NCBI GenBank assembly: GCA_964344785.1
Contig: CAYFOR010000001.1
Coordinates: 22,723 to 86,722, forward strand
From: an uncultured Piscirickettsiaceae bacterium
Lineage (GTDB): Bacteria; Pseudomonadota; Gammaproteobacteria; GCF-002020875
Direction: 5' to 3'
Length of the DNA stretch: 64,000 bases
Shown: one piece after another, positions 1 to 64,000 of the stretch
Layout of the letters: each line of letters starts with the position of its first letter
How positions within the stretch are numbered: position 1 is the first letter of the stretch
Made by a program: the position numbers and the translations under genes
Notes under the pieces: model-generated
What the model was told of the DNA's origin: nothing
The model's input: the letters and a program-made list of their open reading frames with translations, nothing else
The model's database searches: none

Positions 1-957
1 CTCCTTGTGCATGGGGAAATAGAGATAGCGGGTAGACGCCAGCTCGTCCTCACTCATGACGGAGAATTGCCCTCTCTGGCGCCACTTGAGATACTCCGAA
101 CGGTAAAATTCACGGATCTTTGCCAGCAGTGGCTTGGGCCGAACCCCCCGTTTTCCCGGACGTACCCAGTGTGCCACATGAGCAATCGCAAGATCAATGA
201 AACCGCGATGGCTGGATAGCCAGCCCCGAGAGGCCCCACGCTTCCAGTTCTGGAGGATGAAGTCCACCGTTTTCGGTCTCTCCCGAAAGCGGTTGATAAA
301 TGCCTTTGCATCGTCACTGACCTCTGCCTGCGATGCGCGCTTTTCAGCGTATAGCGCATGTCCCATCTCGTTGAACATCCAGCGGTTGGTGGTCCAGTAG
401 GAGCGTTTCGAATGGATCTTCGACTGTCTACCCTGAATAAAGGGAATCCCCATCTTCTGTGCCAATAGCGAAGCAGAGAAGTAGTGGGGAGAGGCCCCGT
501 TGCCACAGAGGATCAGATCGGGCTGGAAGCGCTCAATCACTTCGACAGTAAACTCAAACATCGCCGCCACCACACGACGCGGCACCTCATTGTCTCGTAG
601 CGACGCCTTGCCCCCGGCATTGTCCGGCCAGAGATAGCTGGAGAAGCCGAACGCCCGCCCGATGTCCCGCTCGCCAGCAAGTACGATTCGATTAACCGAA
701 ACCCCGGAGACATGCTCACACTCGGAGATGAGCGCCTCTGTCTCCTTCTTGACCGGTTTTTTCAGAATCTCCGCAGCATGAAAGTCAGGAAGGAAGAAAA
801 AATCCTCTTCTGCCACCATCCCCTGATACTCCTTGCGTGCAGCGACCGGACAGAGTACGGCGATTTTCCAATTTTCCTGCTTCCTGGCATGCTCGAGAAA
901 GGAGAGGTAATACGTACGGCGCAGGCCGTGAGGAAGAAAGAGAACGCGTTTTGACAT
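1..957 (-). CDS. Large polysaccharide-biosynthesis protein; N-terminal ~319 aa only, C-terminus lies beyond the window start. Possibly a KpsC/KpsS-like capsule transferase fold.
   Basis: Hand translation from ATG at 957..955 (MSKRVLFLPHGLRRTYYLSFLEHARKQENWKIAV...ILCGNGASPHYFSASLLAQKMGIPFIQ...) stays open to position 1. It is absent from the ORF track because there is no stop codon inside the window. The track ORFs 54..506, 537..719 and 785..997 are in other frames of the same DNA. Confidence 0.55.
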   Translation of the reverse strand, partial: MSKRVLFLPHGLRRTYYLSFLEHARKQENWKIAVLCPVAARKEYQGMVAEEDFFFLPDFHAAEILKKPVKKETEALISECEHVSGVSVNRIVLAGERDIGRAFGFSSYLWPDNAGGKASLRDNEVPRRVVAAMFEFTVEVIERFQPDLILCGNGASPHYFSASLLAQKMGIPFIQGRQSKIHSKRSYWTTNRWMFNEMGHALYAEKRASQAEVSDDAKAFINRFRERPKTVDFILQNWKRGASRGWLSSHRGFIDLAIAHVAHWVRPGKRGVRPKPLLAKIREFYRSEYLKWRQRGQFSVMSEDELASTRYLYFPMHKE

Positions 958-974
958 AGAGTTTAAAGAGGTGG

Positions 975-1718
975 TTAACGGTCCAATGCACGCTCACCGA
1001 GATATTCGAACGTAGTCAGCTTGCGTACATTATCCTGCTGAACCTCATAGCGCCCTTTCAGGTTTCTTTTCAGAAAATTGACATTCTTCGCCCTACCATC
1101 CACCAAAATGTAGAAATCGTTGGGGGCACTGCTTTCATAGAGGAGGATATCCGCAGAGAGATCTGCACGAAGCCATTGACCACCCTCACCAAAACCGAGA
1201 CCGTCTATCTCTCCCTGTACGCTGGCAGAAGAAGGGCCATCCAGATAGACAAAATTAGGAACGATATTGGGTAGTGAGTCGAACCGGAAACAGAGCTGCC
1301 CACTCAACTCCCGAACAGAGACTGTTGAGTAATGAAAAGTTACAAATTCCTGTAGCTCCTCGGGAACCTTCTTGCTGGTATTCTCCAGCCAATACTGTTC
1401 CGGGTCTACCGTCCAGAGTTTTCCCGGATGGCCCTCTTCACTATTCCTCTTCAGCGCATAGGCCATCAGAATTGAGGAGAAACCCACGCCAAACTCAAGC
1501 ACCACTTGGGGTCGACGGCTACGAATCAGGCGATAGAGATTGGCCAGATCATGATACATGGGACGAAACTCCTCTTCCGCTCCACGCTCCAGATAGGCCA
1601 ATGCTCCCTCATTACGCAGAAATGACTCTGACTCAACAATCAGATGCGGCAGATTGCGTTTTGTCTCCGCATCACGAAAGCGTGTTCGAAGAGAAAAGAG
1701 TTTACCCATTAATCCCAC
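975..1718 (-). CDS. Class I SAM-dependent methyltransferase
   Basis: 247-aa ORF with motif I VVLEFGVGFSS; lies inside the glycan locus on the same strand. Confidence 0.65.
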   Translation of the reverse strand: MGLMGKLFSLRTRFRDAETKRNLPHLIVESESFLRNEGALAYLERGAEEEFRPMYHDLANLYRLIRSRRPQVVLEFGVGFSSILMAYALKRNSEEGHPGKLWTVDPEQYWLENTSKKVPEELQEFVTFHYSTVSVRELSGQLCFRFDSLPNIVPNFVYLDGPSSASVQGEIDGLGFGEGGQWLRADLSADILLYESSAPNDFYILVDGRAKNVNFLKRNLKGRYEVQQDNVRKLTTFEYLGERALDR

Positions 1719-1727
1719 ACTGACCTC

Positions 1728-3644
1728 CTACGAGCCGATCTCAGCGATCACTCTTTCCACAAGACTTGCCGCATCCAGACGGTGGTAACCCAACACCTCA
1801 TCATTGAGACCACAGGCGGGAACCTCTTCTACCCCCCAGCGTACAATCTTTCTGTTCCCGGCGAGACCTGCCGCAGCAAGGTGCGAGGTGAGCATCTCAC
1901 CCATCCCCCCTGTCACATAGTGATCATCCAGAGTAATCACGGTGCCAACCTCACCCAATACATTTTGCAACCACGCAGTGTCGATACGGTTGAGCCAGGG
2001 TTGATTGACCACTTTAAGCCCCACACCATGTTCATCCCGCAGCGTCTGCGCCGCTTTCCACGCCTCACTCAGAAGAACAGAGCCATAGGCAAAGAGCGTG
2101 GCATCCCCCCCTTCAGTCACCTCAACACCTCGTCCCAATTCCACGTTATACGCCTGCGGAAGCTGGAAAGGGACGTGATAGGGGATCGTGATCAGGCGCA
2201 GATAGGTGCTTTCACCGTTCTCTTCTACCGCCCAACGCAGTGCCTGCTTCACCTCACTCTCACAACAGGGCTGGAAGAGAGAGAGGCCCGGTACGGCGGC
2301 CAGCGCCGAGATGTCACGCACCGACTGGTGGGAGTGCCCTGGGCCAGAGGGGAGAACCCCAGCCAGGGACCCGGCATAGATGCTCTTGGTACCTTCGGTG
2401 GCATTGTTGTAGAAGTGCTCGTTCGGGCGTGTGGAGAGGAAGCAGGCGAAGGAGTGCACCACCGGGAGAAAACCCTGCAACGCCATACCACCCGCCTGAG
2501 AAACCATATCCTGCTCGGCAATACCACACTCGATGAAACGGTCAGGGAATGCCTTGGCAAACGGAATGAGGCCACAATCGAGCATCAGGTCAGCATCCAG
2601 TACCAGTAGCTCGGGATACTCTTTACCCAGCGCCAACAGCTCCTCGGCATAGGCGGCAATCAGTTTCTGCGGTTGCTGCGGCACTGCTTTCACAGGTCTT
2701 GGCTTGCCGACCAGGCTCAGCTCCGGCAGCTCCAGCGACTGCAGTTGCCGGTTGGCACTCTCCACCAGCTCTGCCATCGCTTTCTCGTAGTCCTCTTCCG
2801 AGGGGGCACCGCTGTGATAGCCATAGAGTTCGTCTTCCGCCAGTTCACCCGGCTCCATAAAGGAGACACCGCATCCCTTGACGGTATCTGCAACGATCAC
2901 TTTGGGACGGTCAGAAACTTCGGCACAACGCGTCATGGCCGCAGTAAGCGCCTCCAAGTCATTGCCATCACACCGGTCCACATACCAACCGAAGGCAGCA
3001 AACTTCGCCTCCAGATCGCCAAGGTCACTGACACGGGAGACATAGGTATCGGACTGCAGTTTGTTATGGTCAACAATGACAGTGATGTTGTTCACTCCGT
3101 TATTGACGGTGGGGCTGAGAGACTCCCAGAACTGCCCCTCCTGCAACTCCCCATCTCCGGTAAGGACATAGTAGTGACTCTCGTGACCACGCAAACGATC
3201 GGCAATGGCCATACCGCGCGCCTTGGAGATCCCCATACCGAGAGAGCCGGTGTTGGTAACGATGTGATCAGTCTCCACATCAGGGTGCCCCGGGAGGCCA
3301 TCAAGACGACGCAACTGCTGCAGCCCCTCTTCCGGTAACAGGCCGCAACCGATCATTACAGCATAGATACCGGGGACGTCATGCCCTTTGGAGGAGAAGA
3401 AGATATCACGAGGTTCTGCCCCCCCCTCCTGGTTGACCCGGCGCAATACGTTAAGGAAGAGCCAGGAGAAGATATCCATGCTGCTGAAACTGGAACCAAT
3501 ATGGCCAGAACCTGCATAAGAGATCATGGAGAGGGTGTTGATGCGTGACAATGTGGCGAAGAGCCGGGTACGGGCAACGGGGTCGCCATCGTGGCTACGC
3601 ACTGCCTGTAGTTGACTTACGGGGACGAAACGAATCTCGGACAT
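1728..3644 (-). CDS. Transketolase, full length (ThDP-dependent)
   Basis: 638 aa; N-terminal GSGHIGSSFSSMDI and the GDGELQEG ThDP-binding motif; Pyr and C-terminal transketolase domains are present. Confidence 0.85.
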   Translation of the reverse strand: MSEIRFVPVSQLQAVRSHDGDPVARTRLFATLSRINTLSMISYAGSGHIGSSFSSMDIFSWLFLNVLRRVNQEGGAEPRDIFFSSKGHDVPGIYAVMIGCGLLPEEGLQQLRRLDGLPGHPDVETDHIVTNTGSLGMGISKARGMAIADRLRGHESHYYVLTGDGELQEGQFWESLSPTVNNGVNNITVIVDHNKLQSDTYVSRVSDLGDLEAKFAAFGWYVDRCDGNDLEALTAAMTRCAEVSDRPKVIVADTVKGCGVSFMEPGELAEDELYGYHSGAPSEEDYEKAMAELVESANRQLQSLELPELSLVGKPRPVKAVPQQPQKLIAAYAEELLALGKEYPELLVLDADLMLDCGLIPFAKAFPDRFIECGIAEQDMVSQAGGMALQGFLPVVHSFACFLSTRPNEHFYNNATEGTKSIYAGSLAGVLPSGPGHSHQSVRDISALAAVPGLSLFQPCCESEVKQALRWAVEENGESTYLRLITIPYHVPFQLPQAYNVELGRGVEVTEGGDATLFAYGSVLLSEAWKAAQTLRDEHGVGLKVVNQPWLNRIDTAWLQNVLGEVGTVITLDDHYVTGGMGEMLTSHLAAAGLAGNRKIVRWGVEEVPACGLNDEVLGYHRLDAASLVERVIAEIGS

Positions 3645-3677
3645 AGTTCTCAGCTTTTTGTTGGTCGAAAGGTATCT

Positions 3678-5156
3678 TCAGATGGAATCGGGATTCACAA
3701 TCATGTAGACATCTTTCAGGTCGGAATAGATATCGAGTGCCTCGGTACCGGGTTCACGGCTACCGTTGCCTGACTGCTTCACCCCACCGAAAGGCATGTG
3801 TGGTTCCGAACCATAGGTTCCTGCATTCACCACCACAACGCCAGAGTGGGCATTATGGGTAAACTGCATGGCACGGTCGAAGCTACGGGTATGGATAGAG
3901 GCGGTGAGGCCATAGGGGCTGTCATTGGTCATCTCCAATGCCTCCTCGAAGTCACTCACCCGGTAGAGGGTGGCAATGGGGCCGAACAGCTCACAGGTGG
4001 AAATCTCGTCACTGGGTGTAACCCCTTCCACCAGCGTAGGGGCCATGTAGTAGCCATTGGCATGCTCTGGGGTCTCCAGTCGTTTGCCTCCGGCAAGCAG
4101 TGTTGCACCGGCCACGACCGCACGCTCGACCGAGCCGACCATATTATCCAGCTGACGCTGGTTGATTACCGGTCCAAGGTCATCGCCATCGTTTGGCCCA
4201 ATCTTGAGATTGGCAGTCGCTTCTACCAGCATTTTCTTGAAACGGTCGTAGACGGCATCAAAGATGATGATGCGACTTCCTGCTGCACAGCGCTGCCCGG
4301 CATTACTGAAGGCGGAGAGACAGACCCACTTCACCGCATTCTCCAGATCGGCATCATCACAGACCACCAGTGGATTCTTCCCCCCCAGTTCAAGCGAGAC
4401 CTTGGCCAACCGCTTGCCTGCCTGTTCGGCAATCCAGCGCCCCACACCCGTGGAGCCGGTAAAGCTGATCACATCGACCCCTTCGTGTTCAACGATGGGG
4501 GCACCCGCCTCCAGCCCCAACCCCTGGATCACGTTGAGCACCCCTTTCGGTATGCCGACAGCGTGGGCAACCTCGGCAAAGAGCCAAGCCGTAGCAGGCG
4601 TATCCTCTGCCCCCTTGAGCACCACGCCATTACCGCAGATCAGCGCAGGAAACACCTTCCAGGCCACATTGGCAATCGGGGTGTTGGCTGCAATAATGAG
4701 TCCCGCCACACCACAGGGCTGACGGATGGTCATGGCATATTTATTCTCCGCACCGCTGGTGGTGGTGCGGCCATAGAGGCGTTGCCCCTCACCCGCATAG
4801 AAACGGCCCAGGGCAATGGCACCACCGGTCTCTCCAAGCGCCTCCTGATAGCTCTTGCCGGTCTCCAGCGCCACAGTTCGCGCCATCTCTTCCTGGCGAC
4901 CTTCCAGCAGGTTACAGATCTTGTGCAGCAGATTGCCACGCTGCACTGCTGGTGTTTTGGCCCAAGCAGGCTGCGCAGATCGCGCCGCACTTACCGCAGC
5001 ATCAACATCCTCCTTATGGGAGCGTGCGAGATGGGAGATCACCTCTCCACTGTGAGGAGAGTATTTCTCCACCCACTCCCCACAAAGAGCAGGAACCTCT
5101 TCCCCATTGAGCCAGTTTGGAATTTGTTGTGGAAATGGTTGGTGTTCACTTGCCAT
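3678..5156 (-). CDS. NAD(P)-dependent aldehyde dehydrogenase
   Basis: 492 aa; ELGGKNP (catalytic Glu) and GQRCAAGSR (catalytic Cys) motifs. Confidence 0.85.
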   Translation of the reverse strand: MASEHQPFPQQIPNWLNGEEVPALCGEWVEKYSPHSGEVISHLARSHKEDVDAAVSAARSAQPAWAKTPAVQRGNLLHKICNLLEGRQEEMARTVALETGKSYQEALGETGGAIALGRFYAGEGQRLYGRTTTSGAENKYAMTIRQPCGVAGLIIAANTPIANVAWKVFPALICGNGVVLKGAEDTPATAWLFAEVAHAVGIPKGVLNVIQGLGLEAGAPIVEHEGVDVISFTGSTGVGRWIAEQAGKRLAKVSLELGGKNPLVVCDDADLENAVKWVCLSAFSNAGQRCAAGSRIIIFDAVYDRFKKMLVEATANLKIGPNDGDDLGPVINQRQLDNMVGSVERAVVAGATLLAGGKRLETPEHANGYYMAPTLVEGVTPSDEISTCELFGPIATLYRVSDFEEALEMTNDSPYGLTASIHTRSFDRAMQFTHNAHSGVVVVNAGTYGSEPHMPFGGVKQSGNGSREPGTEALDIYSDLKDVYMIVNPDSI

Positions 5157-5170
5157 CTGATTTTAATCCT

Positions 5171-5983
5171 TTAAAGTGCGGTCCAGCCGCCATCGATCAC
5201 CATGTTGGAACCGGTCATGTAGGATGAGGCATCCGACATCAGAAAGACCGCCGCACCGTTGTACTCCGACTCATCCGCCATTCTCCCCATCGGCACACGA
5301 CCACAATAATTCTCCAGAAACTCCTCATCCTGGTGATTGAAGACGCCACCAAAGGAGAGCACGTTGGCCCGAACCCCCTGCCGTCCCCAGTAGGCCGCCA
5401 GATAGCGGGTGAAGTTGATCAGTGCAGACTTGGAGGTCGCATAGGCGACCGGTTTGTAGAAGACTTCCCCTCGCTGGCGACGATATTCGTAGATGGACTG
5501 GTCGGGGGAGACCATGCCGTAGGTGGAGCCGATGTTGACGATGGAACCGCCCCCTGCTTTCGCCATCATTTCACCGAATACCTGACAGGCGAGGAAGATG
5601 CCGGTTACATTCACCTCCATCACCTTGCGGAAAGACTCCTCAGGGTAGCTCTCGAAAGGGCCATTCTCTTCCGCAGGTGCCCCCGGCGGCGAGTCGAGGG
5701 CAGCGTTGTTGATCAGCCCGTAGGGGGTGCCGAGCTTCTCTTTAACTCTCTCTGCCGCCGCCACCAGTGCGCCACGATCGGTAATGTCTGCGCCAACAAA
5801 GAGCACACGCTCCTCCCCCAACGAAACGAACTCTTCTGCCAGCTCACCGATACCGGGAAGATCGATCACTGCCACCTTGGCACCATGCTGCAACAGTGTC
5901 CGGGTAAATTGTCGCCCCAACTGCCCCAGGCCACCGGTTACCACCACCACACGATCCTTGAGATCGAATAACTCTGTACCCAT
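5171..5983 (-). CDS. Short-chain dehydrogenase/reductase (SDR)
   Basis: 270 aa; N-terminal VVVVTGGLGQLG Rossmann motif. Confidence 0.8.
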   Translation of the reverse strand: MGTELFDLKDRVVVVTGGLGQLGRQFTRTLLQHGAKVAVIDLPGIGELAEEFVSLGEERVLFVGADITDRGALVAAAERVKEKLGTPYGLINNAALDSPPGAPAEENGPFESYPEESFRKVMEVNVTGIFLACQVFGEMMAKAGGGSIVNIGSTYGMVSPDQSIYEYRRQRGEVFYKPVAYATSKSALINFTRYLAAYWGRQGVRANVLSFGGVFNHQDEEFLENYCGRVPMGRMADESEYNGAAVFLMSDASSYMTGSNMVIDGGWTAL

Positions 5984-5991
5984 AACGTTCT

Positions 5992-6522
5992 CTATTTCTC
6001 GTTAAACACTGAAACGATGAGGTCGCAAACCTCACGCACCGCGCCTTTGCCACCCAACAGTTGTGTACGGTAGCGACCATACGGGATCACATCCGGGTGA
6101 GAGTCCTGTACCACGATTGGCAGACCCACAACCTCCAGACAGGAGATATCGTTGATGTCATTGCCCATGAATGCGGCCTGCTCAGGCTTCAGCCCGCGCT
6201 GCTCCAACATTTCCAGAAGAACTCCACGCTTCTCATCACACCCCTGAACATAGGGCAGGCCCAACTTTTTACAGCGAGCCCCTACCACGGGATTCACCTC
6301 CTTGGAGATGACACACATCTCGACTCCCAGCTTGCGCAGCTCTGCCAGTCCCATGCCATCCAAGCGAGAACAAGCGACCGCTTCACGCCCGTCTTCCAGT
6401 ACATAGACCCCGTTATCGGTAAAGACTCCATCGAAGTCGAAGGCGATAAAGCGAAGTGTGCGGATACTCTCCTTCAGCCCTTCCGCTATCGGAACGGTAA
6501 AGAGGGGAGAAACCGATCTCAT
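5992..6522 (-). CDS. KdsC-family HAD phosphatase (3-deoxy-ulosonate/nonulosonate-phosphate phosphatase)
   Basis: 176 aa; FDFDGVFTDNGVY and MGNDINDISCL motifs typical of KdsC/YrbI. Its stop overlaps the start of the adjacent NeuB gene. Confidence 0.7.
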   Translation of the reverse strand: MRSVSPLFTVPIAEGLKESIRTLRFIAFDFDGVFTDNGVYVLEDGREAVACSRLDGMGLAELRKLGVEMCVISKEVNPVVGARCKKLGLPYVQGCDEKRGVLLEMLEQRGLKPEQAAFMGNDINDISCLEVVGLPIVVQDSHPDVIPYGRYRTQLLGGKGAVREVCDLIVSVFNEK

Positions 6523-7571
6523 TCGCTCAGGTTTTCAAAGAGGAGATTTTCATCCTCTGCGATCGGTCTCAGTGCCTTGCGTCCGAGAATTGCACCCATT
6601 TCATAAGGTGGCAGACCATCACCCGGGGACTTGATGGCGATATCCTCTTCGGTCAATACATGCCCTTCGGGCAAGGCACGAGCTGCAACCAGCTTCTTGC
6701 CCATCTTGTGCATCGGGGCAAGCTCCGATTCATAGACCGACTTGGCACCACTACCCAGTGCCAATCGGGTCCGGCGCAGATCACGCACCATACGACGCAT
6801 GCCTGGAGGTGCCAGGGAGAAGGCATGATCGGACCCTTTCATGGTACGGTCCAGTGTGAAATGCTTCTCGATGACCCGTGCTCCAAGAACATAGGCCACC
6901 ACACTCATGGCAATACCGTTATCGTGCGATGAGAGGCCGATGGTCGCCTCTGGAAAATCTTGACGAAAACTCTCAATGACTCTCAGATTGAGTTCTTCCC
7001 ATTTGGGTGGATATCCGGCAGTACACTGCAGAATACAGAACTGTTCATTGATGGGCATCACCTCTTCATAGACACGACGCACATCGTCGATGGTTCCCCC
7101 TCCTGTACTCACGATCACGGGCTTGCCAAATGAGGCGACATGCTTGATCAGTGGCAGATTTTTCAGGTCTCCGGAGGCGATCTTGTAGAGTGGCATCTCC
7201 AGCTCTTCCAGAAAATCTGCACTCTGAATATCAAAGGGTGTGGAGAACATCGTCAGCCCCAACTCCTTTGCATACCCCTGCAGCTCTACATACTCATCAT
7301 GCCCCAGTTCCAGCGCCTCACGATGCTCACCATAGGTCGGGGCAAAAGCACTATGGCTGTTATAGGTTTGCCCAAACATCTCCTTGGTAAACAGAGAGCG
7401 GTTATTCCGTTTCTGCAGTTTGACCGCGTCAGCACCACATTCCTTGGCGGAGTCGAAAAGCTTCTTGGCAAGCTCGACACTACCCTGGTGGTTATGCCCA
7501 ATTTCTGCGATGACATAACAGTCGCTCTCATCATCGACCCGCTTTCCGTCAATCTCTAGTCCTCTAGCCAT
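6519..7571 (-). CDS. N-acetylneuraminate (nonulosonate) synthase family protein, NeuB/PseI/LegI-like, with C-terminal SAF domain (paralogue 1)
   Basis: 350 aa; VIAEIGHNHQGS, TIGLSSHD and VIEKHFTLDR motifs; SAF domain at the C-terminus. Confidence 0.85.
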   Translation of the reverse strand: MARGLEIDGKRVDDESDCYVIAEIGHNHQGSVELAKKLFDSAKECGADAVKLQKRNNRSLFTKEMFGQTYNSHSAFAPTYGEHREALELGHDEYVELQGYAKELGLTMFSTPFDIQSADFLEELEMPLYKIASGDLKNLPLIKHVASFGKPVIVSTGGGTIDDVRRVYEEVMPINEQFCILQCTAGYPPKWEELNLRVIESFRQDFPEATIGLSSHDNGIAMSVVAYVLGARVIEKHFTLDRTMKGSDHAFSLAPPGMRRMVRDLRRTRLALGSGAKSVYESELAPMHKMGKKLVAARALPEGHVLTEEDIAIKSPGDGLPPYEMGAILGRKALRPIAEDENLLFENLSE

Positions 7572-7644
7572 TTCACTTCCCTTGTTGAGCGTCGAAATTC
7601 GACGTGTCTACTATTTAAAGATAAATTGATCCGTACCCAGTGCC

Positions 7645-8352
7645 CTACTTCTTGCGCGAGAGGATAAACTCTGTCAGTTCGATATCCCATTCGGTATCTA
7701 TGCTGACAAACTCCCCTTCCAGCACAAGAGCACCGGTCTTCCGCCCCTTCATTTTTCCCTGCTCCATCACACACTCACGGGTCAGTGCATAGCAGACCCC
7801 ATTGCGATGATAGACCGGCTTAAGCTGCTGACGGGCGACGATCTCGGCCCCCTTGGGATCGTAGTAATCCAGCTGATCCTCTTCCCCAACCACTAGCTGT
7901 TTCAACGGATGCCCCTTCGAGTCGGTCTCGGACAGTGTCCAGACCGAATCAAGATCTTCCTCCACCAGCTTTCGAATGGTAGCCTCCACCTGCTCCGGCT
8001 CTCGCAGCGGTGCTGTGGGCTGAAGAAGAACCGCAATATCGTAGCGCACACCATCGATCCGTTCACACTCCTGCAGCGCATGCTGCAGAACCGGAATATC
8101 GGCAATACGATCCCCTGCCAGGTCATCCGGGCGCATGAAAGGGGCCGCCAGCCCCGCTTCTGCTGCCACCCGTGCAATCTCTGCATGGTCTGTAGAGATC
8201 ACCGCACGATCGATCAACGGTACTTGACGCACAACATCCCCCACCAGCGCTACCATCGGCCGTCCACCGATCTTGCGCAGGTTCTTCAGCGGAATCCCCT
8301 TGCTGCCACCACGCGCCTGACAAACTGCCAGTACCCTTTTCCCTTCGATCAT
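7645..8352 (-). CDS. CMP-nonulosonate synthetase (acylneuraminate cytidylyltransferase family)
   Basis: 235 aa; ARGGSKGIPLKN glycine-rich loop of the NeuA/KdsB fold. Confidence 0.8.
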   Translation of the reverse strand: MIEGKRVLAVCQARGGSKGIPLKNLRKIGGRPMVALVGDVVRQVPLIDRAVISTDHAEIARVAAEAGLAAPFMRPDDLAGDRIADIPVLQHALQECERIDGVRYDIAVLLQPTAPLREPEQVEATIRKLVEEDLDSVWTLSETDSKGHPLKQLVVGEEDQLDYYDPKGAEIVARQQLKPVYHRNGVCYALTRECVMEQGKMKGRKTGALVLEGEFVSIDTEWDIELTEFILSRKK

Positions 8353-8366
8353 CCCTGTTTCTCCAG

Positions 8367-8996
8367 CTATACCATCCGTTCCATCAATTCCGGCAGGCCG
8401 CTCATCCCATCAATGAGATTGTGCGGCGGCTGCTGAAACGGATTCTCTTCGTTATCGATACCAACAAAGTGGCACCCCACCTCTTCGGCAGCGGCACGAT
8501 CGGGTTCACCATCACCTACCATCAACACCTCTTCACGCTTTACATGACACGCTGCCATGATGGCATTGAGGTTTTCACTCTTTCCCTGAGGCGCGCCATA
8601 GATACCATCAAACCAGTGCCCCATCTGTCGCAGATGAATCAACTCCGTGAGGGGGCCGGTTGGAGTGGCCGAGTTGACGTAGAGGCGCTTGCCCGCTCCA
8701 CTGAGGGCACGTAACGTCCTCTCTGTTCCAACAATTTCGGGGGCCTCGGTGATCTTTTCCTCACAGAGCCTGGTATAGCGCTCCGCCAGTTGTGCTGCAT
8801 CGGCTTTTTCGGAAAGCGCCGCTGCAAACTGATCAAAGACCCAGTACCGATCTCCTGCATCTTCACGCCCGAGTACCGATTCCATCAAACCCACACCGCC
8901 TCCAAACGCCTGTGCGACCTCAAAGAAGCTCTGGCGTTTGATGTGGTTGGAATCTACCAGGGTCCCGTCAAAATCGAACACCACACAGCATATCAC
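8367..8996 (-). CDS. HAD-superfamily hydrolase (phosphatase-like)
   Basis: 209 aa; VVFDFDGTLVDS motif I. Confidence 0.65.
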   Translation of the reverse strand: MICCVVFDFDGTLVDSNHIKRQSFFEVAQAFGGGVGLMESVLGREDAGDRYWVFDQFAAALSEKADAAQLAERYTRLCEEKITEAPEIVGTERTLRALSGAGKRLYVNSATPTGPLTELIHLRQMGHWFDGIYGAPQGKSENLNAIMAACHVKREEVLMVGDGEPDRAAAEEVGCHFVGIDNEENPFQQPPHNLIDGMSGLPELMERMV

Positions 8997-9010
8997 CGCT
9001 GACAGACCTG

Positions 9011-10540
9011 CTACTCTGCATCCATCATCTCGAAGCGCCCCCAGTGTTCCACCACCGTCTTGCGCTCCTCGCGTTCCATTTCATTGATACGCCGGTCATT
9101 ATAGGTGGAGTCGTTGTTGAAATGAGTCGTGGAAACCTCTTCAAAGACACACCCTTCCTCGGTCCAGAACCGGTGCCACACGCCAGGTTGTACCAGTGCA
9201 GTTTCTCCTGCATGGAGGGTGCGGCGATGTCCATCAACCTCGGACTCCAGCACTCCGTAGAGCACCTGGAAGGTCTCTTCCTTGCGCTGATGGAAGTGAA
9301 CGGGATGCTTCTGACCGGGAAGCTGGACGATGATCTTCTTGCAGTATTCGCGATTGATGCAGTTGATGATCAACGCACCGACCTCACGGAAATTCTCCAT
9401 ACCGTAGTGGTGGGAGAATTCGATCTGGAAATCGCTGTTCAGTTCGATACGGGCCTCATTGAGCAGCGCCTTCACCTCATGCACCGCATCCTTGAGGACC
9501 ATGTAGTCAGGCACTTCAGGCGTCTCAATCTGATCAATCATCACAGAGGCATCCTTGGGCATATCCGCCTTGCAGGCCACGCCTTTCTGCCAATGCCCAC
9601 TCTCCAACTGCCCCTCGTTATAGGGCATGGCAAAATAGACATCATCACGGCTCAGTACGGCCCCTTTCTTGACCGCTTTCTTCAGGTAGACACCACGGCG
9701 CAAACTGTCGATGGACTCTTTTTCCGCTTCCGGTATTCCGCGTGGTGCCTGTTCACCACAAAGCTTCTTGGCATAGAGGCAGGCCTCAATCCATCGATCC
9801 ACCTGCCCGGGCGTCGAAGAGTAGGCATTGAGTTTGATCTCGTCCGTCACCACCCCCACATGACGCTCATACATCCGTGCTCCCTTGGCTACCGCCAACT
9901 GCCCGGGCAATACATTATCCGGATCTTCATGGGTGGACCAGCCAATCGTGTGTTTGCGGTAACGACGACGCAGAATGTCGATCTGACTGAGATGGAACTC
10001 CTCGTCCGGAATGGGGTAGATCGAAACACAATGCATGATGGCGTGGGCAACGCCACGGTGCTCCATGAAACTCACCACATTATCGACATCACTCACCTCC
10101 AGTCCACCCGTTGAGACGATCACCGGCATACAGGCCGAGGCCACCTTTTCCAGCAACGGCCAATCCTTGGCCGAACAACTGGCAATCTTGAGGAAGTCGA
10201 ATCCCATATCGGTAATCACATCGACCGACTCTTCATCGAAAGGGGTACACATAGCGTACATCCCCTCCTCTCGGACTGCATCCAAAAGAACCTGATACTG
10301 TTCGCGATTGAGGCGAGTGGAGAGGAAGCGCTCGATATGTTTTGCCTTGCTTCCCTGCTGGTGGTCTGGGTGGATAAAGGTATCCAACTGACGGAACTGA
10401 AACTTCATCACCCCACGAATGCCATGTTTTCGTGCCACCTCGCCAATCTGGCGTACGATCTTCAGGCCGTGATCCACGTCTCCCTGATGGTTGTTGGCCA
10501 TGTCGAAGACAAACAGATCGGAAAAATCGAATTCTTTCAT
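9011..10540 (-). CDS. NeuB-family nonulosonate synthase homologue fused to a C-terminal cupin domain (paralogue 2)
   Basis: 509 aa; N-terminal FDMANNHQGD...IGWSTHEDP with NeuB-like TIM-barrel signatures; the C-terminal ~120 aa (PGQKHPVHFHQRKEETFQVLYG...GVWHRFWTEEG) is a cupin fold instead of SAF. Confidence 0.7.
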   Translation of the reverse strand: MKEFDFSDLFVFDMANNHQGDVDHGLKIVRQIGEVARKHGIRGVMKFQFRQLDTFIHPDHQQGSKAKHIERFLSTRLNREQYQVLLDAVREEGMYAMCTPFDEESVDVITDMGFDFLKIASCSAKDWPLLEKVASACMPVIVSTGGLEVSDVDNVVSFMEHRGVAHAIMHCVSIYPIPDEEFHLSQIDILRRRYRKHTIGWSTHEDPDNVLPGQLAVAKGARMYERHVGVVTDEIKLNAYSSTPGQVDRWIEACLYAKKLCGEQAPRGIPEAEKESIDSLRRGVYLKKAVKKGAVLSRDDVYFAMPYNEGQLESGHWQKGVACKADMPKDASVMIDQIETPEVPDYMVLKDAVHEVKALLNEARIELNSDFQIEFSHHYGMENFREVGALIINCINREYCKKIIVQLPGQKHPVHFHQRKEETFQVLYGVLESEVDGHRRTLHAGETALVQPGVWHRFWTEEGCVFEEVSTTHFNNDSTYNDRRINEMEREERKTVVEHWGRFEMMDAE

Positions 10541-10581
10541 AACAAAGTCTCTTCTATTTAGTTTCTGAAGCAGCAGCCAAC

Positions 10582-11682
10582 CTATCCCAGGTTAAGCGCC
10601 TCGGGTACAAACCCCTTGCTGTAATCAATATGGACGGTTGCACCTTCCGCTGCCGACTTGTGAGCGGCTGCCACCACCATCATGGTCTCCAGTCCTCTCT
10701 CCAGGGAGATGGGAGAGGAGGCCGGGCCATCCACCAGTGCAGCCTCGATATGGCGCAACTCCTGAATAAAATCATCCGGCCGTGTCTTGCTGATTTCCGT
10801 CTCGGAGATCTCACCACAATCCAGGGCATGAACGACGGTGTCGATTCCCGGCTTATTGCCGCAATACCACTCCAGATAGCCATCGCTGCCCTGAACACGT
10901 GCCCATTTGCGGGTAGGACGAGTCACCACATCCTGGACCACACGCCCCACCATCCCGTTCTCGGTACGAACATGCATCAGACAGAGCTTGTCATAATCGG
11001 CACCACCTTCCTGGACATATTCCAGTTCAGCAGAGACCTCGACAATACGCCCGGCACCTGCCTGATGGGCATAATATTGCCATAGATTGGCGGCATGCGA
11101 GTGCTCACCACAGGCTCCCCCTCCCTTCTTCCAGAAACCGAGATAGGTATCCGATGGGCCATCCAGCCACGGATGTGCAGCGAAGATCCCGCCCCAGAAC
11201 TCACGAAACTCCACATCCATGGTATCGATGGTACCCACAGCCTGGGCAGCCAGCAGTGCACCAACGCGCTGGGCCGACTTGCCCACCACATGGTCATAGC
11301 CGGTGAAGACCGCCACACCGGCCTCGCCCGCCCGCTCCAGCAGTTCCTGACCACCGGCGAGATCGGGGCCGCATAGTGGTTTCTCCACCAAAATGACGCC
11401 GGGCTTCTCTTCCAGTGACTTCAATGCAAGGTCCATGTGACTATCGGGAGGCGTCCCAATGACCACCATGTCATATCCACCACTGGGAACCTCGTCGCAG
11501 GAGTAGAGTCCGATCCCTTCATCCCAGGCACCGTAGCGGCTGGGATAGATCTCATCCCTGGTACGTGCCAGAGCGGCAGAATCGATATCACAGATATCCA
11601 CATCCCACCCCATGGTACGGGACGCATTTGCCAGGTGATTGCCGATTGATCCGGCACCATAAACCTTAACTCGGTAAGCCAT
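10582..11682 (-). CDS. Gfo/Idh/MocA-family NAD(P)-dependent oxidoreductase
   Basis: 366 aa; N-terminal VKVYGAGSIGNHLA Rossmann motif and Gfo/Idh/MocA C-terminal domain. Confidence 0.75.
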   Translation of the reverse strand: MAYRVKVYGAGSIGNHLANASRTMGWDVDICDIDSAALARTRDEIYPSRYGAWDEGIGLYSCDEVPSGGYDMVVIGTPPDSHMDLALKSLEEKPGVILVEKPLCGPDLAGGQELLERAGEAGVAVFTGYDHVVGKSAQRVGALLAAQAVGTIDTMDVEFREFWGGIFAAHPWLDGPSDTYLGFWKKGGGACGEHSHAANLWQYYAHQAGAGRIVEVSAELEYVQEGGADYDKLCLMHVRTENGMVGRVVQDVVTRPTRKWARVQGSDGYLEWYCGNKPGIDTVVHALDCGEISETEISKTRPDDFIQELRHIEAALVDGPASSPISLERGLETMMVVAAAHKSAAEGATVHIDYSKGFVPEALNLG

Positions 11683-11764
11683 GTTGTAAAGCCTCGCTCT
11701 CTTCAGTTTTCAATAATTCTGAAATGGACCGTTCCACTGCCCCTTGCAGCATCATCCAGACCAT

Positions 11765-12430
11765 CTACTTAATCAGATAGAATTTCCCGGTGAATTCGTC
11801 ACGTTTGATTTCATTGATCCGGTCTCCCATGTATTCGTCAATCGCCTTCTGTGCACCTGGAAACTTGAGGTGTTCGCGTGTCGCCATGTATTCATCAAAC
11901 ATCACCACTCCACCCTCGATCACTCGCGGATAGAGCGTATCGAGCGCCACCTTGTAGGAGTCATAGAGATCCACATCGAGGTGCAGAACTGCAATGTCAC
12001 GTCCACGATATTTGTGCAGACTGTCTTCAAGAAAACCTTGAACCAGCGTCACCTGCGTATTGATCCAGTACTCATCCAGGCCGGCCTCTTCCAGCATCGC
12101 CAGGACACCGGGCAAGCTGGTCTCATTCCACTCTCCCTTTTGTGGGTTGCGGATACTCTTGTCGTGCTCGGAAGGCTCAGGGAACCCTTCAAAAGAGTCA
12201 AAGCCCCAGATATGACGCTGCTCCCTGTCTTCCTTTACCAGATAGCTGAACATGGCAATACTGCTCCCCTTGCCAACGCCACACTCTACAATATCCCCTT
12301 GCAGATGAGCGACCTGGTCCAGCACTCTTCTGAAATAGAGAAGGCGGGATGCATTGGGATACCCCAACGCCGGAACGGGCATCGCCTCGATCTTGCCACC
12401 GTTCTCAGCATACATATTCAATGGTTTCAT
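11765..12430 (-). CDS. TylF/MycF-family (macrocin-O-methyltransferase-like) SAM-dependent methyltransferase
   Basis: 221 aa; IVECGVGKGSS and the LDVDLYDSY motif characteristic of the TylF family. Confidence 0.75.
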   Translation of the reverse strand: MKPLNMYAENGGKIEAMPVPALGYPNASRLLYFRRVLDQVAHLQGDIVECGVGKGSSIAMFSYLVKEDREQRHIWGFDSFEGFPEPSEHDKSIRNPQKGEWNETSLPGVLAMLEEAGLDEYWINTQVTLVQGFLEDSLHKYRGRDIAVLHLDVDLYDSYKVALDTLYPRVIEGGVVMFDEYMATREHLKFPGAQKAIDEYMGDRINEIKRDEFTGKFYLIK

Positions 12431-13929
12431 ATTCTCTTCCTTGCAGGCTGCCTCATCTGGCCTTTATCGGTCACAAGCTCCTTGAGCAGTGAGGCAAAAC
12501 GTTCACTATTTTTTCCATCTATATCGGTAAGCCATCTCTTCAACACCGCTCTGCGACCCTCCATCACCTCTTCTGAAGGAGTGTACTCCTCCGTCAATCG
12601 CTGCTTGATCAAGGCGACATATCGCTCCACATCACCTGCCACATCGAAAAGCTCCAGATCCTCAGGATAGAAACCAAGGTGCTGCCTGCAATCCTCTGAC
12701 TCGGCATACTCCCGAAACAGCGGCACAATCACCGCTTTCCCTGCAATGGCCGACTCCAGTGTGGTAGTGGAGCGTAGCCCGATCACGACCTTTGAGCGGA
12801 AAATGAGGTCATGCACATCAGCATCCGGATCAATACGAAAATTGGGCAACGATGACGGTGGGTGAGGTGAGTGCTCCATTTCCTGCAACAGTTCAAGCCA
12901 GTCCGCAGTGCGGAGATGTTTTGGCTTTGGCTTGATCACAAATTCCACTTCCGGCATCTCCGCCGCCAAGCGTAAAATTGCCATATGTGAATCACGGAAT
13001 TGCGCATTGTAGCAGTAAGCACTGGTATCCCCTATCTCCAGTCTTCTATTAATCTCTCCTTCAAAGGCCATGGGATAGCGAAAAGAAAAAAGAGTGACTC
13101 GTTCGCATTCCGGTTTGGGGTGATTTCCCTCATTGATACTCCGGAAAAAAGCATCCATCCTTGGCGGCCCCATTACAGTAATCTTCTCAGGTGCCACGAA
13201 TTGAGATTTGAGAAACATCTCCTTGTTGTCCTGATTCCAGGCAATGACCCGGCTGCAGTGAAATGGCTTTAACATTCGGTGTCGATCCGCCACTTTTCGC
13301 TGCAAATACTCTGTGATGACCAGGCCTTCCCTGAACAACAGAACGAACGGGTAGTTCAGCTCATCAGAGACTCTTCCCCAATCAATATCCTCCCGATAGC
13401 GTGCATTGGCACTGACCACAACATCAATCCCGAGATGGGCATAGAGCCTGGGTAAAAAATTTCGAAAAAACCCCCTCAGACGACTCCGACACTCCACTTC
13501 CCCATCCCCCTGCTCTCCTCCCTGAAACTCAATGAGATCAGCGTAGTTCTCCAGTCTGCAGAAGCTGTTGACCAGTCGGCTATGCCAATGAGTAGACATC
13601 TCGAGCACTCGCATGCCTGGCTCACCGGCCAGACTGACCTGATCACCGCGAAAATTGACCGGACTCAGAAATAGAGCCGTAATGTTCCCATCCGATTCAG
13701 TGGGAGGGACCCGCTCACCATCAGCCGTCACTTCCCGAACCTTCGTGGAAAAAAAGAAAACCAGTGCACCGTACAGTCCAAACTGGGCAAAAAGCTTGAG
13801 GATCCATACAAGAAACAGTTCCAAAATGGATTTGGTTATTTTTTTCATCGTCTCTGGAAAGGGCTTGCAGGCAACCTTGATGGGAAGGGGGATGCACAGG
13901 CGTGGCAATGATACCGCTGCCCCCTTCAA
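12427..13929 (-). CDS. Membrane-anchored polysaccharide-biosynthesis protein of uncertain family (capsule-biosynthesis/KpsS-like?)
   Basis: 500 aa; an N-terminal hydrophobic helix (ILELFLVWILKLFAQFGLYGALVFFF) followed by a large soluble domain (VIGLRSTTTLESAIAGKAVIV). No GT2/GT4 signature was seen. The likely true start is the internal Met at MKKITKS. Confidence 0.45.
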   Translation of the reverse strand: MKGAAVSLPRLCIPLPIKVACKPFPETMKKITKSILELFLVWILKLFAQFGLYGALVFFFSTKVREVTADGERVPPTESDGNITALFLSPVNFRGDQVSLAGEPGMRVLEMSTHWHSRLVNSFCRLENYADLIEFQGGEQGDGEVECRSRLRGFFRNFLPRLYAHLGIDVVVSANARYREDIDWGRVSDELNYPFVLLFREGLVITEYLQRKVADRHRMLKPFHCSRVIAWNQDNKEMFLKSQFVAPEKITVMGPPRMDAFFRSINEGNHPKPECERVTLFSFRYPMAFEGEINRRLEIGDTSAYCYNAQFRDSHMAILRLAAEMPEVEFVIKPKPKHLRTADWLELLQEMEHSPHPPSSLPNFRIDPDADVHDLIFRSKVVIGLRSTTTLESAIAGKAVIVPLFREYAESEDCRQHLGFYPEDLELFDVAGDVERYVALIKQRLTEEYTPSEEVMEGRRAVLKRWLTDIDGKNSERFASLLKELVTDKGQMRQPARKRI

Positions 13930-13980
13930 TTTACGACACCTCGCAAGCCCTATTGAGACCCCGCTCTGCTATCTGTCACT

Positions 13981-15783
13981 TCACGCCCCATCCTGACATC
14001 CACGCTCAGCAACGGCAAAACCGCCTTCGACCCGATAGACACAATCCGCCACATCAACCAGTGGCTGCCGGTGAGATACGGCCAGCACAGTCACCTTGCG
14101 GGATATGGTGTGGATCAGCTTGCAGAGTGCGCGCTCCGTTTCGTAGTCAAGATTGGCGGTCGCCTCGTCGAGGATCAACAGTTGGGGTTTACGAACCAGC
14201 GCTCTGGCAATCGAGATCCGCTGCCGCTGGCCACCTGAAAGCTGGCTGCCCCGCTCACCGATCTGACTGTTGACACCTCCCACTCTGGAGGCGACAAACT
14301 CCCAGGCGCCAGCAAGCTGCAACGCCTCTTCAACCTCCGCCTCCCCAATCTCCGGGTCATTCAAGGTAACATTTGCATGAATGGTGTCGTTGAGCAGCAA
14401 GACCTCTTGTGGAACATAGCCAACCTGTGCCCGCCACTGATGAATATCGGTATCACTGAGCAGCTGCTGCTCCAGCATCACGGCCCCTTCGGCAGGTTGG
14501 TGCAGACCGGAAAAAAGATCAATGATGGTGGTCTTTCCCGCACCGGATGGGCCCACCAGAACCGTCAACTGACGGGCTGGCAAGGTGATTGAAATATTCT
14601 CGAAAACCCGATACGAACCATAGCTGAACCCCACATCCCGCAGACTGAGTCCAGCATTGATCTGCGGGGGAGGATTACCACCTGCCAATTGCTCCTGCTC
14701 CTCACGAGTATCGGCAATCGCATTATGGATGGCCCAGAATGCACTCTCCTTGTTAATCAGCTTCTGGTAGGCCTTCTGGGTATCCCCAAGCCTCGATACC
14801 AGACGAATAAACAATAGCGCGGTGACCATCAGTTCCGCAATAGGCTCCTTGAAAATCACCAGGGCAACATAAGCTGCAGCACCAAGGAAGATCACAATCA
14901 ATACCTCATGTGATGCCCGCAGCAGCCCGTTGCTGAAGGCGCGATGATAGTCGGCAATACGCAGCTCTGAAGACTCTTCCTGCAGAACTTGGCCAAATCG
15001 CCCTTCCATCGCCATCGCCTTGATCGGCTTGATTGCTGCAATCCCATCGGTAAGGCGGGTGATCAAGGACTGCATTAACTCTGTCTGCCGCTCTCCAGCA
15101 CGACGTGCCATTGCCACCACACCTCTAAGCAATACCAGGATGAGCAAGCCAAATAGTGCTGCCGCCAATGCGACCCGCCATGAGACGGAAAAAACCAGCA
15201 CAACCAATATCAGTGCCTGCGTGATACCCACTCCCATATCGACCACACCCCGATAGGCAGCAGCGCCACGGGCAGCCTCACTGCTGATGGCATTGGAGAG
15301 CCTACCGATAGGTTGCCGTGAAAAGTAGCTCCAGCGAGCACACATCAGCCCCTTCAGCAGTCCAATACGCATCTCCTCCAAAACCCGGGCTGATGCAAAG
15401 CTGGCCAATACCAAGGCAGCCATGGTCAGGAGTGCCTTGAAGATGACAGCAACGACAATCACGCCCAACAGAACACCTATATCGGCACTCAGGCCAAACC
15501 ACGCCAAGGCGTCTTGAATCAGAACTGAAATACTGTCGCTGGCTGCCCCTTCTCCTAAAACCCCCCCCAATAGAGGGAGAAGGGAGACAATGCTCAGCCC
15601 CTCAGCAAAACCCCCAAGAAAGAGCAGCATGAATACCAGCGCACTGCGCCCAGGATAGGCTCGAAGGAAGAACCGCAGCATACCGATAAAGTTCTGCGGC
15701 AGCGCCTTGTCTTGGGGTTCGAACTTTTTCACTCGGCAGTTATATAGGCGTGCCGAAAAGCTGGATCGCTCAACCGCAGGCAA
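13981..15783 (-). CDS. Fused TMD-NBD ABC exporter (MsbA/PglK-like type I exporter)
   Basis: 600 aa; six predicted TM helices followed by Walker A GPSGAGKTT, signature LSGGQRQRISIARAL and Walker B LILDEAT. The 5' end overlaps the upstream ORF, so the true start is probably the internal Met near 15690. Confidence 0.85.
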   Translation of the reverse strand: MPAVERSSFSARLYNCRVKKFEPQDKALPQNFIGMLRFFLRAYPGRSALVFMLLFLGGFAEGLSIVSLLPLLGGVLGEGAASDSISVLIQDALAWFGLSADIGVLLGVIVVAVIFKALLTMAALVLASFASARVLEEMRIGLLKGLMCARWSYFSRQPIGRLSNAISSEAARGAAAYRGVVDMGVGITQALILVVLVFSVSWRVALAAALFGLLILVLLRGVVAMARRAGERQTELMQSLITRLTDGIAAIKPIKAMAMEGRFGQVLQEESSELRIADYHRAFSNGLLRASHEVLIVIFLGAAAYVALVIFKEPIAELMVTALLFIRLVSRLGDTQKAYQKLINKESAFWAIHNAIADTREEQEQLAGGNPPPQINAGLSLRDVGFSYGSYRVFENISITLPARQLTVLVGPSGAGKTTIIDLFSGLHQPAEGAVMLEQQLLSDTDIHQWRAQVGYVPQEVLLLNDTIHANVTLNDPEIGEAEVEEALQLAGAWEFVASRVGGVNSQIGERGSQLSGGQRQRISIARALVRKPQLLILDEATANLDYETERALCKLIHTISRKVTVLAVSHRQPLVDVADCVYRVEGGFAVAERGCQDGA

Positions 15784-17354
15784 TCATCTCGAAGGGCTGT
15801 GTGCAAATGCTCCCACTCCAGACCAGCACGATAGGTATCCCTGGCGTAGTTGGCCTCTACAATCGCGACTCGACGCTCCAGCAGCGCACGTGCTGTCTCA
15901 GAAAGGGCATCAACGCCAAAATCCACCAGTACCATTGGCCTGCCGGAACTGACCCCCGAAATAAAGGCCGTGGTATGGAAGGTATCAAACAACAGGGCAT
16001 CCGCCTTTTCATACCACTCTTCAACCACCCCCTCCACCAGATGCACCCCAATCGAGTCGAGGTAGTTCCCGGGCGGAAGTGCTCGCTCACTGGGGTGGGG
16101 CTTCCAGTAGACTTCATAGCCCCACTTGCGCAGCTGTGACATCAGCCGCGCATACCAGTCCATCATCCCCACCCTCGGCAATGTCGGTGAGAAGAACAGT
16201 GACGCTTCATCGGCCAGCCCTGAGACGAACAGAATGCGTTTGACCTGCTGTGCCGATAAGCGCCCTTGCGCGCTGGATCTCGATGCCACACGCATCGACG
16301 GAGCACTCTGCGGGAGTGGTATCCAGTCTATAACCGGTGCAGTCTTCTGTATCAGCAGGCTCTTGTCGATGTTGTGACGATTCCCCTCTGCCTGCCCTGG
16401 CGCAAAAGTGACAAAACGGCTGCAGTGTTCGAACTCTCTGAGTGTCTTGTAACGGTCACTGCGGTGACCGGCCCCGGTACCATGGTCATGCCCTGTTACT
16501 TCACCGCCATTTCGCATCACTGCAACGCGCAACATCCTGGACCAGATCTGCATGCCTGCCCCTGTCCATAGACGCCGGGGAACCTTTTCCATGTTCACTT
16601 CAAGGTGACGCAGATGAAAGCGTACTGCCCCCAGTGCCTGATGCAGCCAACGCCTCTGGTGTTCGATAATGATGGTGGGCAGCGACTCTCCCCCTTCCGT
16701 AAAGGCACGTTCGGTCAATGCCACAACATCCTCCACCACGCGCTCATCATCCTCTTGATCTGCCACCGGAGCGTTGACCGGGCCAAACCAGGTATGGGGG
16801 CCACGATAAACGACCCGTTCACCACACTTCTCGGCATGACTCTGAATCAGCGGCGACAAAGTCATGGTCACGATATCGCGATTGTAGTCCACCCCAAGGA
16901 GAGGATAGCGTGATATGGAGTCCACAAAACGCATCAGCCAGCCGCGTGCAACACGCAGTGGGAGTCGCAGCTTTCTGGGCCGAAAAGGTCCGCTCAACAG
17001 TTCACGCAGCATCGGAGGCGAAGCCGGCACGCTGCCTTCATACAGCGCCGAAAACAACCTTTCATTCTGTGGAAGTATCAGCTCACGCCCTGCTTCCCGA
17101 CTGCGACGTACCACGCCCCAAGCTTGATAGAGTGACATGATCTCTGTGTTGATGATGAAGATCAGCACCAACAGAATCTCTGCCGCCTCACCTCGACCCT
17201 CAGCCTGTAATTGACGCACCAGCCCAACCAACCCCTGAACGGTTACATCACGCACCGCCAATATCTCTGAACGGGCAACCGGCCAGTGGTAATCAACCAC
17301 CCCATTTGGCCCAACCTGCGCCTGTGCACAGTCCAGAAACACCGGCTTTCCCAC
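15729..17354 (-). CDS. Large hypothetical protein inside the glycan locus (candidate transferase)
   Basis: 541 aa; no family motif recognised by eye; coding-like composition; same strand and tight spacing with neighbours. Confidence 0.4.
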   Translation of the reverse strand: MGKPVFLDCAQAQVGPNGVVDYHWPVARSEILAVRDVTVQGLVGLVRQLQAEGRGEAAEILLVLIFIINTEIMSLYQAWGVVRRSREAGRELILPQNERLFSALYEGSVPASPPMLRELLSGPFRPRKLRLPLRVARGWLMRFVDSISRYPLLGVDYNRDIVTMTLSPLIQSHAEKCGERVVYRGPHTWFGPVNAPVADQEDDERVVEDVVALTERAFTEGGESLPTIIIEHQRRWLHQALGAVRFHLRHLEVNMEKVPRRLWTGAGMQIWSRMLRVAVMRNGGEVTGHDHGTGAGHRSDRYKTLREFEHCSRFVTFAPGQAEGNRHNIDKSLLIQKTAPVIDWIPLPQSAPSMRVASRSSAQGRLSAQQVKRILFVSGLADEASLFFSPTLPRVGMMDWYARLMSQLRKWGYEVYWKPHPSERALPPGNYLDSIGVHLVEGVVEEWYEKADALLFDTFHTTAFISGVSSGRPMVLVDFGVDALSETARALLERRVAIVEANYARDTYRAGLEWEHLHTALRDDCLRLSDPAFRHAYITAE

Positions 17355-17374
17355 GAGAGTCTGCCCCCTATCCT

Positions 17375-18676
17375 CTATTTACGCACCTGAAAAACGGGCT
17401 GGATCGGTTCTCCCAGCAACTGTTTTTCAGGGGCATCCGTATTCAAATGGGATTGTAGGGTGCCAAGTGCCTGTTCAATTCCGTGAAGGGTGTGCCCCAA
17501 CACCTCTGGATCGCTGCAATGGGCATAACTGAGGTTGAACCCCCCGCCCATCAGGACTCCATTGGCCACCAACTCCTGACGCAACAGACTGGTAACCATC
17601 GTGGGCTCAACCCCATCCACCCCTTTCACCGCAAAACGGGGCCACCACTCGACCCCCTGCAACCCGACAACTTCCTGTACACCACTCTTTTCAATCACTG
17701 CTCCCAGTTCGGAAAAGATCCGGTTACCAAACTGTGCAAACTGCTCGGGAGCCTCCACCCGTTCCAGCTTGTCCAGTGTAGCGATCGAAGCTGCCAGCGA
17801 AAGTGCCTCACCACCAAAGGTTCCAGAGAAGAAGATATCCTCCATAAACCGCATGATTTCACGCTTTCCAACGATCGCGGAGATCGGCATTCCATTGGCC
17901 ATCGCTTTGCCGAAGGTGGCAAGGTCGGGGGTCACCCCGTATTTGGCCTGTGCGCCTCCCATATCAATGCGAAAACCGGTCACGATCTCGTCAAAGACCA
18001 GTACCACTCCATATTTCTCGGTCAGCTCCCGAATTCGCTCCAGGTACCCCGGTTCCGGTGCAGCCACCCCGGCAGGTTCAAGGATCACGGCCGCATAGGC
18101 TTCAGGGGATGTCTTAAGCAGTTTTTCCAGAGAGTCGGCATCGTTATACGAGAACGTGTCGGTCAATTCGCGCACAGCCCCCGGTACGCCCAGGTGGCGG
18201 GCAGTAGAGCCGATATACCAGTCATGCCAGCCATGATATCCGGCCACGGCGACCCGATCACGCCCGGTATGAGCTCGCGCCAGACGGATTGCGGCGCTGG
18301 TTGCATCAGAACCATTTTTTCCGAAACGCACCATCTCTGCGCAAGGAATCAGCCTCACCAGTCGCTCAGCAAGAACCATCTCCAGTTCGCTGGGCAGCGA
18401 GAAGACAATTCCTTTATCCAGCTGGGCACGGATTGCCGCATCCACATCAGGGTCACGATAGCCCAGAACCACAGGCATCAACCCCAATACAAAATCCACA
18501 TAGCGATTGTCATCAGGGTCCCATACCCATGCGCCTTCACCACGCTCCATGAACAATGGAGAAGCACCTCGCACATACATCATGGCAGACTTGGAGAAAG
18601 TCTGGGAGGCAAGCGGGATGGTGTTGAGCGCCCGCTGATAGAGCCGGTTGGAGTGGTCGAAACGGTTGACGGTCAT
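17375..18676 (-). CDS. Class III PLP-dependent aminotransferase (glutamate-1-semialdehyde aminomutase-like)
   Basis: 433 aa; VVLVFDEIVTGFR, the PLP-lysine region ATFGKAMANGMP, and N-terminal GSDATSAAIRLAR. Confidence 0.85.
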   Translation of the reverse strand: MTVNRFDHSNRLYQRALNTIPLASQTFSKSAMMYVRGASPLFMERGEGAWVWDPDDNRYVDFVLGLMPVVLGYRDPDVDAAIRAQLDKGIVFSLPSELEMVLAERLVRLIPCAEMVRFGKNGSDATSAAIRLARAHTGRDRVAVAGYHGWHDWYIGSTARHLGVPGAVRELTDTFSYNDADSLEKLLKTSPEAYAAVILEPAGVAAPEPGYLERIRELTEKYGVVLVFDEIVTGFRIDMGGAQAKYGVTPDLATFGKAMANGMPISAIVGKREIMRFMEDIFFSGTFGGEALSLAASIATLDKLERVEAPEQFAQFGNRIFSELGAVIEKSGVQEVVGLQGVEWWPRFAVKGVDGVEPTMVTSLLRQELVANGVLMGGGFNLSYAHCSDPEVLGHTLHGIEQALGTLQSHLNTDAPEKQLLGEPIQPVFQVRK

Positions 18677-18694
18677 CTCTATATCTTGTCGCTA

Positions 18695-19642
18695 TTATTG
18701 AGGGCGGACGATCTCTCTGCTAAGCCGGTAGACACTGGCTCCCGACTCTAGCCGAACCTCTGGAATCGAATAATCGCCCGCTGCGGCACGCACCATCCAG
18801 ATCAAGTCCTGAAAGCCGAGGAGATGTCTCATTTTTACGGTGCTGGAAATACGTGGATTGATCTCGAAAATCCCCGGCCCATCCGCTCCCATACGTAGCT
18901 GTACATTGAGTGGCCCCTGAAGATCTGCAGCTTCTGCAAGGTGGCACAGCATCTCAGCAACCTCAGGCAGATCTTCGACAATTGCCGCGATGGTTCTCCC
19001 GGCATCGAGCTTTCTCCGCAGTATCAGGGTTCGCACCTCACCGGATATACGCAATACTGCACAGGTATACTCCTGTTCGGCATCCGACAGGTATCCCTGT
19101 GCCACATAATCATCACCAAACTGGGTCTGCAACCCCACCAGTAACGCCTCTGTCGTAACCAGAATGACTCCGGACGACCCTGATCCTGCCCGTGGCTTGG
19201 CAATGAGTGGCAACTCCTCTGCAACGGCCTGTGACAACGGTTTGGTCGGTAGCGTAGGCAAACCATGAGACTCCAGCCAGTGCGCACCACGCAACTTGTC
19301 AACGAACGCCTCCACCAGATGGGGCTGTGGCATCATTAGTGGCAGGTCACACTCACCATCACGCTGTGCCTGGGCAAGACGTAGAAGCTCGGTATCGTTG
19401 CAAGGAATCACCCACTCGGCACCAACCTCCTCGGCACGTTTGCTCAATGCCTTGATGTAATCTGGATGGTCGCCTCTCGGTACCCTCGCATTCGAGCAGT
19501 ATATGGCCTCTGCAGGCCATGCATCACCTGCATCCACACTATGTACCAAGGTATCCGGCATGGCATCTGCAAAGACACCGCACACCGCCTCGGCAAGATC
19601 ACCATTGGCAGCGGTGACCAGTACACTTTTAGGTTCGCTCAC
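18695..19642 (-). CDS. ATP-grasp domain protein (carboxylate-amine ligase-like)
   Basis: 315 aa; LIAKPRAGSGSSGV and FEINPRISS segments resemble an ATP-grasp fold. Confidence 0.5.
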   Translation of the reverse strand: MSEPKSVLVTAANGDLAEAVCGVFADAMPDTLVHSVDAGDAWPAEAIYCSNARVPRGDHPDYIKALSKRAEEVGAEWVIPCNDTELLRLAQAQRDGECDLPLMMPQPHLVEAFVDKLRGAHWLESHGLPTLPTKPLSQAVAEELPLIAKPRAGSGSSGVILVTTEALLVGLQTQFGDDYVAQGYLSDAEQEYTCAVLRISGEVRTLILRRKLDAGRTIAAIVEDLPEVAEMLCHLAEAADLQGPLNVQLRMGADGPGIFEINPRISSTVKMRHLLGFQDLIWMVRAAAGDYSIPEVRLESGASVYRLSREIVRPQ

Positions 19643-20343
19643 GCCTGTTCTGTCCTTTCCAACACTGTTCTCAGATAGTCGAGACCGGGATCACGGCGGG
19701 AACACTCGTATTGAACCCTCTTGATATCATAGGGCTCCACCCGGTGTTCCACCTGCCTGGTAGTCAGGTCCACAACTGCCCAGTGCGCACCTGGTCGGTG
19801 GTTTCGCGGCTGCCCGACCGAGCCCGGATTCACTACCATGCCACTCGCTCCCTGCCACACCAGCGGGTAGTGGGTATGGCCGTAAAACACCATGTCATAG
19901 CCATTCGCCACCCGTTCCAGCACCTCTTCATCTGCATCAGGATAGAGATAGGCATCCGCATCCCATGGCGTACCATGACACAGCAACATCCGCACTCCTT
20001 CCAGCTCCAGTTCACGTGACTCAGGAAGAGTACAGAGCTGATCCAACTGTGCCTCTGTGCACTGTTCCAATGCGGCTTCGATACCATTGCCGTAACGGCC
20101 TCTCAACATCAAACGATAGGTCGGATTTTGCCTTGCCATACAGAGCATGCGCTCATGATTACCTCCGATCATCACTGCATCGACCTGTTCCAGTCGCTCA
20201 AGGCACCGTACGGGCCAATAGTAGTACCCCACCAGATCACCCAGAAAAAACCAGTGGCTGATCTCCTCTCTCTCGGCAGCCTTTAAGACCTCTTCTAACG
20301 CGGTAAGGTTGGCATGTATATCGGAGAGGATGCCAACTCTCAC
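19639..20343 (-). CDS. Metallophosphoesterase (YfcE/MJ0936-like phosphodiesterase)
   Basis: 234 aa; ILSDIHAN, GDLVGY, GNHE and GHTH metallophosphatase motifs. Confidence 0.75.
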   Translation of the reverse strand: MRVGILSDIHANLTALEEVLKAAEREEISHWFFLGDLVGYYYWPVRCLERLEQVDAVMIGGNHERMLCMARQNPTYRLMLRGRYGNGIEAALEQCTEAQLDQLCTLPESRELELEGVRMLLCHGTPWDADAYLYPDADEEVLERVANGYDMVFYGHTHYPLVWQGASGMVVNPGSVGQPRNHRPGAHWAVVDLTTRQVEHRVEPYDIKRVQYECSRRDPGLDYLRTVLERTEQA

Positions 20344-21249
20344 CTACACGGCTCCGGTGCGAACAACAATGGTAAGGGTTCGGCCAATACCGCACTTTGC
20401 CATGGCACGCCCCAGATTGTGGAAGTGCTCCATCCCCTGCCCAGCCATCATCAGGTCCATGGTGACTCTTGCATGATGGGCCGCTTTTCCCTGAGTCTGG
20501 TCGTTCACATAGTTCGAAGCCGGATGAAAGAGGAAGAGCTCTATCGGAAAACCGCCATAGAGGTCCAGCACCTTGCAGCCCGCTTCCTCAAAAAAATGGG
20601 GCAACGTGTTGCAGTTGAAGTAGTGAAGGTGTTGCGGTGGAGAGAACCAGTACTCCCGGTCCACATGTCCTATCTCCAACAGACGCTGCTGCATGTCACT
20701 ATAGTCGTTGGGAACCGTTACGACGAGGACGCCACCAGGCTCTACGATGGTGGCAAGCCGCTGAATCAGTGCCTCGGGGTCCAGTACATGCTCCAGCACG
20801 TTGTTCAGGGTACAGGCATGGTAGCGCTCGCCACGATCCACCGCCTCTTCCAACAGGCGGTAGGCGTCCCCGACACGAACCTGCTCTGCCACTTGAGGGT
20901 TAAGATTTTCAACCGCGAAACCAGAAAAATCGATTCCGCTCACTTCCCATCCTCGATCAGCCGCCGACGCCAGTACATACCCCTCTCCGCAGCCAACATC
21001 CAACAGCTTCCGTAGCGGCACCCCTGCTCTGGTTTGAAGCGAGTGTTCAATTGCATAGACGTGCTGGTCTGCACAGAGCCTCTTGTGTGCCAACTCCTCA
21101 TCACTATAGCTGCGTTGATAGGAGCGGCTCTCCGATTGCTGGTAATAACGCTGGTGATAGAACGCTGTCAGCTCCTCCTCATTAGGAAGAGGATCGGCAC
21201 TCTTATATCCTCCAGCTGCATCTACGCAGCGAAACGCCTTATCTTCCAT
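20344..21249 (-). CDS. Class I SAM-dependent methyltransferase
   Basis: Motif I LLDVGCGEGYVL. Start placed at ATG 21249 (MEDKAF...). The track ORF extends to 21462 but that would overlap the upstream gene. Confidence 0.7.
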   Translation of the reverse strand: MEDKAFRCVDAAGGYKSADPLPNEEELTAFYHQRYYQQSESRSYQRSYSDEELAHKRLCADQHVYAIEHSLQTRAGVPLRKLLDVGCGEGYVLASAADRGWEVSGIDFSGFAVENLNPQVAEQVRVGDAYRLLEEAVDRGERYHACTLNNVLEHVLDPEALIQRLATIVEPGGVLVVTVPNDYSDMQQRLLEIGHVDREYWFSPPQHLHYFNCNTLPHFFEEAGCKVLDLYGGFPIELFLFHPASNYVNDQTQGKAAHHARVTMDLMMAGQGMEHFHNLGRAMAKCGIGRTLTIVVRTGAV

Positions 21250-22090
21250 ACTGCGATTTGATCTGTTCCAGTGATTCCAGGAAGGTGTGTCCTGCTGGCA
21301 GGGCCGGAGATGGCTCAACGACACTGTCAACCGAGCGCCCCCCCGATAACCGCAGCGGTTCACTGCCGGGAATGAAGGTGTCACACAGCTGTTGCAGCAT
21401 CTGTGCAATGGTGAGCGGCTCCCTTCCAGCAACAAGATGCACGCCCTCAATCCGCTGTTCAATCACAGTAGCCACACTATCCGCCAGGTCGTCGACATAA
21501 ATGTAGTTGCGCTTACCAAGCCCATCACCATAGAGCTCCGGCACCTCTTCTGAATCCACTGCAGCGCTGATTGCACGATTCAGCCCCAGATGTGCGGGAC
21601 CTCCATAGCCATAAATCCCGGCAATGCGCAAGATGGCATAGCGATCGACACTGGCAGTCACGATTTGCTCTGCCAACAGCTTTGCTTCAGCGTAGGGAAT
21701 GGCTGGAGAAAGAGGAGTTGAAGCGTCAACCCTGGTCATCGCGCCATGAACCAGCGTGCCTGAGGCCAGCACAAAGTGAGCATCCCAACGCCGGGCCAGA
21801 TTCGCCAGAAGCGTTGTCGCCAGTACGTTGGTTCCAAAGAACTGCTTCAGCTCTGCATCCGGGGAGAAATCGACCCGTGTAGCCAGATGAACAATGGCAT
21901 TGCAGGGCGGCAACCCCTCCAGCAGGGCTGCTGCATCTGCACTATCAAAGTCTACAACCCTCTCTCCAGACATCCCAGAGGATCTGCGCAGCAGTGGAAC
22001 CACCTCCCAACCCAGGCGCTTCAGCTGCGCCATAACCGACTGACCGGAAAAACCGCCAGCACCCGTCACCAGTACCCGTTTTGACTCCAT
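21239..22090 (-). CDS. NAD-dependent epimerase/dehydratase (extended SDR)
   Basis: 283 aa; VLVTGAGGFSGQ Rossmann motif and YAEAK catalytic pair. Confidence 0.75.
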   Translation of the reverse strand: MESKRVLVTGAGGFSGQSVMAQLKRLGWEVVPLLRRSSGMSGERVVDFDSADAAALLEGLPPCNAIVHLATRVDFSPDAELKQFFGTNVLATTLLANLARRWDAHFVLASGTLVHGAMTRVDASTPLSPAIPYAEAKLLAEQIVTASVDRYAILRIAGIYGYGGPAHLGLNRAISAAVDSEEVPELYGDGLGKRNYIYVDDLADSVATVIEQRIEGVHLVAGREPLTIAQMLQQLCDTFIPGSEPLRLSGGRSVDSVVEPSPALPAGHTFLESLEQIKSQYGR

Positions 22091-22099
22091 ACTCCAGCT

Positions 22100-22837
22100 T
22101 TACTGCTCGACACCAAGCAACTCTGGCCTGCGTGTTGCCAAAGACAAGGCATCCAGCCAGCTATACTCTTCCGGAAGATTGCACACCAGCGCTCGAATGC
22201 GCTCCATATCCTCTGCAGTATCCAGGGTCCAGCGAAGGTGTCCAAGGTCCGTCATGAAAGTGACCTGTTCACGATGAAAATCACCTGCACCATATTGTGG
22301 ATGGCTGCCACGAATATAGGGAGTCACATGCTCACGGGGAAACGGCTGCTCTACGCTACGGTCTGCCTCTCGCAAAGCATCCATGGTAAATACCTCCACA
22401 TCCAGGCCATCCGGGTAGGTTCGCACATTGCAATTTGAGACATAATCCGCCTCTCCAACTTCGTAGGCGGTGACAATCTCGTCAATCAACTCCGGATCAA
22501 TCATCGGGCAGTCTGCTGTGAGGCGCACAACCGATTCTGCTCCATTTTCGTCAGCCGCTGCCAGAAAGCGTCCCAGAACATTCTGCTCATCCCCACGAAA
22601 GGTTTTCACTGCAAGTGAGTCACACAGCTCCACCACCGGGTCATCGGTGGCATTGACCGTAGTGGCCACTACCACCTGATCAATACGACGAGCCCGCAAC
22701 ACCCGCTCCAGCATGCGTTGCAGAGCTGGTCTTCCACAGATATCCATCAGCACCTTCCCCGGCAATCGTGATGAAGTCATACGCGCCTGGATGATGGCAA
22801 CAACGCGCCCACGTTGACCATGCGTCTCCATGCTCAA
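22100..22837 (-). CDS. Cytidylyltransferase of the SpsF/PseF/NeuA fold (CMP-nonulosonate synthetase-like)
   Basis: 245 aa; VVAIIQARMTSSRLPGKVL N-terminal motif of SpsF/PseF-type cytidylyltransferases. Confidence 0.7.
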   Translation of the reverse strand: MSMETHGQRGRVVAIIQARMTSSRLPGKVLMDICGRPALQRMLERVLRARRIDQVVVATTVNATDDPVVELCDSLAVKTFRGDEQNVLGRFLAAADENGAESVVRLTADCPMIDPELIDEIVTAYEVGEADYVSNCNVRTYPDGLDVEVFTMDALREADRSVEQPFPREHVTPYIRGSHPQYGAGDFHREQVTFMTDLGHLRWTLDTAEDMERIRALVCNLPEEYSWLDALSLATRRPELLGVEQ

Positions 22838-23781
22838 GCGATCAACACTCCATGAAGCTGTTCCGCCAGATCGATTGCAATACGGCGCTGAGCATCCAGC
22901 GTAGAGGCTGCCATGTGTGGTGTCACGGTCACCCTTGGGTGGGCGAGAAGTGGGTGAGAATAGTTGTGCGCTTCAGGACTGGCATCAAAGGGAGGTTCGG
23001 GATCCAGCACGTCAAGCGCGGCCCAACCGATTTGTTCTGAGTTCAGCGCCTCCAACAGCGCCTCTTCATCAATGAGAGCCGCTCTGGCACTGTTGACCAG
23101 CAATAACCCGGAACGCACTTTGGAAAACTGGTCACGCCCCAGCATATGACGGTTGTCACTGGTTAGGCGCGCATGAAATGAGAGCAGGTCAAGCCGTGGC
23201 AGCATCGACTCAAAGTCATCGACCAGTTCCCCCCCCAGCTCAATAAAGCGTTCATGTCCGGCACTACCTGGGTCATACCCCAGCAATTTACAGCCAAACG
23301 GTGCCAGCCTCTCCGCCACTGCCAGACCCACACGCCCAAGCCCGACCAGCCCGACCGTGAGACACTGCAACTCTCTCCCTTCAAGCAGATGGCGCCGAAA
23401 GTCCCCGCTTGCGATAAAGCGTTCCGCCTCAGGAAAACGGCGACACAGTGAGAGAATCTGTCCTACTGCATACTCCGCACCTGAAATACTGTTTCCCGCA
23501 GGCACGGTATGGACCGCAATACCGCGACGCTGCGCTTCATCCAAGTCAATATTATCAACTCCAGTACCTGCCCGGCCCACTACCTGAAGCTTCGGAGCAT
23601 GCTTGAAAAGTTGACCATCCACCTGAACTACACTCTTGACAACAACTGCATCCGACTTCGCAACGGCGTCCAACACAGCGGCACGCTCAAGCCCAAGTGA
23701 GAGATGTACTTCTGCAAACTGCGCCATACGGTCCACCCCGTCAGGGTGTATCGCTTCCAGAATGGTAATTCTCGGCCTCAT
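22834..23781 (-). CDS. D-isomer-specific 2-hydroxyacid dehydrogenase (PGDH/GDH-like)
   Basis: 315 aa; GLVGLGRVGLAVAERL NAD-binding motif and catalytic His region. Confidence 0.8.
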   Translation of the reverse strand: MRPRITILEAIHPDGVDRMAQFAEVHLSLGLERAAVLDAVAKSDAVVVKSVVQVDGQLFKHAPKLQVVGRAGTGVDNIDLDEAQRRGIAVHTVPAGNSISGAEYAVGQILSLCRRFPEAERFIASGDFRRHLLEGRELQCLTVGLVGLGRVGLAVAERLAPFGCKLLGYDPGSAGHERFIELGGELVDDFESMLPRLDLLSFHARLTSDNRHMLGRDQFSKVRSGLLLVNSARAALIDEEALLEALNSEQIGWAALDVLDPEPPFDASPEAHNYSHPLLAHPRVTVTPHMAASTLDAQRRIAIDLAEQLHGVLIA

Positions 23782-24812
23782 TTGCTCACCACACGGAGAG
23801 ATTTGTAGGGGACCACTCTGCTTCCCAACGGAACATCCACCTCAGGCAACGGTTCCCCCTTGGCCAGCGAGACCACATCCTCCAGCAGTGGCACCCCTGC
23901 AGCAATACTGACCACAACACTGCCACTTTGCCGGGGATTGATCTCCAGTACACAGGGGTTTCCCTGGCGGTCGTACATCACATCGCAATCGTAAAGCCAG
24001 GAGAGGTTGAACCCTTTGATCAGCTGCTCTCCCAGTTGCTGCAACTCGGGAGCATCAACCAGTGTATGCCCCTCATTGGGTACTGCGGAATCAATACGCC
24101 TGCGAGCAACCACACGCATCGGTTCCCCCTTCCATGCCAGCATATCAAGATCATGTACCGGTTCTTCAAGTCGTTCCATTACCAGTACAGGAAATGACTC
24201 CGAGAACCCTTGCAGATAGCGGTTCTTGAAGTGCTCCAGATCCATATGGATCTCACGTCGGTCATCAAACCGCTGCTCCCCTTCAATATCACTGCGGATC
24301 ACACAGACCCCCCGTCCTCCCCGCTCCGAAGAGGGTTTGATCACAAACTCGGGAAGCTCCTTTGCAAAGTCAGCAATCACTGCCTCCAGTGAGGTAATAC
24401 TTGTAGTCTCTTTCCAGGCAGGCATCTTTACCCCCAATAACTCAAGGCGGCGGTAGGTCTCTACCTTGCTGGAGACCGTCTGTACCACCTCCGTCGGCGC
24501 ACAGGCCAGAATCCGTTCACCCGACTCAACACGCTGTCGCGCTTCGGCAAGCGCAAGCGCCTCTTCATCCGAAGTAGGCAGAATCAGATCCACCTGAAAA
24601 CGCTCTGCAATCTCGATAATGGCGTCCACATAACCCGGCTCTGCACCCATCGGAGTCAGTGCGAAGTGGTCACAAAAGTGACGGCCGATGGCGCTCTCCT
24701 GGGCGTCCACACCCACAACCTTGATATCATGGCGTTGGCTCTCTTTAAGCCCCTGGATCATTTGCGGGGCCATCTCACCGCCTACACATGTCAATAGAAT
24801 AGTAAAGCTCAC
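23778..24812 (-). CDS. ATP-grasp enzyme (CPSase large-subunit-like ligase)
   Basis: 344 aa; VIKPSSERGGRGV and LEINPR segments. Confidence 0.6.
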   Translation of the reverse strand: MSFTILLTCVGGEMAPQMIQGLKESQRHDIKVVGVDAQESAIGRHFCDHFALTPMGAEPGYVDAIIEIAERFQVDLILPTSDEEALALAEARQRVESGERILACAPTEVVQTVSSKVETYRRLELLGVKMPAWKETTSITSLEAVIADFAKELPEFVIKPSSERGGRGVCVIRSDIEGEQRFDDRREIHMDLEHFKNRYLQGFSESFPVLVMERLEEPVHDLDMLAWKGEPMRVVARRRIDSAVPNEGHTLVDAPELQQLGEQLIKGFNLSWLYDCDVMYDRQGNPCVLEINPRQSGSVVVSIAAGVPLLEDVVSLAKGEPLPEVDVPLGSRVVPYKSLRVVSK

Positions 24813-24918
24813 GATAGTTTCTCAACGAATTCCAAGGATAGAGTCACAAAAGGCCATATTCGGATCACTTCACTGCAAGTTGACCGGTAGTCACTACCGT
24901 AGTGCAACCGCAGGCTCT

Positions 24919-25971
24919 TTATTCGAACAGCCCCTCAGTTACCGGTTCATCCACTGCCAGATCGCGAACGGCCCGGCAGCCCAGCACCTCATCATAACGT
25001 GCGGGCTCCAGTCCTCTGTGCTCTGGCAAAGGACGTTTGACCGTCAAATTCTCCTCTGTAAACCGCTCACCTGCAGCCAATGCACGACGCACAACCAGAC
25101 AACGCATGAATTTCTTTCGTGTCCCACCCAGAATCTCAGCACTCTCTTTGCCGACGTGTTTTCCCATCACAGTCTCTGCCTGACGTACCCGGGTTACCAA
25201 TCTGCGCAGACCCTCAGGATCAACCGAGATATGATGATCCAAACCACTACGTGAGGGGTCCAGAGTAAAGTGTTTCTCAATCATGCTCGCTCCGGCCGCA
25301 ACAGCAAGTGCCGCCGCTTCATCTCCCAGCGAGTGGTCCGAAAAGCCGACCGGTACTTCCCACTTCCTAGACATCCGCTCCATAGTCGCGAGATTGAGTG
25401 TTTCAGGAGGTGCCGGGTAGAGGGAGGTACACTGAAAGAGGGCAATCTTGTCCGCCCCCTCCTGCCGTACCATCTTTAGTGCGGTATCAAGCTCTGCCTC
25501 CTCTGCCATACCACTGGAGATCAGAATGGGCCTGCTGTAGCCGGCAATACGGCGAATCAGCGGGAGATGGGTCAGCAATCCCGATGAAACCTTGTGTGCG
25601 GCTGGCTGCAGTGCCTCAACCCATTGCAGGGTGTTGAAATCACCTGCGGTAGTGAGTGGCTCCATACCCAATGAACGGGCCAATTCAAACATCCTGGCGG
25701 TCTCTTCACGGGTCAGGCCCGCCCCCTTGAATACCTTATGACTCTCACTGCCTACCACATAGTTCTCATCGGCATCGATGGTCTGCAACTTGATGGCGTC
25801 TGCCCCGGCACGAGCCGCCTCTTCGACCATCCTGGCACACTGCTCGACACTCCCCTCATGGTTGACTCCAATCTCGGCAATCACCACAACCGGTGCATCC
25901 GGGCCAATTCTGCGGCGCCCAAATGGGATGGATGCCACACGATCCGTCTCTTCCATTTCGAGCTTCATCAC
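24919..25971 (-). CDS. pseI: NeuB/PseI-family nonulosonate synthase with SAF domain (paralogue 3; probable pseudaminic acid synthase given its neighbours)
   Basis: 350 aa; VIAEIGVNHEGS, GFSDHS and IEKHFTLD motifs; adjacent to pseG. Confidence 0.8.
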   Translation of the reverse strand: MMKLEMEETDRVASIPFGRRRIGPDAPVVVIAEIGVNHEGSVEQCARMVEEAARAGADAIKLQTIDADENYVVGSESHKVFKGAGLTREETARMFELARSLGMEPLTTAGDFNTLQWVEALQPAAHKVSSGLLTHLPLIRRIAGYSRPILISSGMAEEAELDTALKMVRQEGADKIALFQCTSLYPAPPETLNLATMERMSRKWEVPVGFSDHSLGDEAAALAVAAGASMIEKHFTLDPSRSGLDHHISVDPEGLRRLVTRVRQAETVMGKHVGKESAEILGGTRKKFMRCLVVRRALAAGERFTEENLTVKRPLPEHRGLEPARYDEVLGCRAVRDLAVDEPVTEGLFE

Positions 25972-25984
25972 TTTTCTCTCTTAT

Positions 25985-26962
25985 TCAAACGGAATATTCA
26001 CTCATGACTGCCGCTACTCGCCTGCCTCCTCCCCCATCGACGGCCCCACGTCCCATTCTGGCCATCTCTCCTCGCCTAGAGCAGTCTTGAAGCAGTGCTT
26101 GGAGCTGATTCATCATCATCTCGACCGTAAGCCCCGAAGCGATACCCAGGTTTTGGGTAGCCCCCTGTTCCACAGCCCACTCCACCTGATTACGTTGATT
26201 GTCGGCCACAATCACAGACAGTGAAGGTCTGCCGGCAGCCATGCGCTCAAACAGACTGACACCACCAGCACCCATAACCAGCTGTACTGAAGACATCAAC
26301 TCACACATTGCCCTGGTATCGACATACAACTCAACTTCCACCCTTCCCATCGAAACGGCATTACGTAATGCTGCAAGATGGGGCGCACCACTGCCAATTG
26401 CGATCGCCACTTTCCCCTTGAAACCAGTCTGCTCCAGAGCCTGCAGGGCCAAACTACTCAGATTATGTGAATCACGCAGACCAAAGGCGAGGAGTACACT
26501 GTCAACCTCACCTTCAGGTTCACGAAGTCCCGCGTAGCAGGGATCGAGCAACGCATAGCGAGCACCAGAAAGCAGACGGGAATCTCCGATCAGATGGTGA
26601 GGTACAACGTGCAGGCTCGGCGCAATGATCAGGTCCGCTTGCTCCGAGGCCGTACCGAGATCGTCGATCTGGGCCAAAACACCGCAACGTCCCTTCCACT
26701 CCTTTCGCTGCGCCTCACTGAAACTGTAACCATCCATCAAAACCCCACGGAACGAGGCAAGATCCGGCAACATTTGTCCACTATAGGAGATGCCCATCCC
26801 TTCTGCCTCGATCCTTTCAGCCCATGATTCACCGCCGGGATCCAATACAAAATGAACCGGCTGAAGGCGTTTAAGCTCCTTTGCCAATGTAAGGCAACGC
26901 GCCAGATGCCCCCCTCCCACTTCTGGTGTCGAAGCAACGCGAAAGACCCAGCCTCCGGCCAC
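25985..26962 (-). CDS. pseG: UDP-2,4-diacetamido-2,4,6-trideoxy-beta-L-altropyranose hydrolase (PseG, GT28-like fold)
   Basis: N-terminal FRVASTPEVGGGHLARCLTLAKEL resembles the PseG signature. Start placed at GTG 26962 to avoid overlap with the upstream gene; the track ORF runs to 27082. Confidence 0.65.
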   Translation of the reverse strand: MAGGWVFRVASTPEVGGGHLARCLTLAKELKRLQPVHFVLDPGGESWAERIEAEGMGISYSGQMLPDLASFRGVLMDGYSFSEAQRKEWKGRCGVLAQIDDLGTASEQADLIIAPSLHVVPHHLIGDSRLLSGARYALLDPCYAGLREPEGEVDSVLLAFGLRDSHNLSSLALQALEQTGFKGKVAIAIGSGAPHLAALRNAVSMGRVEVELYVDTRAMCELMSSVQLVMGAGGVSLFERMAAGRPSLSVIVADNQRNQVEWAVEQGATQNLGIASGLTVEMMMNQLQALLQDCSRRGEMARMGRGAVDGGGGRRVAAVMSEYSV

Positions 26963-26975
26963 TGACTGGGTTCCG

Positions 26976-27944
26976 TTAACCGGGAAGACCTGCCATACGA
27001 CGTGCACGAACGGTCTCGTGCAGGATACGGGCAGCCTCCACCCCATCACATGCGGGCTTCTCTTGCCCTTCAACACAAGCAAGAAAAGATGCCATCTCTA
27101 CCTTGTAGTCCTCTGCTGCACTACTCTCCCACACCCACTGATTGAGCAGGGTACCATCGGTTGACGTATGCTGAAGACGACGGTTGCTGATCTCCAGGCG
27201 TAGAAAGCCGCTTGAGCCACAAATTTCCGTTACCCTGTATTTTGGACGGGTGATGTAATCCACGTGAGTAACCGAAACCAAACCATCAGGATGACGCAAC
27301 ATGATATCCGCACAGTCGTCACTTTCGATCTCCAGTTGACCACTGGTTCTCGCCTCGCATGCCACCGTCTCACCCGCTCCAAAAAGATAGTTGGCCAGAT
27401 CGAGTTCATGAATGGAGTCAAACAGCACACCACCGCTCTTCGGATCAGCGGCATACCCTTTTCGATAATCACTATCCGGTCGCCAATCGGGCAGATAGGA
27501 GCCACACATCAGCCGACTCCAGAGTATCTCTCCAATCGCGTTAGACTCAATCAGTGACTTTGCCTTGCGAACACCAGGGTGGTAACGCAGATTCTGCCCT
27601 ACAAAAAAGACCCGTCCAGTACTGGCAGCAGCCTCAACCAGTGCATCCAGCCCCTCTATGGTATGTGCCAGTGGCTTCTCTACAAAGATGTGGCACTCCT
27701 GATCCAGGGCTGCGGCGCAATGATCAATATGGTGCGCATTCGGTGTTGCAACAACAACCGCTTCGCCTCCTCGAAGAGCGGCCTCGACACTGTCAACAGT
27801 CCGCCCCCCCTTCTCTTCGAGCATGGCTTGCCGCTGCGTGTCAGGGTCAAACCCGATCACCTCCGCACCAAGCTCAATGAGGTTAGTTGCATGACGCAGA
27901 CCAATGGAGCCCAACCCAAGAACCGCAACTACACGCCTAGCCAT
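26976..27944 (-). CDS. Gfo/Idh/MocA-family oxidoreductase
   Basis: 322 aa; VVAVLGLGSIGLRHA Rossmann motif. Confidence 0.75.
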   Translation of the reverse strand: MARRVVAVLGLGSIGLRHATNLIELGAEVIGFDPDTQRQAMLEEKGGRTVDSVEAALRGGEAVVVATPNAHHIDHCAAALDQECHIFVEKPLAHTIEGLDALVEAAASTGRVFFVGQNLRYHPGVRKAKSLIESNAIGEILWSRLMCGSYLPDWRPDSDYRKGYAADPKSGGVLFDSIHELDLANYLFGAGETVACEARTSGQLEIESDDCADIMLRHPDGLVSVTHVDYITRPKYRVTEICGSSGFLRLEISNRRLQHTSTDGTLLNQWVWESSAAEDYKVEMASFLACVEGQEKPACDGVEAARILHETVRARRMAGLPG

Positions 27945-28494
27945 TTTGCGCTAACCACTCACTACGTAATAGACCAAACTCAATACAGTCCACAAACTCG
28001 TTATCACAAAACGCGTGACCTCTGCGGACCCCTTCAGTGGCAAAATTGAGTTTCTCGAAGAGCCTGACCGAAGGTCGGTTGACCACATAGGCGGATGCTG
28101 TCACCTTGTTTAGCTCCAGCTCCTGAAAGGCAAACCGTGCCAGCAGCATGATCGCCTCACCGCCAAACCCCTTTCCATGGCTCCGGCTATCCCCAATCAG
28201 AATACCAATGCTGCCGCGACGATGGTTCCAGTCCACTGGCCCCAGCTTGATGTTGCCAATGTGCTGGTCATCCTCTATGGTGGCGACCGCAAACAGATAA
28301 CTGTTTTTATCCTTCTCCATCGACGTGACATAGTCACGAAGGGACTCTCTATCCCAAACTCGATAACGGCTCTCCAGATAACGGTTGATCTCGGGATTGT
28401 TCATCCACTTGCAGTAGCACTCTGTGATTTCATCCAGACGTAACTGCCGCAAGCGGATACGCTGCCCATCCAGTTGGTACTGGTCAACATTCAC
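27937..28494 (-). CDS. GNAT N-acetyltransferase (PseH-like)
   Basis: 185 aa; acetyl-CoA-binding motif IGDSRSHGKGFGGEAI; position between pseB/pseC and pseG. Confidence 0.65.
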   Translation of the reverse strand: MNVDQYQLDGQRIRLRQLRLDEITECYCKWMNNPEINRYLESRYRVWDRESLRDYVTSMEKDKNSYLFAVATIEDDQHIGNIKLGPVDWNHRRGSIGILIGDSRSHGKGFGGEAIMLLARFAFQELELNKVTASAYVVNRPSVRLFEKLNFATEGVRRGHAFCDNEFVDCIEFGLLRSEWLAQNG

Positions 28495-28533
28495 AGCACG
28501 CCCTCACCCCTAGAACACAGCATCAAATCTGGC

Positions 28534-29562
28534 TCAATCCGCCATCATCTCCTTGAGTGCCACTTCATCCAGCCACATTGAATTGAGATTACTTGCATAC
28601 TCAAACTCCCCTTCAATCGCTGTGGCCCCTTTCTCGCTCCAACTGGTATAGGCCCACTCATGGAACATCGGTTCAATAATATAACGGTCATCCAGCTCAA
28701 CCGCATTGTGTGCGTCATCCTTGGTAATCATCAGTTCATGCAGCTTTTCTCCGGGACGAATACCAATCAGGTGTGTTGGCAGTCCTGGTGCCAGTGCATC
28801 AGCCAGATCAACAATCTTCATACTGGGGATCTTGGGCACAAACAGCTCTCCCCCCTGCATCGAGGTTAAAGACGAGAGCACAAACTCCACACCCTGACGC
28901 AGGGTGATCCAGAAACGGGTCATACGCTCATCGGTGATCGGCAGGCTTTCAACCCCTTCGGCAACCAATCGCTGAAACAGCGGAACAACACTGCCGCGTG
29001 AACCGACCACATTTCCATATCGAACCACGGCAAAGGAGGTCTTGCTCTCGCCACTCATCGCATTCGCGGCAATACAGATCTTGTCCGCCGCCAGTTTAGT
29101 CGCACCATAGAGATTGAGCGGACTTGCGGCCTTGTCTGTTGAAAGTGCCACCATACGCTTTACACCACAGCGTATGGCTGCCCTGCAGACATTCTCTGTA
29201 CCAATGATGTTGGTATTGACACACTCAAACGGATTGTACTCAGCAATTGGTACATGCTTCAGGGCTGCCGCATGGATCACATAGTCGACTCCGCGCATCG
29301 CCATCACTAGCCGCTCCTGATCACGCACATCGCCAATATAGAAGCGGATCTGTTTCTTGTACTCTTCAAACTCGGCAGCCATTTCATACTGCTTGAGTTC
29401 GTCACGAGAGTAGACCACGATCTTTCTTGGGCTGTAGTTCTCCAGCACATACCGAATAAAGGCCTTACCGAAAGAACCGGTACCACCCGTTACCAGAATG
29501 GCACTGTCATTCATGTACTCCGCTTCCATTCCGGACAAAAAAGATTTACTAGAAAAATTCAT
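28534..29562 (-). CDS. pseB: UDP-N-acetylglucosamine 4,6-dehydratase, inverting (PseB/FlaA1 family)
   Basis: ILVTGGTGSFGK, YGATKLAADK and a size of ~330 aa. The likely start is the internal Met (MNDSAILV) near 29514. Confidence 0.8.
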   Translation of the reverse strand: MNFSSKSFLSGMEAEYMNDSAILVTGGTGSFGKAFIRYVLENYSPRKIVVYSRDELKQYEMAAEFEEYKKQIRFYIGDVRDQERLVMAMRGVDYVIHAAALKHVPIAEYNPFECVNTNIIGTENVCRAAIRCGVKRMVALSTDKAASPLNLYGATKLAADKICIAANAMSGESKTSFAVVRYGNVVGSRGSVVPLFQRLVAEGVESLPITDERMTRFWITLRQGVEFVLSSLTSMQGGELFVPKIPSMKIVDLADALAPGLPTHLIGIRPGEKLHELMITKDDAHNAVELDDRYIIEPMFHEWAYTSWSEKGATAIEGEFEYASNLNSMWLDEVALKEMMAD

Positions 29563-29718
29563 TTAACTACCACCCAATAATTACCAACACCTACCAATTT
29601 AGGCATTTTTTGTTTTACACAGAACCGCGTTACCAAACACTTTTCCAAATCCGTAGCTCAATATCGGCTCTTCATTTACCCTCTTCCTGTTTCCTGTTCC
29701 CTGCAACCACGCCAGAGG
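29563..29718 (-). promoter_or_regulatory. AT-rich intergenic spacer, probably an internal promoter / 5' leader for the pseB-proximal half of the locus
   Basis: A 156-nt non-coding gap, the only large one inside the locus, AT-rich with a short direct repeat ttcctgtt x2. Confidence 0.35.
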
Positions 29719-30411
29719 TCACCAAAGCTCACGAATCACCACAAAGGCCTCGGCCGCCATACAACCGACACTACAACCCCGAAATCCGGCCAGATGACGT
29801 ACCCCTTCCATAGACCGGGGGTGAGGAAATGGCCTCATCTCATCTGCATAGGCCTCAAGTGCCTCCATCTTTTGCTCCAGTTGCTGCGATATATCGACAT
29901 AGCGGACAGGGCGAAAGCCCGTTTGATCCACTGAGGGGACGGACCACTCCGTACTGGACAGCGTCTCAAAACAGTAGATGGAGCGTTTATGCGTGCCCGG
30001 CATCGGACGTGTTGCGGTGATCACGGCCTGATGCACGATACGATGATCTACATTCAGATCCCCACCATGATGAGTGTAGATGATATCCGGATCCACCTCC
30101 TGGATGACTGCTTCAATCGGCTTGATCACATCCAGCAGGTCCCCCCGATCAAGACGGTTATCTGGAAAGCAGAGAAACGTTGGATCATCATATCCTAGGA
30201 TATCGGATACCTGACATGCCGCCTGCTTCAACCGATCAACCTCATCCGAGGCACCATCAGCTTCCTCCCCACCTTTTCTGGAAGTGGCCCCCTCGGCAAC
30301 AATCAAAACAGAGACACGGTCCCCTTCCATCACATGGCGTGCAATGGTCCCTCCGCAACCGAGCACTTCATCATCCGGATGGGCAGCAACGACTAATACG
30401 GTTTGTGACAC
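29719..30411 (-). CDS. PIG-L/LmbE-family N-deacetylase
   Basis: 230 aa; AHPDDEVLGCGG signature. Confidence 0.8.
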   Translation of the reverse strand: MSQTVLVVAAHPDDEVLGCGGTIARHVMEGDRVSVLIVAEGATSRKGGEEADGASDEVDRLKQAACQVSDILGYDDPTFLCFPDNRLDRGDLLDVIKPIEAVIQEVDPDIIYTHHGGDLNVDHRIVHQAVITATRPMPGTHKRSIYCFETLSSTEWSVPSVDQTGFRPVRYVDISQQLEQKMEALEAYADEMRPFPHPRSMEGVRHLAGFRGCSVGCMAAEAFVVIRELW

Positions 30412-30469
30412 TGGCTTGTATCCTTCTTGTTTCAGTCTATAAGGTAGAGCAGTCTTTCTCAGGGAATGG

Positions 30470-31675
30470 TCAGTCTACCCCTAACTCTTCCATCAACCCA
30501 GCAGCGATAAACTCCACATCCGCATCCTGCAGGGATGGATAGAAGGGGATGGAGAGGGTACGAGCATAGTAGCGGTCTGCGCCATCCAGCTGGCTCTCCC
30601 CATAACGGTTGCAATAGTAGGGTTGCCGATTGATGGGAAGGTAGTGCACCTGTGTGCCGATCCCACGCTGGGACAGCCCTCTCATCATCTCGCCACGCTC
30701 ACGCCCCAACCCCTCAAAATCGATCAATACAGGATAGAGGTGTAGCGCATTGTCACTGAACTGCTGCTTCCTGACCGGTACCAGAACTGGTGCTGCCGCT
30801 TCCAGCAGTTGATCATATTGTGACTCAATCTGGCGGCGCCGCTGCAGAAAGCGGGAGAGCTTACCCAGCTGACTCAATCCCAATGCGCAGTGAATATCAC
30901 TGGCACGGTAGTTATAACCCAGCTCCTGCATCTCGTAATACCACGGGTTGGCACTCTCATCACTCCCAAACCCCTGTGTCTGGTCCTGCCACTGCCGGGC
31001 GTCACGTGTCATCCCATGATTACGCAGCAGCGATGCACGTGCAGCCATTGCATCATCATTACAAGTGACCGCTCCCCCTTCACCCATGGCAATATGTTTT
31101 ACCGGGTGAAACGAGAAAATGGTGAGATCACTATGGGCACAGTCACCGACAGCATAGTTGCTACCATCGCGGCTTCTATAACGTGTTCCCAGTGCATGAC
31201 ATCCATCCTCAACAACATACAATCCATGTTGCCGGGCATACTGGGCCAAAGGCTCCATCTCCACACACTGTCCGTTCAGGTGAACCGGAAAGACCGCTTT
31301 GACCGGGCCTTCTGCCCGTTCTACTGCATTCTTGAGGGTCTCTACGTTCATCAACCCCGTATCCGGGTCTACATCGGCAAATACCACCTCTCCACCGACA
31401 AAACGGATGGCATTGGCAGTGGACAGAAAGGTAACCGCAGGTACTACAACCCAATCACCAGGCCCAATACCGAGGACCATCGCGGCCAAGTGCAGTGCGG
31501 CAGTACCATTCGCGCAAGCGACTGCATGTCGACTCTCAACCTGTTTGGCAAGCGCCTCTTCGAAAGCGCTTACGGCTGGGCCGGTCGTTAGATAATCCCC
31601 CATCAAGACTGCCGATACCGCAGCCACGTCATCCTCATCGATCTGCTGACGGGCATAGGGGAAAAAACGGCTCAT
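30470..31675 (-). CDS. pseC: DegT/DnrJ/EryC1-family sugar aminotransferase (PseC-like)
   Basis: 401 aa; the PLP-lysine region [15 protein letters not shown] and the C-terminal [12 protein letters not shown] motif typical of PseC. Confidence 0.75.
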
Positions 31676-32238
31676 GAACGGATTGGCTCCAGCCCGTCAT
31701 CCCCCTTCTGATAACGTGTCCCACACTCCGGGCAGGCGAGCTGTTCATCCAGTTTTACTCCACAGCTGCAGGCCCACCCCTTCTGCCTGGCAGGGTTTCC
31801 CACCATCAATGCATGATCAGGAATATCCCGTGTTACCACCGCACCAGCCCCGATCAGGCAGTACCGTCCCAACGTGTTGCCACAGATGATGGTGGCATTC
31901 GCTCCGATTGTGGCGCCCCGCTTGACCCGAGTCTCACGATATTCATGTTTGCGGGAGACATGGGCACGCGGATTGATCACATTGGTAAAGACCATGCTTG
32001 GACCACAAAAGACATCCTCTTCCAGCACCACACGATCATAAAGGGAGACATTATTCTGGATCCGTGCATTGTCTCCAATTATCGCCTCATTGCCGACAAA
32101 GACATTTTGCCCTAAGGAGCAACCAGCACCAATCCTCGCTCCAGAACAGACATGTACCCAGTGCCAAATTGCAGTACCATCACCAATAGTCGCACCCTCA
32201 TCTACAATAGCGGAAGGGTGAATGTTGATATTATCCAA
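31672..32238 (-). CDS. wbpD: Hexapeptide-repeat (LbH) N-acetyltransferase (WbpD/WlbB-like)
   Basis: 188 aa of left-handed beta-helix hexapeptide repeats. Confidence 0.7.
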
Positions 32239-32241
32239 GCG

Positions 32242-33330
32242 TCAAAGCTCCAACGGCAGTGAGACCTGTTTTCCATCACGCGCCGAAAGATATGCTGCGA
32301 TCAGCAGTTCAAGTGAACGCAATCCTTCCCTACCATCGGTCTCTGGCCCTGCCTCGCCACGTAGCGTCTGGATCACATTATGGTAGTAGAGCGGATGACC
32401 AAAACCATATACGGAGGTGGTCTGATAGCTTGCTTCACGGATTTTTTCATCCTCTTCCCGCGGCTCATCAAACTCCCAGTGCTGAATCTCATTCACGGCT
32501 ACACCACCAACCCGTACCGTCCCCTTCTCACCGATGATGGTGATGGAACCTTCCATATTTTTAGGATAGGTGAGCATGGTGACGCTCATGGAACCCAACG
32601 CACCGGAGCGCCACCGAACATTCATCACGGCGGTATCCTCCACCTCGATATTGCGCGCCAAGGTTCCCGTCATTGCCTGTACGCTATGGACTGGTCCAAT
32701 CAGCCAATCGAGCAGATCGACATAGTGGCTTGCCTGATTCATCAGTGCACCACCATCAAACTCCCAGGTGCCACGCCAACCGGCACTGTCATAGTACTCC
32801 TGTGGACGGGTCCAGAAAACGTTGACATGGACCATGAAGATCCGCCCGAACCGCCCTTCATCCACTGCCTTCTTGAGTAACTGCAAGGTGGCATTACGCC
32901 GATTCTGCTTCACCACGAAGAGGCGGACACCAGCTTCATCACACGCCTGTACCATGGACAGTCCGTCTTTCCAACGGGTCGCCATCGGTTTTTCGGTCAT
33001 GATATGACGCCCTGCTCTGGCACACTGAATGGCCTGCTCCGGATGTTGGCCGCTGGGTGTACAGATGGTCACCAGATCAACATCCGACTGTTCCAGCATG
33101 GATTGGAGATCACCGTAAGGCGCAGCCCCGGTGGCCTCACTCGCCCTCTGCAGAACGCCGGAGTCTGCATCACAGACTGCTGCCAGCTCAATCTGATCCC
33201 CATGCTTCTTGACCGCCTCGAAGTGCTTTTGGGCGATACGGCCACACCCCACCAAACCAAAACGGATTTTTCGATCAGAAATAATTTTGGCGCCAGTACT
33301 CATTCTGCTACACCGTTGCCAAGCCAGCAA
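32242..33330 (-). CDS. wbpB: Gfo/Idh/MocA oxidoreductase (WbpB-like UDP-GlcNAcA 3-dehydrogenase)
   Basis: IRFGLVGCGRIAQKH Rossmann motif; sits between the wbpD-like and wbpA/wbpE-like genes. Confidence 0.7.
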   Translation of the reverse strand: MLAWQRCSRMSTGAKIISDRKIRFGLVGCGRIAQKHFEAVKKHGDQIELAAVCDADSGVLQRASEATGAAPYGDLQSMLEQSDVDLVTICTPSGQHPEQAIQCARAGRHIMTEKPMATRWKDGLSMVQACDEAGVRLFVVKQNRRNATLQLLKKAVDEGRFGRIFMVHVNVFWTRPQEYYDSAGWRGTWEFDGGALMNQASHYVDLLDWLIGPVHSVQAMTGTLARNIEVEDTAVMNVRWRSGALGSMSVTMLTYPKNMEGSITIIGEKGTVRVGGVAVNEIQHWEFDEPREEDEKIREASYQTTSVYGFGHPLYYHNVIQTLRGEAGPETDGREGLRSLELLIAAYLSARDGKQVSLPLEL

Positions 33331-33336
33331 AGTGGC

Positions 33337-34779
33337 TTACCGCCCATAAATATCCTCAAAACGAACAATATCATCCTCTCCAAGATAACTCCCCGACTGC
33401 ACTTCGATCATCTCCAGAAGCAGTTTCCCGGGGTTTTCAAGCCGATGTCGGGCACCTACCGGAATATGAATGGACTCATTTTCACTGAGCAGAAGTTCTT
33501 CCTCTCCTCGAGTCACCTTTGCGGTTCCCTTCACTACAATCCAGTGTTCAGCCCTGTGATGGTGCATCTGTAAACTGAGACTGGCCCCGGGTTTCACCGT
33601 AATCCGCTTGACCTTGAATCGATATCCCTCATCGATACAGTCATAGGTGCCCCAGGGGCGTGCCGTATGGCTATGTTCAGTCGCTTGCGGCAGCTCCTCT
33701 TCTTTGAGCTGAGTAACCACCTCCTTGACCTGTTCGGCATGGCTGTTATCTGCAACAAGCAGCGCATCCTGGGTATCGATAATCAGGAGATTACTGGTAC
33801 CTAGGGCCACTACAGGTCGATGTGGAGCATGGATATAGGTATTTTCTGCGGAATGTACTCTTCCCTTCCCATATACGTGATTATTCTCACCATCTCCGGG
33901 AGAGAGATCTGCAACCGCATTCCAGCTACCCACATCACTCCAAACCCCTTTAAAAGGGACCACTGCAATGGAGTATTGCCCATCAGGGTCTGACGCCACC
34001 TTCTCCAGCAGCGCATAATCGATCGACTCGCTACGACACTCCGCAAATGCATCATGGTCGAGGTAGTGAAAATCACCACTTACACGCTGCTTCTCTACCG
34101 CACTGCAACTTGACTCCAGAATATCCTCGGCATAGCCATCCAGTGCATTGATCAGAACGTCCGCCTTGGCAAGAAAAATCCCGGCATTCCAGTAGTACTG
34201 TCCACTACACAGATAGCGATCCGCCGTCTCAAGGTCGGGCTTTTCAACAAACTCCTCCACTTCGAAAGCAGCCTGATTCTCATTGGAGCCATGTGCCCGT
34301 TTGATATAGCCATAGGCGGTACTGGGGAAGGTAGGCTCAATGCCAAAGGTGACCACGGACCCTTTTTCTGCCTCCGCAACACCACTTTCGATCGTTTCAG
34401 CAAAACGTTCCACATCTGGAATATGGTGGTCTGCCGGTACGAACAGCAGCAGTCGATCCCCTCCGTGCGACTGCCTGATATTCAAGGCCGAAACCGCAAT
34501 GGCTGCTGCGGTATTGCGCCCTACAGGTTCAAGCAGATGGACAACCTCCATGCTGGCTGCCTCTGCCGCTTCGGCAACAAGAAAGCGGTGCTTCTCACTG
34601 GCAACAATCCAGGTCTTGTGATCTTCGTGGCTGCTTAGCGATTTGGTCCTCTCCAGAGTAGCCTGCAGCAGGCTTTTTCCACCAATGAGAGGTACAAACT
34701 GTTTGGGCAGGGATGCTCGAGAAAGGGGCCAGAGGCGTGTCCCGGAGCCGCCAGCCAATATCACCGGTGTTACATTCAC
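33337..34779 (-). CDS. manC: Mannose-1-phosphate guanylyltransferase / mannose-6-phosphate isomerase (bifunctional ManC/AlgA type, C-terminal cupin)
   Basis: 480 aa; VILAGGSGTRLWPLS N-terminal motif and a C-terminal cupin. Confidence 0.85.
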   Translation of the reverse strand: MNVTPVILAGGSGTRLWPLSRASLPKQFVPLIGGKSLLQATLERTKSLSSHEDHKTWIVASEKHRFLVAEAAEAASMEVVHLLEPVGRNTAAAIAVSALNIRQSHGGDRLLLFVPADHHIPDVERFAETIESGVAEAEKGSVVTFGIEPTFPSTAYGYIKRAHGSNENQAAFEVEEFVEKPDLETADRYLCSGQYYWNAGIFLAKADVLINALDGYAEDILESSCSAVEKQRVSGDFHYLDHDAFAECRSESIDYALLEKVASDPDGQYSIAVVPFKGVWSDVGSWNAVADLSPGDGENNHVYGKGRVHSAENTYIHAPHRPVVALGTSNLLIIDTQDALLVADNSHAEQVKEVVTQLKEEELPQATEHSHTARPWGTYDCIDEGYRFKVKRITVKPGASLSLQMHHHRAEHWIVVKGTAKVTRGEEELLLSENESIHIPVGARHRLENPGKLLLEMIEVQSGSYLGEDDIVRFEDIYGR

Positions 34780-34825
34780 TATTTTGCGATGCTGTTGCGT
34801 TGAGATTGCAGGCGAGTCAAGAGCG

Positions 34826-36100
34826 TTACAGCCGTAAGTCTACCTCTTCACTGGAGAAGAGATATTTCACATCATACAGCACATGTTCCGCTTTACCTAA
34901 AGCGCGCACTTGAGAGGCCCCCAGTGCCCTGAACTGATCGTGTGCGACGGCCAGTATAATCGCATCATAACTGGAAGTTTGGGGTTCGCCAATCAGCTCA
35001 ATTCCATACTCTTCTGAGGCATCTTCCGGGTTTACCCAAGGGTCGTAGACATCAACGCTGCAGCCATACTCACCAAGCTCATTGATGATATCGGTCACCC
35101 GAGTATTCCGTAGATCCGGGCAGTTCTCCTTGAACGCAAGCCCCATAACCAGTACTCGTGCCCCATCGACCTGAATACGGCGTTTGGTCATCACCTTGAC
35201 CAGTTGGCTGACTACATACTCACCCATTCCATCATTCATTCGCCGTCCGGCCAGAATGATCTGCGGGTGATAACCAATCGCCTCGGCCTTGTGGGTCAGG
35301 TAGTACGGGTCCACTCCGATACAGTGCCCTCCAACCAGCCCCGGCCGGAACGGCAGGAAGTTCCATTTACTTCCCGCTGCCTCCAGTACGGCCTGTGTGT
35401 CAATTCCCATACGGTTGAAGATCAGCGCCAGCTCATTGACCAGCGCAATATTGAGATCACGCTGAGTATTCTCAATCACCTTGGCCGCTTCCGCCACTCG
35501 AATACTGCTGGCCTTGTGGGTACCCGCAGTAATGACTTGCAGATAGAGTTCGTTGACAAAGTCAGCCACCTCGGGTGTTGAGCCGGATGTCACCTTCTTG
35601 ATTGTGGTAACACGGTGTTCCTTATCCCCCGGATTGATCCGCTCTGGGCTGTAACCACAATAGAACTGCTCGTTGAACTTCAGTCCCGACTCCTTCTCAA
35701 GCACAGGAACACAATCCTCTTCGGTCGCCCCTGGATAGACAGTAGACTCATAGATCACAACATCCCCTTCTTTGAGGACTGATCCAACAGAACGGCTGGC
35801 ACTAATCAGTGGTGAAAGATCGGGCCGCTTATAGTCATCGATTGGTGTCGGAACGGTGACGATAAAGCAGTTGCATTGCCTCAGGGCCTGCAGATCGGTT
35901 GTAAAGCTAAGCTGTGTGGCAGCCTGAAGCTCCTTTTCGGTTGTCTCCAGCGTTGAATCAACTCCTGATTCCAGCTCATCAATACGCTGCTGGTTGATAT
36001 CAAAACCAACAACCGAGCGAATCCGCCCAAACTCGACAGCCAGAGGTAACCCCACATAGCCAAGACCGATAATGGCTAGTTTTACATCAGATAATTTCAA
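34826..36100 (-). CDS. wbpA: UDP-N-acetyl-D-glucosamine 6-dehydrogenase (WbpA/WecC-type nucleotide-sugar dehydrogenase)
   Basis: 424 aa; [16 protein letters not shown] motif and the central catalytic Cys region. Confidence 0.8.
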
Positions 36101-36146
36101 GTAAGCGCCCTCATCAAGTACTGTTTATTACTTCACCATCAACTGC

Positions 36147-37241
36147 TCAGCCCAACGCCTCTTTCAACCCTTCTACCACCAACTGTTGATCTGACTCCGT
36201 CAGATAGGGGTGCATTGGAAGGCTCAGTACCCGCTGGGCAAGAGACTCTGCCACTGGCAAATTGACCTCCCCCACCCCTCTCGCCTGCAATGCTGGCTGA
36301 TGATGCAAAGGCAGCGGATAGTGTACTGCAGTCGGGATATCTTTCTGCTTCAGCTCAGCCACTACTTTGTCCCGCTCATCCACCTGAACGGTGTACTGTG
36401 CATATACCGACTGATTATACGGTTCAATGCGCGGTGTCCTGCAGGCCACTTCAGATAACAACGTGGAGTAGCGTTCACCCACTTCCCTTCTCGCAATCAC
36501 CTCCTGTGGAAATTTGGGGAGTTTTGCCAATAACATGGCTGCTTGCAAGGTATCGAGTCGTCCGTTTACACCGATTGAGGCATGCTGATACCGTCTACTC
36601 TGTCCGTGTATTCGAAACTCTCTGATCCGCTGTGCGAACTGGGGATCATTTGTGAAACAGGCACCGCCATCACCAAACCCTCCGAGCGGCTTGGATGGAA
36701 AAAAGCTGGTACAGCCAACATTACCCAGGCTGCATGCCATGCGTCCTTTGTAGGTCGCACCAAAGCTCTGCGCACCATCCTCGATCACAACCAGATTGTT
36801 TCTCTCTGCAACCTCATTGATTGGATCGTAGTCAGCACACTGGCCATAGAGGTCCACAGGAATGATCGCCTTGGTCTTTGGCGTGACCTTCTTCTCCAGC
36901 TGCTGCGGGTTGAGGTTGTAGTTTTCTGGATCCACATCCACAAAAAGAGGGGTTGCCCCCAACAGCATGATCACCTCTACTGTGGCAAAGAAGCTGAACG
37001 GGGTTGTGATCACCTCATCCCCTTGCCCAATATCTGCCGCCATCAGCGCCAACAGAAGTGCATCCGTTCCACTGGACACTGCAATGCAGTGCTCAACGCC
37101 TACATAGGCCCGCAAGACCGCCTCCAACTCCTCAACTTCAGGCCCCATAATATAGCGCCCATGCTGAAATACCTGATCAATACGATCCCGAACTTCCTGT
37201 TCAACCCCCTGAAACTGGGATTTGATATCAAAAAACTGCAC
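36147..37241 (-). CDS. wbpE: DegT-family aminotransferase, WbpE-like (UDP-2-acetamido-2-deoxy-3-oxo-glucuronate aminotransferase)
   Basis: 364 aa; collinear with P. aeruginosa WbpE (GDEVITTPFSF, TKAIIPV(D/S)LYGQCAD, RLDTLQAA(M/I)LL, AVHYP(L/I)PL(H/N)(H/K)QPA). Confidence 0.85.
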   Translation of the reverse strand: MQFFDIKSQFQGVEQEVRDRIDQVFQHGRYIMGPEVEELEAVLRAYVGVEHCIAVSSGTDALLLALMAADIGQGDEVITTPFSFFATVEVIMLLGATPLFVDVDPENYNLNPQQLEKKVTPKTKAIIPVDLYGQCADYDPINEVAERNNLVVIEDGAQSFGATYKGRMACSLGNVGCTSFFPSKPLGGFGDGGACFTNDPQFAQRIREFRIHGQSRRYQHASIGVNGRLDTLQAAMLLAKLPKFPQEVIARREVGERYSTLLSEVACRTPRIEPYNQSVYAQYTVQVDERDKVVAELKQKDIPTAVHYPLPLHHQPALQARGVGEVNLPVAESLAQRVLSLPMHPYLTESDQQLVVEGLKEALG

Positions 37242-37267
37242 GAGCTAAAGGCTCAGGTTAGCCCCAA

Positions 37268-38278
37268 TCAGATGTTGTAATACTCTTTGTACCACTGCAC
37301 AAAGCGTTCGATTCCTGATGCCACGGTGGTCTCAGGCTTGTAATCAAACTGCTCTACCAGGTCGTCCACATTGGCATAGGTATCGGGCACATCTCCTGCC
37401 TGCAGCGGCAACAGCTCTTTCGTTGCAGTCATTCCCAACGAGTTCTCCAGCGCCTCGATGTAGTCCATCAACTCAACAGGCTTGTTGTTCCCAATATTGT
37501 AGACCCGCCATGGTGCCTTGCTGGTACCGGGATCGGGATCGCCACTATCCCACTCTTCATTCCCCATTGCAGGCCGATCCAGCACCCGGATCACTCCCTC
37601 TACGATATCGTCGATATAGGTGAAGTCACGGCGGTGCTTACCGTAGTTGAAGACCTGAATCGGCTCTCCAGCCAGAATCGCCTTGGTGAACTTGAAGAGC
37701 GCCATATCGGGCCGTCCCCATGGCCCATAGACCGTAAAGAAACGCAGTCCGGTTGTCGGTAATTCGTACAGATGGCTATAGGCATGCGCCATCAACTCAT
37801 TTGATTTTTTACTTGCCGCATAGAGACTTATCGGGTGATCAACATTCTGGTGCACCGAAAACGGCATGGCCGTATTTGCGCCATACACACTGGAGCTGCT
37901 GGCATAGACAAAATGCTCGACACCATGATGCCGGCACCCTTCCAGAATATGAACAAAACCGACGATATTGCTATCGACATAAGCCATCGGATTTTCAATC
38001 GAATAGCGTACACCCGCCTGGGCCGCCAGGTTGACTACCCGATTGGGTTTGTGGGTTGCAAAGGCGCTTTCAACCGCCTCCCGGTCCCCAAGATCAATTC
38101 TCAGATGGGTATAGGCCGGATGACCTGCATAGCGTGCCAACCGCGCCTCTTTGATTTTGGGGTCATAATAGTCGTTGTGGTTATCGATTCCGATCACCTC
38201 ATCGCCACGCTCCAACAACCGCAATATCAACGTAGAACCAATAAACCCAGCCGCACCTGTAACAAGAACTTTCATCAC
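37268..38278 (-). CDS. NAD-dependent epimerase (UDP-glucuronate 4-epimerase family); first gene of the locus
   Basis: [31 protein letters not shown]. The track start is GTG 38278; ATG at 38275 is an alternative. Confidence 0.8.
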
Positions 38279-38301
38279 GTCTTCCCAATATTTATTAACA
38301 G

Positions 38302-38313
38302 CACGCTACCGCC
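38302..38313 (-). promoter_or_regulatory. ops element (RfaH-recruiting site) in the 5' leader of the glycan operon
   Basis: Plus strand reads cacgctaccgcc; its reverse complement is 5'-GGCGGTAGCGTG-3', an exact match to the 12-nt ops consensus. It lies ~25 nt upstream of the first gene's start and is followed by GGGAAGA (RBS). Confidence 0.6.
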
Positions 38314-38503
38314 ACGACGCACAAATACTTATGCATCCTGCAGAAATTTCCACATTGTAGGATCTGTAAGAAGCGCGAAATTGTAGCCCATATGACTTAT
38401 TTGTATTCACAGTAAAAATTATTGGCAGATTATAAAATCATTGTTTATAGACTACCGAAAGCGGTATATATTTGACCGTTCTTGAATCTAATTCCAGTGC
38501 TAT

Positions 38504-38591
38504 GGAGAGATGGCCGAGTGGTCGAAGGCGCACGCCTGGAAAGTGTGTATACGGAAACGTATCGAGGGTTCGAATCCCTCTCTCTCCGCCA
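38504..38591 (+). tRNA. tRNA-Ser (anticodon GGA), type II with long variable arm, CCA encoded
   Basis: Cloverleaf folded by hand: acceptor GGAGAGA/TCTCTCC, anticodon stem CACGC/GTGTG with loop CTGGAAA, variable arm TATACGGAAACGTAT, T-loop GGTTCGAATCC. Confidence 0.85.
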
Positions 38592-38661
38592 TTTGATATG
38601 GTGCCCAATCGTTCAAAAGACTGCTTGGGATAACTCCCACCCAAAGTATTAGGCATTTCCG

Positions 38662-39225
38662 CTAGAGTCCATCCCTCAACACCGGCCAAGCTACTCTCAG
38701 ATAGAGCACCATCGACCATAGAGTGAGCAACATCGCCACATAGAGCAGGACCAGTCCAACGACCGTCGTTGGGAACTCACCAACTGGTTCACGGTAGAGT
38801 AGCAGCAGTATGGCCGTCATCTGCATGGTGGTCTTGACCTTACCGATCATCGAAACCGCTACGCTGGTACGATTTCCCATCTCGGCCATCCATTCCCGTA
38901 GCGCCGATATGGTAATTTCTCTTCCGATAATCACAATTGCCGGTATGGCCACCAACCACTCCGGCATATCACTGACCAGCAATACCAGCGCTGCAGCTAC
39001 CATCAATTTATCTGCCACCGGATCGAGAAAGGCGCCGAATGACGAAGCCTGCTGCCACTTCCGGGCCAGATATCCATCCAGCCAGTCAGTCACTGCGGCC
39101 AACACGAACAGTATCGCTGCAGCAACTCTCCCCCACTCCAAGGGAAGATAGAAGGCGACAACGAAAAATGGGATCAGTGCTATCCGTAACAGGGTAAGTG
39201 CGGTGGGCAGGTTTACTTGAGTCAT
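38662..39225 (-). CDS. pgsA: CDP-diacylglycerol--glycerol-3-phosphate 3-phosphatidyltransferase
   Basis: 187 aa, collinear with E. coli PgsA (LTLLRIALIPFFV, TDWLDGYLARKW, FGAFLDPVADK). Confidence 0.9.
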   Translation of the reverse strand: MTQVNLPTALTLLRIALIPFFVVAFYLPLEWGRVAAAILFVLAAVTDWLDGYLARKWQQASSFGAFLDPVADKLMVAAALVLLVSDMPEWLVAIPAIVIIGREITISALREWMAEMGNRTSVAVSMIGKVKTTMQMTAILLLLYREPVGEFPTTVVGLVLLYVAMLLTLWSMVLYLRVAWPVLRDGL

Positions 39226-39360
39226 GTATCAATGTTACCGCAGTCTTCAGATATTCCAACCCTTCGTACCCACAGCGCAGGATACTGAAAATCCATACAC
39301 GAATCAGTACATTGTACCCATCAAACCAAAGCCTACAAATTCCACTTGATCACAGCAGAC

Positions 39361-40002
39361 TCAGACAACCCCTCTGACATGCAGCAGTTCCAACACTCTC
39401 TCGACAGACTCATCCAGTGTCTCCTGTGCTGTATGAACAGCTAATTCAGGATTGACCGGGGACTCATAAGGGGCACTGATGCCAGTGAATGCTGCAATTT
39501 CTCCAGCCCTCGCCCTCTTGTAGAGCCCTTTAACATCGCGTTGCTCACATACCTCAAGTGGACAGTCAACATAAACCTCAAGAAATTCACCATGCGGCAT
39601 CAACCCTCTTACCCGGTCCCGATCTGCACGATAGGGCGAGATGAATGCGGTCAGGATGATGGTACCCGCCTCGATAAAAAGCTTGCACACCTCACCAATT
39701 CGGCGCAGGTTCTCTTTACGATCCGCTTCACTGAACCCCAGATCACCGCTTAGTCCATGTCGAACATTGTCACCATCCAGCACAAAGGTTCTACTTCCTT
39801 GCTGATGGAGCCGCTCTTCGACCGCATGGGCCAGTGTCGATTTACCTGACCCGGACAGACCGGTAAACCAAAGCACTACTGACTTATGACCATTCTGCTG
39901 ATTGCGCCGCTCACGATTCACTGTCGCATGGTGCCAGACCACATCGCTTGAAGTTTCCATAATCAATCCCTTTGGTTTTTCCGCCACATCATAGCAGTTC
40001 AC
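39361..40002 (-). CDS. cysC: Adenylyl-sulfate (APS) kinase
   Basis: P-loop [28 protein letters not shown]. The likely start is the internal Met (METSSDV). Confidence 0.85.
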
Positions 40003-40017
40003 CTAACCGCCCATAAG

Positions 40018-41829
40018 TCACTCATGAAATCGATCATAGATTCGCTGCGCAATCTCGCGGTTGATCCCCGGTATCGCCGCCAGATCCTCCACACCGGCCC
40101 GGGCCACCTCCTGCAATCCACCAAAGTGGTTCAACAACTGCTGTCGTCGCTTCGGTCCAACCCCGGAAATTCCCTCCAGCGGGGACTGGTTGCGCTTTTT
40201 CGCACGCCGCTGACGATGCCCGGTAATGGCAAAACGGTGCGCCTCATCACGAATCTGCTGAACCAGTAGTAGTGCGGGTGAATCTCTCTGCAGTGACTGA
40301 GCACTACCGCCATTGAGGAACAGTCGCTCCTGCCCATCCTTGCGGTCCGGCCCCTTGGCCACACCGAGAATGGGCACACCCTCCACCTGCAGCTCTTCCA
40401 GCACCGCATCCGCCTGGGCGCACTGCCCCGCCCCCCCATCGATCAGCAACAGATCGGGCATCTTCCCTTCACCCCGCTTCAGACGGGTGTAACGCCGCTC
40501 CAGTACCTGGCGCATCGCCGCATAGTCATCACCACCGGTAATGGCATCGATATTGAACCGACGATAATCGGACTTCAACGGAACACCGTCTTCAAATACC
40601 ACACAGGAGGCAACCGTCCCCTCTCCCATGGTGTGGCTGATATCGAAACACTCCATCCGCTGCGGCAACTGGTCGAGCTGCAACGCATCCTGGAGTGCTT
40701 CGACGCGTGCCACGGCACTGGCCGCATGAGAGAGACGACTGCTCAATGCCAGTGATGCGTTTTCCTCTGCCATCTTCATCCAGCGGGCACGGTCACCACG
40801 CAATTTATGGTGAATGGAAACCTTGTGACCACACTGCTCGGACAGTACCGCCTGCAGCAGCGCCTGTTGATCTGGCGGGTGGCTGACCAATATCTCCGCA
40901 GGGGGTTGGTGCTCCAGATAGTGCTGGGCAAGGAAGGCGTAGAGTACCTCTGCCTCGCTCTGTCCCTGCACATTCTTTGGAAAGTAGCTCCGGCTCCCCA
41001 GATTCTGCCCATAACGAAAATTGAACAGCTGAATCGCAGCACCACCACCCTGTAGTGAAACGGCCGCCACATCAAGATCCCCTCGCTCGCTACTGATATA
41101 TTGCCGCTCCTGTACCCGGCGCAGACTGGAAATCTGATCCCGCAAGCGAGCCGCCTCCTCGTAGCGCAATGCATCCGCTGCCTGTCCCATCTTCTCTGCC
41201 AGCTCTTCAATCACCTCACCACTTTTACCCTCCAGGAAGAGCACCGCATGGCGCACATCCTGCCGGTAGCGATCTGTGGTTATCAAATCAACACAGGGGG
41301 CGGTGCAGCGCTCGATCTGGTACTGCAAACAGGGACGGGCACGGTTACGAAAGAAGCCATCCTCACACTGCCGCACCGGAAACAGCTTCTGCATCAGACG
41401 CAGACTCTCACGCACGGCACCGGCACTGGGATAGGGCCCGAAGTATCGCCCGTTCCCTCTTCGTGCCCCGCGGTGGAAACCGAGACGTGGAAATTCCTGA
41501 TCTTCAGAGAGATAGATATAGGGGTAACTCTTGTCATCCCGCAACAGAATATTGTATCTCGGCCGATGCTTTTTGATTAGATTGCTCTCAAGAATCAGTG
41601 CCTCATTCTCGGTGTGCGTGGTGATCACCTCAATCGAAGCGACATGTGACATCAGAGCTGCCGTCTTGGGGGCCAATCCGCTGCTGCGAAAGTAGCTAGA
41701 GACACGCTGCTTCAGGTTCCGTGCCTTACCTACATAAAGTATCTCTCCCGATACGCTGAGCATCTGGTAGACTCCAGGGCGTGAGGTCTCTGGTGGCGTT
41801 GGTCTCTGCATAGTCCCGGATGGTATCAT
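40018..41829 (-). CDS. uvrC: Excinuclease ABC subunit C
   Basis: 603 aa; N-terminal GIY-YIG (GVYQMLSVSGEILYVGKARNLKQRV), UvrBC and C-terminal HhH domains; conserved uvrC-pgsA synteny. Confidence 0.9.
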   Translation of the reverse strand: MIPSGTMQRPTPPETSRPGVYQMLSVSGEILYVGKARNLKQRVSSYFRSSGLAPKTAALMSHVASIEVITTHTENEALILESNLIKKHRPRYNILLRDDKSYPYIYLSEDQEFPRLGFHRGARRGNGRYFGPYPSAGAVRESLRLMQKLFPVRQCEDGFFRNRARPCLQYQIERCTAPCVDLITTDRYRQDVRHAVLFLEGKSGEVIEELAEKMGQAADALRYEEAARLRDQISSLRRVQERQYISSERGDLDVAAVSLQGGGAAIQLFNFRYGQNLGSRSYFPKNVQGQSEAEVLYAFLAQHYLEHQPPAEILVSHPPDQQALLQAVLSEQCGHKVSIHHKLRGDRARWMKMAEENASLALSSRLSHAASAVARVEALQDALQLDQLPQRMECFDISHTMGEGTVASCVVFEDGVPLKSDYRRFNIDAITGGDDYAAMRQVLERRYTRLKRGEGKMPDLLLIDGGAGQCAQADAVLEELQVEGVPILGVAKGPDRKDGQERLFLNGGSAQSLQRDSPALLLVQQIRDEAHRFAITGHRQRRAKKRNQSPLEGISGVGPKRRQQLLNHFGGLQEVARAGVEDLAAIPGINREIAQRIYDRFHE

Positions 41830-41837
41830 GCAAAATC

Positions 41838-42428
41838 ATGAGCACTGCCGAGAAGAGCCTGAAGCGGCTTCACCACATTCTGCAACAGAAAACGAACAGC
41901 AAGCCCTATCAACGTACGCTACGCCCACGTCATACACAGTCTGACGTCTACTCACAGTCCTCCATCCCCCCACAGAAAAACCGGAACATCAAGGGGCGCA
42001 AGCCACTCTTCTATCTATCAAAAAGCACAACCAGTAAACAGCTGTTGCAACAGTCCTACCAAATCAAGCGACTGAATGAACAGGTGATGAAACGTGTCGG
42101 CCTCCCCTTCATGGCACATATCCGACTCAGCGCCATCACTTCAACCGGTATTGCCATCTTCCACGCCAATTCACCCGCCTGGCTGTCGAAAGGTCGTTTT
42201 CTTCAACGAAATCTTATCGATCTGCTCCATCAGGAAGGGGCCACCGGAGTAAAACAGGTCAAACTCAAGGTACGCTACCATCATGATTCACAACGCGCTG
42301 CCCATACTGCGTTGAAGCACCCAACCCAATCTACAGCACAACAGTTGGCTGATGAGAGCAGACAGAGCACAGGAAGATTGAGTCAGGCACTACAGCGCCT
42401 TTCCAACACGCTGCTGCGTAGCACATAG
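41838..42428 (+). CDS. Hypothetical basic protein (196 aa), function unknown
   Basis: Open frame with an ATG just past the divergent uvrC start; Lys/Arg/Gln/Ser-rich; no motif recognised. Confidence 0.35.
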   Translation: MSTAEKSLKRLHHILQQKTNSKPYQRTLRPRHTQSDVYSQSSIPPQKNRNIKGRKPLFYLSKSTTSKQLLQQSYQIKRLNEQVMKRVGLPFMAHIRLSAITSTGIAIFHANSPAWLSKGRFLQRNLIDLLHQEGATGVKQVKLKVRYHHDSQRAAHTALKHPTQSTAQQLADESRQSTGRLSQALQRLSNTLLRST

Positions 42429-42582
42429 AGGTTGGTTTTCATTCTGATATCAAACCCTTTCGATTGAGTGTAATTTCACTCCGGGCTGGGAAATGCTGTG
42501 CCAAATCTGCCGACTCCTGCAGCACCCCTACCCGCGTTGGATTAGAATAGGCCGTTTTACCACCCAATCAAAAGGAAAGACC

Positions 42583-43011
42583 ATGTCTCAAGCCACCGAT
42601 GGCAATACCGTAAAGATCCACTACACAGGAACCCTGGATGATGGGTCTGAATTCGACTCTTCTGTAGGTCGGGAACCATTGGAATTCACTATTGGCAGCG
42701 GTCAGGTGATTGTCGGTTTTGACAATGCCTGTCGCGGGATGGCAGTCGGTGAGAAGAAAACCGTGACTCTACCCCCCGAAGAGGCCTACGGCGAGCACAA
42801 CCCCGAGATGGTAACTGAAGTGGACCGATCCATGATGCCGGATGACCTGGAGCCCGAAATCGGCTTGCAGATGCATGCCACCGGGCCGAATGGAGAGATG
42901 GTCAATTTTGTCATTGTCGACTTTACCGACGAGACGGTAACCGTAGATGGAAACCCGCCACTGGCTGGAAAGGCACTCACCTTTGATATCGAGATGATGG
43001 AAATCAGTTAA
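42583..43011 (+). CDS. FKBP-type peptidyl-prolyl cis-trans isomerase (SlyD/FkpB-like, with IF insert)
   Basis: Start at the internal ATG after RBS AAAGGAAAG; [26 protein letters not shown] and the overall FKBP + insert-in-flap layout. Confidence 0.8.
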
Positions 43012-43018
43012 GCCCACG

Positions 43019-44599
<1,581 letters not shown>

Positions 44600-44724
44600 C
44601 CACATCTATCAGATAATAATTATATTAATTTGTTAACATTCAACAAAGTTATTATACAATACAGAGCCAGTTAAGGAGTGAGTCGGTCACCTTACATTTT
44701 CCTCAAACGACTAAGGATATAGAC

Positions 44725-45057
44725 ATGAAAAAGATTATTGCTACGATTGCCCTGGTTGCCGTTGCCTCGAGCGCTTCTGCTTTCTTCGGTGGTGATGACA
44801 ACGAGTCTGGTTATGGTACTGGCTCAGCTGACGCCGCTTTCGACGGAAAGGGCCGTGGTGCTGGCAAAGGCAAGGCTGACGCAGAAGGTAACTTCAGCAT
44901 GACCGTCAACGCATCCGGCAAGGGCTCTTCTGACATGCAGGCTGATATGGACGCTGCCGAAAATGCCCGCTTCAAGGGTGATAGTGACATCCGCACCGAG
45001 TCTCGTCCAGGCTACTACCCATACGCCCCTGCCCCTATGGCGCCTGCTGCACAGTAA
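44725..45057 (+). CDS. Small secreted Gly/Asp/Lys/Ala-rich protein (110 aa) with Sec signal peptide
   Basis: MKKIIATIALVAVASSASA signal peptide; low-complexity mature part; RBS AAGGAT 8 nt upstream; strong terminator immediately downstream. Confidence 0.6.
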   Translation: MKKIIATIALVAVASSASAFFGGDDNESGYGTGSADAAFDGKGRGAGKGKADAEGNFSMTVNASGKGSSDMQADMDAAENARFKGDSDIRTESRPGYYPYAPAPMAPAAQ

Positions 45058-45073
45058 GCAAGTCCACTTCAAT

Positions 45074-45108
45074 AAAACCTCGATGTGGAGACACATCGAG
45101 GTTTTTTC
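45074..45108 (+). terminator. Rho-independent terminator
   Basis: aaaacctcgatgtg-GAGA-cacatcgaggtttt hairpin (10-bp GC-containing stem) followed by a T-run. Confidence 0.6.
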
Positions 45109-45148
45109 TTGTCTGTAATCCAAGTTTTTTGTATGATCTCGCGCCTCT

Positions 45149-45240
45149 GGAGAGATGACAGAGCTGGTTGAATGTACCGGTCTTGAAAACCGGCGTAGGT
45201 TAATAGCCTACCCAGGGTTCGAATCCCTGTCTCTCCGCCA
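45149..45240 (+). tRNA. tRNA-Ser (anticodon UGA), type II, CCA encoded
   Basis: Acceptor GGAGAGA/TCTCTCC, anticodon stem CCGGT/ACCGG with loop CTTGAAA, variable arm GTAGG-TTAATAG-CCTAC, T-loop GGTTCGAATCC. Confidence 0.85.
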
Positions 45241-45251
45241 ACAACACAAGC

Positions 45252-45290
45252 AACCGATTGAAAATCATGTTTTTTTCAATCGGTTTTTTT
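45252..45290 (+). terminator. Hairpin + T-run terminator after tRNA-Ser(UGA)
   Basis: aaccgattgaaaa / ttttcaatcggtt perfect 13-nt inverted repeat followed by TTTTT. Confidence 0.5.
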
Positions 45291-45373
45291 GTATTCACGA
45301 CTGTGCCTAACACTTTATATCCTCTTTAAATTAGTGACGCGCCCAACAATTAGTCCATGAGTACTCATTAAAG

Positions 45374-46489
45374 ATGACCTTTATCACGACCTTCACAGTC
45401 GTTATGGCGTTGATGAACAGTTATATCTATCGCCGCTTTTTCCGCCAGCTCTCTTCCCGTATACATCACTTTGGTGCACTACTGGTTACACTGCTGATGG
45501 GGGCCGAGCTACTGTTTGTAGTGGACCGGCTGACCGGACTTTTGCCAGATTCACTACTGCTCTATATTGTCTCAACCACTGCTGTCGGAATCAGTTTTAT
45601 GCTCTTTGTGGTAGCTGTCGCCTATGACCTGGTCCTCACCACCTCTCGAAAGGTACCGTTTGACCAGGAGCGACGCCACACCATCAAGCTGATGTTCGAT
45701 CTAACCATACTCACTGCAGCCGCCGCCTATCTGTTACGTGGTTTTACCGAAGGTGCGAAACTCCCGTCTATTAACCCGGTAGCCGTTGGGATCAAAGATT
45801 TTCCAGCAGATGGTTTCACCATCGTCCAACTATCCGATGTCCATGTTGGTCACACCATCCGCCGCCCTTTTATGGAAGAGATTGTGGCCCGAGTAAACAG
45901 GCTACAGCCCGATCTGGTAGTAATTACCGGCGACCTGTTTGACCGTACCGCAGCGCGTATTGCTGATGACTTGAAGCCACTGCAAAATATCACTGCACCA
46001 ACCTATTTTGTTACCGGCAACCATGAGTATTTTCGTGGCGTCACGCCAGCACTGGAAATGCTACGTACACTGGATGTCACCCCTCTGACCAACCAGCACC
46101 GAATCATCGAGACCCCAAACGGCCACTTTAATCTGGTCGGCCTCAATGACCTGGTGGGTGAACGCTTCGGAGCAGAACCGTTCGACATTGATGCAGCCTA
46201 TCACGGAGTGAACAGCGATTTACCGACCATTGTCCTCTCTCACCAGCCCAAATCGATACACCACTTTACGGGGAGGCGCTGCGACCTGATGCTGAGTGGC
46301 CACACCCACGGTGGACAGATATTCCCCTTCGGACTGCTGGTAAAGCTGGACCAGCCCTATGCGTCGGGGCTCCATCAGCACGGCCCGGAAACACAGATAT
46401 TCGTCAGCCGGGGTACCGGTTACTGGGGGCCTGCAATCCGCGTCTTGGCTCCAAGCGAAATCAGTCAGATTACCATTAGAGCTGCTTGA
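45374..46489 (+). CDS. Membrane-anchored metallophosphoesterase (YkuE-like)
   Basis: 371 aa; N-terminal TM helices, then the motifs VQLSDVHVG, ITGDLFDR, GNHEYF and GHTHGGQ. Confidence 0.75.
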   Translation: MTFITTFTVVMALMNSYIYRRFFRQLSSRIHHFGALLVTLLMGAELLFVVDRLTGLLPDSLLLYIVSTTAVGISFMLFVVAVAYDLVLTTSRKVPFDQERRHTIKLMFDLTILTAAAAYLLRGFTEGAKLPSINPVAVGIKDFPADGFTIVQLSDVHVGHTIRRPFMEEIVARVNRLQPDLVVITGDLFDRTAARIADDLKPLQNITAPTYFVTGNHEYFRGVTPALEMLRTLDVTPLTNQHRIIETPNGHFNLVGLNDLVGERFGAEPFDIDAAYHGVNSDLPTIVLSHQPKSIHHFTGRRCDLMLSGHTHGGQIFPFGLLVKLDQPYASGLHQHGPETQIFVSRGTGYWGPAIRVLAPSEISQITIRAA

Positions 46490-46697
46490 GTGTACTGACT
46501 GGTTATCCATCCCATTGTCCGCACTTCCGCGGTATCTCCCACCACCTTTTTTCTACTCAATCAGGTTAGGACGTATTGAAAAAATGTCTGATTTTCGTAT
46601 CCTATCCCACCACCTGATAAGTAAAATTTAACGGAACTACAGCATCAACCTGTGTTCTAATTAGACCATTGTTCAGCCAAATTTATTGAGGAATATC

Positions 46698-47387
46698 ATG
46701 AATCCATTGGAACAAGCACTTCCCCGCAGTGAAGAATCGATTCTCGCCACCAACAAGGTATTGAAAAATACCTACCTGTTGCTCTCCGCGTCGCTGATCT
46801 GGACCGCCATGGTTGCAGCGTTGGCGATGGTTACGAATGCCTCTCCCATGGCCGGAATGATCAGCTCCCTGGCTGCCTTGGCCGTACTCTGGTTTGTGAT
46901 GCCGAAGCACGAGCACAAAGCCAGCGGAATTGGCGTGGTTTTCCTGTTCACTGCACTGCTCGGCTACGGTCTTGGTCCTACACTCAGTTACTATGCCGGA
47001 ATCCCGGGTGGTAACCAGATCATCACCACTGCTTTCGGCCTGACCGGAATGATCTTTCTGGGCCTCTCCGGCTTTGTTCTGACAACCAAGAAGGATTTCT
47101 CCTTCATGACCGGCTTCCTGATGTCCGGCATCATGATTGCGTTTTTCGGCTCACTGATCCTGATGGGCGCATCGCTCTTCGGTGTGGATGTCTCGATGGG
47201 CATGCTGGTCATCTCCGGGATGTTTGCCCTGCTCTCCAGTGGTCTGATCCTCTGGGAGACCAGCAATATCGTTAACGGTGGGCAGACCAACTATATTGCG
47301 GCAACCGTCACTCTCTATGTTGCGCTCTACAATCTCTTCACCAGCCTGCTGCATATTCTGATGGCCTTTGCCGGCGGTGATGACTAG
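46698..47387 (+). CDS. Bax-inhibitor-1/YccA-family membrane protein (FtsH modulator-like)
   Basis: Seven hydrophobic segments, ~230 aa, BI-1/YccA-like layout; ATG at 46698 (the track start 46686 is TTG). Confidence 0.75.
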   Translation: MNPLEQALPRSEESILATNKVLKNTYLLLSASLIWTAMVAALAMVTNASPMAGMISSLAALAVLWFVMPKHEHKASGIGVVFLFTALLGYGLGPTLSYYAGIPGGNQIITTAFGLTGMIFLGLSGFVLTTKKDFSFMTGFLMSGIMIAFFGSLILMGASLFGVDVSMGMLVISGMFALLSSGLILWETSNIVNGGQTNYIAATVTLYVALYNLFTSLLHILMAFAGGDD

Positions 47388-47468
47388 TTTGGAATAACCA
47401 CCATCTATCAGTCTGTAGTGGAAACGCCCTCTGTTGAGGGCGTTTCTGCTTTCAGGGATAATGCAGTC

Positions 47469-47693
47469 ATGTCCGAGATGAGCTATTACGATGCGGTCTG
47501 CCGGATGATCGAATTGAATGTCGACCCGGAGTACATGGAGGGCTGGATGGGAGGCTATCTGCGAAACCCTCGTCGACAGGAGCATGAAATCACCCCTGAA
47601 TACTCAAGTGGCTTTGAGGATGGACTGGAGAGAGACACACGCCACTTCTGCAGCTGGGTAATCCCACTATCTACGGATAACACCGCTCCTTAA
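47469..47693 (+). CDS. Small hypothetical protein (74 aa)
   Basis: ATG after AGGGATAA; acidic; no motif; its stop overlaps the stop of convergent dsrS. Confidence 0.3.
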   Translation: MSEMSYYDAVCRMIELNVDPEYMEGWMGGYLRNPRRQEHEITPEYSSGFEDGLERDTRHFCSWVIPLSTDNTAP

Positions 47694-48247
47694 TCCACAT
47701 CAATTCCCACAATACCGCCTATGGATTTCTTCAAGGCTTCAATTGCATCCGGGGCCTCGATATCCATCATCTGATCAATCACCCACTTGTTGTCCTGATC
47801 GTCGCCCATAATCGCACCAACCCGCTCACCAAAGTAGCGAAGAAAATGGTAGCTTGGTCCCTCTTCGCTGTAGCTGAACTCGGCATAATCATTGGCTCGC
47901 TCATTGATAAGTCCTACCAGATCGGTTCTTTCCGGTCCCTCTTCTGCCAAGTCACCATAATTATCGAGCACAATATCGAGGAAACGGTAGGCCATTGCTC
48001 CGACAAACCGGGCACGATCCTCCGCCTCCATCGACTCATAGATCAAACGGTCAGTGACCTGCAGCAGGAAGATCAACATCTCGGTCATCACCTCCATCCC
48101 CTGTACCTTGGAGGTGAAGTAGAAATTCTCATCCTGTAGCCCACGAACACTGCTGAGTGTGATCTTCCAACAGTTATAGGCTAGCGACTCCGCGATCTGC
48201 TTCAGCTCACGGTCACTGTTCTTGTGCCATTTATGGACAATGCGCAT
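47690..48247 (-). CDS. dsrS: DsrS, last gene of the dsr operon (function unknown)
   Basis: 185 aa; assigned by position after dsrR in the conserved dsrABEFHCMKLJOPNRS order. Confidence 0.6.
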   Translation of the reverse strand: MRIVHKWHKNSDRELKQIAESLAYNCWKITLSSVRGLQDENFYFTSKVQGMEVMTEMLIFLLQVTDRLIYESMEAEDRARFVGAMAYRFLDIVLDNYGDLAEEGPERTDLVGLINERANDYAEFSYSEEGPSYHFLRYFGERVGAIMGDDQDNKWVIDQMMDIEAPDAIEALKKSIGGIVGIDVD

Positions 48248-48250
48248 CGT

Positions 48251-48577
48251 CTACAGGCGCTTTTTCTTTTTTGGCGGAACAAAGGTTGGATCATTGGGAT
48301 TGAGCACAATCAGACTCATTTCACCCTCGTCCAGCTCCACATAATCGAGGGTGGCATCATCGAGGTACTCTTCAAGGTCCTGGTTGATAAAGAGTTTCAC
48401 CCCCTCAAACTCGAATTCAAGATCCTTTTCCCGCTTCTCATCAAAACCGATCCCATAGTCATAGCCGCCATCGCCCGCCTCCTTAATGGCAACTCTCAAC
48501 CCCAATTCCTCCTCAATCTCGCCCTGCTCAGCAGAGTGACGGATAAAATCCAATGCGCTATTCGTTACTGTAATCAT
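48251..48577 (-). CDS. dsrR: DsrR, IscA/HesB-like A-type carrier homologue
   Basis: 108 aa with the HesB/IscA fold (MITVTNSALDFI...GLRVAIKEAGDGGYDYGIGFD); the Cys ligands of true IscA are absent in the part seen, as described for DsrR. Confidence 0.7.
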   Translation of the reverse strand: MITVTNSALDFIRHSAEQGEIEEELGLRVAIKEAGDGGYDYGIGFDEKREKDLEFEFEGVKLFINQDLEEYLDDATLDYVELDEGEMSLIVLNPNDPTFVPPKKKKRL

Positions 48578-49932
48578 TCCACGTCCTTGTACTTATGCTG
48601 TCGAACCCGCTCGACAAAATCATTAACCCAGGGATTTTCTCGGGTATTGCGTTGATGAACATACCCTGCCAATAGGTTTTTGTAAACCACTCCATCCCTA
48701 TTTCCATCAATTCCATGACCACGATGGATGGTAAAGGCATACTCTGTACTTTCCGGCAATCCCTCAAGCGAGGAGTAGTGAAACTCATGGGCCGGGCGCT
48801 GATGAACACCATCATGGCTGAAACGTACATAACCTCTGCCTTGCGGCCGTTTATGCATCTGACTGACCGCCGAGACCACCCCCACCATCTCAGCCCGCTC
48901 CCCCCCCCATTCAATGGAGTCGGACAGATACATCAACCCTCCACACTCCGCATAGGTTGGCAGACCATGCTCAATCGCTTCATGGATCTGCTGACGCATC
49001 TTCCGATTGGATGCCAACTGCTTCATATGGGTTTCCGGGAAACCGCCACCGATCAGTAATCCATCCACGGCAGGAAACGTATCATCGTGAATCGGACTGA
49101 ATGGAACCAGCTCTGCGCCTGCCTGCGCAAAGGCCTCCAGGTCAGCCTCATAATAGAAGCCAAACGCTTCATCACGTGCAATGGCAATCCGTAACGGACG
49201 GGATAGATCAGTCGGCACAGAAGAAGGCTCTTTGGAGAAAGAGTCTTGCCCTGTTTCGGTTTTGCAGAGCGATCGCAGCCGTTCCAGATCAACCTGTGAC
49301 TCAATCCGCGTGCGAATCTGATCAATCTTCTGCTGCACACGATCCGCCTCATTACTGGGCACCAAGCCGAGGTGACGCTCAACAATTTCAACCGCTGGAT
49401 CTTTCCCAACCACCCCGAGGATCGGAAGGTCGGTATAGTACTCAACCACCTGTCGAAGTTTCTGCTCGTGTCGACTGCCTGCCGTCTGGTTCAATATCAC
49501 CCCGGCAATCTCGACCTGAGGGTCAAACTGCTGATAACCGATCAATAAAGGCGCTACTCCGCGGGTAATGCCATGGGTATCAATAACCAGCAGCACCGGT
49601 ACCTCCAGGAGTTTTGCCATTGCAGCATTGCTGTCACTACCATCCAGAGAGAGACCATCAAAGAGCCCTTTATTGCCCTCAATCAGAGTCAGATCACTGC
49701 CTGCCTGTTTGGACCGGTAGAGTTCGATAATCTCCTCTTCGGCCATGGTGTAGAAGTCGAGTGTGTGACAGGGAGAAACCGATGCCCTGGAGAGCCACAT
49801 CGGATCGATATAATCCGGCCCCTTCTTGAAAGCGGAAACAGAATGGCCGCGTGCCGCAAAAGCGCCACACAAGCCAATCGTAATCGTGGTCTTGCCTGAG
49901 GATTTATGGGCTGCAGAGAGATAAAGAGACAC
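48574..49932 (-). CDS. dsrN: DsrN, cobyrinate a,c-diamide synthase-like amidase (siroheme amidation)
   Basis: 452 aa; CbiA/CobB N-terminal P-loop AAHKSSGKTTIT and a C-terminal glutamine amidotransferase-like domain. Confidence 0.8.
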   Translation of the reverse strand: MSLYLSAAHKSSGKTTITIGLCGAFAARGHSVSAFKKGPDYIDPMWLSRASVSPCHTLDFYTMAEEEIIELYRSKQAGSDLTLIEGNKGLFDGLSLDGSDSNAAMAKLLEVPVLLVIDTHGITRGVAPLLIGYQQFDPQVEIAGVILNQTAGSRHEQKLRQVVEYYTDLPILGVVGKDPAVEIVERHLGLVPSNEADRVQQKIDQIRTRIESQVDLERLRSLCKTETGQDSFSKEPSSVPTDLSRPLRIAIARDEAFGFYYEADLEAFAQAGAELVPFSPIHDDTFPAVDGLLIGGGFPETHMKQLASNRKMRQQIHEAIEHGLPTYAECGGLMYLSDSIEWGGERAEMVGVVSAVSQMHKRPQGRGYVRFSHDGVHQRPAHEFHYSSLEGLPESTEYAFTIHRGHGIDGNRDGVVYKNLLAGYVHQRNTRENPWVNDFVERVRQHKYKDVE

Positions 49933-49958
49933 CCTGCCGGCCTCAACCGCCTGTCACA

Positions 49959-51185
49959 TCAGCAAGGAACGTCTGCAGCAGAGCGTCGGTCCACATGCTC
50001 CAGATTCAGTGTCTCCGGTACCAGGCGAATCACCTTGATCGCGAACAGGAACAGTGCCAATGCCAGCGCCACACCGCCGAGACCCAACAGAATCTCTGGC
50101 AGGGATGGGGTATAGCTATTGACCCCACCGTCATAGAAACTACTGGTCACCTCTTTACCGGGGAACAGAATCAATGGGTAGGCCTGTCCACCAATCACGA
50201 TACCATAGATCTGGGCAATGCCACCGATGATCACCAGACCGGCTGCAGTCAACAGCGCCTGATAGTTATGATCGAATGCAGAGTGGTAGATCAGCACCAA
50301 TGGAATCACCCCCCCAATCACTACCTGTCCAATCCAGAACAACAGAGTATAGACTCCGCCATCCACCAGGATGAAATATTCGAAGCCATGATGCTCCGCT
50401 GCATATAGATTGGTGATATGAAACACGACGGTAAAATAGAGTACGGCAGCCACGAATACGCCGAACAGATTTTTCAGGCGTACAATCAGATCCGTACTGA
50501 TTGAACGGTTCGTCAGACGGTAGGTCCCAACCAGCAGGATCAGGAAAAAGGCCTTACCGAAGGCAAAGGACATAATGATAAACATCGGTGCCATCAGCGA
50601 GGCATCATACCCCTGTCGCGCCGATAGAAAGCCGAAAATGGAGCCTGTACCGGTTGTCAATGCCAGCCGCCAGAGGAAGGCCGCAGTTCCGGCAACACGG
50701 GTATATTTCTGCATGGCAGGATCAAACATGGTCCAGAGATAGGCCAGAACAATTGCAAAGAAACCGGTATAGAGATAGATATTCCAGGCAAAGATTGATT
50801 TGAAATTATATTGTGTCATCGCAACGATCAGTCGGTCTGCACGCCCCAGATCGAGCACCAGTACGGCCAATCCACCCGCCAGCAGAGTCAATGCAAGAAT
50901 TGCTGACATCCGTGCGAGCGGCTTGTAGATACGCTGATTGAACACAGACGAGATTGAGGCCACATTGAGCGCTCCAGATGCCGCCACAATCAGGAAAATC
51001 GCAAACACGTGGGGTACCCCCCAGACGACCTGGTTATCCATTCCGGTAACATAGTGCCCACTATGCATATAGAAGAAGGACCCGGCAGCCATCAGGATAA
51101 AGAGCCCAAGAACGCCCATCAATCCCCAATAGCCTATACTCCGGCCTTCAATTCCACTATAGATCACCTTTTTTGTTTCATACAT
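49959..51185 (-). CDS. dsrP: DsrP, NrfD/PsrC-like integral membrane subunit
   Basis: 408 aa, ~10 TM helices, follows dsrO. Confidence 0.8.
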   Translation of the reverse strand: MYETKKVIYSGIEGRSIGYWGLMGVLGLFILMAAGSFFYMHSGHYVTGMDNQVVWGVPHVFAIFLIVAASGALNVASISSVFNQRIYKPLARMSAILALTLLAGGLAVLVLDLGRADRLIVAMTQYNFKSIFAWNIYLYTGFFAIVLAYLWTMFDPAMQKYTRVAGTAAFLWRLALTTGTGSIFGFLSARQGYDASLMAPMFIIMSFAFGKAFFLILLVGTYRLTNRSISTDLIVRLKNLFGVFVAAVLYFTVVFHITNLYAAEHHGFEYFILVDGGVYTLLFWIGQVVIGGVIPLVLIYHSAFDHNYQALLTAAGLVIIGGIAQIYGIVIGGQAYPLILFPGKEVTSSFYDGGVNSYTPSLPEILLGLGGVALALALFLFAIKVIRLVPETLNLEHVDRRSAADVPC

Positions 51186-51214
51186 ACAGACTAGCCCTAT
51201 TCGCTGGTTACTGA

Positions 51215-51991
51215 TCAGATCCCCTGGTATCGAATACCAGGATTGGTCCCCAGGTCTGCCCGGATCTGCGTTGAATTGACGCTGGCCAACCGTTTGGAAA
51301 TTTCACTGTTGGGGTCCTTGAGGTCCCCGAAAATGATCGCCCCGCTTGTGCAGCTCTCAACACACGCAGGCTGCTCACCACGATCCACACGATGTACACA
51401 CATGGTGCATGACTCAACCGTGCCCATGCCTCGTGGTGCATGGGCTCTCTGATCATGCAGTGACTCATGGATAAAGGAGCGCGCCTTGTATGGACAGGCC
51501 ATCATGCAATAACGACAACCGATACAGATATGTTTATCGACCAGAACGATGCCGTCATCCCGTTTCATTGATGCCCCGGTGGGACACACATCCACACACG
51601 GTGGGTGCTCACAATGCTGACACATCATCGGCAGCTGATTCGTATGTCCGGTCTGTGTATCACGGACAGTAACGGTTCGGATCCACTGTGCCTTCTGACG
51701 ATCACTGGAGTGCCCTTCATCACTTGATCCTGCACCCCATCCATTCTCCATCTGGCAGGCCGTTACACAATCCTTGCAGCCCTCAACACACTTGTTGGTA
51801 TCGATCAACATGCCCCAACGTACTGCACTGCTGGCTCCCTGACTGGCATCCTTTCCATCCGCATGTGCAATGGTCAACAGGGTGACACCGGGTGCAATGA
51901 CCGCTGTGGCACCCGCAGCCTGACCCAGGAAGCGACGCCGCGCGGCATCGACCACCTCTGTATCATGCTCTATATTCCTCTCCTTGCTCAT
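51215..51991 (-). CDS. dsrO: DsrO, Tat-exported ferredoxin-like 4Fe-4S protein
   Basis: RRRFLGQAAGATAV Tat motif; multiple CxxCxxC(x)nCP clusters. Confidence 0.85.
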   Translation of the reverse strand: MSKERNIEHDTEVVDAARRRFLGQAAGATAVIAPGVTLLTIAHADGKDASQGASSAVRWGMLIDTNKCVEGCKDCVTACQMENGWGAGSSDEGHSSDRQKAQWIRTVTVRDTQTGHTNQLPMMCQHCEHPPCVDVCPTGASMKRDDGIVLVDKHICIGCRYCMMACPYKARSFIHESLHDQRAHAPRGMGTVESCTMCVHRVDRGEQPACVESCTSGAIIFGDLKDPNSEISKRLASVNSTQIRADLGTNPGIRYQGI

Positions 51992-52398
51992 TTTGCTGCC
52001 CTCTCACTTTCCGGGCGGGTTGCATGACACTCGAAACAGTCCAGACTTACCGCGGTATAGGCATGACAACCCGCGCAGAATTCGCCTTCTGCATCGACCG
52101 GGATAAAATGCCCTTGATCATCCTTGTTGGCATGACAGTCAACACAGCCCTTGAGGCTACCATCGACCGGACGTATCCCCATACGAAGCGTGCGGTCACG
52201 GTCATGCTGCAACAGTTCCATATGGTTACGGCGCATCCACTCCGTCTCACGCACACAGGCATCACCGGCATTGGCACCAATTCGATGATCACGCTCTGCA
52301 CCCTCATGGCTACTGGCAAAAGAGCCAAAGCCGAGCGATGCAGTAACCAAAACGGCCAACACCATTCCCAACTGTTTAAACTGTTTAGACAACACCAT
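51988..52398 (-). CDS. dsrJ: DsrJ, periplasmic triheme cytochrome c
   Basis: Signal peptide plus three CxxCH motifs (CVDCH, CAGCH, CFECH). Confidence 0.85.
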   Translation of the reverse strand: MVLSKQFKQLGMVLAVLVTASLGFGSFASSHEGAERDHRIGANAGDACVRETEWMRRNHMELLQHDRDRTLRMGIRPVDGSLKGCVDCHANKDDQGHFIPVDAEGEFCAGCHAYTAVSLDCFECHATRPESERAAK

Positions 52399-52428
52399 TT
52401 TCGCCTCTGGATTATGGAATAGATTGGG

Positions 52429-54408
52429 TTACTCACCCAGCCCCATCTGGATATATCCTGTTGGACAGACATCTGCACAGACATGGCAGCCAACACACTT
52501 GGCATAGTCGGTATCTACATAACGGCCCAGCGTACTCTCATTTTTGCGCACCTTGAATACCGCATCCTGAGGGCAGAAGACTACACAGTTGTCACACTCG
52601 AAACACATGCCACAGCTCATGCAACGCTTTGCTTCGGCAACGGCATGATCCCTGTCGAGCCCCTGCATACGCTCTTCGAAGTTCTGCAGCACTGCCTCGG
52701 AGCCAATCTCGACAAAGCTCCGATGGTTACGTGGTTCGAAATCAAAGTGTCCCAAGAAAAGATCATTATGGGTAATAACCGAAGCAAAAGAGCGATCTTC
52801 ATAGTTGTGGATTGCAAATTTGCTATCCGAGGTGCCGCGGTGACCATCCTCCTTCTCCTTGCCGGCATTCTCGGACTCGAAATGCTCCGGCTCAAGCCCG
52901 GCACTCTTCAACTGCTCCAGCATCTGGAAGTGATGTACGTCAACCTTTGGACGAGGACGCTGCTCACTACCTTTCATGTAATCATCGATCGACTCTACAG
53001 CCACGGAAGCCTGGCCGATCGCAGTTGTCAGCAGATGAGGACGGATGATATCACCCGCCACAAAATGGCCCGGCTTGCCCTTCAGCTCGTAGTTCTTGGT
53101 GGCATCCATCAGGCCGCGACCATTACTCAGATCCTCATAACCGGTAAAGTCACCGGTCTGCCCGATTGCGGATGCGATCAGCGTACACTCCAGCACCTCT
53201 TCAGTCCCTTCAATCGGCTCCGCCTTACCAGACTCGTAACTCAACTGGACAACCTTGAGACCGGTAGCACGGCCTTCATCATCCAGCACCACCTCGACCG
53301 GGCTCAGCCCACCACGGATCTCAACACCTTCACGCAGTGCATCATCAATCTCATGCTGCGCGGCATTCATGTTCTCGACCGGCTGACGGGAGATCAGCAA
53401 CACTTCCGCACCTTCACGCGCAGCAGTTTCCGCCACATCATGCGCTGTATCTCCCATGATGACACGCTCCGGGCGATCCTTCTCATGGGTGGTCTCGATA
53501 TTACCGATACGGCGTGCAACCGAGGCCACATCGATCGAGGTATCACCACCACCGACAACCACGATCTTGCCACTGACATGCTTCAGTTTTCCTGAATTAA
53601 ATGCGGCAAGAAAATCAACACCGGTCACACAGTTCGGCGCATCCCCACCAGGGATCGGCAAACTGCGCCCAGACTGTGCGCCAATCGCCCAGAGAATCGC
53701 ATCGTACTCTTTCTCCAGCTCATCTACAGTAATATCGGTTCCAACACGGGTACTGAGTTTGATCTCCACACCCATATCAGTAATACGCTTGACCTCTCCG
53801 GCAAGCATCTCACGCGGTGTACGATATCCTGGAATACCGTAGACCATCATACCGCCCAAGGTATCGTGATCATCAAAAACGGTAGCACCATGCCCCATCT
53901 TGCGTAGCTGATAGGCTGCAGTCAGTCCGGCACAGCCGCCACCAACGATCGCTACCTTCTTTCCAGTATCTTCCCCAGCCTCAAACCCAAGGTCTGACTC
54001 CAGTGCATTATCACCGATAAACTGATCAATCGAGTTGATCCCGACGAAGTCCTCTACCTCATTCCGGTTACAACCATCCTGGCACGGTGCAGGACAGACA
54101 CGCCCCATCGTTGATGGAAATGGGTTAGCCTTGGTGTAGAGACGGAACGCATGTTCCTCCATGGTTACCCCTTCCGGTGGCGTATCGATACCACGCACGA
54201 TATCGAGCCAGCCACGGACATCATGGCCGGATGGACAGCTCGCCTGACAAGGTGGTGTCTGATGAACATATGTTGGGCATTTGTGGGTCCAGCTGGCCTG
54301 CCAGATCATCTCATCGTTGTCGTAGGATTGGACTCCCTCATCACGTGGGTAGTCCTCATAACGACGGAAGTTCAGCTTTGTGTTCATCTCATCACTTGGC
54401 GTTGCCAT
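52429..54408 (-). CDS. dsrL: DsrL, NAD(P)H:acceptor oxidoreductase (GltD-like, with C-terminal ferredoxin domain)
   Basis: 659 aa; N-terminal Fe-S Cys cluster, FAD/NAD Rossmann motifs (VAIVGGGCAGLTAA, VVVGGGDTSID), C-terminal 2x[4Fe-4S] ferredoxin (CMSCGMCFECDNC...CVGCHVCADVCP). Confidence 0.85.
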   Translation of the reverse strand: MATPSDEMNTKLNFRRYEDYPRDEGVQSYDNDEMIWQASWTHKCPTYVHQTPPCQASCPSGHDVRGWLDIVRGIDTPPEGVTMEEHAFRLYTKANPFPSTMGRVCPAPCQDGCNRNEVEDFVGINSIDQFIGDNALESDLGFEAGEDTGKKVAIVGGGCAGLTAAYQLRKMGHGATVFDDHDTLGGMMVYGIPGYRTPREMLAGEVKRITDMGVEIKLSTRVGTDITVDELEKEYDAILWAIGAQSGRSLPIPGGDAPNCVTGVDFLAAFNSGKLKHVSGKIVVVGGGDTSIDVASVARRIGNIETTHEKDRPERVIMGDTAHDVAETAAREGAEVLLISRQPVENMNAAQHEIDDALREGVEIRGGLSPVEVVLDDEGRATGLKVVQLSYESGKAEPIEGTEEVLECTLIASAIGQTGDFTGYEDLSNGRGLMDATKNYELKGKPGHFVAGDIIRPHLLTTAIGQASVAVESIDDYMKGSEQRPRPKVDVHHFQMLEQLKSAGLEPEHFESENAGKEKEDGHRGTSDSKFAIHNYEDRSFASVITHNDLFLGHFDFEPRNHRSFVEIGSEAVLQNFEERMQGLDRDHAVAEAKRCMSCGMCFECDNCVVFCPQDAVFKVRKNESTLGRYVDTDYAKCVGCHVCADVCPTGYIQMGLGE

Positions 54409-54469
54409 TATCAGATGCTCCTATCTCTGTTATAACCAATCAATTCAGTCGATTGTGCGTAATACACAA

Positions 54470-56011
54470 TCAGTCGTTGTTCTCAAATACAAGTGCGTCA
54501 CCAACCAACTGGTGGACGCTGGTAATCATATGCATCGGCATGCCATAGAACGGCAATACCTTGGTAAACTGACTCTTGCAGATCGCGCAGATTGCGGCCA
54601 GGGTATCGACCCCTTCCTCCTCTACTACCCGCTTGAGTGCATTCATTCGAGGCATTGCACCCTTGACTCGAAGTTCCATCAAATCATCCGTCAACAGGCC
54701 ACCGCCACCACCACAACAGAAGGTCTCCTCGAAAATGGTGGAATTGTCCATCTCAACATATTTGTTGACCACATTCTTGATCACGGCACGAGGAAGAATG
54801 AACTGACCGCGCTCAATGCCCCCCATACCGGCACCACGTGCAATATTGCATGAGTCGTGGAAGGTCACTGTGCGGTGGTCATTGGCGGACTTGTCGATCT
54901 TCAGCACATTGTCCTGCATCAAGCCGTAGGTATACTCAATGATGTGCTGCGGTGCCGGATAACGCGGGTCCAGCTGCTTCTGCAGCATCTGGGCATATTT
55001 ATCATCCTCGGCAGCTCCATGACCGGTACCCGCCAAGGTATTCCAGAAGCTATAGGCAACACGCCAGGCATGACCACACTCACCCACCATCACCCGCTTG
55101 ACCCCTAACTCAAGGGCCGCTGTACGAATGCGCTCAGCCACGCGCTTCATGGTAGGGTAGTTGCCGATAAACATACCGAAGTTTGCCCCTTCAGAGGCGT
55201 ACGTGCTGAGTGTCCAGCTCAAGCCGGCCTGATGGAAAACCTTGGCATAGCCCATCAACCCATCAATATGAGGCTCGGCAAAAAAGTCTGCGGAAGGCGT
55301 GATCAGCAGGACATCCGCACCCTGTTCGTCCAGCGGCATCCGAATCGGCTCGCCGGTATCGTCCTCAAGATCCTCTTCACAGTCCTCAAGGGTCGACTCC
55401 AGAGCCGGCCCCGGTAGCCCCAGGTTGTTTCCGATCTTCAGAACCTTACCCAGAATCTCATTATCATATTTCTGACCATAGCCAACGGCATCAAGAATAT
55501 CACGGGCCGCCATGGTGATCTCAGCAGTATCAATGCCATATGGACAGAAGACCGAACAGCGCCTACATTCAGAGCATTGATGGTAGTAGCTATGCCACTC
55601 ATCCAGCGTTTCACGGGTCAGCTCCTCTGCACCCACCAGATTGGGGAAGTACTTACCGGCAAATGTAAAGTAGCGACGATAGACATTGCGCAACAGATCC
55701 TGGCGTGCAACCGGCATATTCTTCGGATCACTGGTCCCGAGGAAATAGTGGCATTTATCCGTACAGGAGCCGCAGTGGACACAGATATCCAGAAAAAGTT
55801 TGAAGCTGAGAGAGGTCTTGCTCAGCTCATCCATCTTCGCCAACGCCTGCTCGTGCCAGTTTTCCACCAGCTCACCGGGGAAATTGAGAGGCGTTTGGTG
55901 CTCAGGCTTCGCCACAAATGGCGAGGAGCCGGACATAACCCCCTCCTGCAGCACAGGGATATTAAGGTGATCGGTTAGCGCCGGAGTATCGAAATCAACT
56001 TTCTTAGCCAC
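54470..56011 (-). CDS. dsrK: DsrK, HdrD-like catalytic subunit with CCG domains
   Basis: Ferredoxin-like Cys clusters plus a CCGGGGG motif. Start placed at GTG 56011 directly after the dsrM stop (RBS GGAGAAA); the track ORF extends to 56038. Confidence 0.8.
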   Translation of the reverse strand: MAKKVDFDTPALTDHLNIPVLQEGVMSGSSPFVAKPEHQTPLNFPGELVENWHEQALAKMDELSKTSLSFKLFLDICVHCGSCTDKCHYFLGTSDPKNMPVARQDLLRNVYRRYFTFAGKYFPNLVGAEELTRETLDEWHSYYHQCSECRRCSVFCPYGIDTAEITMAARDILDAVGYGQKYDNEILGKVLKIGNNLGLPGPALESTLEDCEEDLEDDTGEPIRMPLDEQGADVLLITPSADFFAEPHIDGLMGYAKVFHQAGLSWTLSTYASEGANFGMFIGNYPTMKRVAERIRTAALELGVKRVMVGECGHAWRVAYSFWNTLAGTGHGAAEDDKYAQMLQKQLDPRYPAPQHIIEYTYGLMQDNVLKIDKSANDHRTVTFHDSCNIARGAGMGGIERGQFILPRAVIKNVVNKYVEMDNSTIFEETFCCGGGGGLLTDDLMELRVKGAMPRMNALKRVVEEEGVDTLAAICAICKSQFTKVLPFYGMPMHMITSVHQLVGDALVFENND

Positions 56012-56013
56012 GA

Positions 56014-56736
56014 TTATTTCTCCATCTCTGCAGCCCATGGAGCGATATGGCGCCGCTCACGGGAATCGTCGATCTGGTTCCTCGTTGGACTGAAAAAGAT
56101 ACCAGGGGCGTGCATCAATTTACTGATCGGAAAAATCACCATCAGGACAATCACCAGCAAAAGATGAATAATCAGTATCGGATCACTCGGCATAGGATTG
56201 AATTCAAAGGTATACAGCCCGGTCATGAACTGCTTGAGCGCGACGATATCCGTATGGATCACCTGGGTCATCATCAGTCCACTCACACCGATCCCCAGCA
56301 AAAGCACCAGCATCAGATGGTCTGAAGGAGTACTGATATAGCGAATCCGCTCTACGATAAACCGTCTTGCCCAGAGGCCTGCCAGACCGATTACCATCGC
56401 AAAGCCACCATACTTACCGAACGGCTGGACAATCTCGGTAATAAACCAGGGACTCTCTTGAAAGTAGCGGCCATGTCGCAACAGCACCAGAAAAAGTGCC
56501 ATATGGAACATCCAGCCAAATATCCAGATCCACTTATTGGAACGGAACAGGCTTTCAAACAGTACCAGTTCACGCCCCATCCGGTAGACCATCCCACTTT
56601 GAGTGCGCGGTGCCGGCATGGTTGGAATCTTGAGTGGTGCTGGGGTCTGCCAGTAGTCAATCACCCGCTTCACAACCCCCACCACAAGTATGGCGGTCGC
56701 AGCATAAAAAAGTATGGCAAATAGTGCGGTCAACAT
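56014..56736 (-). CDS. dsrM: DsrM, NarI-like dihaem cytochrome b membrane subunit
   Basis: 240 aa, five TM helices with conserved His, follows dsrC. Confidence 0.8.
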   Translation of the reverse strand: MLTALFAILFYAATAILVVGVVKRVIDYWQTPAPLKIPTMPAPRTQSGMVYRMGRELVLFESLFRSNKWIWIFGWMFHMALFLVLLRHGRYFQESPWFITEIVQPFGKYGGFAMVIGLAGLWARRFIVERIRYISTPSDHLMLVLLLGIGVSGLMMTQVIHTDIVALKQFMTGLYTFEFNPMPSDPILIIHLLLVIVLMVIFPISKLMHAPGIFFSPTRNQIDDSRERRHIAPWAAEMEK

Positions 56737-56828
56737 ATACCGTTCGCCTCCGCGATCATCTCGATTCCATCAAATAGAGTGTCAGCCATCCAAGGCCAGA
56801 CCGACACCATAAACTCAGCACCCGAACA

Positions 56829-56852
56829 GGAGGCGGATCGATCTCCGCCTCC
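56829..56852 (-). other. GC-rich stem-loop in the dsrC-dsrM spacer (intra-operon attenuator / RNA stability or processing element)
   Basis: ggaggcgga-tcgatc-tccgcctcc: a perfect 9-bp G+C stem with a 6-nt loop, ~45 nt after the dsrC stop, with no following U-tract. Confidence 0.4.
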
Positions 56853-56896
56853 GGCTCTCTTGGTCAGCTAAAAGTACAATCAATCAGTACTTAAGT

Positions 56897-57232
56897 TTAG
56901 ATACAGCCAGTTGGCTTGGGCAAACCACCAATCTTACAGGCCTGTTTTGCTGGACCATATGGGAACAGCTCATAGAGATACTTGCTGTTACCCTTATCCT
57001 TGCCCAGCTTCTTGCCGATCGCCTTGGTCAATACACGCACGGCCGGTGCAATCTGATACTCGTCATAATACTCACGTAGGAAGTCAATCACCTCCCAATG
57101 TGCATCAGTCAACTCGACCTCTTCAGTCTCGGCCAGCGCAGAAGCGATGTCCTTGTTCCAATCGTTGATATCTACCAGATAACCTTCCTCATCAACTTCA
57201 ACCGAATTACCGCTTACGTCCATATTTGGCAT
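56897..57232 (-). CDS. dsrC: DsrC, sulfur-carrier substrate protein of DsrAB/DsrMK
   Basis: 111 aa; TusE/DsrC fold with the two-cysteine C-terminal arm ...KQACKIGGLPKPTGCI. Confidence 0.9.
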   Translation of the reverse strand: MPNMDVSGNSVEVDEEGYLVDINDWNKDIASALAETEEVELTDAHWEVIDFLREYYDEYQIAPAVRVLTKAIGKKLGKDKGNSKYLYELFPYGPAKQACKIGGLPKPTGCI

Positions 57233-57348
57233 AATATTTTCTCCTACTTACTTGTTTGCTAATATCTACTCAATAATCTAAAGCCCAAAACCCTGAAATC
57301 ACAAATATAAGACACAAGGCAACAGGCTGGCAGCGACAATGTCGTCCG

Positions 57349-57639
57349 CTATACCCAGGATTGAACCTTTTCGTTATCTGTTACCAGATCAACAAACCCT
57401 GCATAGTCAATGGTCTCAATCCCATCGGCCAGATTACTTTCAATCCCACGTGCCGCAACATCACTCTGCAGCGCTACTACCTTGGGTCCTGCAGTAAGCT
57501 TGTCGGCAACACTGCTTCCCTTCAACGCGGCATAGACGCCGTCCTCGATCAGGAGAATAGTGCTCTCACTCGTCGCGTGCGCCACACAGGAACTGAAGGC
57601 ATCCTTTTCAAAAGGTGATTTGTTTACAATATGAAGCAT
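57349..57639 (-). CDS. dsrH: DsrH (TusB-like)
   Basis: 96 aa, follows dsrF, DsrH/TusB size and layout. Confidence 0.75.
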   Translation of the reverse strand: MLHIVNKSPFEKDAFSSCVAHATSESTILLIEDGVYAALKGSSVADKLTAGPKVVALQSDVAARGIESNLADGIETIDYAGFVDLVTDNEKVQSWV

Positions 57640-57651
57640 GTTTGTACTCCC

Positions 57652-58065
57652 TTAGAAACTGAGGACAACATCACTCTCTTCCATGAGATTACGAATCTCA
57701 TCGGCAGAGACCAGACGAATAGAGGACTTTTCAGCCCAGTCGTCATCTTCATCCTCATAGGTCAGCTCCATCAGATCATCAATCGTCAATCCACGAGCTT
57801 CCAATGATTCCTTCTCGACATAGATCTTGTTTACATCGTAATCACCCAACGCATTATAGGTTGGAGAGAAGTTCTTCATCCCTGAAGCCTCGGTACTCTG
57901 ACCCTTTTTGATCTGAAACACACCGTCATCCATGAAGACCAGACTCACATCCTGATCAAATGCAGCACCAATCAACACCACCTCGAGTGACTCCAGTGCG
58001 TAGACGGTGCCATATGGAGCCTTGCGGTTGACGTAGAGAAATTTTTTCACATCAGACATTTCCAC
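57652..58065 (-). CDS. dsrF: DsrF (TusC-like)
   Basis: 137 aa, follows dsrE. Confidence 0.75.
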   Translation of the reverse strand: MEMSDVKKFLYVNRKAPYGTVYALESLEVVLIGAAFDQDVSLVFMDDGVFQIKKGQSTEASGMKNFSPTYNALGDYDVNKIYVEKESLEARGLTIDDLMELTYEDEDDDWAEKSSIRLVSADEIRNLMEESDVVLSF

Positions 58066-58075
58066 TACTCCTTAA

Positions 58076-58468
58076 TTAATCACCGAAGACAACCAGACGG
58101 TCAGACTGAATACCTGCCTCAATCAACTGACCAAGACCCGAAATACGAAAGCCATCCATGATATTGGTAGCATCCTTGCCGTTCCGCTCTGCCTCACCAT
58201 CATCCACAATCCCACGGCGCTGGGCTGCTGCCACACAGACCACCAGATCTACATCGTGCTCCTTGGCCAGATCACTCCAACGCTGCTGCACATTACGGTC
58301 ATCCTGTGGGGGAGTAGCCAGACGGGTACCGTTATTGACTCCATCATGGTAGAAGAAGACACGAAAGATTTCGTGCCCCTTCTCCAAGGCTGCCTTGACA
58401 AAATTATAGGCACTATCAGAAGACTGATGCTGATAGGGTCCTTCGTTAACCTGAACAGAAATTTTCAT
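58076..58468 (-). CDS. dsrE: DsrE (TusD-like, active-site Cys)
   Basis: 130 aa DsrE/TusD fold, follows dsrB. Confidence 0.8.
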   Translation of the reverse strand: MKISVQVNEGPYQHQSSDSAYNFVKAALEKGHEIFRVFFYHDGVNNGTRLATPPQDDRNVQQRWSDLAKEHDVDLVVCVAAAQRRGIVDDGEAERNGKDATNIMDGFRISGLGQLIEAGIQSDRLVVFGD

Positions 58469-58532
58469 TCCAATTGATTCCTTACTCTGTTTTTCCTATA
58501 TCCAATTATTACTGAGAGGCATCTCAGTACAT

Positions 58533-59606
58533 TCAGAAACGGATATGTGCAGAGTTGTTCAGGCTGGCACGAGCACCACGCCAAGTATCGATATGGTACT
58601 TGGTAAACGGCAGACCGGTCTTTTCGAAAAACTTCGGCCAACCAATCCGCTCAGCCCACTCACCCATACGTTCCCAATCCTTGGCATCCTCTTTATAGAC
58701 CTTCAGAATCTTCAAGACGATCTCGGATATTTCAGGCCAGCGTGGCGGATTATTGGGGATACCTGCGGCAACCAGCTTATGGAAACTCGGCTTGCTACGG
58801 GCATTGGAGTGCTTGCCGCCTACCCAGATGGCCAGCTTGGAGTGCTCCGGATCGTTGATCAGCATCGGCGGACACGGAGGGAAGCAGGCACCACAGCAGA
58901 CACACTTTTTCTCATCCACCTCAAGTGAAGGCTTGCCATTCACCATTGCAGGGCGAATCGCTGCAACCGGGCAACGCGCAACTACCGATGGGCGCTCGCA
59001 GACACCCGATACCAGGTCATGATTGATCTTGGGCGGCTTGGTATGCTGGATATTGATTGCAATATCACCCTGACCACCACAGTTGATCTGGCAACAGGAA
59101 GAGGTGATCTTCACTCGGTTAGGCATATCCTCCTTGGTGAACTCCTCATACAGATCATCCATCAGCGCCTTTACCGCGCCCGATGCATCCGTACCAGGAA
59201 TATCACAGTGCATCCACCCCTGAGTGTGCGAAATACTGGTTACAGAAGGTCCGGTACCACCGACCGGGAAGCCCTCCTCGTTCAGGCGGTCAATCAGCGG
59301 TTCTACGCGGCTCTCATCCTTACAGAGGTATTCAACATTGTTACGTGTGGTGAAACGCAGGTAACCATCGCTGAATTCATCAGCAATATCTGCCAGCAGA
59401 CGGATGGTGTATACATCCAATTGACGCTGGGTACCACAGCGAACGCTCCAAATCTCATCACCACTCTTTGCAACGTGGTGAAGCACACCCGGACGTGGGC
59501 GGTCATGGAATTTCCATGCACCGTAGTTCTCCTTCATGATCGGGTGGATAAATGGGGTTGCGTCTGGTACACCCGTCTCTTCCGGCATGCGTGGTGCTTC
59601 TGCCAT
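58533..59606 (-). CDS. dsrB: Dissimilatory sulfite reductase beta subunit (reverse/oxidative type)
   Basis: 357 aa; ferredoxin insert CVCCGACFPPCP; collinear with DsrB. Confidence 0.9.
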   Translation of the reverse strand: MAEAPRMPEETGVPDATPFIHPIMKENYGAWKFHDRPRPGVLHHVAKSGDEIWSVRCGTQRQLDVYTIRLLADIADEFSDGYLRFTTRNNVEYLCKDESRVEPLIDRLNEEGFPVGGTGPSVTSISHTQGWMHCDIPGTDASGAVKALMDDLYEEFTKEDMPNRVKITSSCCQINCGGQGDIAINIQHTKPPKINHDLVSGVCERPSVVARCPVAAIRPAMVNGKPSLEVDEKKCVCCGACFPPCPPMLINDPEHSKLAIWVGGKHSNARSKPSFHKLVAAGIPNNPPRWPEISEIVLKILKVYKEDAKDWERMGEWAERIGWPKFFEKTGLPFTKYHIDTWRGARASLNNSAHIRF

Positions 59607-59665
59607 ATCTCTTCTCCAATTACTCTATGGTTGAATTCAGTTTCGTCAGTACGTAATAGTCAGGC

Positions 59666-61015
59666 TTATGCGCTCTTGCGCTCATTCCACTTGGCTACCT
59701 CCTCATCCCAGCCATCCATACGGACATAGGAGGATTGACGTGGGTTGTCGACCATCTCAGGCTCGACCTCAAGACCCATACCCTCCAGGTAGGCCGGCAG
59801 GCCGATTCGCTCGATCATCTCACCGGAACGCTCATGCTCCAGTGCATTCTCGGCAAAGAAGTCGACGTGGTTCTCGGAGAGCTCGATGAACTCTTCGATC
59901 TGCTCCTCGGTCTCCACCTTCATGAACGGAACAATCACGGTACCGAAGGTGTCACCAATCTTCAGTGTACGCTTGCCGCCCATCAGAATGGTGATCCCCT
60001 TGTCATCACCCTGTGCCAGAATGGCGTCACCATCCTTGCCTACATATTTCTGACTGACTGAGGAGACCACATTGATACAGTGCATGCAGCGTACACACTG
60101 ACTGTTTTCGATGGTCAGGCTATTGTCATCGGCCATCTCCATGCATTGACCGGGGCAGCGGCTGATCACGTTGTCCATCACATGCTTCACGCCTTTGTCG
60201 GCCACGTAGGCCTTCCACCCTTCCTGGTTGATCTTGATATCATCACGCCAGGTACCGATCACCGCCATATCCGCACGCTGGATTGAATTGGTGCAGTCGT
60301 TGGGGCAGCCGGAGAACTTCCACTTCATCTTGTAGGGCAACGCCGGACGGTGCATGTCATCAAGGAAGCTGTTAACGGTGGTGCGCTGCAGATTGCCCTC
60401 ATCGAAGCAGGACTGCTCGCAGCGGGCCGCACCGACACAGGCCACTGAGGTACGTACCGCAGGGCCGGCACCACCGAGATCAAAGGCCAGATCATCGGCG
60501 ATATCCTTGAAGTTCTCGGCATCGTTGAACTTGTCGAAGGCGACCTGTACGCCATCGGTATCGGCACCCTGAAACATGATGTCACCCGACTGCCCATGCA
60601 GGGCAATCAGACCGGTGCCGGTCTCTTCCCAGAGATCACACATACGACGCAGCAGCGCAGAGTTATAATGGTTGCCCCAAGGTGGCATGATACGCAGTGT
60701 GTGGAACTCCAGCGCATCGGGGTACATGGTCTCGCCCTTCTCATCCTTCAGCTCGGAGAAGCGGGGGATAATACCGCCACCATAACCAATCACACCCACC
60801 GTACCGCCCTTCCAGTAGCCGCGACGGTTGATGAAGGACTGCTCCAGCGTACCGATGACGCCGCGCATCATCTTGGCCTGCAGGGCATCGCCGGTAGCCA
60901 GACGCTTCAGGCCGGAGACATAGCTTGGCCATGGGCCCTTTTCCAACTCGTCCAGATTCGGGGTGGGAATATCCAGCTCAGGGCTGACCGCGTTTAGCTT
61001 GGTTTTCTCTGACAT
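59666..61015 (-). CDS. dsrA: Dissimilatory sulfite reductase alpha subunit
   Basis: 449 aa; LEKGPWPSYVSG N-terminus, sirohaem-[4Fe-4S] Cys motifs (CVGAARCE, CPNDC), CVRCMHCIN ferredoxin motif identical to A. vinosum DsrA. Confidence 0.9.
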   Translation of the reverse strand: MSEKTKLNAVSPELDIPTPNLDELEKGPWPSYVSGLKRLATGDALQAKMMRGVIGTLEQSFINRRGYWKGGTVGVIGYGGGIIPRFSELKDEKGETMYPDALEFHTLRIMPPWGNHYNSALLRRMCDLWEETGTGLIALHGQSGDIMFQGADTDGVQVAFDKFNDAENFKDIADDLAFDLGGAGPAVRTSVACVGAARCEQSCFDEGNLQRTTVNSFLDDMHRPALPYKMKWKFSGCPNDCTNSIQRADMAVIGTWRDDIKINQEGWKAYVADKGVKHVMDNVISRCPGQCMEMADDNSLTIENSQCVRCMHCINVVSSVSQKYVGKDGDAILAQGDDKGITILMGGKRTLKIGDTFGTVIVPFMKVETEEQIEEFIELSENHVDFFAENALEHERSGEMIERIGLPAYLEGMGLEVEPEMVDNPRQSSYVRMDGWDEEVAKWNERKSA

Positions 61016-61491
61016 TTGTAAGGCGCTCCTTAACGTTTACCAGTCAATACACGTTTGTTTCATTACTCCTCTCCGGCCTTGGGAAATCAATGCCTCTGCC
61101 ATGACCAGAGAAGTACTGTTCTTTACGATGTTCGATCACCACGATTGAGCCGATACTCATCGACTCATCTCGAATGGAGCACGAAGTATGTCAGAGCACT
61201 TTTTTCGATTCAACGCCGATTCAACACGCAATCGGGATACCCCATCTATCCCCAATGGGATACTTCATTATCGTTTCATAATAAAATCATGATATTAATG
61301 ATCGATACAAATTAAGCATATAATCTCCCCTCTTGTATTTGGGAAAAAAACCCTTAATCTACAGTAAAAAAGTTGGTTATTAATGTAACTGCATACACGT
61401 TCCACAACCCGGCTTGGCAACCGTTCAGGCAGCCCATGGAACACAACATTGTAAAGATAAACATATTTTGAATATTCCAGAGTGAGCCAGG
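61016..61491. promoter_or_regulatory. Divergent regulatory region / long dsrA leader
   Basis: A 476-nt AT-rich non-coding gap between dsrA and the divergent plus-strand genes. It carries direct repeats CGATTCAAC x2 (11-nt period) and GGGATAC x2. Confidence 0.4.
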
Positions 61492-61677
61492 ATGCTAAAT
61501 TTAAGTGAAGTGCTGATGGAAAAGCAGCACGAGATGGAGACCTTCGAAGATCTGGAACGCGCAGTCCATGATATGGCGCGCGAAAAAAATGAACGATTCT
61601 TTCGGATCGATGTGCGCCCCCCCTTTACGGACACCCCGGATAACTGGGAAGACCGCCTTGAAGCAGCCTTTTACTGA
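61492..61677 (+). CDS. Small acidic hypothetical protein (61 aa)
   Basis: ORF-track ORF with charged, protein-like composition, divergent from dsrA; weak RBS. Confidence 0.35.
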   Translation: MLNLSEVLMEKQHEMETFEDLERAVHDMAREKNERFFRIDVRPPFTDTPDNWEDRLEAAFY

Positions 61678-62368
61678 GATTGAGGGTAGAGCATTGAACA
61701 GTAACATCCCATCAGACCCGCTTACTAAAGAAGACCAGGAGTCAAAAGAGAGCCGCCTGGCTGACCTGGAGCAGCAATTGAGTGGGCTCCCATCTTCTGA
61801 TGAGCGCGCACAACTTCTACTCGATTACGGAACGCTGCTACTCGATTTTCAACGGAAGGAAGACGCCTGGAGTGCTGCCAAGGAGGCATTTGACCACTTC
61901 AGCACGACAGCTGATTGGGAGCTGGCAGTCACCGCTACCGATATTCTGGTCTCATCCGACCAGAAGGCATCACTGATTGCACTGGCCCATGGTATCTGGC
62001 TTGGTATCACCTACCCGATTAACCCGGAGACCACAGTAGCCATCCTTCAGCACATGGTTGATGAATCACCCGCCGGTTCGGATACAGCCGCTGTGGCAGC
62101 CGTAACGGCCCACTTTATCGCCGATAAACGTGGTGGCGATGACAAGGCCGGTGAGAATATTCGCTTCTTTACCAGTCAGCGTCTTGCAGAGGTTGCCTCG
62201 CAACACCGCAATATCAAAAACCAGGAAGAGTTCGATATCTGGATGATGGGTAATGAGTTCGACAACCCCGACTCTTTTCTACCCAAGCTTTCTGCAGCGG
62301 TCGATGCGCTTGCTGATGGTCACTGGTGGATTGACCGGGATTCACTGCGAGCCGCTCTTCCACAGTAG
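61568..62368 (+). CDS. Hypothetical protein (225-266 aa, start uncertain)
   Basis: The track ORF overlaps the 61-aa ORF in another frame. A better start is TTG at 61694, 7 nt after GAGGG and 16 nt after the small ORF's stop. No motif recognised. Confidence 0.45.
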   Translation: MIWRAKKMNDSFGSMCAPPLRTPRITGKTALKQPFTEIEGRALNSNIPSDPLTKEDQESKESRLADLEQQLSGLPSSDERAQLLLDYGTLLLDFQRKEDAWSAAKEAFDHFSTTADWELAVTATDILVSSDQKASLIALAHGIWLGITYPINPETTVAILQHMVDESPAGSDTAAVAAVTAHFIADKRGGDDKAGENIRFFTSQRLAEVASQHRNIKNQEEFDIWMMGNEFDNPDSFLPKLSAAVDALADGHWWIDRDSLRAALPQ

Positions 62369-62378
62369 GTTGCAGGCC

Positions 62379-63065
62379 ATGAGCTACTGGCAAGAGGAGA
62401 CAAAAGAGCAGACGGTTGTCATCGATGACAGCGTGATCGATCTGAGCTTCCGAATCCAGTGCAAGGCACTGCCGGTAGACCATGGCTGGGCACTCAGTCA
62501 GGTAGTACAGCAGCACATACCCTGGTTTGCAAAAGAACCCCACGCCGCACTCCATCAGATCCTGGTAGCAGAGTCTGGAAATGGCTGGTTCTCTCCTGAG
62601 CAGGGCGACGCCCTACTCTATCCTTCGCGCAGAACCCGCCTCATCCTGCGCCTGCCAAGGCATCGAGTCGAAGAGACAAAAGATAGACTGGATGGAGCCA
62701 CACTACCGATATCGGGCCACCCCTTGCAGTTGAGCCGCCCGGAGACTCAAATGCTGAGCAGACATACCACGCTATATACCCGCTTTGCCCTGTTTGCAAC
62801 CAACGAAAGTGAAGATACCTTCATGGAACGCACCAGAGAAGAGCTCGCGATCAGGGAAATCTATCCCCGAAAGATGGTATGTGGGCGCATGAACCGGATA
62901 CAGGTTGCCGACCGGGAGCGAATCACACACAGCCTGATGCTGGCTGATCTGACCCCGATGGAGTCCCTGAAACTGCAGCAACAGGGGCTTAGTGAGGGCA
63001 AGGATTTTGGCTGCGGGTTGTTTTTACCCCACAAAACCGTGGAAAATCGACTCCAGCAGGAGTAG
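62379..63065 (+). CDS. Hypothetical protein (228 aa)
   Basis: ATG 11 nt after the upstream stop; Arg-rich; C-terminal Gly-rich stretch GLSEGKDFGCGLF; no confident family call. Confidence 0.45.
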   Translation: MSYWQEETKEQTVVIDDSVIDLSFRIQCKALPVDHGWALSQVVQQHIPWFAKEPHAALHQILVAESGNGWFSPEQGDALLYPSRRTRLILRLPRHRVEETKDRLDGATLPISGHPLQLSRPETQMLSRHTTLYTRFALFATNESEDTFMERTREELAIREIYPRKMVCGRMNRIQVADRERITHSLMLADLTPMESLKLQQQGLSEGKDFGCGLFLPHKTVENRLQQE

Positions 63066-63099
63066 AAATTCAAATATCAACAACAAGGAGAACGTAAAG

Positions 63100-63438
63100 A
63101 TGAGCTACGAAGTCAATGGAAAGACCATCGAAACCAATGCCAATGGATATCTTGAGGAAACGGATGACTGGAGCGAAGATGTTGCCCAGGTCATTGCAGC
63201 GGAAGAGGGCGTTGAACTGACAGACAAACATTGGGATCTGATCAACTTTCTGCGTGATGAGTTCCTCAATAACGGAGGCAACCAGCCCAATGACCGCAAC
63301 ATCGTCAAGGCGATGTCGAGCGCTTGGGGAGAGAAGGTCAACTCCAAGGATCTCTATGCCCTGTTCCCCAAGCAGCCATCCAAACAGGCTGGCAAGATTG
63401 GCGGTCTTCCAGAGTCTCGCCGCAAAGGAGGATACTGA
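63100..63438 (+). CDS. DsrC/TusE-family protein lacking both conserved cysteines
   Basis: 112 aa; RBS AAGGAG 9 nt upstream; core conserved with DsrC/TusE (NGYLEETDDWSEDVA..ELTDKHWDLINFLRDEF...KAM...GEK..SK.LY.LFP..P.KQA.KI.GLP), but the C-terminus is ...GGLPESRRKGGY with no Cys. Confidence 0.8.
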   Translation: MSYEVNGKTIETNANGYLEETDDWSEDVAQVIAAEEGVELTDKHWDLINFLRDEFLNNGGNQPNDRNIVKAMSSAWGEKVNSKDLYALFPKQPSKQAGKIGGLPESRRKGGY

Positions 63439-63582
63439 TCTCCAGCAACCCAGATGCCTCCTGCACACTCCCATTATTACGTTAGAAAATGTTTTTTTTA
63501 CACAGGTAAACTCACATTTTCTGCCTTGTTCTGGAAGCACGCAGAAATAATCTGAATCACTGGATACAGTGTTACCAAGAGG

Positions 63583-63605
63583 CCTGGCAACTGCCGGGTC
63601 TTTTT
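63583..63605 (+). terminator. Weak hairpin + T-run (possible terminator of the plus-strand dsrC-like operon)
   Basis: cctggca-ac-tgccggg followed by tcttttt; the stem is imperfect (U-G pair) and the loop short. Confidence 0.25.
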
Positions 63606-63619
63606 CATTGAGAAATCAA

Positions 63620-64000
63620 ATGGCCGCCCCCTCCACCTCAGACCTGATTGAGTCTCTGCGCAACCGTTTTGCTGCCGGTGAGGTGATCCCTGAACTTGAT
63701 CAACTTGAACAGCGGCTGCTCCAGAGTGAACAGCAGACAGAGTTGCAGATCCGGACCAAGACCCGGCACCTGGCACAACAAGCTGCATCACTTCGTATTC
63801 TCTATGATGTAGTTGCCAGCCTTAACAGCTCGGAGAATGTCCGGGAGCTGCTACTGCGCTTTCTCTCCTTTCTGAAGGAGATGGTAGGCGCCGATGCAGC
63901 CACCATCCGTCTTCTGACCCGAGACAACCAGATGCGCCTGCTCTCCAGCATCGGCATGGCCGAACAGCGTGAACAGCAGAAGGGGATGATTCCGGTTCGG
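63620..64000 (+). CDS. Partial N-terminus of a GAF-domain-type sensor/regulator; continues beyond the window end
   Basis: ATG 63620, open through 64000 in frame (127 codons), not in the ORF track (no stop). A coiled-coil-like N-terminus is followed by LRILYDVVASLNSSENVRELLLRFLSFLKEMVGADAATIRLL, which looks GAF-like. Confidence 0.4.
   Translation, partial: MAAPSTSDLIESLRNRFAAGEVIPELDQLEQRLLQSEQQTELQIRTKTRHLAQQAASLRILYDVVASLNSSENVRELLLRFLSFLKEMVGADAATIRLLTRDNQMRLLSSIGMAEQREQQKGMIPVR

Follow-up and report, generated by a model that had tools for sequence, protein, structure and literature searches.

An operon behind an ops element, with three NeuB-family synthases and a probable role in making an acidic surface glycan, in an uncultured bacterium

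The window, a stretch of 64,000 nucleotides (GCA_964344785.1 CAYFOR010000001.1:22723-86722), comes from an uncultured bacterium with dsr sulfur-metabolism genes. Between positions 38278 and 1, ORF listing combined with Pfam and NCBIfam scans revealed 36 genes, all on the minus strand (35 complete and one cut by the window edge). The earlier note had described a 38-kb single-strand glycan locus of about 37 genes, a description that stands except for the count. For several genes the listed ORF start lay slightly too far upstream; true starts are 13848 for the gene at 12427 and 15732 for the ABC gene. Intergenic gaps are no longer than 156 bp and 4-nt overlaps are frequent, some of them spanning the borders between modules (e.g. 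TylF/473-aa protein and 541-aa protein/ABC exporter). An ops element lies ∼25 nt 5′ of the first gene.

38447-38418: promoter-like site, upstream of the ops element
38302..38313, minus strand: ops element GGCGGTAGCGTG

This exact 12-mer occurs once in the window (0.13 expected), and the ops core GGCGGTAGnnTG, also an exact match and unique within the window, is present in the 5′ leader of the operon. The Rfam JUMPstart model (RF01707) remained below its gathering score (18.5 bits vs 35, E 0.24). Since all the genes lie on the minus strand with such short gaps, behind a single ops leader and with no convincing terminator between them, the locus can be regarded as one transcription unit. The leftmost gene is incomplete at the window start and the operon goes on beyond position 1 for at least two genes, so that genes seemingly absent may lie outside the window.

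The first genes of the operon specify sugar-nucleotide enzymes of the diacetamido-uronic acid type.

31672..38278, minus strand: whole module, UDP-2,3-diacetamido-2,3-dideoxy-hexuronic acid genes plus ManC
37268-38278, minus strand: SDR epimerase/dehydratase
36147-37241, minus strand: WbpE-like aminotransferase (PDB 3nu7, WbpE, 418 bits)
34826-36100, minus strand: WbpA/TviB-type UDP-GlcNAc 6-dehydrogenase (NCBIfam TviB, 677 vs cut-off 592)
33337-34779, minus strand: ManC (GMP_PMI, 585 vs cut-off 373)
32242-33330, minus strand: WbpB/WlbA-like oxidoreductase (PDB 3q2i, 597 bits)
31672-32238, minus strand: WbpD/WlbB-like acetyltransferase (PDB 3mqg, 252 bits)

These matches (3q2i and 3mqg being WlbA and WlbB) bear out the WbpA/B/D/E pathway and the ManC proposed earlier. 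They strongly support an encoded route from UDP-GlcNAc to UDP-2,3-diacetamido-hexuronic acid, and the ManC score supports a supply of GDP-mannose / mannose-6-P. No window protein matched PF02350, the model for the WbpI/WlbD 2-epimerase, at E ≤0.01, so the uronic acid produced may have the gluco and not the manno configuration. Neither for this diacetamido-uronic acid nor for mannose was a transferase identified in the locus.

A pseudaminic-type group comes next, followed by genes for activation and decoration.

24919..31675, minus strand: variant pseudaminic-type front end
30470-31675, minus strand: PseC (472.2 vs NCBIfam cut-off 423.5)
29719-30411, minus strand: PIG-L deacetylase
28534-29562, minus strand: PseB (511 vs NCBIfam cut-off 407.75)
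27937-28494, minus strand: GNAT protein, PseH candidate (PseH 56.7 vs 93.1, below cut-off)
26976-27944, minus strand: GFO/IDH/MocA oxidoreductase
25985-27007, minus strand: PseG-like protein (138.5 vs 153.55, below cut-off)
24919-25971, minus strand: NeuB+SAF synthase 1 (PseI 252.7 vs 340.25, below cut-off)
17375..24812, minus strand: activation and decoration genes (Pfam and NCBIfam scans)
23778-24812, minus strand: first ATP-grasp protein
22834-23781, minus strand: phosphoglycerate-dehydrogenase-like 2-hydroxyacid dehydrogenase
22100-22837, minus strand: CTP_transf_3 cytidylyltransferase a (109 bits; closest solved relative 6oew, 137 bits)
21239-22090, minus strand: SDR
20344-21249, minus strand: SAM methyltransferase
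19639-20343, minus strand: YfcE-type phosphoesterase
18695-19642, minus strand: second ATP-grasp protein
17375-18676, minus strand: class-III aminotransferase

A canonical PseI within a full PseB/C/H/G/I/F set, as the earlier note had it, was not supported: PseB and PseC alone clear their equivalog cut-offs, whereas the PseH, PseG, PseI and PseF candidates fall short, and the set is interrupted by extra enzymes, with PIG-L, GFO, class-III aminotransferase, ATP-grasp and other genes interleaved among the Pse-type ones. The PseF cut-off (205.7) was missed by both cytidylyltransferases (24.5 for the gene at 22100 and 122.6 for that at 7645), while synthase 1 scored slightly higher with the NeuB model (272 bits) than with the PseI model (253), under the cut-offs of both. 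The PIG-L, GFO and aminotransferase genes were seen again in distant loci, and in locus L004 a homologue of the 541-aa protein adjoins homologues of PseB, PseC, GFO, the PseG-like protein and NeuB.

The left part of the locus holds the other two synthases.

7645..12430, minus strand: NeuB-cupin cassette plus O-methyltransferase (Pfam and NCBIfam scans)
11765-12430, minus strand: TylF-type methyltransferase
10582-11682, minus strand: GFO/IDH/MocA oxidoreductase of the cassette
9011-10540, minus strand: NeuB plus D-lyxose-isomerase-like cupin (PDB 3g8r, 317 bits)
8367-8996, minus strand: HAD phosphatase
7645-8352, minus strand: CTP_transf_3 cytidylyltransferase b
6519-7571, minus strand: NeuB+SAF synthase 2 (NeuB_NnaB 303.5 vs 399.65)
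5992-6522, minus strand: KdsC/YrbI-type HAD phosphatase (KdsC 117; TIGR01670 106.8 vs 106.95; Kdn-9-P phosphatase 74)
5171-5983, minus strand: SDR
3678-5156, minus strand: aldehyde dehydrogenase
1728-3644, minus strand: fused transketolase-like ThDP enzyme
975-1718, minus strand: methyltransferase-like protein, weak match

The assignments in 975..5983, a group of sugar-acid-type enzymes, come from Pfam and NCBIfam scans. Synthase 2 is, as had been proposed, paired with a KdsC-type phosphatase, the two genes sharing 4 nt. Cytidylyltransferase b, previously called the NeuA partner of this synthase, is a conserved member of the NeuB-cupin cassette and not specifically that partner: its orthologues in three unrelated loci are 50-68% identical, and the GFO/NeuB-cupin/HAD/cytidylyltransferase neighbourhood recurs in Prochlorococcus (L011), a metagenome (L012) and Niveispirillum (L014) at 30-84% identity. 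In Prochlorococcus the cassette stands alone, without the other modules. The NeuB-cupin fusion reported in the earlier note is real, its cupin part matching D-lyxose/D-mannose isomerases, but it is not peculiar to this locus. A search gave more than 7000 matches, and the best 119 (excluding the query's own) were all fusions of ∼510-540 aa with at least 62% identity; judging from these matches, the fusion is widespread. No functional study of the cassette was found in the literature.

All three synthases scored well above the PF03102 gathering score of 22.1 that defines NeuB membership (264 bits for 6519-7571, 226.8 for 24919-25971 and 134.7 for 9011-10540), and both CMP-transferases were recovered as CTP_transf_3 matches, upholding the earlier count of three NeuB proteins and two transferases. 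SAF domains were found in the first two, and Cupin_2 plus Lyx_isomer in the third. Their pairwise identity is 22-32%, which marks them as old paralogues. None reached the TIGR03569 cut-off (NeuB_NnaB equivalog, 399.65; 303.5, 272.2 and 131.7 for the genes at 6519, 24919 and 9011, respectively). Since no synthase reaches a PseI or NeuB equivalog cut-off, the identities of the sugars are drawn from context alone.

Three large proteins and one transporter complete the locus.

15729..17354, minus strand: 541-aa GT-B-fold protein, candidate CMP-ulosonic acid transferase (4 nt shared with the ABC gene)
13981..15732, minus strand: fused ABC exporter, transmembrane plus nucleotide-binding domains (Pfam ABC_membrane and ABC_tran)
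12427..13848, minus strand: 473-aa membrane-anchored GT-B-fold protein, candidate nonulosonate transferase (BFO_1060/TIGR04396-related)
1..957, minus strand: Capsule_synth-like putative glycosyltransferase, N-terminal part (window edge)

The large proteins had been listed as unclassified; all three turned out to be tied to glycan transferases. The AF2 models of the 541-aa and 473-aa proteins (pLDDT 78 and 82) gave GT-B proteins as structural matches, with TarL, TagF, Bcs3 and SiaD at the top, and as modelled both have the two Rossmann-like domains of the GT-B superfamily. By score, the 473-aa protein is a homologue of BFO_1060/TIGR04396 that falls outside the curated family (BFO_1060 76.6 vs 200, E 1.9e-21; TIGR04396 74.1 vs 125; both E ∼1e-21); it has KPKPK at the position where an HP motif is expected. 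BFO_1060 orthologues are genetically required to add Pse/Leg derivatives in Tannerella (PMC5420450). The 541-aa protein itself did not match the LIC12162 models (TIGR04331 / PF27859), but a homologue with 36% identity (P0003) has a precomputed PF27859 match and a faint TIGR04331 one (E 6e-5, 21.9 vs 225). The 541-aa protein is probably a remote LIC12162-type relative, and it is a candidate CMP-ulosonic acid transferase. Its family, of ∼1600 representative members, adjoins NeuB or CTP_transf_3 genes in five of five loci, and in Herbaspirillum neuABC is followed by a surf_polysacc and LIC12162 transferase pair.

The leftmost protein, 453 aa in full length (L005:8884-10245), matched Capsule_synth (PF05159, 24.6 vs cut-off 20, E 2e-5) over residues 313-383 only and TIGR04396 faintly (E 2.6e-5), and probably has a glycosyltransferase fold. 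The GT38 polysialyltransferase model (PF07388, gathering score 23.3) gave a match below threshold. The gene past the Capsule_synth-like one is ManD/galactonate-dehydratase-like, and in an Undibacter MAG the neighbour of a Capsule_synth-like gene is 58% identical to the transketolase-like gene at 1728-3644. The full-length protein also showed a PF02350 match below threshold (E 0.021).

The single MsbA/PglK-like fused exporter was recovered as described earlier and is the sole transporter in the window; no ABC-2 permease with separate ATPase (Wzm/Wzt, KpsM/KpsT) was found there. It lies below all equivalog cut-offs (HepA 245 vs 725, MsbA 236 vs 602, PglK 211 vs 1000), and exporters in the related loci L012, L009 and L010 are 29-33% identical. 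No locus protein matched the Wzx, Wzy, Wzz, Bac_transf, MraY-type, GT2 or GT4 models at E ≤0.01, and the window contains no priming phosphoglycosyltransferase, ligase, oligosaccharyltransferase or outer-membrane export component. The absence of the classical genes, as stated in the earlier note, thus holds inside the window, but not necessarily for the operon, which runs on.

We consider it somewhat probable (about 55%) that this operon assembles an acidic surface glycan, of the LPS O-chain or capsule type, from CMP-ulosonic acids on a lipid. The module led by PseB/PseC would yield a pseudaminic-type 5,7-diamino nonulosonate in modified form. The PIG-L deacetylase, the ATP-grasp ligases, the hydroxyacid dehydrogenase and the methyltransferase would reshape the N-acyl groups of this sugar, and the cytidylyltransferase at 22100-22837 would activate it. 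The GFO/NeuB-cupin/HAD/cytidylyltransferase cassette would proceed as KdsD/A/C/B do in the making of Kdo: the cupin would turn a ketose into an aldose, NeuB would join this to PEP, and the HAD protein would strip a phosphate. By domain logic only, the product, CMP-activated and O-methylated, is probably a deaminated Kdn-like acid. Synthase 2 and its KdsC-like phosphatase may make a further ulosonic acid via a phosphorylated intermediate. The three large proteins are proposed to consume the CMP-sugars as donors; the donors of their closest relatives release CMP. Assembly of the glycan would take place at the cytoplasmic face, with a lipid as carrier, and the HepA/MsbA/PglK-like exporter would then flip or export it. 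A more specific version is doubtful: a polymer or oligosaccharide of three distinct 2-keto-3-deoxy acids, among them an undescribed CMP-sugar from the widespread cassette, which would parallel the Kdo pathway without being homologous to it. Three biochemically uncharacterised transferase families would assemble this glycan and a fused HepA/PglK-like ABC transporter would export it, along a route distinct from KpsMT, Wzm/Wzt and Wzx/Wzy.

As unlikely as that version is a group-2-like capsule, in which Capsule_synth (KpsC/KpsS-like) and polysialyltransferase-like enzymes would build an ulosonic acid polymer on a lipid anchor, with the fused ABC protein replacing KpsMT. This overlaps largely with the main reading, differing chiefly in anchor and export route; against it, homologues of KpsM/T (ABC-2), KpsE and KpsD are absent from the window, the Capsule_synth match spans only ∼70 residues and the GT38 match is sub-threshold. 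Somewhat less likely still is a protein O-glycosylation island placing terminal or single nonulosonates on flagellin, pilin or S-layer proteins, with no polymer, after the fashion of Campylobacter, Helicobacter, Aeromonas or Tannerella. Heavily tailored Pse/Leg derivatives, to which ATP-grasp, methyltransferase and aminotransferase enzymes contribute, are typical of flagellin glycans; among relatives of the 473-aa protein with experimental support, the closest is the Tannerella transferase of Pse/Leg derivatives in general protein O-glycosylation, and NulO-modified proteins have been suggested in Leptospira (PMC3438082). However, no Pfam match to a Maf/DUF115/MptE-like or FlmG-type domain was found in the 36 proteins, the window holds no flagellin, pilin or S-layer genes, the ops leader and membrane exporter favour an exported lipid-linked glycan, and the presence of a uronic acid pathway points to an oligosaccharide or a repeat unit. 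The earlier note had left open an ABC-dependent polymer or a protein/lipid glycan; its nonulosonate genes, exporter and lipid-linked option are retained, while its protein option is considered unlikely. A mosaic of independent sugar-nucleotide modules, co-oriented but feeding several glycans (LPS, capsule, glycoproteins) with no single product, is the least likely: the modules occur separately in different loci, as does the lone Prochlorococcus cassette, and the shortfall of cytidylyltransferases (two against three synthases), together with the lack of hexosyl-transferases to match, suggests that parts of the pathways are elsewhere, but the tight packing with overlaps at module borders and the one ops leader, with no strong internal terminators or gaps, argue against it.

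Nonulosonic acids influence the recognition of bacteria by hosts, phages and grazers, and their transferases are largely unknown; three candidate transferases beside three synthases offer a compact test bed for matching donors to transferases. Conservation of the cassette is high, from Prochlorococcus to alpha- and gammaproteobacteria, and knowing what it makes would give thousands of genes an annotation. For the biology of sulfur oxidisers or symbionts, the prediction from the locus is a surface glycan that is strongly acidic and heavily decorated.

The locus is genuine, an operon behind an ops element that probably serves an acidic surface glycan. Its novelty is only moderate, since multi-synthase nonulosonate clusters have already been described in Leptospira and three NeuB paralogues occur in Campylobacter jejuni. 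In C. jejuni, NeuB1, NeuB2 and NeuB3 serve different nonulosonates amid many genes tailoring Pse/Leg derivatives; these paralogues, none a cupin fusion, are split between LOS and flagellar loci, and Maf proteins transfer the sugars to flagellin. Here, in contrast, a single operon behind an ops leader unites three NeuB genes with GT-B proteins and an exporter. All four WbpA/B/D/E enzymes of P. aeruginosa O5, and the WlbA/WlbB of Bordetella/Chromobacterium, have close homologues in the locus, which differs in lacking the 2-epimerase and in having ManC inside the module. With the Kdo enzymes KdsD/KdsA/KdsC/KdsB and the Bacteroides Kdn-9-P synthase/phosphatase route, the cassette shares the logic of isomerase, PEP condensation, phosphatase and CMP activation, although it uses a cupin rather than a SIS-type KdsD, NeuB rather than KdsA and HAD_2 rather than KdsC, and has an additional GFO oxidoreductase. 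The E. coli K1-type group 2 capsule (KpsC/S, NeuS, KpsMT) has in common a Capsule_synth-type protein, ABC-dependent export and, in the nearest relatives of the proteins here, CMP-releasing donors, but KpsMTED is absent here. ABC-dependent export is also shared with exporters of the PglK/Wzk/HepA type; the one here is of fused type and falls under the PglK, MsbA and HepA cut-offs.

With Tannerella forsythia Tanf_01245 / TFUB4_00887 / BFO_1060 (PMC5420450), the 473-aa protein shares a GT-B/TagB-like fold and NulO gene neighbours. The acceptor there is N-acetyl-mannosaminuronic acid, and the locus here is predicted to make the related diacetamido-uronic acid; the Tannerella enzymes, however, serve protein O-glycosylation, and the score of 76.6 is far under the family cut-off of 200. 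In Leptospira interrogans, several NulO synthases, aminotransferases and CMP-NulO synthetases lie together and a NeuB is fused to a phosphatase (PMC3438082). NeuB-phosphatase coupling is common to both, as a fusion there and as overlapping genes here, and the LIC12162 family, to which the 541-aa protein is probably related, though only remotely, takes its name from a Leptospira gene. Legionaminic and neuraminic acids are the products assigned to the Leptospira cluster, whereas the front end here is of the PseB/PseC type, and the present locus has in addition the NeuB-cupin cassette, the diacetamido-uronic acid pathway and the fused ABC exporter.

All three synthases that the earlier note had placed in the operon were borne out, a NeuB domain being found far over the Pfam threshold in each of the ORFs:

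24919-25971 (minus strand), NeuB with SAF domain, in the Pse-type module
6519-7571 (minus strand), NeuB with SAF domain
9011-10540 (minus strand), NeuB with a C-terminal cupin matching D-lyxose/D-mannose isomerases

The SAF domain was thus present in two of the three, and the NeuB-cupin fusion proposed for the third was confirmed. Pairwise identity among these proteins was only 22-32%. The NCBIfam equivalog cut-offs are 340 for PseI and 400 for NeuB/NnaB; the scores obtained on these two models were 253 and 272 for synthase 24919-25971, 246 and 304 for 6519-7571, and 110 and 132 for 9011-10540, all below the cut-offs. B. subtilis SpsE was the nearest solved structure for the two SAF-containing synthases; that at 24919-25971 leaned to C. 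jejuni PseI over meningococcal NeuB (160 versus 129 bits), and that at 6519-7571 showed no preference between them. Synthase 9011-10540 belongs to a clade apart from these, of which PDB 3g8r (317 bits) is the representative. The best matches of the synthases included SpsE plus genes annotated both as neuB and as pseI (34-40% identity). Assignment to Pse, Leg or Neu clades was given up, the scores against solved structures and the plasmid annotations being ambiguous.

The description of 24919-25971 as a canonical PseI within a full Pse set was not supported. Only PseB and PseC exceeded their NCBIfam cut-offs; the GNAT, the PseG-like protein and the synthase itself remained below theirs, and cytidylyltransferase 22100-22837, whose best solved relative is 6oew, scored 24.5 on the PseF model versus the 205.7 required. 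Several further genes are interleaved with the set, namely those for a PIG-L deacetylase, a GFO/IDH/MocA oxidoreductase, two ATP-grasp ligases, a phosphoglycerate-dehydrogenase-like enzyme, an SDR, a methyltransferase, a phosphoesterase and a class-III aminotransferase. In a distant comparison locus (L004), homologues of PseB, PseC, GFO, aminotransferase, PseG-like protein and NeuB occur together, adjoining a homologue of the 541-aa protein (15729-17354), while PIG-L and GFO homologues recur in another (L016). This context suggests that the module specifies a variant 5,7-diamino-nonulosonate pathway in which the N-acyl groups are remodelled.

The proposed WbpA/B/D/E-type pathway and ManC were also recovered. 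The TviB/WbpA-type dehydrogenase and ManC scored over their cut-offs, and strong matches were found to WbpE, PDB 3q2i and PDB 3mqg, the last two of which we take to be WlbA and WlbB, respectively. Judged from these matches, the predicted diacetamido-uronic acid module is well supported; it contains no 2-epimerase.

Synthase 6519-7571 had been paired with a KdsC-type phosphatase and a NeuA. The former partner stood: the synthase gene shares a 4-nt overlap with that of a KdsC/YrbI-type phosphatase (TIGR01670 borderline, the Kdn-9-P phosphatase match being weaker), which implies a phosphorylated intermediate. The latter, 7645-8352, belongs to the NeuB-cupin cassette and is not this synthase's specific partner. 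A fusion of NeuB and phosphatase has been described in Leptospira (PMC3438082). Downstream of the synthase/phosphatase pair lie genes for an SDR, an aldehyde dehydrogenase and a fused transketolase-like enzyme. At 1-3644 (minus strand) the transketolase-like ThDP gene is near the Capsule_synth-like gene, with one methyltransferase-like gene between them; in an Undibacter MAG (L008:300-3541) the corresponding genes are directly adjacent (58% and 40% identity).

The minus-strand gene run, established from the ORF list and four Pfam scans, is unbroken from 38278 to the window edge (35 complete genes and one truncated), with intergenic gaps of at most 156 bp and frequent 4-nt stop/start overlaps. 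The ops consensus GGCGGTAGnnTG has its sole exact copy in the 64-kb window at 38302-38313 (minus strand), the chance expectation being 0.13 copies per window; it lies ∼25 nt 5′ of the first operon gene and 3′ of a promoter-like site. The Rfam JUMPstart model scored 18.5 bits there (38302-38330, minus strand) versus a gathering score of 35; the site may be an ops core that lacks the hairpin typical of JUMPstart. Upstream of the operon are tRNA-Ser, pgsA, APS kinase and uvrC genes. A 93-aa ORF (38438-38719, minus strand) is antisense to tRNA-Ser(GGA) (38504-38591, plus strand), matches no family and is almost certainly not a gene. Further away lies the following cluster:

48574-61015 (minus strand), dsr-type cluster: two NIR_SIR (DsrAB-like), Fer4/CCG (DsrK-like), Pyr_redox+Fer4 (DsrL-like), NrfD (DsrP-like) and a CobB/CobQ-like amidase (DsrN-like)

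Its presence supports a sulfur-metabolising host, and is consistent with a sulfur-oxidising one.

Metagenome contigs of project PRJEB17505 carry the same DNA. A sister contig of 10.9 kb reaches 1.26 kb past window position 1, where the operon goes on to include at least the remainder of the Capsule_synth-like gene and a gene for a ManD-like dehydratase. Within the window no Wzx, Wzy, Wzz, priming transferase, ligase, ABC-2 transporter, GT2 or GT4 was found. The absences reported earlier (Wzx/Wzy/Wzz, primer, GT2/GT4) thus stand for the window, but since the operon extends past position 1, genes missing from the window are not thereby missing from the locus, which had been treated as complete. 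The single MsbA/PglK-like fused ABC exporter (13981-15732, minus strand) was upheld as the sole transporter in the window; it is closest to HepA, MsbA and PglK, scoring below the cut-offs of all three, and has homologues in related loci.

An APS kinase gene (39361-40002, minus strand) lies two genes upstream of the operon. APS kinase, sulfatase and TauE genes occur in a related NeuB-cupin locus (L012:1-1784), and three sulfotransferase genes in the Undibacter locus with the Capsule_synth/transketolase pair (L008:5019-8764). These neighbours may hint at sulfated glycans.

Of the three large proteins that had been left as unclassified, two could be linked to the BFO_1060 and Capsule_synth groups and the other, through a homologue, to the LIC12162 group. 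They are not paralogues of each other, and searches of PDB and Pfam returned nothing above threshold for the 541-aa protein, the 473-aa protein (12427-13848) or the leftmost window fragment (1-957). The 541-aa protein had no significant Pfam or NCBIfam match of its own. That it represents a tiny orphan family, as the five relatives retrieved by word-indexed search might indicate, was rejected: an exhaustive profile search raised the number of representatives to 1592, with E ≤ 1e-30 for 533. The motifs GHDHG and KPH are invariant, one homologue matches Pfam PF27859 ('LIC12162') and, faintly, TIGR04331, and in five of five contexts examined the family adjoins NeuB or CTP_transf_3 genes. In a Herbaspirillum LPS island, neuABC is followed by a surf_polysacc and LIC12162 transferase pair. 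The 473-aa protein matched the NCBIfam models 'BFO_1060 family glycosyltransferase' and 'surface carbohydrate biosynthesis protein' (E ∼1e-21, below cut-offs). In Tannerella, BFO_1060 orthologues are genetically required to add Pse/Leg derivatives to a mannosaminuronic acid (PMC5420450). The leftmost protein is cut by the window edge; its full-length gene call on the sister contig (453 aa as called; the protein may have ∼499 aa) passed the Capsule_synth threshold over ∼70 residues. It is plausible that all three are transferases for CMP-activated acids, although none belongs to a curated, characterised family.

The NeuB-cupin gene belongs to a four-gene cassette:

10582-11682 (minus strand), GFO oxidoreductase
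9011-10540 (minus strand), NeuB-cupin
8367-8996 (minus strand), HAD
7645-8352 (minus strand), CTP_transf_3

The fusion is common, the search returning >7000 matches; the best 119 of these (the query's own sequence excluded) were all fusions of ∼510-540 aa with 62-85% identity, and named sources among the matches listed include Prochlorococcus, Niveispirillum and a Rhodospirillaceae MAG. Prochlorococcus MIT 1011 has the gene order GFO oxidoreductase, NeuB-cupin, HAD, CTP_transf_3, and a metagenome scaffold and polysaccharide loci of Niveispirillum irakense likewise carry the four genes, whose products are 30-84% identical to their window counterparts. Because the cassette is kept across loci, CTP_transf_3 7645-8352 would be its activating enzyme. 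In the closest related NeuB-cupin locus (L012:12226-14216), a SAF-less NeuB (295 aa) and a radical SAM/SPASM protein come directly after the cassette, so another synthase beside it is a recurrent feature. Our literature search found no functional study of the NeuB-cupin fusion or of PDB 3g8r. The logic of the cassette parallels that of the Kdo pathway (KdsD/A/C/B). Given the mannose/lyxose-isomerase-like cupin and the lack of amino-sugar enzymes in the cassette, its product is most likely a Kdn-like deaminated acid.

The locus is real, and its general interpretation in the earlier note, as the source of a glycan built from several nonulosonic acids, is reasonable. The locus is chiefly of use as a compact setting in which uncharacterised transferase families and the NeuB-cupin cassette could be given functions. 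Nonulosonate clusters with several synthases have precedents, every module of the locus recurs elsewhere, and the NeuB-cupin cassette is widely distributed.

What the first reader, a model, noticed from the sequence alone, without database searches (positions are those of the whole stretch)
1728..5983. Full-length transketolase plus aldehyde dehydrogenase and SDR embedded in the nonulosonate locus
A complete 638-aa transketolase is unusual inside a surface-glycan operon. It sits with an ALDH and an SDR, directly upstream of the KdsC-phosphatase/NeuB/NeuA trio.

This suggests synthesis of a non-standard aldose (or 2-carbon ketol/glycolyl donor) that feeds the adjacent NeuB-type condensation. 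Alternatively it could build an unusual N-acyl group such as glycolyl or glyceroyl on the nonulosonate.
Basis: inference. Interest (0 to 1): 0.6.

Follow-up and report, generated by a model that had tools for sequence, protein, structure and literature searches.

The report
Conserved transketolase cassette in sialic-like pathway
The three genes are real, and they form the constant core of a gene unit found in bacteria from more than a dozen phyla, which most likely makes an undescribed, doubly acidic, sialic-acid-like surface sugar using a transketolase-like enzyme in a role not reported before.

Summary
Observation confirmed. Three tightly packed minus-strand genes encode a 638-aa transketolase-family protein (1728-3644), an aldehyde dehydrogenase (3678-5156) and a classical SDR (5171-5983). 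They lie downstream of the cytidylyltransferase, NeuB and KdsC-like phosphatase genes in one operon-like run.

The transketolase is not a housekeeping type. It scores below every NCBIfam transketolase cutoff. It keeps all ThDP and catalytic residues, but all four sugar-phosphate-binding positions are replaced, consistently across 84 relatives.

The block is not a local oddity. In 63 loci from many phyla, relatives of the transketolase sit next to the SDR (54), ALDH (49), cytidylyltransferase (48) and NeuB (47). The usual order is NeuB-[phosphatase]-SDR-ALDH-cytidylyltransferase-TK, often followed by a KpsS-like transferase. All nine contexts sampled from the ALDH or SDR side also carry the transketolase.

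Best mechanism (inferred, about 0.45): NeuB makes a nonulosonate phosphate and the phosphatase frees the tail. The SDR oxidises the penultimate carbon to a ketol. The TK-like enzyme removes two carbons and leaves an aldehyde. The ALDH, or a class-III aminotransferase in variant loci, converts that aldehyde to a carboxylate or an amine. The product is then CMP-activated.

I found no published description.

The parts
1728..3644 (-). Transketolase-like ThDP enzyme (638 aa). Proposed to cleave a two-carbon ketol from the tail of an oxidised nonulosonate.
   Evidence: Three TK Pfam domains, but below all NCBIfam TK and DXS cutoffs. It is 28.7% identical to human TKT and 27.3% to E. coli TktA. ThDP, metal and catalytic residues are invariant in 84 relatives. 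The four phosphate-binding positions and the Asp424 equivalent are replaced.
3678..5156 (-). NAD(P)-dependent aldehyde dehydrogenase (492 aa). Proposed to oxidise the new terminal aldehyde to a carboxylate.
   Evidence: Aldedh domain, E 1.5e-153. The nearest NCBIfam models are alpha-ketoglutaric semialdehyde and 2,5-dioxovalerate dehydrogenases, both below cutoff. E256 and C290 are present. Orthologues at 69-85% identity are abundant, and 4 of 4 sampled contexts carry the whole unit.
5171..5983 (-). Classical SDR (270 aa). Proposed to oxidise the penultimate carbon of the exocyclic polyol tail to a ketone.
   Evidence: adh_short_C2 domain. The nearest solved relatives include gluconate 5-dehydrogenase and galactitol, mannitol, sorbitol and xylitol dehydrogenases. 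The YxxxK motif is present. 5 of 5 sampled orthologue contexts carry ALDH and TK.
5992..6522 (-). KdsC-like (HAD-IIIA, YrbI-type) ulosonate-phosphate phosphatase (176 aa).
   Evidence: TIGR01670 scores 106.8 bits against a cutoff of 106.95. The KdsC and Kdn-9-P phosphatase models hit below cutoff. The DFDGV motif is present. A KdsC-type or HAD_2 phosphatase is present in 31 of 63 related loci.
6519..7571 (-). NeuB-family nonulosonate synthase (350 aa, NeuB + SAF domains).
   Evidence: Pfam NeuB 264 bits plus SAF. It is below the NeuB/LegI and PseI equivalog cutoffs. The catalytic and metal residues E23, H216, E235 and H237 are present, and Asp135 stands where N. meningitidis NeuB has Glu134. 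Median identity to partners in related loci is 59%.
7645..8352 (-). CMP-ulosonate synthetase-type cytidylyltransferase (235 aa).
   Evidence: CTP_transf_3 domain. The PseF model scores 122.6 bits against a cutoff of 205.7. A homologue is present in 48 of 63 related loci, usually between ALDH and TK.
975..1718 (-). Possible class-I methyltransferase-like protein (247 aa). Local to this locus and not part of the conserved unit.
   Evidence: Weak Methyltransf_24 hit, 21.3 bits against a cutoff of 26.3. tblastn found it only on copies of the same contig.
1..954 (-). 5' part of a KpsS/KpsC-like (Capsule_synth) putative ulosonate glycosyltransferase. It runs off the window.
   Evidence: The full-length copy on the identical contig (L001 8749-10245, 498 aa) scores 24.4 bits on Capsule_synth, cutoff 20. 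Related Capsule_synth-like genes follow the TK in 22 of 63 loci and in L085, L087, L090, L091 and L092.

Best explanation
The SDR, TK-like enzyme and ALDH form a tailoring cassette inside a self-contained pathway to a CMP-activated, chain-shortened dicarboxylic ulosonic acid (a 3-deoxy-2-ulosaric acid).

Shown:
- The genes form a conserved unit: NeuB, a phosphatase, SDR, ALDH, a cytidylyltransferase, TK and often a KpsS-like transferase.
- The TK-like enzyme keeps its ThDP chemistry but has lost the sugar-phosphate site.

Inferred order of reactions:
1. NeuB condenses PEP with a hexose phosphate, such as mannose 6-phosphate, to give a nonulosonate 9-phosphate.
2. The KdsC-like phosphatase frees the C9 hydroxyl.
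3. The SDR oxidises C8-OH. This gives a terminal ketol, HOCH2-CO-CHOH-, which is the motif a transketolase takes as donor.
4. The TK-like enzyme cleaves the C7-C8 bond. It carries off C8-C9 as dihydroxyethyl-ThDP, whose fate is unknown, and leaves a C7 aldehyde.
5. The ALDH oxidises the aldehyde to a second carboxylate. In variant loci a class-III aminotransferase makes a terminal amine instead.
6. The cytidylyltransferase activates the product, and the KpsS-like enzyme transfers it to a surface glycan.
For: Conserved unit:
- Among 63 loci with at least 6 kb upstream of a TK relative, SDR is within 8 kb in 54, ALDH in 49, a cytidylyltransferase in 48, NeuB in 47, a phosphatase in 31 and a KpsS-like transferase in 22.
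- The commonest order is NeuB>[KdsC]>SDR>ALDH>CMPt>TK, in 28 loci. The loci span more than a dozen phyla.
- Controls that did not start from the TK: 4 of 4 ALDH orthologue contexts and 5 of 5 SDR orthologue contexts carry the TK.

TK active site:
- The positions aligning with human H37, H77, R101, H110, N185, K244, H258 and E366 are invariant in 84 relatives, and the D155 position is conserved in 83 of 84.
- The phosphate-binding positions are changed. R318 is deleted, S345 is Asp in 83 of 84, H416 is Leu in 81 of 84, and R474 is Ser, Asn or Thr in 82 of 84. D424 is Pro in 84 of 84 (active-site residue list from PMC8016368).
- This fits a non-phosphorylated donor, that is, one acting after the phosphatase step.

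Other enzymes:
- The SDR's nearest solved relatives with a known substrate oxidise the carbon next to a terminal CH2OH of polyols or aldonates.
- The ALDH's nearest curated families act on semialdehydes of 2-keto acids.
- ALDH is replaced or joined by a class-III aminotransferase in L040, L044, L077, L050 and in a Streptomyces locus. This fits a shared aldehyde intermediate.
- The trio persists where the nonulosonate comes from a NeuC-type epimerase. This argues for action after NeuB.
- Enolase-superfamily and DHDPS-family genes, families known for work on acid sugars, are inserted in some units. This fits a keto-deoxy-aldarate-like product.

Stereochemistry (my own derivation): the tail of 8-keto-Kdn has the D-fructose-like 3S,4R configuration that transketolases accept.
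Against: - Nothing is shown biochemically. The regiochemistry of the SDR rests on distant homologues, all below curated cutoffs.
- The TK gene is usually last in the unit, not between SDR and ALDH.
- About 10% of TK relatives (6 of 63) have none of the partner genes within 8 kb; two of them (L041, L080) were annotated and lie in non-glycan contexts.
- The invariant Asp at the former phosphate site is not what one would design for a carboxylate-bearing donor.
- No gene in the unit explains the fate of the two-carbon fragment.
- A few loci have neither ALDH nor the aminotransferase nearby.
- The predicted product from a Kdn-type precursor would be the L-arabino heptulosaric acid. That does not match the one natural heptulosaric acid known, D-lyxo Dha. 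No natural glycan with such a sugar is known to me.
Confidence: 0.45

Rival explanations
1. Terminal oxidation without shortening. The SDR oxidises the primary C9-OH to an aldehyde, and the ALDH (or the aminotransferase) converts it to a C9 carboxylate (or amine). This parallels the Kdo8N logic. The TK-like enzyme then has some other, unidentified job, such as extending the aldehyde by two carbons or recycling a by-product.
For: The ALDH/aminotransferase alternation and the phosphatase fit this as well as they fit the best explanation. The oxidation-then-transamination precedent in Shewanella Kdo8N is from my own knowledge.
Against: It gives no role to the TK, which is present in 9 of 9 contexts sampled independently of it. 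The SDR's nearest characterised relatives oxidise secondary, penultimate hydroxyls rather than primary alcohols. If the TK used the aldehyde as acceptor, it would compete with the ALDH for the same substrate.
Confidence: 0.2
2. Upstream supply, which is the first reader's main idea in modified form. The SDR and the TK-like enzyme make a short, non-phosphorylated aldehyde or aldehydo-acid that NeuB condenses with PEP. One example: gluconate to 5-keto-gluconate, cleaved to a four-carbon uronate, giving a heptulosaric acid directly.
For: Gluconate 5-dehydrogenase is among the SDR's nearest characterised relatives. Loss of the phosphate site in the TK is compatible with a non-phosphorylated ketose acid donor. 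5-Keto-D-gluconate has the 3S,4R donor configuration (my own derivation).
Against: It leaves the ALDH without a productive substrate and does not explain the swap between ALDH and aminotransferase. KdsC-type phosphatases act on ulosonate phosphates (family knowledge), which implies a phosphorylated NeuB product. The trio also occurs with a NeuC-type epimerase that already supplies a hexosamine to NeuB. All characterised members of the NeuB family use six-carbon aldoses (own knowledge).
Confidence: 0.12
3. Acyl-donor route. The TK makes a glycolaldehyde unit, the ALDH oxidises it to glycolate (or a glyceroyl unit), and this is attached to an amino group of the nonulosonate.
For: TK-like E1 enzymes that deliver glycolyl units to carrier proteins are known in tetrahydroisoquinoline antibiotic pathways (own knowledge). 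The window does encode amino-nonulosonate genes elsewhere.
Against: The conserved unit has no aminotransferase for the sugar (PseC-like genes in only 10 of 63 loci). It has no ligase, acyltransferase, ACP or lipoyl protein. The SDR would have no role. The window's ATP-grasp, 2-hydroxyacid dehydrogenase and GNAT genes belong to a separate sub-cluster 13-23 kb away.
Confidence: 0.05
4. This is the genome's ordinary pentose-phosphate or Calvin-cycle transketolase and sits here by chance.
For: It has full-length TK architecture and an intact ThDP site. I could not scan the rest of this genome for another tkt.
Against: It falls below all curated TK cutoffs. All four phosphate-binding residues are lost. 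Synteny with NeuB, SDR and ALDH is conserved across phyla. The family occurs in cyanobacteria such as Moorena and Cyanosarcina, which need a canonical Calvin-cycle TK (own knowledge).
Confidence: 0.02

Closest known systems
Canonical transketolase (EC 2.2.1.1; human TKT, PDB 4KXU; E. coli TktA)
   Same: Same three-domain architecture over the full length (E 1e-55 to human TKT). The ThDP- and metal-binding residues and the catalytic His, Lys and Glu residues are identical. Ketol cleavage or transfer chemistry is therefore expected.
   Different: Only 27-29% identity and below all equivalog cutoffs. The four residues that hold the substrate phosphate, and the Asp that reads the acceptor's C2-OH, are all replaced, and consistently so across the family. 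It is encoded within a glycan unit rather than with central-metabolism genes.
Kdn / sialic acid 9-phosphate route (NeuB/NANS-type synthase, C0-type HAD phosphatase, CMP-synthetase), for example in Bacteroides thetaiotaomicron and animals
   Same: A NeuB-family synthase, a KdsC/Kdn-9-P-phosphatase-like enzyme and a CTP_transf_3 cytidylyltransferase lie side by side. NeuB1 has Asp where N. meningitidis NeuB has Glu134. PMC8208679 reports that change for archaeal and eukaryotic synthases.
   Different: All three proteins fall below the curated cutoffs for NeuB, PseI, KdsC, Kdn-9-P phosphatase and PseF. The unit also carries the SDR-TK-ALDH trio, which has no counterpart in the known route.
Kdo8N formation in Shewanella (KdnB oxidises the terminal alcohol of Kdo, KdnA transaminates the aldehyde); own knowledge
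   Same: Tailoring of the far end of a finished ulosonic acid through an aldehyde intermediate. The aminotransferase-containing variants of this unit follow the same final step.
   Different: Different enzyme families: an SDR and a class-III aminotransferase here. No ThDP enzyme, chain shortening or carboxylate product is involved in Kdo8N.
Transketolases that act on non-phosphorylated ketoses in catabolism, for example 6-deoxy-6-sulfofructose transketolase of the sulfo-TK pathway; own knowledge
   Same: A precedent for a TK-fold enzyme with a remodelled distal pocket that shortens a non-phosphorylated ketose by two carbons and leaves an aldehyde.
   Different: Those enzymes are catabolic and split into two subunits. 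Their donor is a sulfosugar. Relationship to this family was not tested.
[quoted passage not shown]
   Same: The only known natural seven-carbon dicarboxylic ulosonic acid. Its activated form and biosynthesis were described as unidentified in the 2012 review PMC3355719, and it does occur in a bacterium (PMC4019464). The product predicted here has the same composition, C7H10O8.
   Different: A Kdn-type precursor would give the L-arabino isomer, not D-lyxo (my own derivation). No carrier of this unit is known to contain Dha. Acinetobacter was not among the loci found.
Glycolyl-ACP-forming TK-like E1 systems of quinocarcin and naphthyridinomycin biosynthesis (QncN/L, NapB/D); own knowledge
   Same: A ThDP enzyme of the TK/E1 type diverted from central metabolism into a biosynthetic cluster to handle a two-carbon ketol unit.
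   Different: Those systems need lipoyl and ACP partners and feed an NRPS. No such partner is present in the unit.

Membership tests
Transketolase (EC 2.2.1.1) | Three-domain architecture: PP-binding, pyrimidine-binding and C-terminal domains | tested here: met
   Transketolase_N, Transket_pyr and Transketolase_C all score above Pfam cutoffs. Full-length alignment to human TKT.
Transketolase (EC 2.2.1.1) | ThDP/metal motif (GDG...N), the activating Glu, and the catalytic His and Lys residues | tested here: met
   H48, H88, R112, H120, N194, K256, H277, E377 and H439 are invariant in 84 relatives, and D164 is conserved in 83 of 84.
Transketolase (EC 2.2.1.1) | Sugar-phosphate binding residues (human R318, S345, H416, R474) and the Asp that reads the acceptor's C2-OH (D424) | tested here: not met
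   The five positions are a deletion, Asp356, Leu427, Thr/Ser486 and Pro435, consistently across the family. The residue list is from PMC8016368. Their role in phosphate binding is from my own knowledge.
Transketolase (EC 2.2.1.1) | Curated whole-protein score (NCBIfam equivalogs) | tested here: not met
   NF004559 373.5 against 488; NF004556 269.5 against 575; TIGR00232 143.4 against 682; NF004558 137.3 against 788.
1-deoxy-D-xylulose-5-phosphate synthase | Curated whole-protein score | tested here: not met
   TIGR00204 136.3 against 465.95; NF003933 121.4 against 395.
Aldehyde dehydrogenase superfamily | Aldedh domain with the catalytic Cys and general-base Glu | tested here: met
   512 bits. 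ELGGKN with E256 and FSNAGQRC with C290.
Alpha-ketoglutaric semialdehyde dehydrogenase (nearest named ALDH family) | Curated equivalog score | tested here: not met
   NF042993 449.5 against 770; NF052305 435.4 against 750.
Classical short-chain dehydrogenase/reductase | Gly-rich cofactor motif, NNAA motif, and the Ser-Tyr-Lys catalytic residues | tested here: met
   TGGLGQLG, NNAA and Y181-x3-K185 are readable in the sequence. adh_short_C2 scores 150.5 bits. No named subfamily cutoff is reached.
NeuB-family nonulosonate synthase | NeuB TIM-barrel plus SAF domain, with the metal-binding His and catalytic acid residues | tested here: met
   Pfam NeuB 264 bits and SAF 46 bits. E23, D135, H216, E235 and H237 align with N. 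meningitidis E25, E134, H215, E234 and H236.
N-acetylneuraminate/legionaminate synthase or pseudaminate synthase (named specificities) | Curated equivalog score | tested here: not met
   TIGR03569 303.5 against 399.65; TIGR03586 246.3 against 340.25.
KdsC / YrbI-type ulosonate-phosphate phosphatase (HAD-IIIA) | DxDGV nucleophile motif and the family score | tested here: inconclusive
   The motif D29-F-D31-G-V is present. TIGR01670 scores 106.8 against 106.95, just under. KdsC scores 117.2 against 208 and Kdn-9-P phosphatase 74.1 against 180.
Nonulosonic acid biosynthesis (nab) cluster | A NeuB-type synthase together with a CMP-ulosonate synthetase in one locus | tested here: met
   NeuB at 6519-7571 and the cytidylyltransferase at 7645-8352 are adjacent. 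The same pairing occurs in most related loci.
Glycolyl-carrier TK/E1 systems (QncN/L type) | A lipoyl or ACP partner encoded with the ThDP enzyme | tested here: not met
   No PP-binding or lipoyl domain was found in any annotated gene of the window island or of the conserved unit.
Proposed tail-shortening pathway (this report) | C8 oxidation by the SDR, C7-C8 cleavage by the TK-like enzyme, and a C7 dicarboxylate product | not testable with these tools
   Needs enzyme assays and sugar analysis. Only the genetic and sequence logic is available.

The most novel reading that the evidence does not exclude
A ThDP-dependent, transketolase-derived enzyme acts as a biosynthetic carbon-carbon lyase on a finished nine-carbon sialic-acid-like sugar. 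Together with an SDR and an ALDH it makes a CMP-activated seven-carbon dicarboxylic 'ulosaric' acid. This would be a new class of bacterial surface sugar, present across more than a dozen phyla including candidate-phyla-radiation bacteria. It would also be the first genetic route to a Dha-like sugar.
Probability: 0.4. Interest if true: 0.85.

Novelty: new variant of a known kind. Interest (0 to 1): 0.72.

Why it matters
Nonulosonic acids shape how bacteria present themselves to hosts, phages and the immune system. Their known tailoring is limited to N-acyl, O-acyl, methyl and epimer variants.

A conserved cassette that changes the carbon skeleton itself would add a new kind of sugar to that repertoire. 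It would also add a new reaction type to the transketolase superfamily.

It occurs in soil Acidobacteriota, cyanobacteria, methanotrophs, sulfur oxidisers, Patescibacteria and a cultured Streptomyces. An unrecognised acidic sugar may therefore be common in environmental cell envelopes.

It also offers concrete candidate enzymes for an old question, namely how heptulosaric acids such as Dha are made and activated. The hypothesis can be tested with six soluble enzymes and commercially available Kdn or Neu5Ac.

Tried and rejected
- **Literature.** Searches combining transketolase with NeuB, nonulosonic acid, sialic acid synthase or ulosonic acid found nothing relevant. The single hit, on C. butyricum, mentions the two topics in unrelated sections.
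- **Other heptulosaric acids.** A search for 'ulosaric' returned 78 papers; among the 40 listed, all but one Acinetobacter LPS paper concern plant or algal material.
- **E. coli TktA numbering.** Mapping the E. coli TktA residues through a large MAFFT alignment misplaced E. coli by a few columns around R358, S385, H461 and D469. I therefore relied on the closer human TKT alignment and checked the three columns on either side.
- **Dha as the product.** I considered this and rejected it as a firm claim. With a NeuB-type condensation on a natural hexose followed by loss of two carbons, the D-lyxo configuration would need altrose or idose.
- **Keto-acid decarboxylase role.** I considered that the TK-like enzyme decarboxylates the 2-keto acid. 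I rejected it because the conserved cytidylyltransferase needs the intact 2-ulosonate.
- **Second tkt in the genome.** I could not test this.
- **NeuB1 substrate.** I tried to infer it from N. meningitidis residues. This gave only a weak hint, the Asp at position 134.
- **Plasmid collection.** The search gave one true family member, in a Streptomyces replicon with no annotation. The other hits were ordinary or split transketolases at 29-44% identity.
- **Promoter and terminator scan.** It found nothing above the shuffled background.

Full report
**1. What is at the coordinates**

The interval 1728-5983 holds three minus-strand ORFs of 638, 492 and 270 aa. Pfam assigns them as follows:
- the first to the three transketolase domains (E 4e-31, 3e-26, 1e-14);
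- the second to Aldedh (E 1.5e-153);
- the third to the classical SDR family (E 8e-44).

The catalytic motifs of the ALDH (E256, C290) and the SDR (Y181-x3-K185) are intact. On the same strand, just before them in the direction of transcription, lie three more genes:
- a CTP_transf_3 cytidylyltransferase (7645-8352);
- a NeuB+SAF synthase (6519-7571);
- a KdsC-like HAD phosphatase (5992-6522).

Gaps between the genes from NeuB to the gene after the TK are -4, 8, 14, 33 and 9 nt. A promoter and terminator scan of 1-12000 found no more sites than shuffled sequence gives, and none in the intergenic gaps on the coding strand.

The one amendment is that the block is transcriptionally downstream of the NeuA/NeuB/phosphatase trio, not upstream.

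**2. Setting**

The block lies at the end of a minus-strand glycan island of about 38 kb, which runs from about 38.3 kb to beyond the window start. The island contains:
- three NeuB homologues (6519, 9011, 24919) and two cytidylyltransferases;
- PseB-, PseC- and GNAT-like genes;
- two ATP-grasp enzymes and a 2-hydroxyacid dehydrogenase;
- ManC, a sugar dehydrogenase and an ABC exporter.

uvrC, pgsA and cysC lie just beyond the island, and prfC follows on the other strand. The RF3 protein falls in a 90%-identity cluster with marine Gammaproteobacteria MAGs, including Candidatus Thiopontia autotrophica. An identical copy of the region on a shorter metagenome contig (L001) shows what follows the methyltransferase-like gene after the TK. 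There is a 498-aa Capsule_synth (KpsS/KpsC-like) protein, whose 5' part is window 1-954, and then an enolase-superfamily protein.

**3. The transketolase is not a housekeeping type**

It scores below every curated transketolase model. The best is NF004559 at 373.5 bits against a cutoff of 488, and the bacterial tkt model TIGR00232 scores 143 against 682. It is also below the DXS models. It is 28.7% identical to human TKT and 27.3% to E. coli TktA.

I aligned it and 83 relatives with human TKT. The active-site residue list came from PMC8016368. The results were as follows.
- Every cofactor and catalytic position is invariant or nearly so. These are human H37, H77, R101, H110, D155, N185, K244, H258 and E366; only the D155 position has a single exception, in 1 of 84 sequences.
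- Q428 is His, as in bacterial and yeast enzymes.
- The four residues that hold the substrate phosphate are all replaced (their role is from my own knowledge). R318 is deleted, S345 is Asp in 83 of 84, H416 is Leu in 81 of 84, and R474 is Ser, Asn or Thr in 82 of 84.
- D424, which reads the C2 hydroxyl of the acceptor, is Pro in 84 of 84.

The enzyme should still perform ketol chemistry on ThDP, but on something other than a sugar phosphate.

**4. The block is the core of a conserved unit**

A protein search found more than 100 relatives at 56-72% identity and over 800 bits, from cyanobacteria, Gemmatimonadota, Acidobacteriota, Gammaproteobacteria, Bacillota and others.

I scanned one genome per species with family-specific peptide patterns. 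The best 80 loci span more than a dozen phyla, including Patescibacteria.

Using the window's proteins as tblastn queries, I examined the 63 loci that have at least 6 kb upstream of the TK relative. Within 8 kb of the TK relative:

| Partner gene | Loci (of 63) |
|---|---|
| SDR | 54 |
| ALDH | 49 |
| Cytidylyltransferase | 48 |
| NeuB | 47 |
| KdsC-type or HAD_2 phosphatase | 31 |
| KpsS-like transferase | 22 |

The commonest order is NeuB>[KdsC]>SDR>ALDH>cytidylyltransferase>TK, in 28 loci. Median identities to the window proteins are 59% for NeuB, 46% for SDR, 60% for ALDH and 54% for TK.

Because that sample was anchored on the TK, I also sampled from the other side. Four ALDH orthologues and five SDR orthologues on long contigs were looked up, and all nine sit in the same unit with the TK.

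Six of the 63 loci have none of the partner genes within 8 kb. The two I annotated, a Polyangiaceae MAG (L041) and a Thermoleophilaceae MAG (L080), are in unrelated contexts.

**5. Informative variants**

(a) In several Acidobacteriota and one cyanobacterial MAG the order is SDR>TK>ALDH. It is followed by a NeuC-type UDP-GlcNAc 2-epimerase and the cytidylyltransferase, and preceded by a 2-hydroxyacid dehydrogenase. The trio is thus retained when the nonulosonate precursor is made by the non-phosphorylated route.

(b) In L040, L044 and L077 a class-III aminotransferase stands where the ALDH usually is, and L050 has both.

(c) A cultured strain, Streptomyces sp. NBC_01237, carries NeuB-SDR-TK, an RmlD-like reductase, a HAD and a class-III aminotransferase on a 1.6-Mb replicon. 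The genes lie beside hydroxyphenylglycine-type genes and SARP and LuxR regulators.

(d) Some units have a DHDPS-family gene after the cytidylyltransferase (L090, L092). Others have an enolase-superfamily gene plus a ketopantoate-reductase-like gene between the ALDH and the cytidylyltransferase (L094). The window's own contig has an enolase-superfamily gene two genes after the TK.

**6. Mechanism**

The facts to explain are these:
- an obligatory pairing of SDR with TK;
- ALDH interchangeable with an omega-type aminotransferase;
- a phosphatase of the ulosonate-phosphate type;
- a TK without a phosphate site;
- a cytidylyltransferase and a Kdo-type transferase at the end of the unit.

The SDR's closest solved relatives with a known substrate are gluconate 5-dehydrogenase and galactitol, mannitol, sorbitol and xylitol dehydrogenases (the NCBIfam neighbours agree). 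All of these oxidise the carbon next to a terminal CH2OH. Applied to the exocyclic glycerol-like tail of a nonulosonate, that reaction produces HOCH2-CO-CHOH-, which is the donor motif of a transketolase.

Cleavage by the TK-like enzyme would remove C8-C9 and leave a C7 aldehyde. The ALDH's nearest curated families act on semialdehydes of 2-keto acids. It would convert the aldehyde to a carboxylate, and the aminotransferase of the variant loci would convert it to an amine.

For a Kdn-type sugar, the tail of the 8-keto intermediate has the D-fructose-like 3S,4R configuration (my own derivation). The ring oxygen at C6 replaces the hydroxyl that Asp424 normally reads, which could explain why that Asp has been lost.

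Every conserved gene then has a place in the sequence: NeuB, phosphatase, SDR, TK, ALDH, cytidylyltransferase, transferase. The enolase-superfamily and DHDPS-family genes in some units belong to families that work next to carboxylates of acid sugars. That would suit a product with a new carboxylate at C7.

None of this is shown biochemically, and I rate it at about 0.45.

**7. Rivals**

- *Terminal oxidation of C9 without shortening.* This explains the ALDH/aminotransferase pair but gives the ever-present TK no role.
- *Upstream supply of a short aldehyde to NeuB.* An example is cleavage of 5-keto-gluconate. It fits the SDR and the phosphate-free TK. It leaves the ALDH and the ulosonate-type phosphatase unexplained, and it conflicts with the NeuC-type variant.
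- *An N-glycolyl or N-glyceroyl donor role.* The conserved unit lacks every partner this would need.
- *A chance housekeeping gene.* This is contradicted by sections 3 and 4.

**8. Comparison with what is known**

The unit is a nonulosonate (nab-type) cluster by its NeuB plus cytidylyltransferase pair. None of its proteins reaches a curated cutoff for a named specificity. I know of no described pathway that contains the SDR-TK-ALDH trio, and none appeared in the full-text searches.

The nearest analogies are these:
- Kdo8N formation, which tailors the terminus of an ulosonate through an aldehyde;
- the sulfosugar transketolase, a TK that shortens a non-phosphorylated ketose;
- Dha, the only known natural heptulosaric acid. 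Its biosynthesis and activated form were reported as unknown in the 2012 review PMC3355719, and it occurs in Acinetobacter haemolyticus LPS.

The predicted product shares Dha's composition. From a mannose-derived precursor, however, it would be a different stereoisomer.

**9. Verdict**

What is present is a widespread and apparently undescribed variant of nonulosonate biosynthesis. Its signature enzyme is a transketolase relative that has lost its phosphate site. The conserved unit itself is firmly established. The tail-shortening chemistry is a specific, testable inference.

Noticed in passing
window 8367-11682 (minus strand); L048 11994-16100: A second possible ulosonate module sits next to the first. 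It consists of a 509-aa fusion of NeuB with a C-terminal cupin resembling D-lyxose/D-mannose isomerase (9011-10540), a HAD_2 phosphatase (8367-8996) and a GFO/IDH/MocA oxidoreductase (10582-11682). The same three genes, in the same order and at 35-50% identity, follow the TK and a cytidylyltransferase in a Saccharibacteria MAG. The cupin might supply mannose or mannose phosphate to the fused synthase.
   Followed up: partly
window 18695-31675 (minus strand): A third NeuB (24919-25971) sits with PseB-like, PseC-like, GNAT, PIG-L deacetylase, two ATP-grasp enzymes, a D-2-hydroxyacid dehydrogenase, a metallophosphoesterase, a methyltransferase and a second cytidylyltransferase. This looks like an amino-nonulosonate pathway with N-acyl tailoring.
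   Followed up: no
window 12427-13929, 15729-17354, 25985-27082 (minus strand): Three long ORFs inside the glycan island (500, 541 and 365 aa) have no Pfam match, even at E 0.01. They may be unrecognised glycosyltransferases or polymerases.
   Followed up: no
L001 10242-10961 (just beyond window position 1); L090 12941-13843; L092 12896-13807; L094 10332-12513: Genes from families known for aldarate and acid-sugar metabolism are inserted in or beside the conserved unit in several genomes. They include a mandelate racemase/enolase superfamily member, a DHDPS/NanA-family member and an ApbA-type reductase. They may further modify a dicarboxylic product.
   Followed up: partly
L089 (Streptomyces sp. 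NBC_01237, NZ_CP108509.1 806967-832856): A cultured Streptomyces carries NeuB-SDR-TK, an RmlD-like reductase, a HAD and a class-III aminotransferase, with no cytidylyltransferase detected. Next to them are a glyoxalase-fold protein, an FMN-dependent dehydrogenase, a class I/II aminotransferase, and LuxR and SARP regulators. This hints that the same chemistry feeds a secondary metabolite. The record has no annotation in the plasmid collection.
   Followed up: partly
L041, L043, L053, L067, L072, L080: About one in ten TK-family members has none of the partner genes within 8 kb. In L041 the neighbours are a cytochrome c peroxidase and a VgrG-like protein. In L080 they are an acyl-CoA dehydrogenase-like protein and a flavoprotein. 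Either their partners lie elsewhere or the family has a second role.
   Followed up: partly
window 13981-15783 / 15729-17354 and 20344-21462 / 21239-22090: Mechanically called ORFs overlap by 55 and 224 nt. The true start codons of 13981-15783 and 20344-21462 are therefore probably further downstream than listed.
   Followed up: no
window 2001-6000: G+C is 0.567-0.577 across the TK/ALDH/SDR block, against 0.53 in the flanking 2-kb bins. The difference is small and was not analysed further.
   Followed up: no

Follow-up and report, generated by a model that had tools for sequence, protein, structure and literature searches.

Does a NeuB-type synthase that ends in a cupin still carry the SAF (antifreeze-like) domain, and what may the cupin add to its chemistry? 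The question is raised by a gene residing at 9011-10540, on the minus strand, of the window, the whole stretch of 64,000 nucleotides analysed here from an uncultured Piscirickettsiaceae bacterium. Nonulosonic and ulosonic acids, among which sialic, pseudaminic and legionaminic acids, Kdn and Kdo, shape the recognition of microbial surfaces by hosts, phages and grazers, and their pathways serve the genome-based prediction of surface chemistry. The family to which the protein belongs, with thousands of members in many phyla, is currently annotated as 'N-acetylneuraminate synthase family protein'. Neither a paper on a NeuB-cupin fusion nor a functional study of the family was found in the literature.

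Domain architecture of the fusion protein

The open reading frame is intact. It starts with ATG, fills the interval exactly, with the stop codon at 9011-9013, and a Shine-Dalgarno-like GAAGAG is found 8 nt 5' of it. A plus-strand reading of the same interval was discarded, as there is no open reading frame there. The 509-aa product (open reading frame list and translation, Pfam, AlphaFold) is modelled confidently (pLDDT 89.4), and the AlphaFold model and matches to PDB entries delimit three domains: a NeuB barrel (residues 1-262), a SAF-like domain (281-340) and a lyxose-isomerase-type cupin (about 345-505). That a NeuB-like barrel and a C-terminal cupin reside on one protein, as originally predicted, is confirmed by Pfam (NeuB, Cupin_2, Lyx_isomer), and the motifs quoted in its support, HPVHFHQRKEETF and GVWHRFW, are found in the translation at 412-424 and 453-459, respectively. 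The association of NeuB and cupin is far beyond chance. The protein has more than 7000 homologues, and among the best 120 of them no other architecture occurs.

The cupin had been thought to stand in place of the SAF domain. This part of the prediction has to be abandoned, because a divergent SAF-like beta domain is found at residues 281-340 (9521-9700, minus strand) by HMMER, Foldseek, a weak Pfam match and homologues. HMMER aligns residues 11-339 of the query to residues 32-377 of B. subtilis SpsE, and residues 58-310 to residues 72-318 of N. meningitidis NeuB (NmNeuB). In Foldseek comparisons, 340 columns are aligned to the 351-residue NmNeuB at 25% identity, and 334 of 336 residues to 3G8R, with a TM score of 0.93. 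The Pfam SAF model hits the segment weakly, under threshold (E=0.063), and is scored outright in homologues, for example in a protein (P0271) 46% identical to the query. The cupin has thus been added after the SAF domain. The latter begins at an invariant arginine, R282. The arginine by which the SAF domain reaches the active site of the partner subunit, R314 in NmNeuB and the target of the 4IPI/4IPJ mutants, corresponds to M305 in the fusion, and is replaced by F, M, I or L family-wide. This arginine is not universal, as it is missing also in a canonical NeuB paralogue encoded in the window at 6519-7571.

The only crystal structure of the family, 3G8R, lacks the third domain. The entry ('probable spore coat polysaccharide biosynthesis protein E' of Chromobacterium violaceum, from structural genomics) covers the first two domains only, and might be taken for a stand-alone relative devoid of the cupin. 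It is a truncated construct: the source protein, P0271, is 495 aa long, includes NeuB, SAF and cupin domains, and is 46% identical to the fusion over its whole length. Similarly, a "short" representative of 356 aa (P0131) is a fragment located at a contig end.

Conservation of the barrel and of the cupin

The barrel (9755-10540, minus strand) matches Pfam NeuB (PF03102) at residues 44-255 with E=4.8e-39 (134.7 bits against a cut-off of 22.1), and Foldseek relates it to 1XUU, 8H2C, 1VLI and 6NCS. Residues K53, Q55, T110, K129, S132, S154, S213, H215, E234 and H236 of NmNeuB correspond to K46, Q48, T99, K118, S121, S143, S202, H204, E225 and H227. Positions 72-318 of NmNeuB were mapped by the HMMER alignment to 1XUU; for K53 and Q55, the correspondence was set by eye. 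The roles of the NmNeuB residues are those given in the literature on NeuB structures; accordingly labelled, H204 (9929-9931) and H227 (9860-9862) are the predicted metal ligands, the other eight the predicted residues of the PEP site. In a set of 85 representatives, 32-53% identical to the query, K46, Q48, K118, S143, S202, H204, E225 and H227 are each conserved in 85/85, and the whole metal/PEP set is invariant or above 95%. The N-terminal region therefore does carry the PEP-binding catalytic residues of the NeuB family. NmNeuB D247 is replaced by an asparagine, N238, in the fusion and in all 85 representatives. Changes at NmNeuB E134 and R314 had been considered as proof of a new substrate, an argument weakened by the finding that both canonical NeuB paralogues of the window vary at these positions as well. 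The change of D247 into N238 is the only one of the three both family-specific and invariant.

Like NmNeuB (1XUU/1XUZ), PseI, LegI and SpsE, the fusion combines a TIM barrel with a SAF domain, and keeps the metal histidines and the lysine and serine residues of the PEP site. Unlike them, it carries an additional isomerase domain of about 155 aa, has Met in place of R314 and invariant Asn in place of D247, and resides in a neighbourhood lacking amino-sugar genes. NCBIfam equivalog cut-offs are missed by far (131.7 against 399.65 bits for NeuB, TIGR03569; 109.5 against 340.25 for PseI, TIGR03586), and neither NeuB nor PseI is a suitable name for the protein.

The cupin (9026-9508, minus strand; Foldseek and HMMER to 2Y0O, conservation counts) is about 155 aa long (349-505), rather than about 120 aa as initially estimated. 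Pfam Cupin_2 matches residues 408-461 (E=6.4e-12), and Lyx_isomer (PF07385) is scored at 35.6-40 bits against a cut-off of 20.8, over part of the model. Foldseek superimposes the domain on 2Y0O, N-terminal helix included, over 164 of 171 columns, at 29% identity and with an rmsd of 1.9 Å; additional matches are 7NZP/7NZQ and 3KMH. A match at equivalog level to characterised isomerases (NF051472) was not reached, the score being 30.6 bits against a cut-off of 350. The predicted metal and catalytic motif is H415-x-H417-x2-K420-x-E422 (9275-9298), joined by H456 (9173-9175), and a conserved E467-E468-x-S-T-T motif is found C-terminal to H456. H415, H417, K420, E422 and H456 correspond to the catalytic residues H75, H77, K86, E88 and H143 of the Thermofilum isomerase TsLI (PMC8378251), according to the HMMER alignment to 2Y0O. 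In TsLI, the histidines and the glutamate bind Mn, and the lysine stabilises the reaction intermediate. Among the 85 representatives, H456 and E468 are found in 85/85, H417 and E422 in 84/85; K420 is lysine in 72 and arginine in 12, H415 histidine in 69 and glutamine in 16. Mean identity is 42% in the isomerase domain and in the TIM barrel alike.

The cupin resembles D-lyxose/D-mannose isomerases (B. subtilis YdaE, 2Y0O; Thermofilum TsLI, 7NZO-7NZQ; E. coli O157 Z5688, 3KMH) in whole fold, metal ligands and Lys/Glu pair. It differs from them in being a domain of a larger enzyme, in the loss of six residues between H-x-H and K-x-E, in a conserved basic C-terminal extension (R493, K494), and possibly in the use of a phosphorylated substrate. 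Sequence and model taken together, the fusion is probably a bifunctional enzyme, made of a NeuB-family synthase and a cupin of the sugar-isomerase type. The proposal of a synthase/isomerase is to this extent supported, as both sets of residues are kept and both folds matched; it is not supported where it has the cupin replace the SAF domain, or act on the nonulosonate product. Nothing points to isomerisation of the product.

The gene cassette and its distribution

The fusion gene is flanked by conserved partners, all on the minus strand. A GFO/IDH/MocA-family oxidoreductase gene (10582-11682; Pfam) lies directly upstream, at a distance of 41 bp. A HAD-IA phosphatase gene, phosphoglycolate-phosphatase-like (8367-8996; Pfam and NCBIfam), is found 14 bp downstream, and is followed by a CTP_transf_3 cytidylyltransferase gene (7645-8352; Pfam and NCBIfam) of the CMP-ulosonic-acid synthetase type, PseF-like below the cut-off. 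Synthase, phosphatase and CTP_transf_3 enzyme are thus encoded together in the window. In 20 loci of the clade which includes the window protein, the oxidoreductase gene is directly upstream of the fusion in 16 (47-74% identity), the HAD gene is found in 13, plus two cases (L014, L017) in which HAD is fused to the cytidylyltransferase, and the cytidylyltransferase gene is found in 18. The oxidoreductase is missing in lineages represented by L014, L016 and L017, in which the cupin is intact; its only PDB match is a weak one to inositol dehydrogenase (E=2.6e-4). One protein (P0124) is a NeuB-SAF-isomerase-HAD triple fusion. The partner HAD is not of the KdsC (C0) type. A KdsC-type enzyme is encoded in the window at 5992-6522, paired with the canonical NeuB paralogue and not with the fusion.

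The cassette recurs in Alpha- and Betaproteobacteria, Geobacteraceae, Nitrospirales, Fibrobacteria, Bacillota, cyanobacteria, Saccharibacteria, Anaerolineae and one archaeon. The fusion, ancient and common, forms more than 100 clusters at 50% identity across bacteria, CPR and archaea. A tblastn search of PLSDB plasmids gave no match at E<=1e-30. The four genes of the cassette form a compact operon in Prochlorococcus MIT 1011, where no further sugar-precursor genes lie nearby. In the Anaerolineae and archaeal loci the fusion itself and the cytidylyltransferase are the only recognisable precursor-pathway genes, and a C-terminal extension of the cytidylyltransferase contains the complete set of four HAD motifs. 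Such gene content suggests that central metabolism supplies the substrates, and it puts the phosphatase side by side with activation. Genes of the PseB, PseC, PseG and PseH type are absent near the cassette in most of the 20 loci, which makes the 6-deoxy-hexosamine substrates envisaged in the original prediction unlikely. The conserved small gene set probably makes an activated acidic surface sugar, so far undescribed.

The sister clade, 46% identical and inclusive of the 3G8R source protein, is set in a different context, with genes for a CDP-hexose 4,6-dehydratase, an RfbH-like protein, a TPP enzyme, a C-methyltransferase and radical SAM proteins, and no CTP_transf_3 gene. The Chromobacterium clade differs from the window clade also for a glutamine at the first metal position. 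The diversity of contexts suggests that the chemistry of the family may be broader than the joining of an aldose to PEP. In Azoarcus, the sister-clade cluster adjoins flagellin.

A candidate route to an ulosonic acid, and its rivals

The reaction of lyxose isomerases exchanges aldose and 2-ketose forms at C1/C2, for which a 2-keto-3-deoxy acid offers no site. It is therefore more plausible that the isomerase provides the aldose ahead of the condensation. Lyxose isomerases yield C2/C3-cis (manno/lyxo) aldoses, which is the configuration used by NeuB-family enzymes. How the domains are arranged, which residues are conserved, which genes lie nearby and which fusions occur is shown by the sequences; from this we infer substrates, order of steps and product of the following scheme, tentative but quite possibly correct. 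The metal-dependent cupin would act through a cis-enediol and convert a 2-ketose, or its terminal phosphate, of D-threo configuration at C3/C4 into the manno-configured aldose. Our preferred guess for the ketose is fructose-6-P, and xylulose-5-P or sedoheptulose-7-P could take its place. The NeuB domain would irreversibly condense the aldose with phosphoenolpyruvate to a non-amino 2-keto-3-deoxy ulosonic acid (phosphate), Kdn-9-P in the simplest case, and in doing so pull an unfavourable isomerisation forward. The neighbouring HAD phosphatase may then remove the phosphate, and the CTP_transf_3 enzyme form a CMP-sugar for surface-glycan assembly. The oxidoreductase, dispensable in some lineages, would probably serve in tailoring or in precursor supply.

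Known pathways offer partial precedents. The Kdn-9-phosphate pathway is represented by the Kdn-9-P synthase and phosphatase of Bacteroides thetaiotaomicron, and by vertebrate NANS. The cassette resembles it for the NeuB-family synthase, the HAD phosphatase, the CMP-transferase, and the proposed formation of a non-amino acid from a manno-configured sugar phosphate, but that pathway has neither a fused isomerase nor a GFO oxidoreductase, and its HAD is of the KdsC (C0) type, that of the cassette of type IA. The proposed order of isomerase, PEP-condensing synthase, HAD phosphatase and cytidylyltransferase is that of the KdsD-KdsA-KdsC-KdsB steps of the Kdo pathway, carried out by largely different protein families: the isomerase is a cupin instead of a SIS domain, the synthase is NeuB-type instead of DAHPS/KdsA-type, and the HAD subtype differs. 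In addition, the stereochemistry of lyxose isomerases would not yield arabinose-5-P. Some features do not fit the proposed scheme. A simple Kdn route would have no use for the strongly conserved oxidoreductase, the HAD is not of the KdsC type found in the known Kdn, Kdo and Neu5Ac-9-P pathways, and R314 and D247 of NmNeuB are replaced (M305, N238). Moreover, a dedicated isomerase remains unexplained if the product is plain Kdn, because most bacteria make mannose-6-P, and the window itself encodes a GMP/PMI enzyme (33337-34779).

Phosphorylation is a weak point of the scheme as well. Bacterial NeuB, PseI and LegI enzymes work on unphosphorylated sugars. The HAD could act first, turning fructose-6-P into fructose, the cupin form mannose, and the NeuB domain join it to PEP to give free Kdn, eventually linked to CMP, the synthase step thus being unphosphorylated. 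The characterised lyxose isomerases also use unphosphorylated sugars (2Y0O; 7NZP/7NZQ with bound fructose or mannose; PMC8378251), and on both grounds the phosphorylated route is an assumption. The type of the partner HAD, that of IA sugar-phosphate/phosphoglycolate phosphatases and not of KdsC, agrees with early dephosphorylation, and the triple fusion P0124 is compatible with it. Yet fused domains usually catalyse consecutive steps, and the fusion of HAD to the cytidylyltransferase, not to the isomerase, in L014 and L017 favours dephosphorylation just before activation; the release of a free ketose in the cell would be, in addition, metabolically wasteful. We regard this order as unlikely. 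Less likely is that the cupin, as first imagined, epimerises or isomerises a keto-intermediate or the product, after or along with the oxidoreductase, to give a known nonulosonic acid in a different stereochemical form. Other cupins of sugar pathways, RmlC and FdtA among them, epimerise keto-sugars, and the oxidoreductase encoded directly upstream in 16/20 loci could supply a keto-sugar to a base of the cupin. But epimerase-type cupins are metal-free, while this one is specifically lyxose-isomerase-like, with a metal site and the K-x-E proton-transfer residues, and a 2-keto-3-deoxy acid offers it no aldose/ketose position. Lineages lacking the oxidoreductase (L014, L016, L017) keep the cupin intact, which argues that its function is independent of that enzyme.

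The gene context of the sister clade, and the replacement of D247 by Asn and of R314 by hydrophobic residues, would fit an atypical acceptor. According to this view, the NeuB-like domain adds the three-carbon unit of PEP to the carbonyl of a complex, possibly nucleotide-linked sugar readied by the cupin, to form a branched or extended higher sugar. We consider this very unlikely. The window clade is tightly tied to a cytidylyltransferase of the CMP-ulosonate type and to a phosphatase, a pairing that marks pathways to a free 2-keto-3-deoxy acid, and no hexose-1-phosphate nucleotidyltransferase is conserved in its loci. Hardly probable is also a catalytically silent cupin, working as a sugar-binding, regulatory or oligomerisation module of an ordinary NeuB-type synthase. 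The change of the first metal histidine into glutamine (H415Q) in 16/85 representatives, the C. violaceum protein included, speaks for it, and lyxose isomerases and NeuB enzymes are both dimers, so that the domain could merely stabilise the assembly. Against it, hardly any change is seen over very deep divergence in the other metal ligands, the catalytic K/E pair and the E-E-x-S-T-T motif, and the cupin is as conserved as the barrel; a domain with a purely structural part would not be expected to be so well kept.

If isomerase and synthase are indeed coupled, as in the favoured scheme, the fusion would be a new entry into ulosonic-acid biosynthesis straight from central ketose phosphates, widespread 'sialic acid synthase' annotations would be corrected, and a one-polypeptide biocatalyst could produce Kdn-type sugars from cheap ketoses. 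A bolder extension is that the cassette is a self-contained, undescribed pathway leading from a ketose phosphate to a CMP-activated non-amino ulosonic acid displayed on diverse microbial surfaces, in which the isomerase and PEP-condensing domains, joined in one polypeptide, turn a central ketose phosphate straight into the acid, and the oxidoreductase makes the product unlike Kdn or Kdo. We consider this conceivable, though rather doubtful. The product might be an acid of 8, 9 or 10 carbons, new in its configuration or its oxidation state, the cassette would parallel the Kdo pathway with non-orthologous enzymes, and the surfaces of Prochlorococcus, Saccharibacteria, Anaerolineae and archaea could be decorated in this way. 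In one locus (L021), KpsS/KpsC-like genes, identified by a weak Pfam match, adjoin the cassette.

Architecture and active sites of the fusion protein

The gene is a single intact ORF of 509 codons which, according to ORF listing and translation, occupies exactly positions 9011-10540 of the minus strand; it starts with ATG, with GAAGAG 5' of it, and no ORF is found in the plus-strand frame over the same interval. The domains anticipated in the original prediction are all matched in Pfam: NeuB (residues 44-255, E=4.8e-39), Cupin_2 (residues 408-461, E=6.4e-12) and Lyx_isomer, which scores above the gathering score. The cupin motifs pointed out there are found at residues 412-424 and 453-459. In the AlphaFold model (pLDDT 89.4) a TIM barrel (residues 1-262) is followed by a small beta domain (283-340), a connecting helix (345-362) and a cupin barrel (373-497).

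The notion that the cupin replaces the SAF domain was not borne out. In HMMER alignments, residues 11-339 match B. subtilis SpsE 32-377, and residues 58-310 match N. meningitidis NeuB (NmNeuB) 72-318, extending across the SAF region. By Foldseek, 340 columns align with NmNeuB, a chain of 351 residues, and 334 of 336 residues align with 3G8R (TM 0.93), the only crystal structure of the family. The excised SAF-like segment reaches only E=0.063 in Pfam; SAF is called outright in homologues within the same family. The alignments, the model and the SAF calls in homologues establish the architecture as NeuB + SAF + cupin: the SAF domain is kept, and the cupin has been added, the addition being about 155 residues rather than the ~120 first estimated.

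By fold and active-site residues the fusion is a member of the NeuB superfamily; it scores far under the NeuB and PseI equivalog cut-offs. Residues were transferred from NmNeuB through the HMMER alignment. The metal histidines H215/H236 correspond to H204/H227 of the fusion, and these, as the PEP-site residues K46, Q48, T99, K118, S121, S143, S202 and E225, are kept and invariant in the family; the PEP-binding residues, whose possible loss had been envisaged, are in place. NmNeuB E134, N184, D247 and R314 are changed to S123, S173, N238 and M305, respectively; R314 is also the position mutated in structures 4IPI and 4IPJ. Since both canonical NeuB paralogues of the window likewise differ at the E134 and R314 positions, the Asp-to-Asn change, found in 85/85 representatives, is the sole clean signature of the family.

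The top structural matches of the C-terminal domain in Foldseek are D-lyxose isomerases: B. subtilis YdaE 2Y0O (164/171 columns, 29% identity, rmsd 1.9 Å), 7NZP and 7NZQ, the Thermofilum enzyme (TsLI) with bound fructose or mannose, and E. coli Z5688. In TsLI, Mn is bound by H75, H77, E88 and H143, and K86 stabilises the enediol (PMC8378251). HMMER alignment to 2Y0O places these residues at H415, H417, E422, H456 and K420 of the fusion. Among 85 family representatives (32-53% identity), H417 and E422 are each kept in 84, H456 and E468 in all; position 420 is K in 72 and R in 12, position 415 H in 69 and Q in 16. The fusion fails the equivalog test for lyxose isomerase proper; by fold and active-site residues, its cupin belongs to the lyxose-isomerase cupins.

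Distribution of the family and its gene neighbourhoods

Database homologues exceed 7000, and the best 120 (62-100% identity, 508-540 aa) all carry NeuB and cupin. The same layout in homologues rules out that the gene is an assembly artefact. Orthologous fusions, the search for which had been recommended, are numerous: when 1.84 billion cluster representatives were searched exhaustively, 324 came up at E<=1e-30, among which >100 are full-length fusions, with identity down to 32%. A literature search on the NeuB-cupin fusion found no paper. The family is abundant, deeply conserved, without functional characterisation, and misdescribed by current annotation. 3G8R was considered as a cupin-less relative, and rejected: its source protein, from Chromobacterium violaceum, has 495 aa, carries NeuB, SAF and Cupin_2, and shares 46% identity with the window protein over the full length, so that 3G8R is a truncated construct.

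The 20 loci compared within the window's clade are spread over many phyla; a GFO/IDH/MocA oxidoreductase (10582-11682 in the window) lies directly upstream of the fusion in 16, a HAD-IA phosphatase (8367-8996) is nearby in 13, and a CTP_transf_3 cytidylyltransferase (7645-8352) in 18. In Prochlorococcus MIT 1011 the cassette is a compact four-gene operon, with no further sugar-precursor genes nearby. One Anaerolineae and one archaeal locus have neither the GFO oxidoreductase nor a separate HAD gene; their cytidylyltransferases (Anaerolineae MAG, L014 8916-9965; archaeal MAG, L017 6129-7163) carry a C-terminal mini-HAD extension with all four HAD motifs, FDIDGV, FTARG, GKP and YIDD. One representative, P0124 (723 aa), combines four domains, NeuB-SAF-isomerase-HAD. 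Such domain fusions tie the pathway steps together. Pse-type amino-sugar genes flank the cassette in only 2-3 of the 20 loci. Flanks are typical for surface-glycan assembly, and include flippases, Wzm/Wzt, glycosyltransferases, methyltransferases and KpsS/C-like proteins. The 500-aa product of window 12427-13929 matches two models below their cut-offs, 'surface carbohydrate biosynthesis protein' and BFO_1060 glycosyltransferase. Relatives of it are encoded close to the cassette at five further loci, and it is a candidate for the enzyme that transfers the new sugar.

In a sister clade (Chromobacterium, Azoarcus) neighbours include a hexose-1-P nucleotidyltransferase, a CDP-hexose 4,6-dehydratase, an RfbH-like enzyme, a TPP enzyme, a C-methyltransferase and radical SAM enzymes; in Azoarcus sp. 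KH32C the cluster adjoins flagellin. This context hints at a different sugar, branched or extended.

A putative isomerase-synthase pathway

Lyxose isomerases interconvert 2-ketoses and aldoses with cis C2/C3 hydroxyls (lyxose, mannose), and NeuB-family enzymes condense PEP with a manno-configured aldose. In the most economical reading, the cupin would take a ketose(-phosphate) from central metabolism with D-threo configuration at C3/C4, preferably fructose-6-P, possibly xylulose-5-P or sedoheptulose-7-P, and turn it into a manno-type aldose(-phosphate), which the NeuB domain would capture in an irreversible condensation to a 2-keto-3-deoxy acid (Kdn-9-P or an 8-/10-carbon analogue); the HAD enzyme would then dephosphorylate the acid, and the cytidylyltransferase activate it. 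In its logic the scheme is similar to the Kdn-9-P route and parallels the Kdo route at every step, but its isomerase and synthase come from different protein families. We give this general scheme slightly less than an even chance, and regard its specific version, from fructose-6-P to Kdn-9-P, as rather unlikely.

The HAD-cytidylyltransferase fusions favour dephosphorylation after condensation, the minimal loci of two genes speak for central metabolites as substrates, and the paucity of amino-sugar genes near the cassette for a non-amino product. Alternatively, the HAD phosphatase might act first, or PEP might be added to a carbonyl that is complex or nucleotide-linked. The cupin might also be an epimerase working on a keto-intermediate, or be silent; mean identity is 42% in the isomerase domain, as in the TIM barrel, and 28% in the SAF domain, and judging by sequence conservation the isomerase domain is constrained as a catalyst would be. 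The fusion family is no categorical surprise, but a solid lead, open to testing, to a surface sugar that may be new.

The glycan island of the window

The fusion gene belongs to an island of co-directional genes that spans ~38 kb (about 1-38.3 kb) and is bounded by tRNA-Ser(GGA), pgsA, cysC and uvrC; gaps inside the cassette are 41, 14 and 14 bp. Two more NeuB paralogues are found in the island, a canonical NeuB+SAF gene (6519-7571, minus strand), overlapping by 4 bp a KdsC-type phosphatase gene (5992-6522), and a PseI-like gene (24919-25971) accompanied by PseB, PseC, PseH and PseG genes. The fusion is therefore not the only ulosonic-acid synthase of the cell, and its product is probably a distinct sugar. 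With three synthases of the NeuB family and two or more CMP-type cytidylyltransferases (7645-8352 and 22100-22837), the organism is likely to produce several distinct ulosonic acids.

The minus-strand stretch 1728-7571 continues, after NeuB+SAF and the KdsC-type phosphatase, with genes for an SDR, an aldehyde dehydrogenase and a transketolase-like TPP enzyme. The set is unusual and suggests a phospho-sugar (Kdn-9-P/Neu5Ac-9-P-type) route with extra tailoring. Region 24919-31675 holds a near-complete pseudaminic-acid gene set, in which the PseI-like gene is joined by PseG-like (25985-27082), PseH-like (27937-28494), PseB (28534-29562) and PseC (30470-31675) genes. Two further genes lie among them, one for an oxidoreductase of the GFO family (26976-27944), the other for an LmbE/BshB-like deacetylase (29719-30411). 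The tRNA-Ser(GGA) gene (38504-38591) sits exactly at the inner edge of the island and adjoins pgsA, cysC and uvrC (38662-41829); at this junction with housekeeping genes, the island may represent an insertion or a hypervariable region. As listed, the minus-strand ORFs 20344-21462 and 21239-22090 share 224 bp; the one that encodes a methyltransferase begins with a TTG that is probably called too far upstream.
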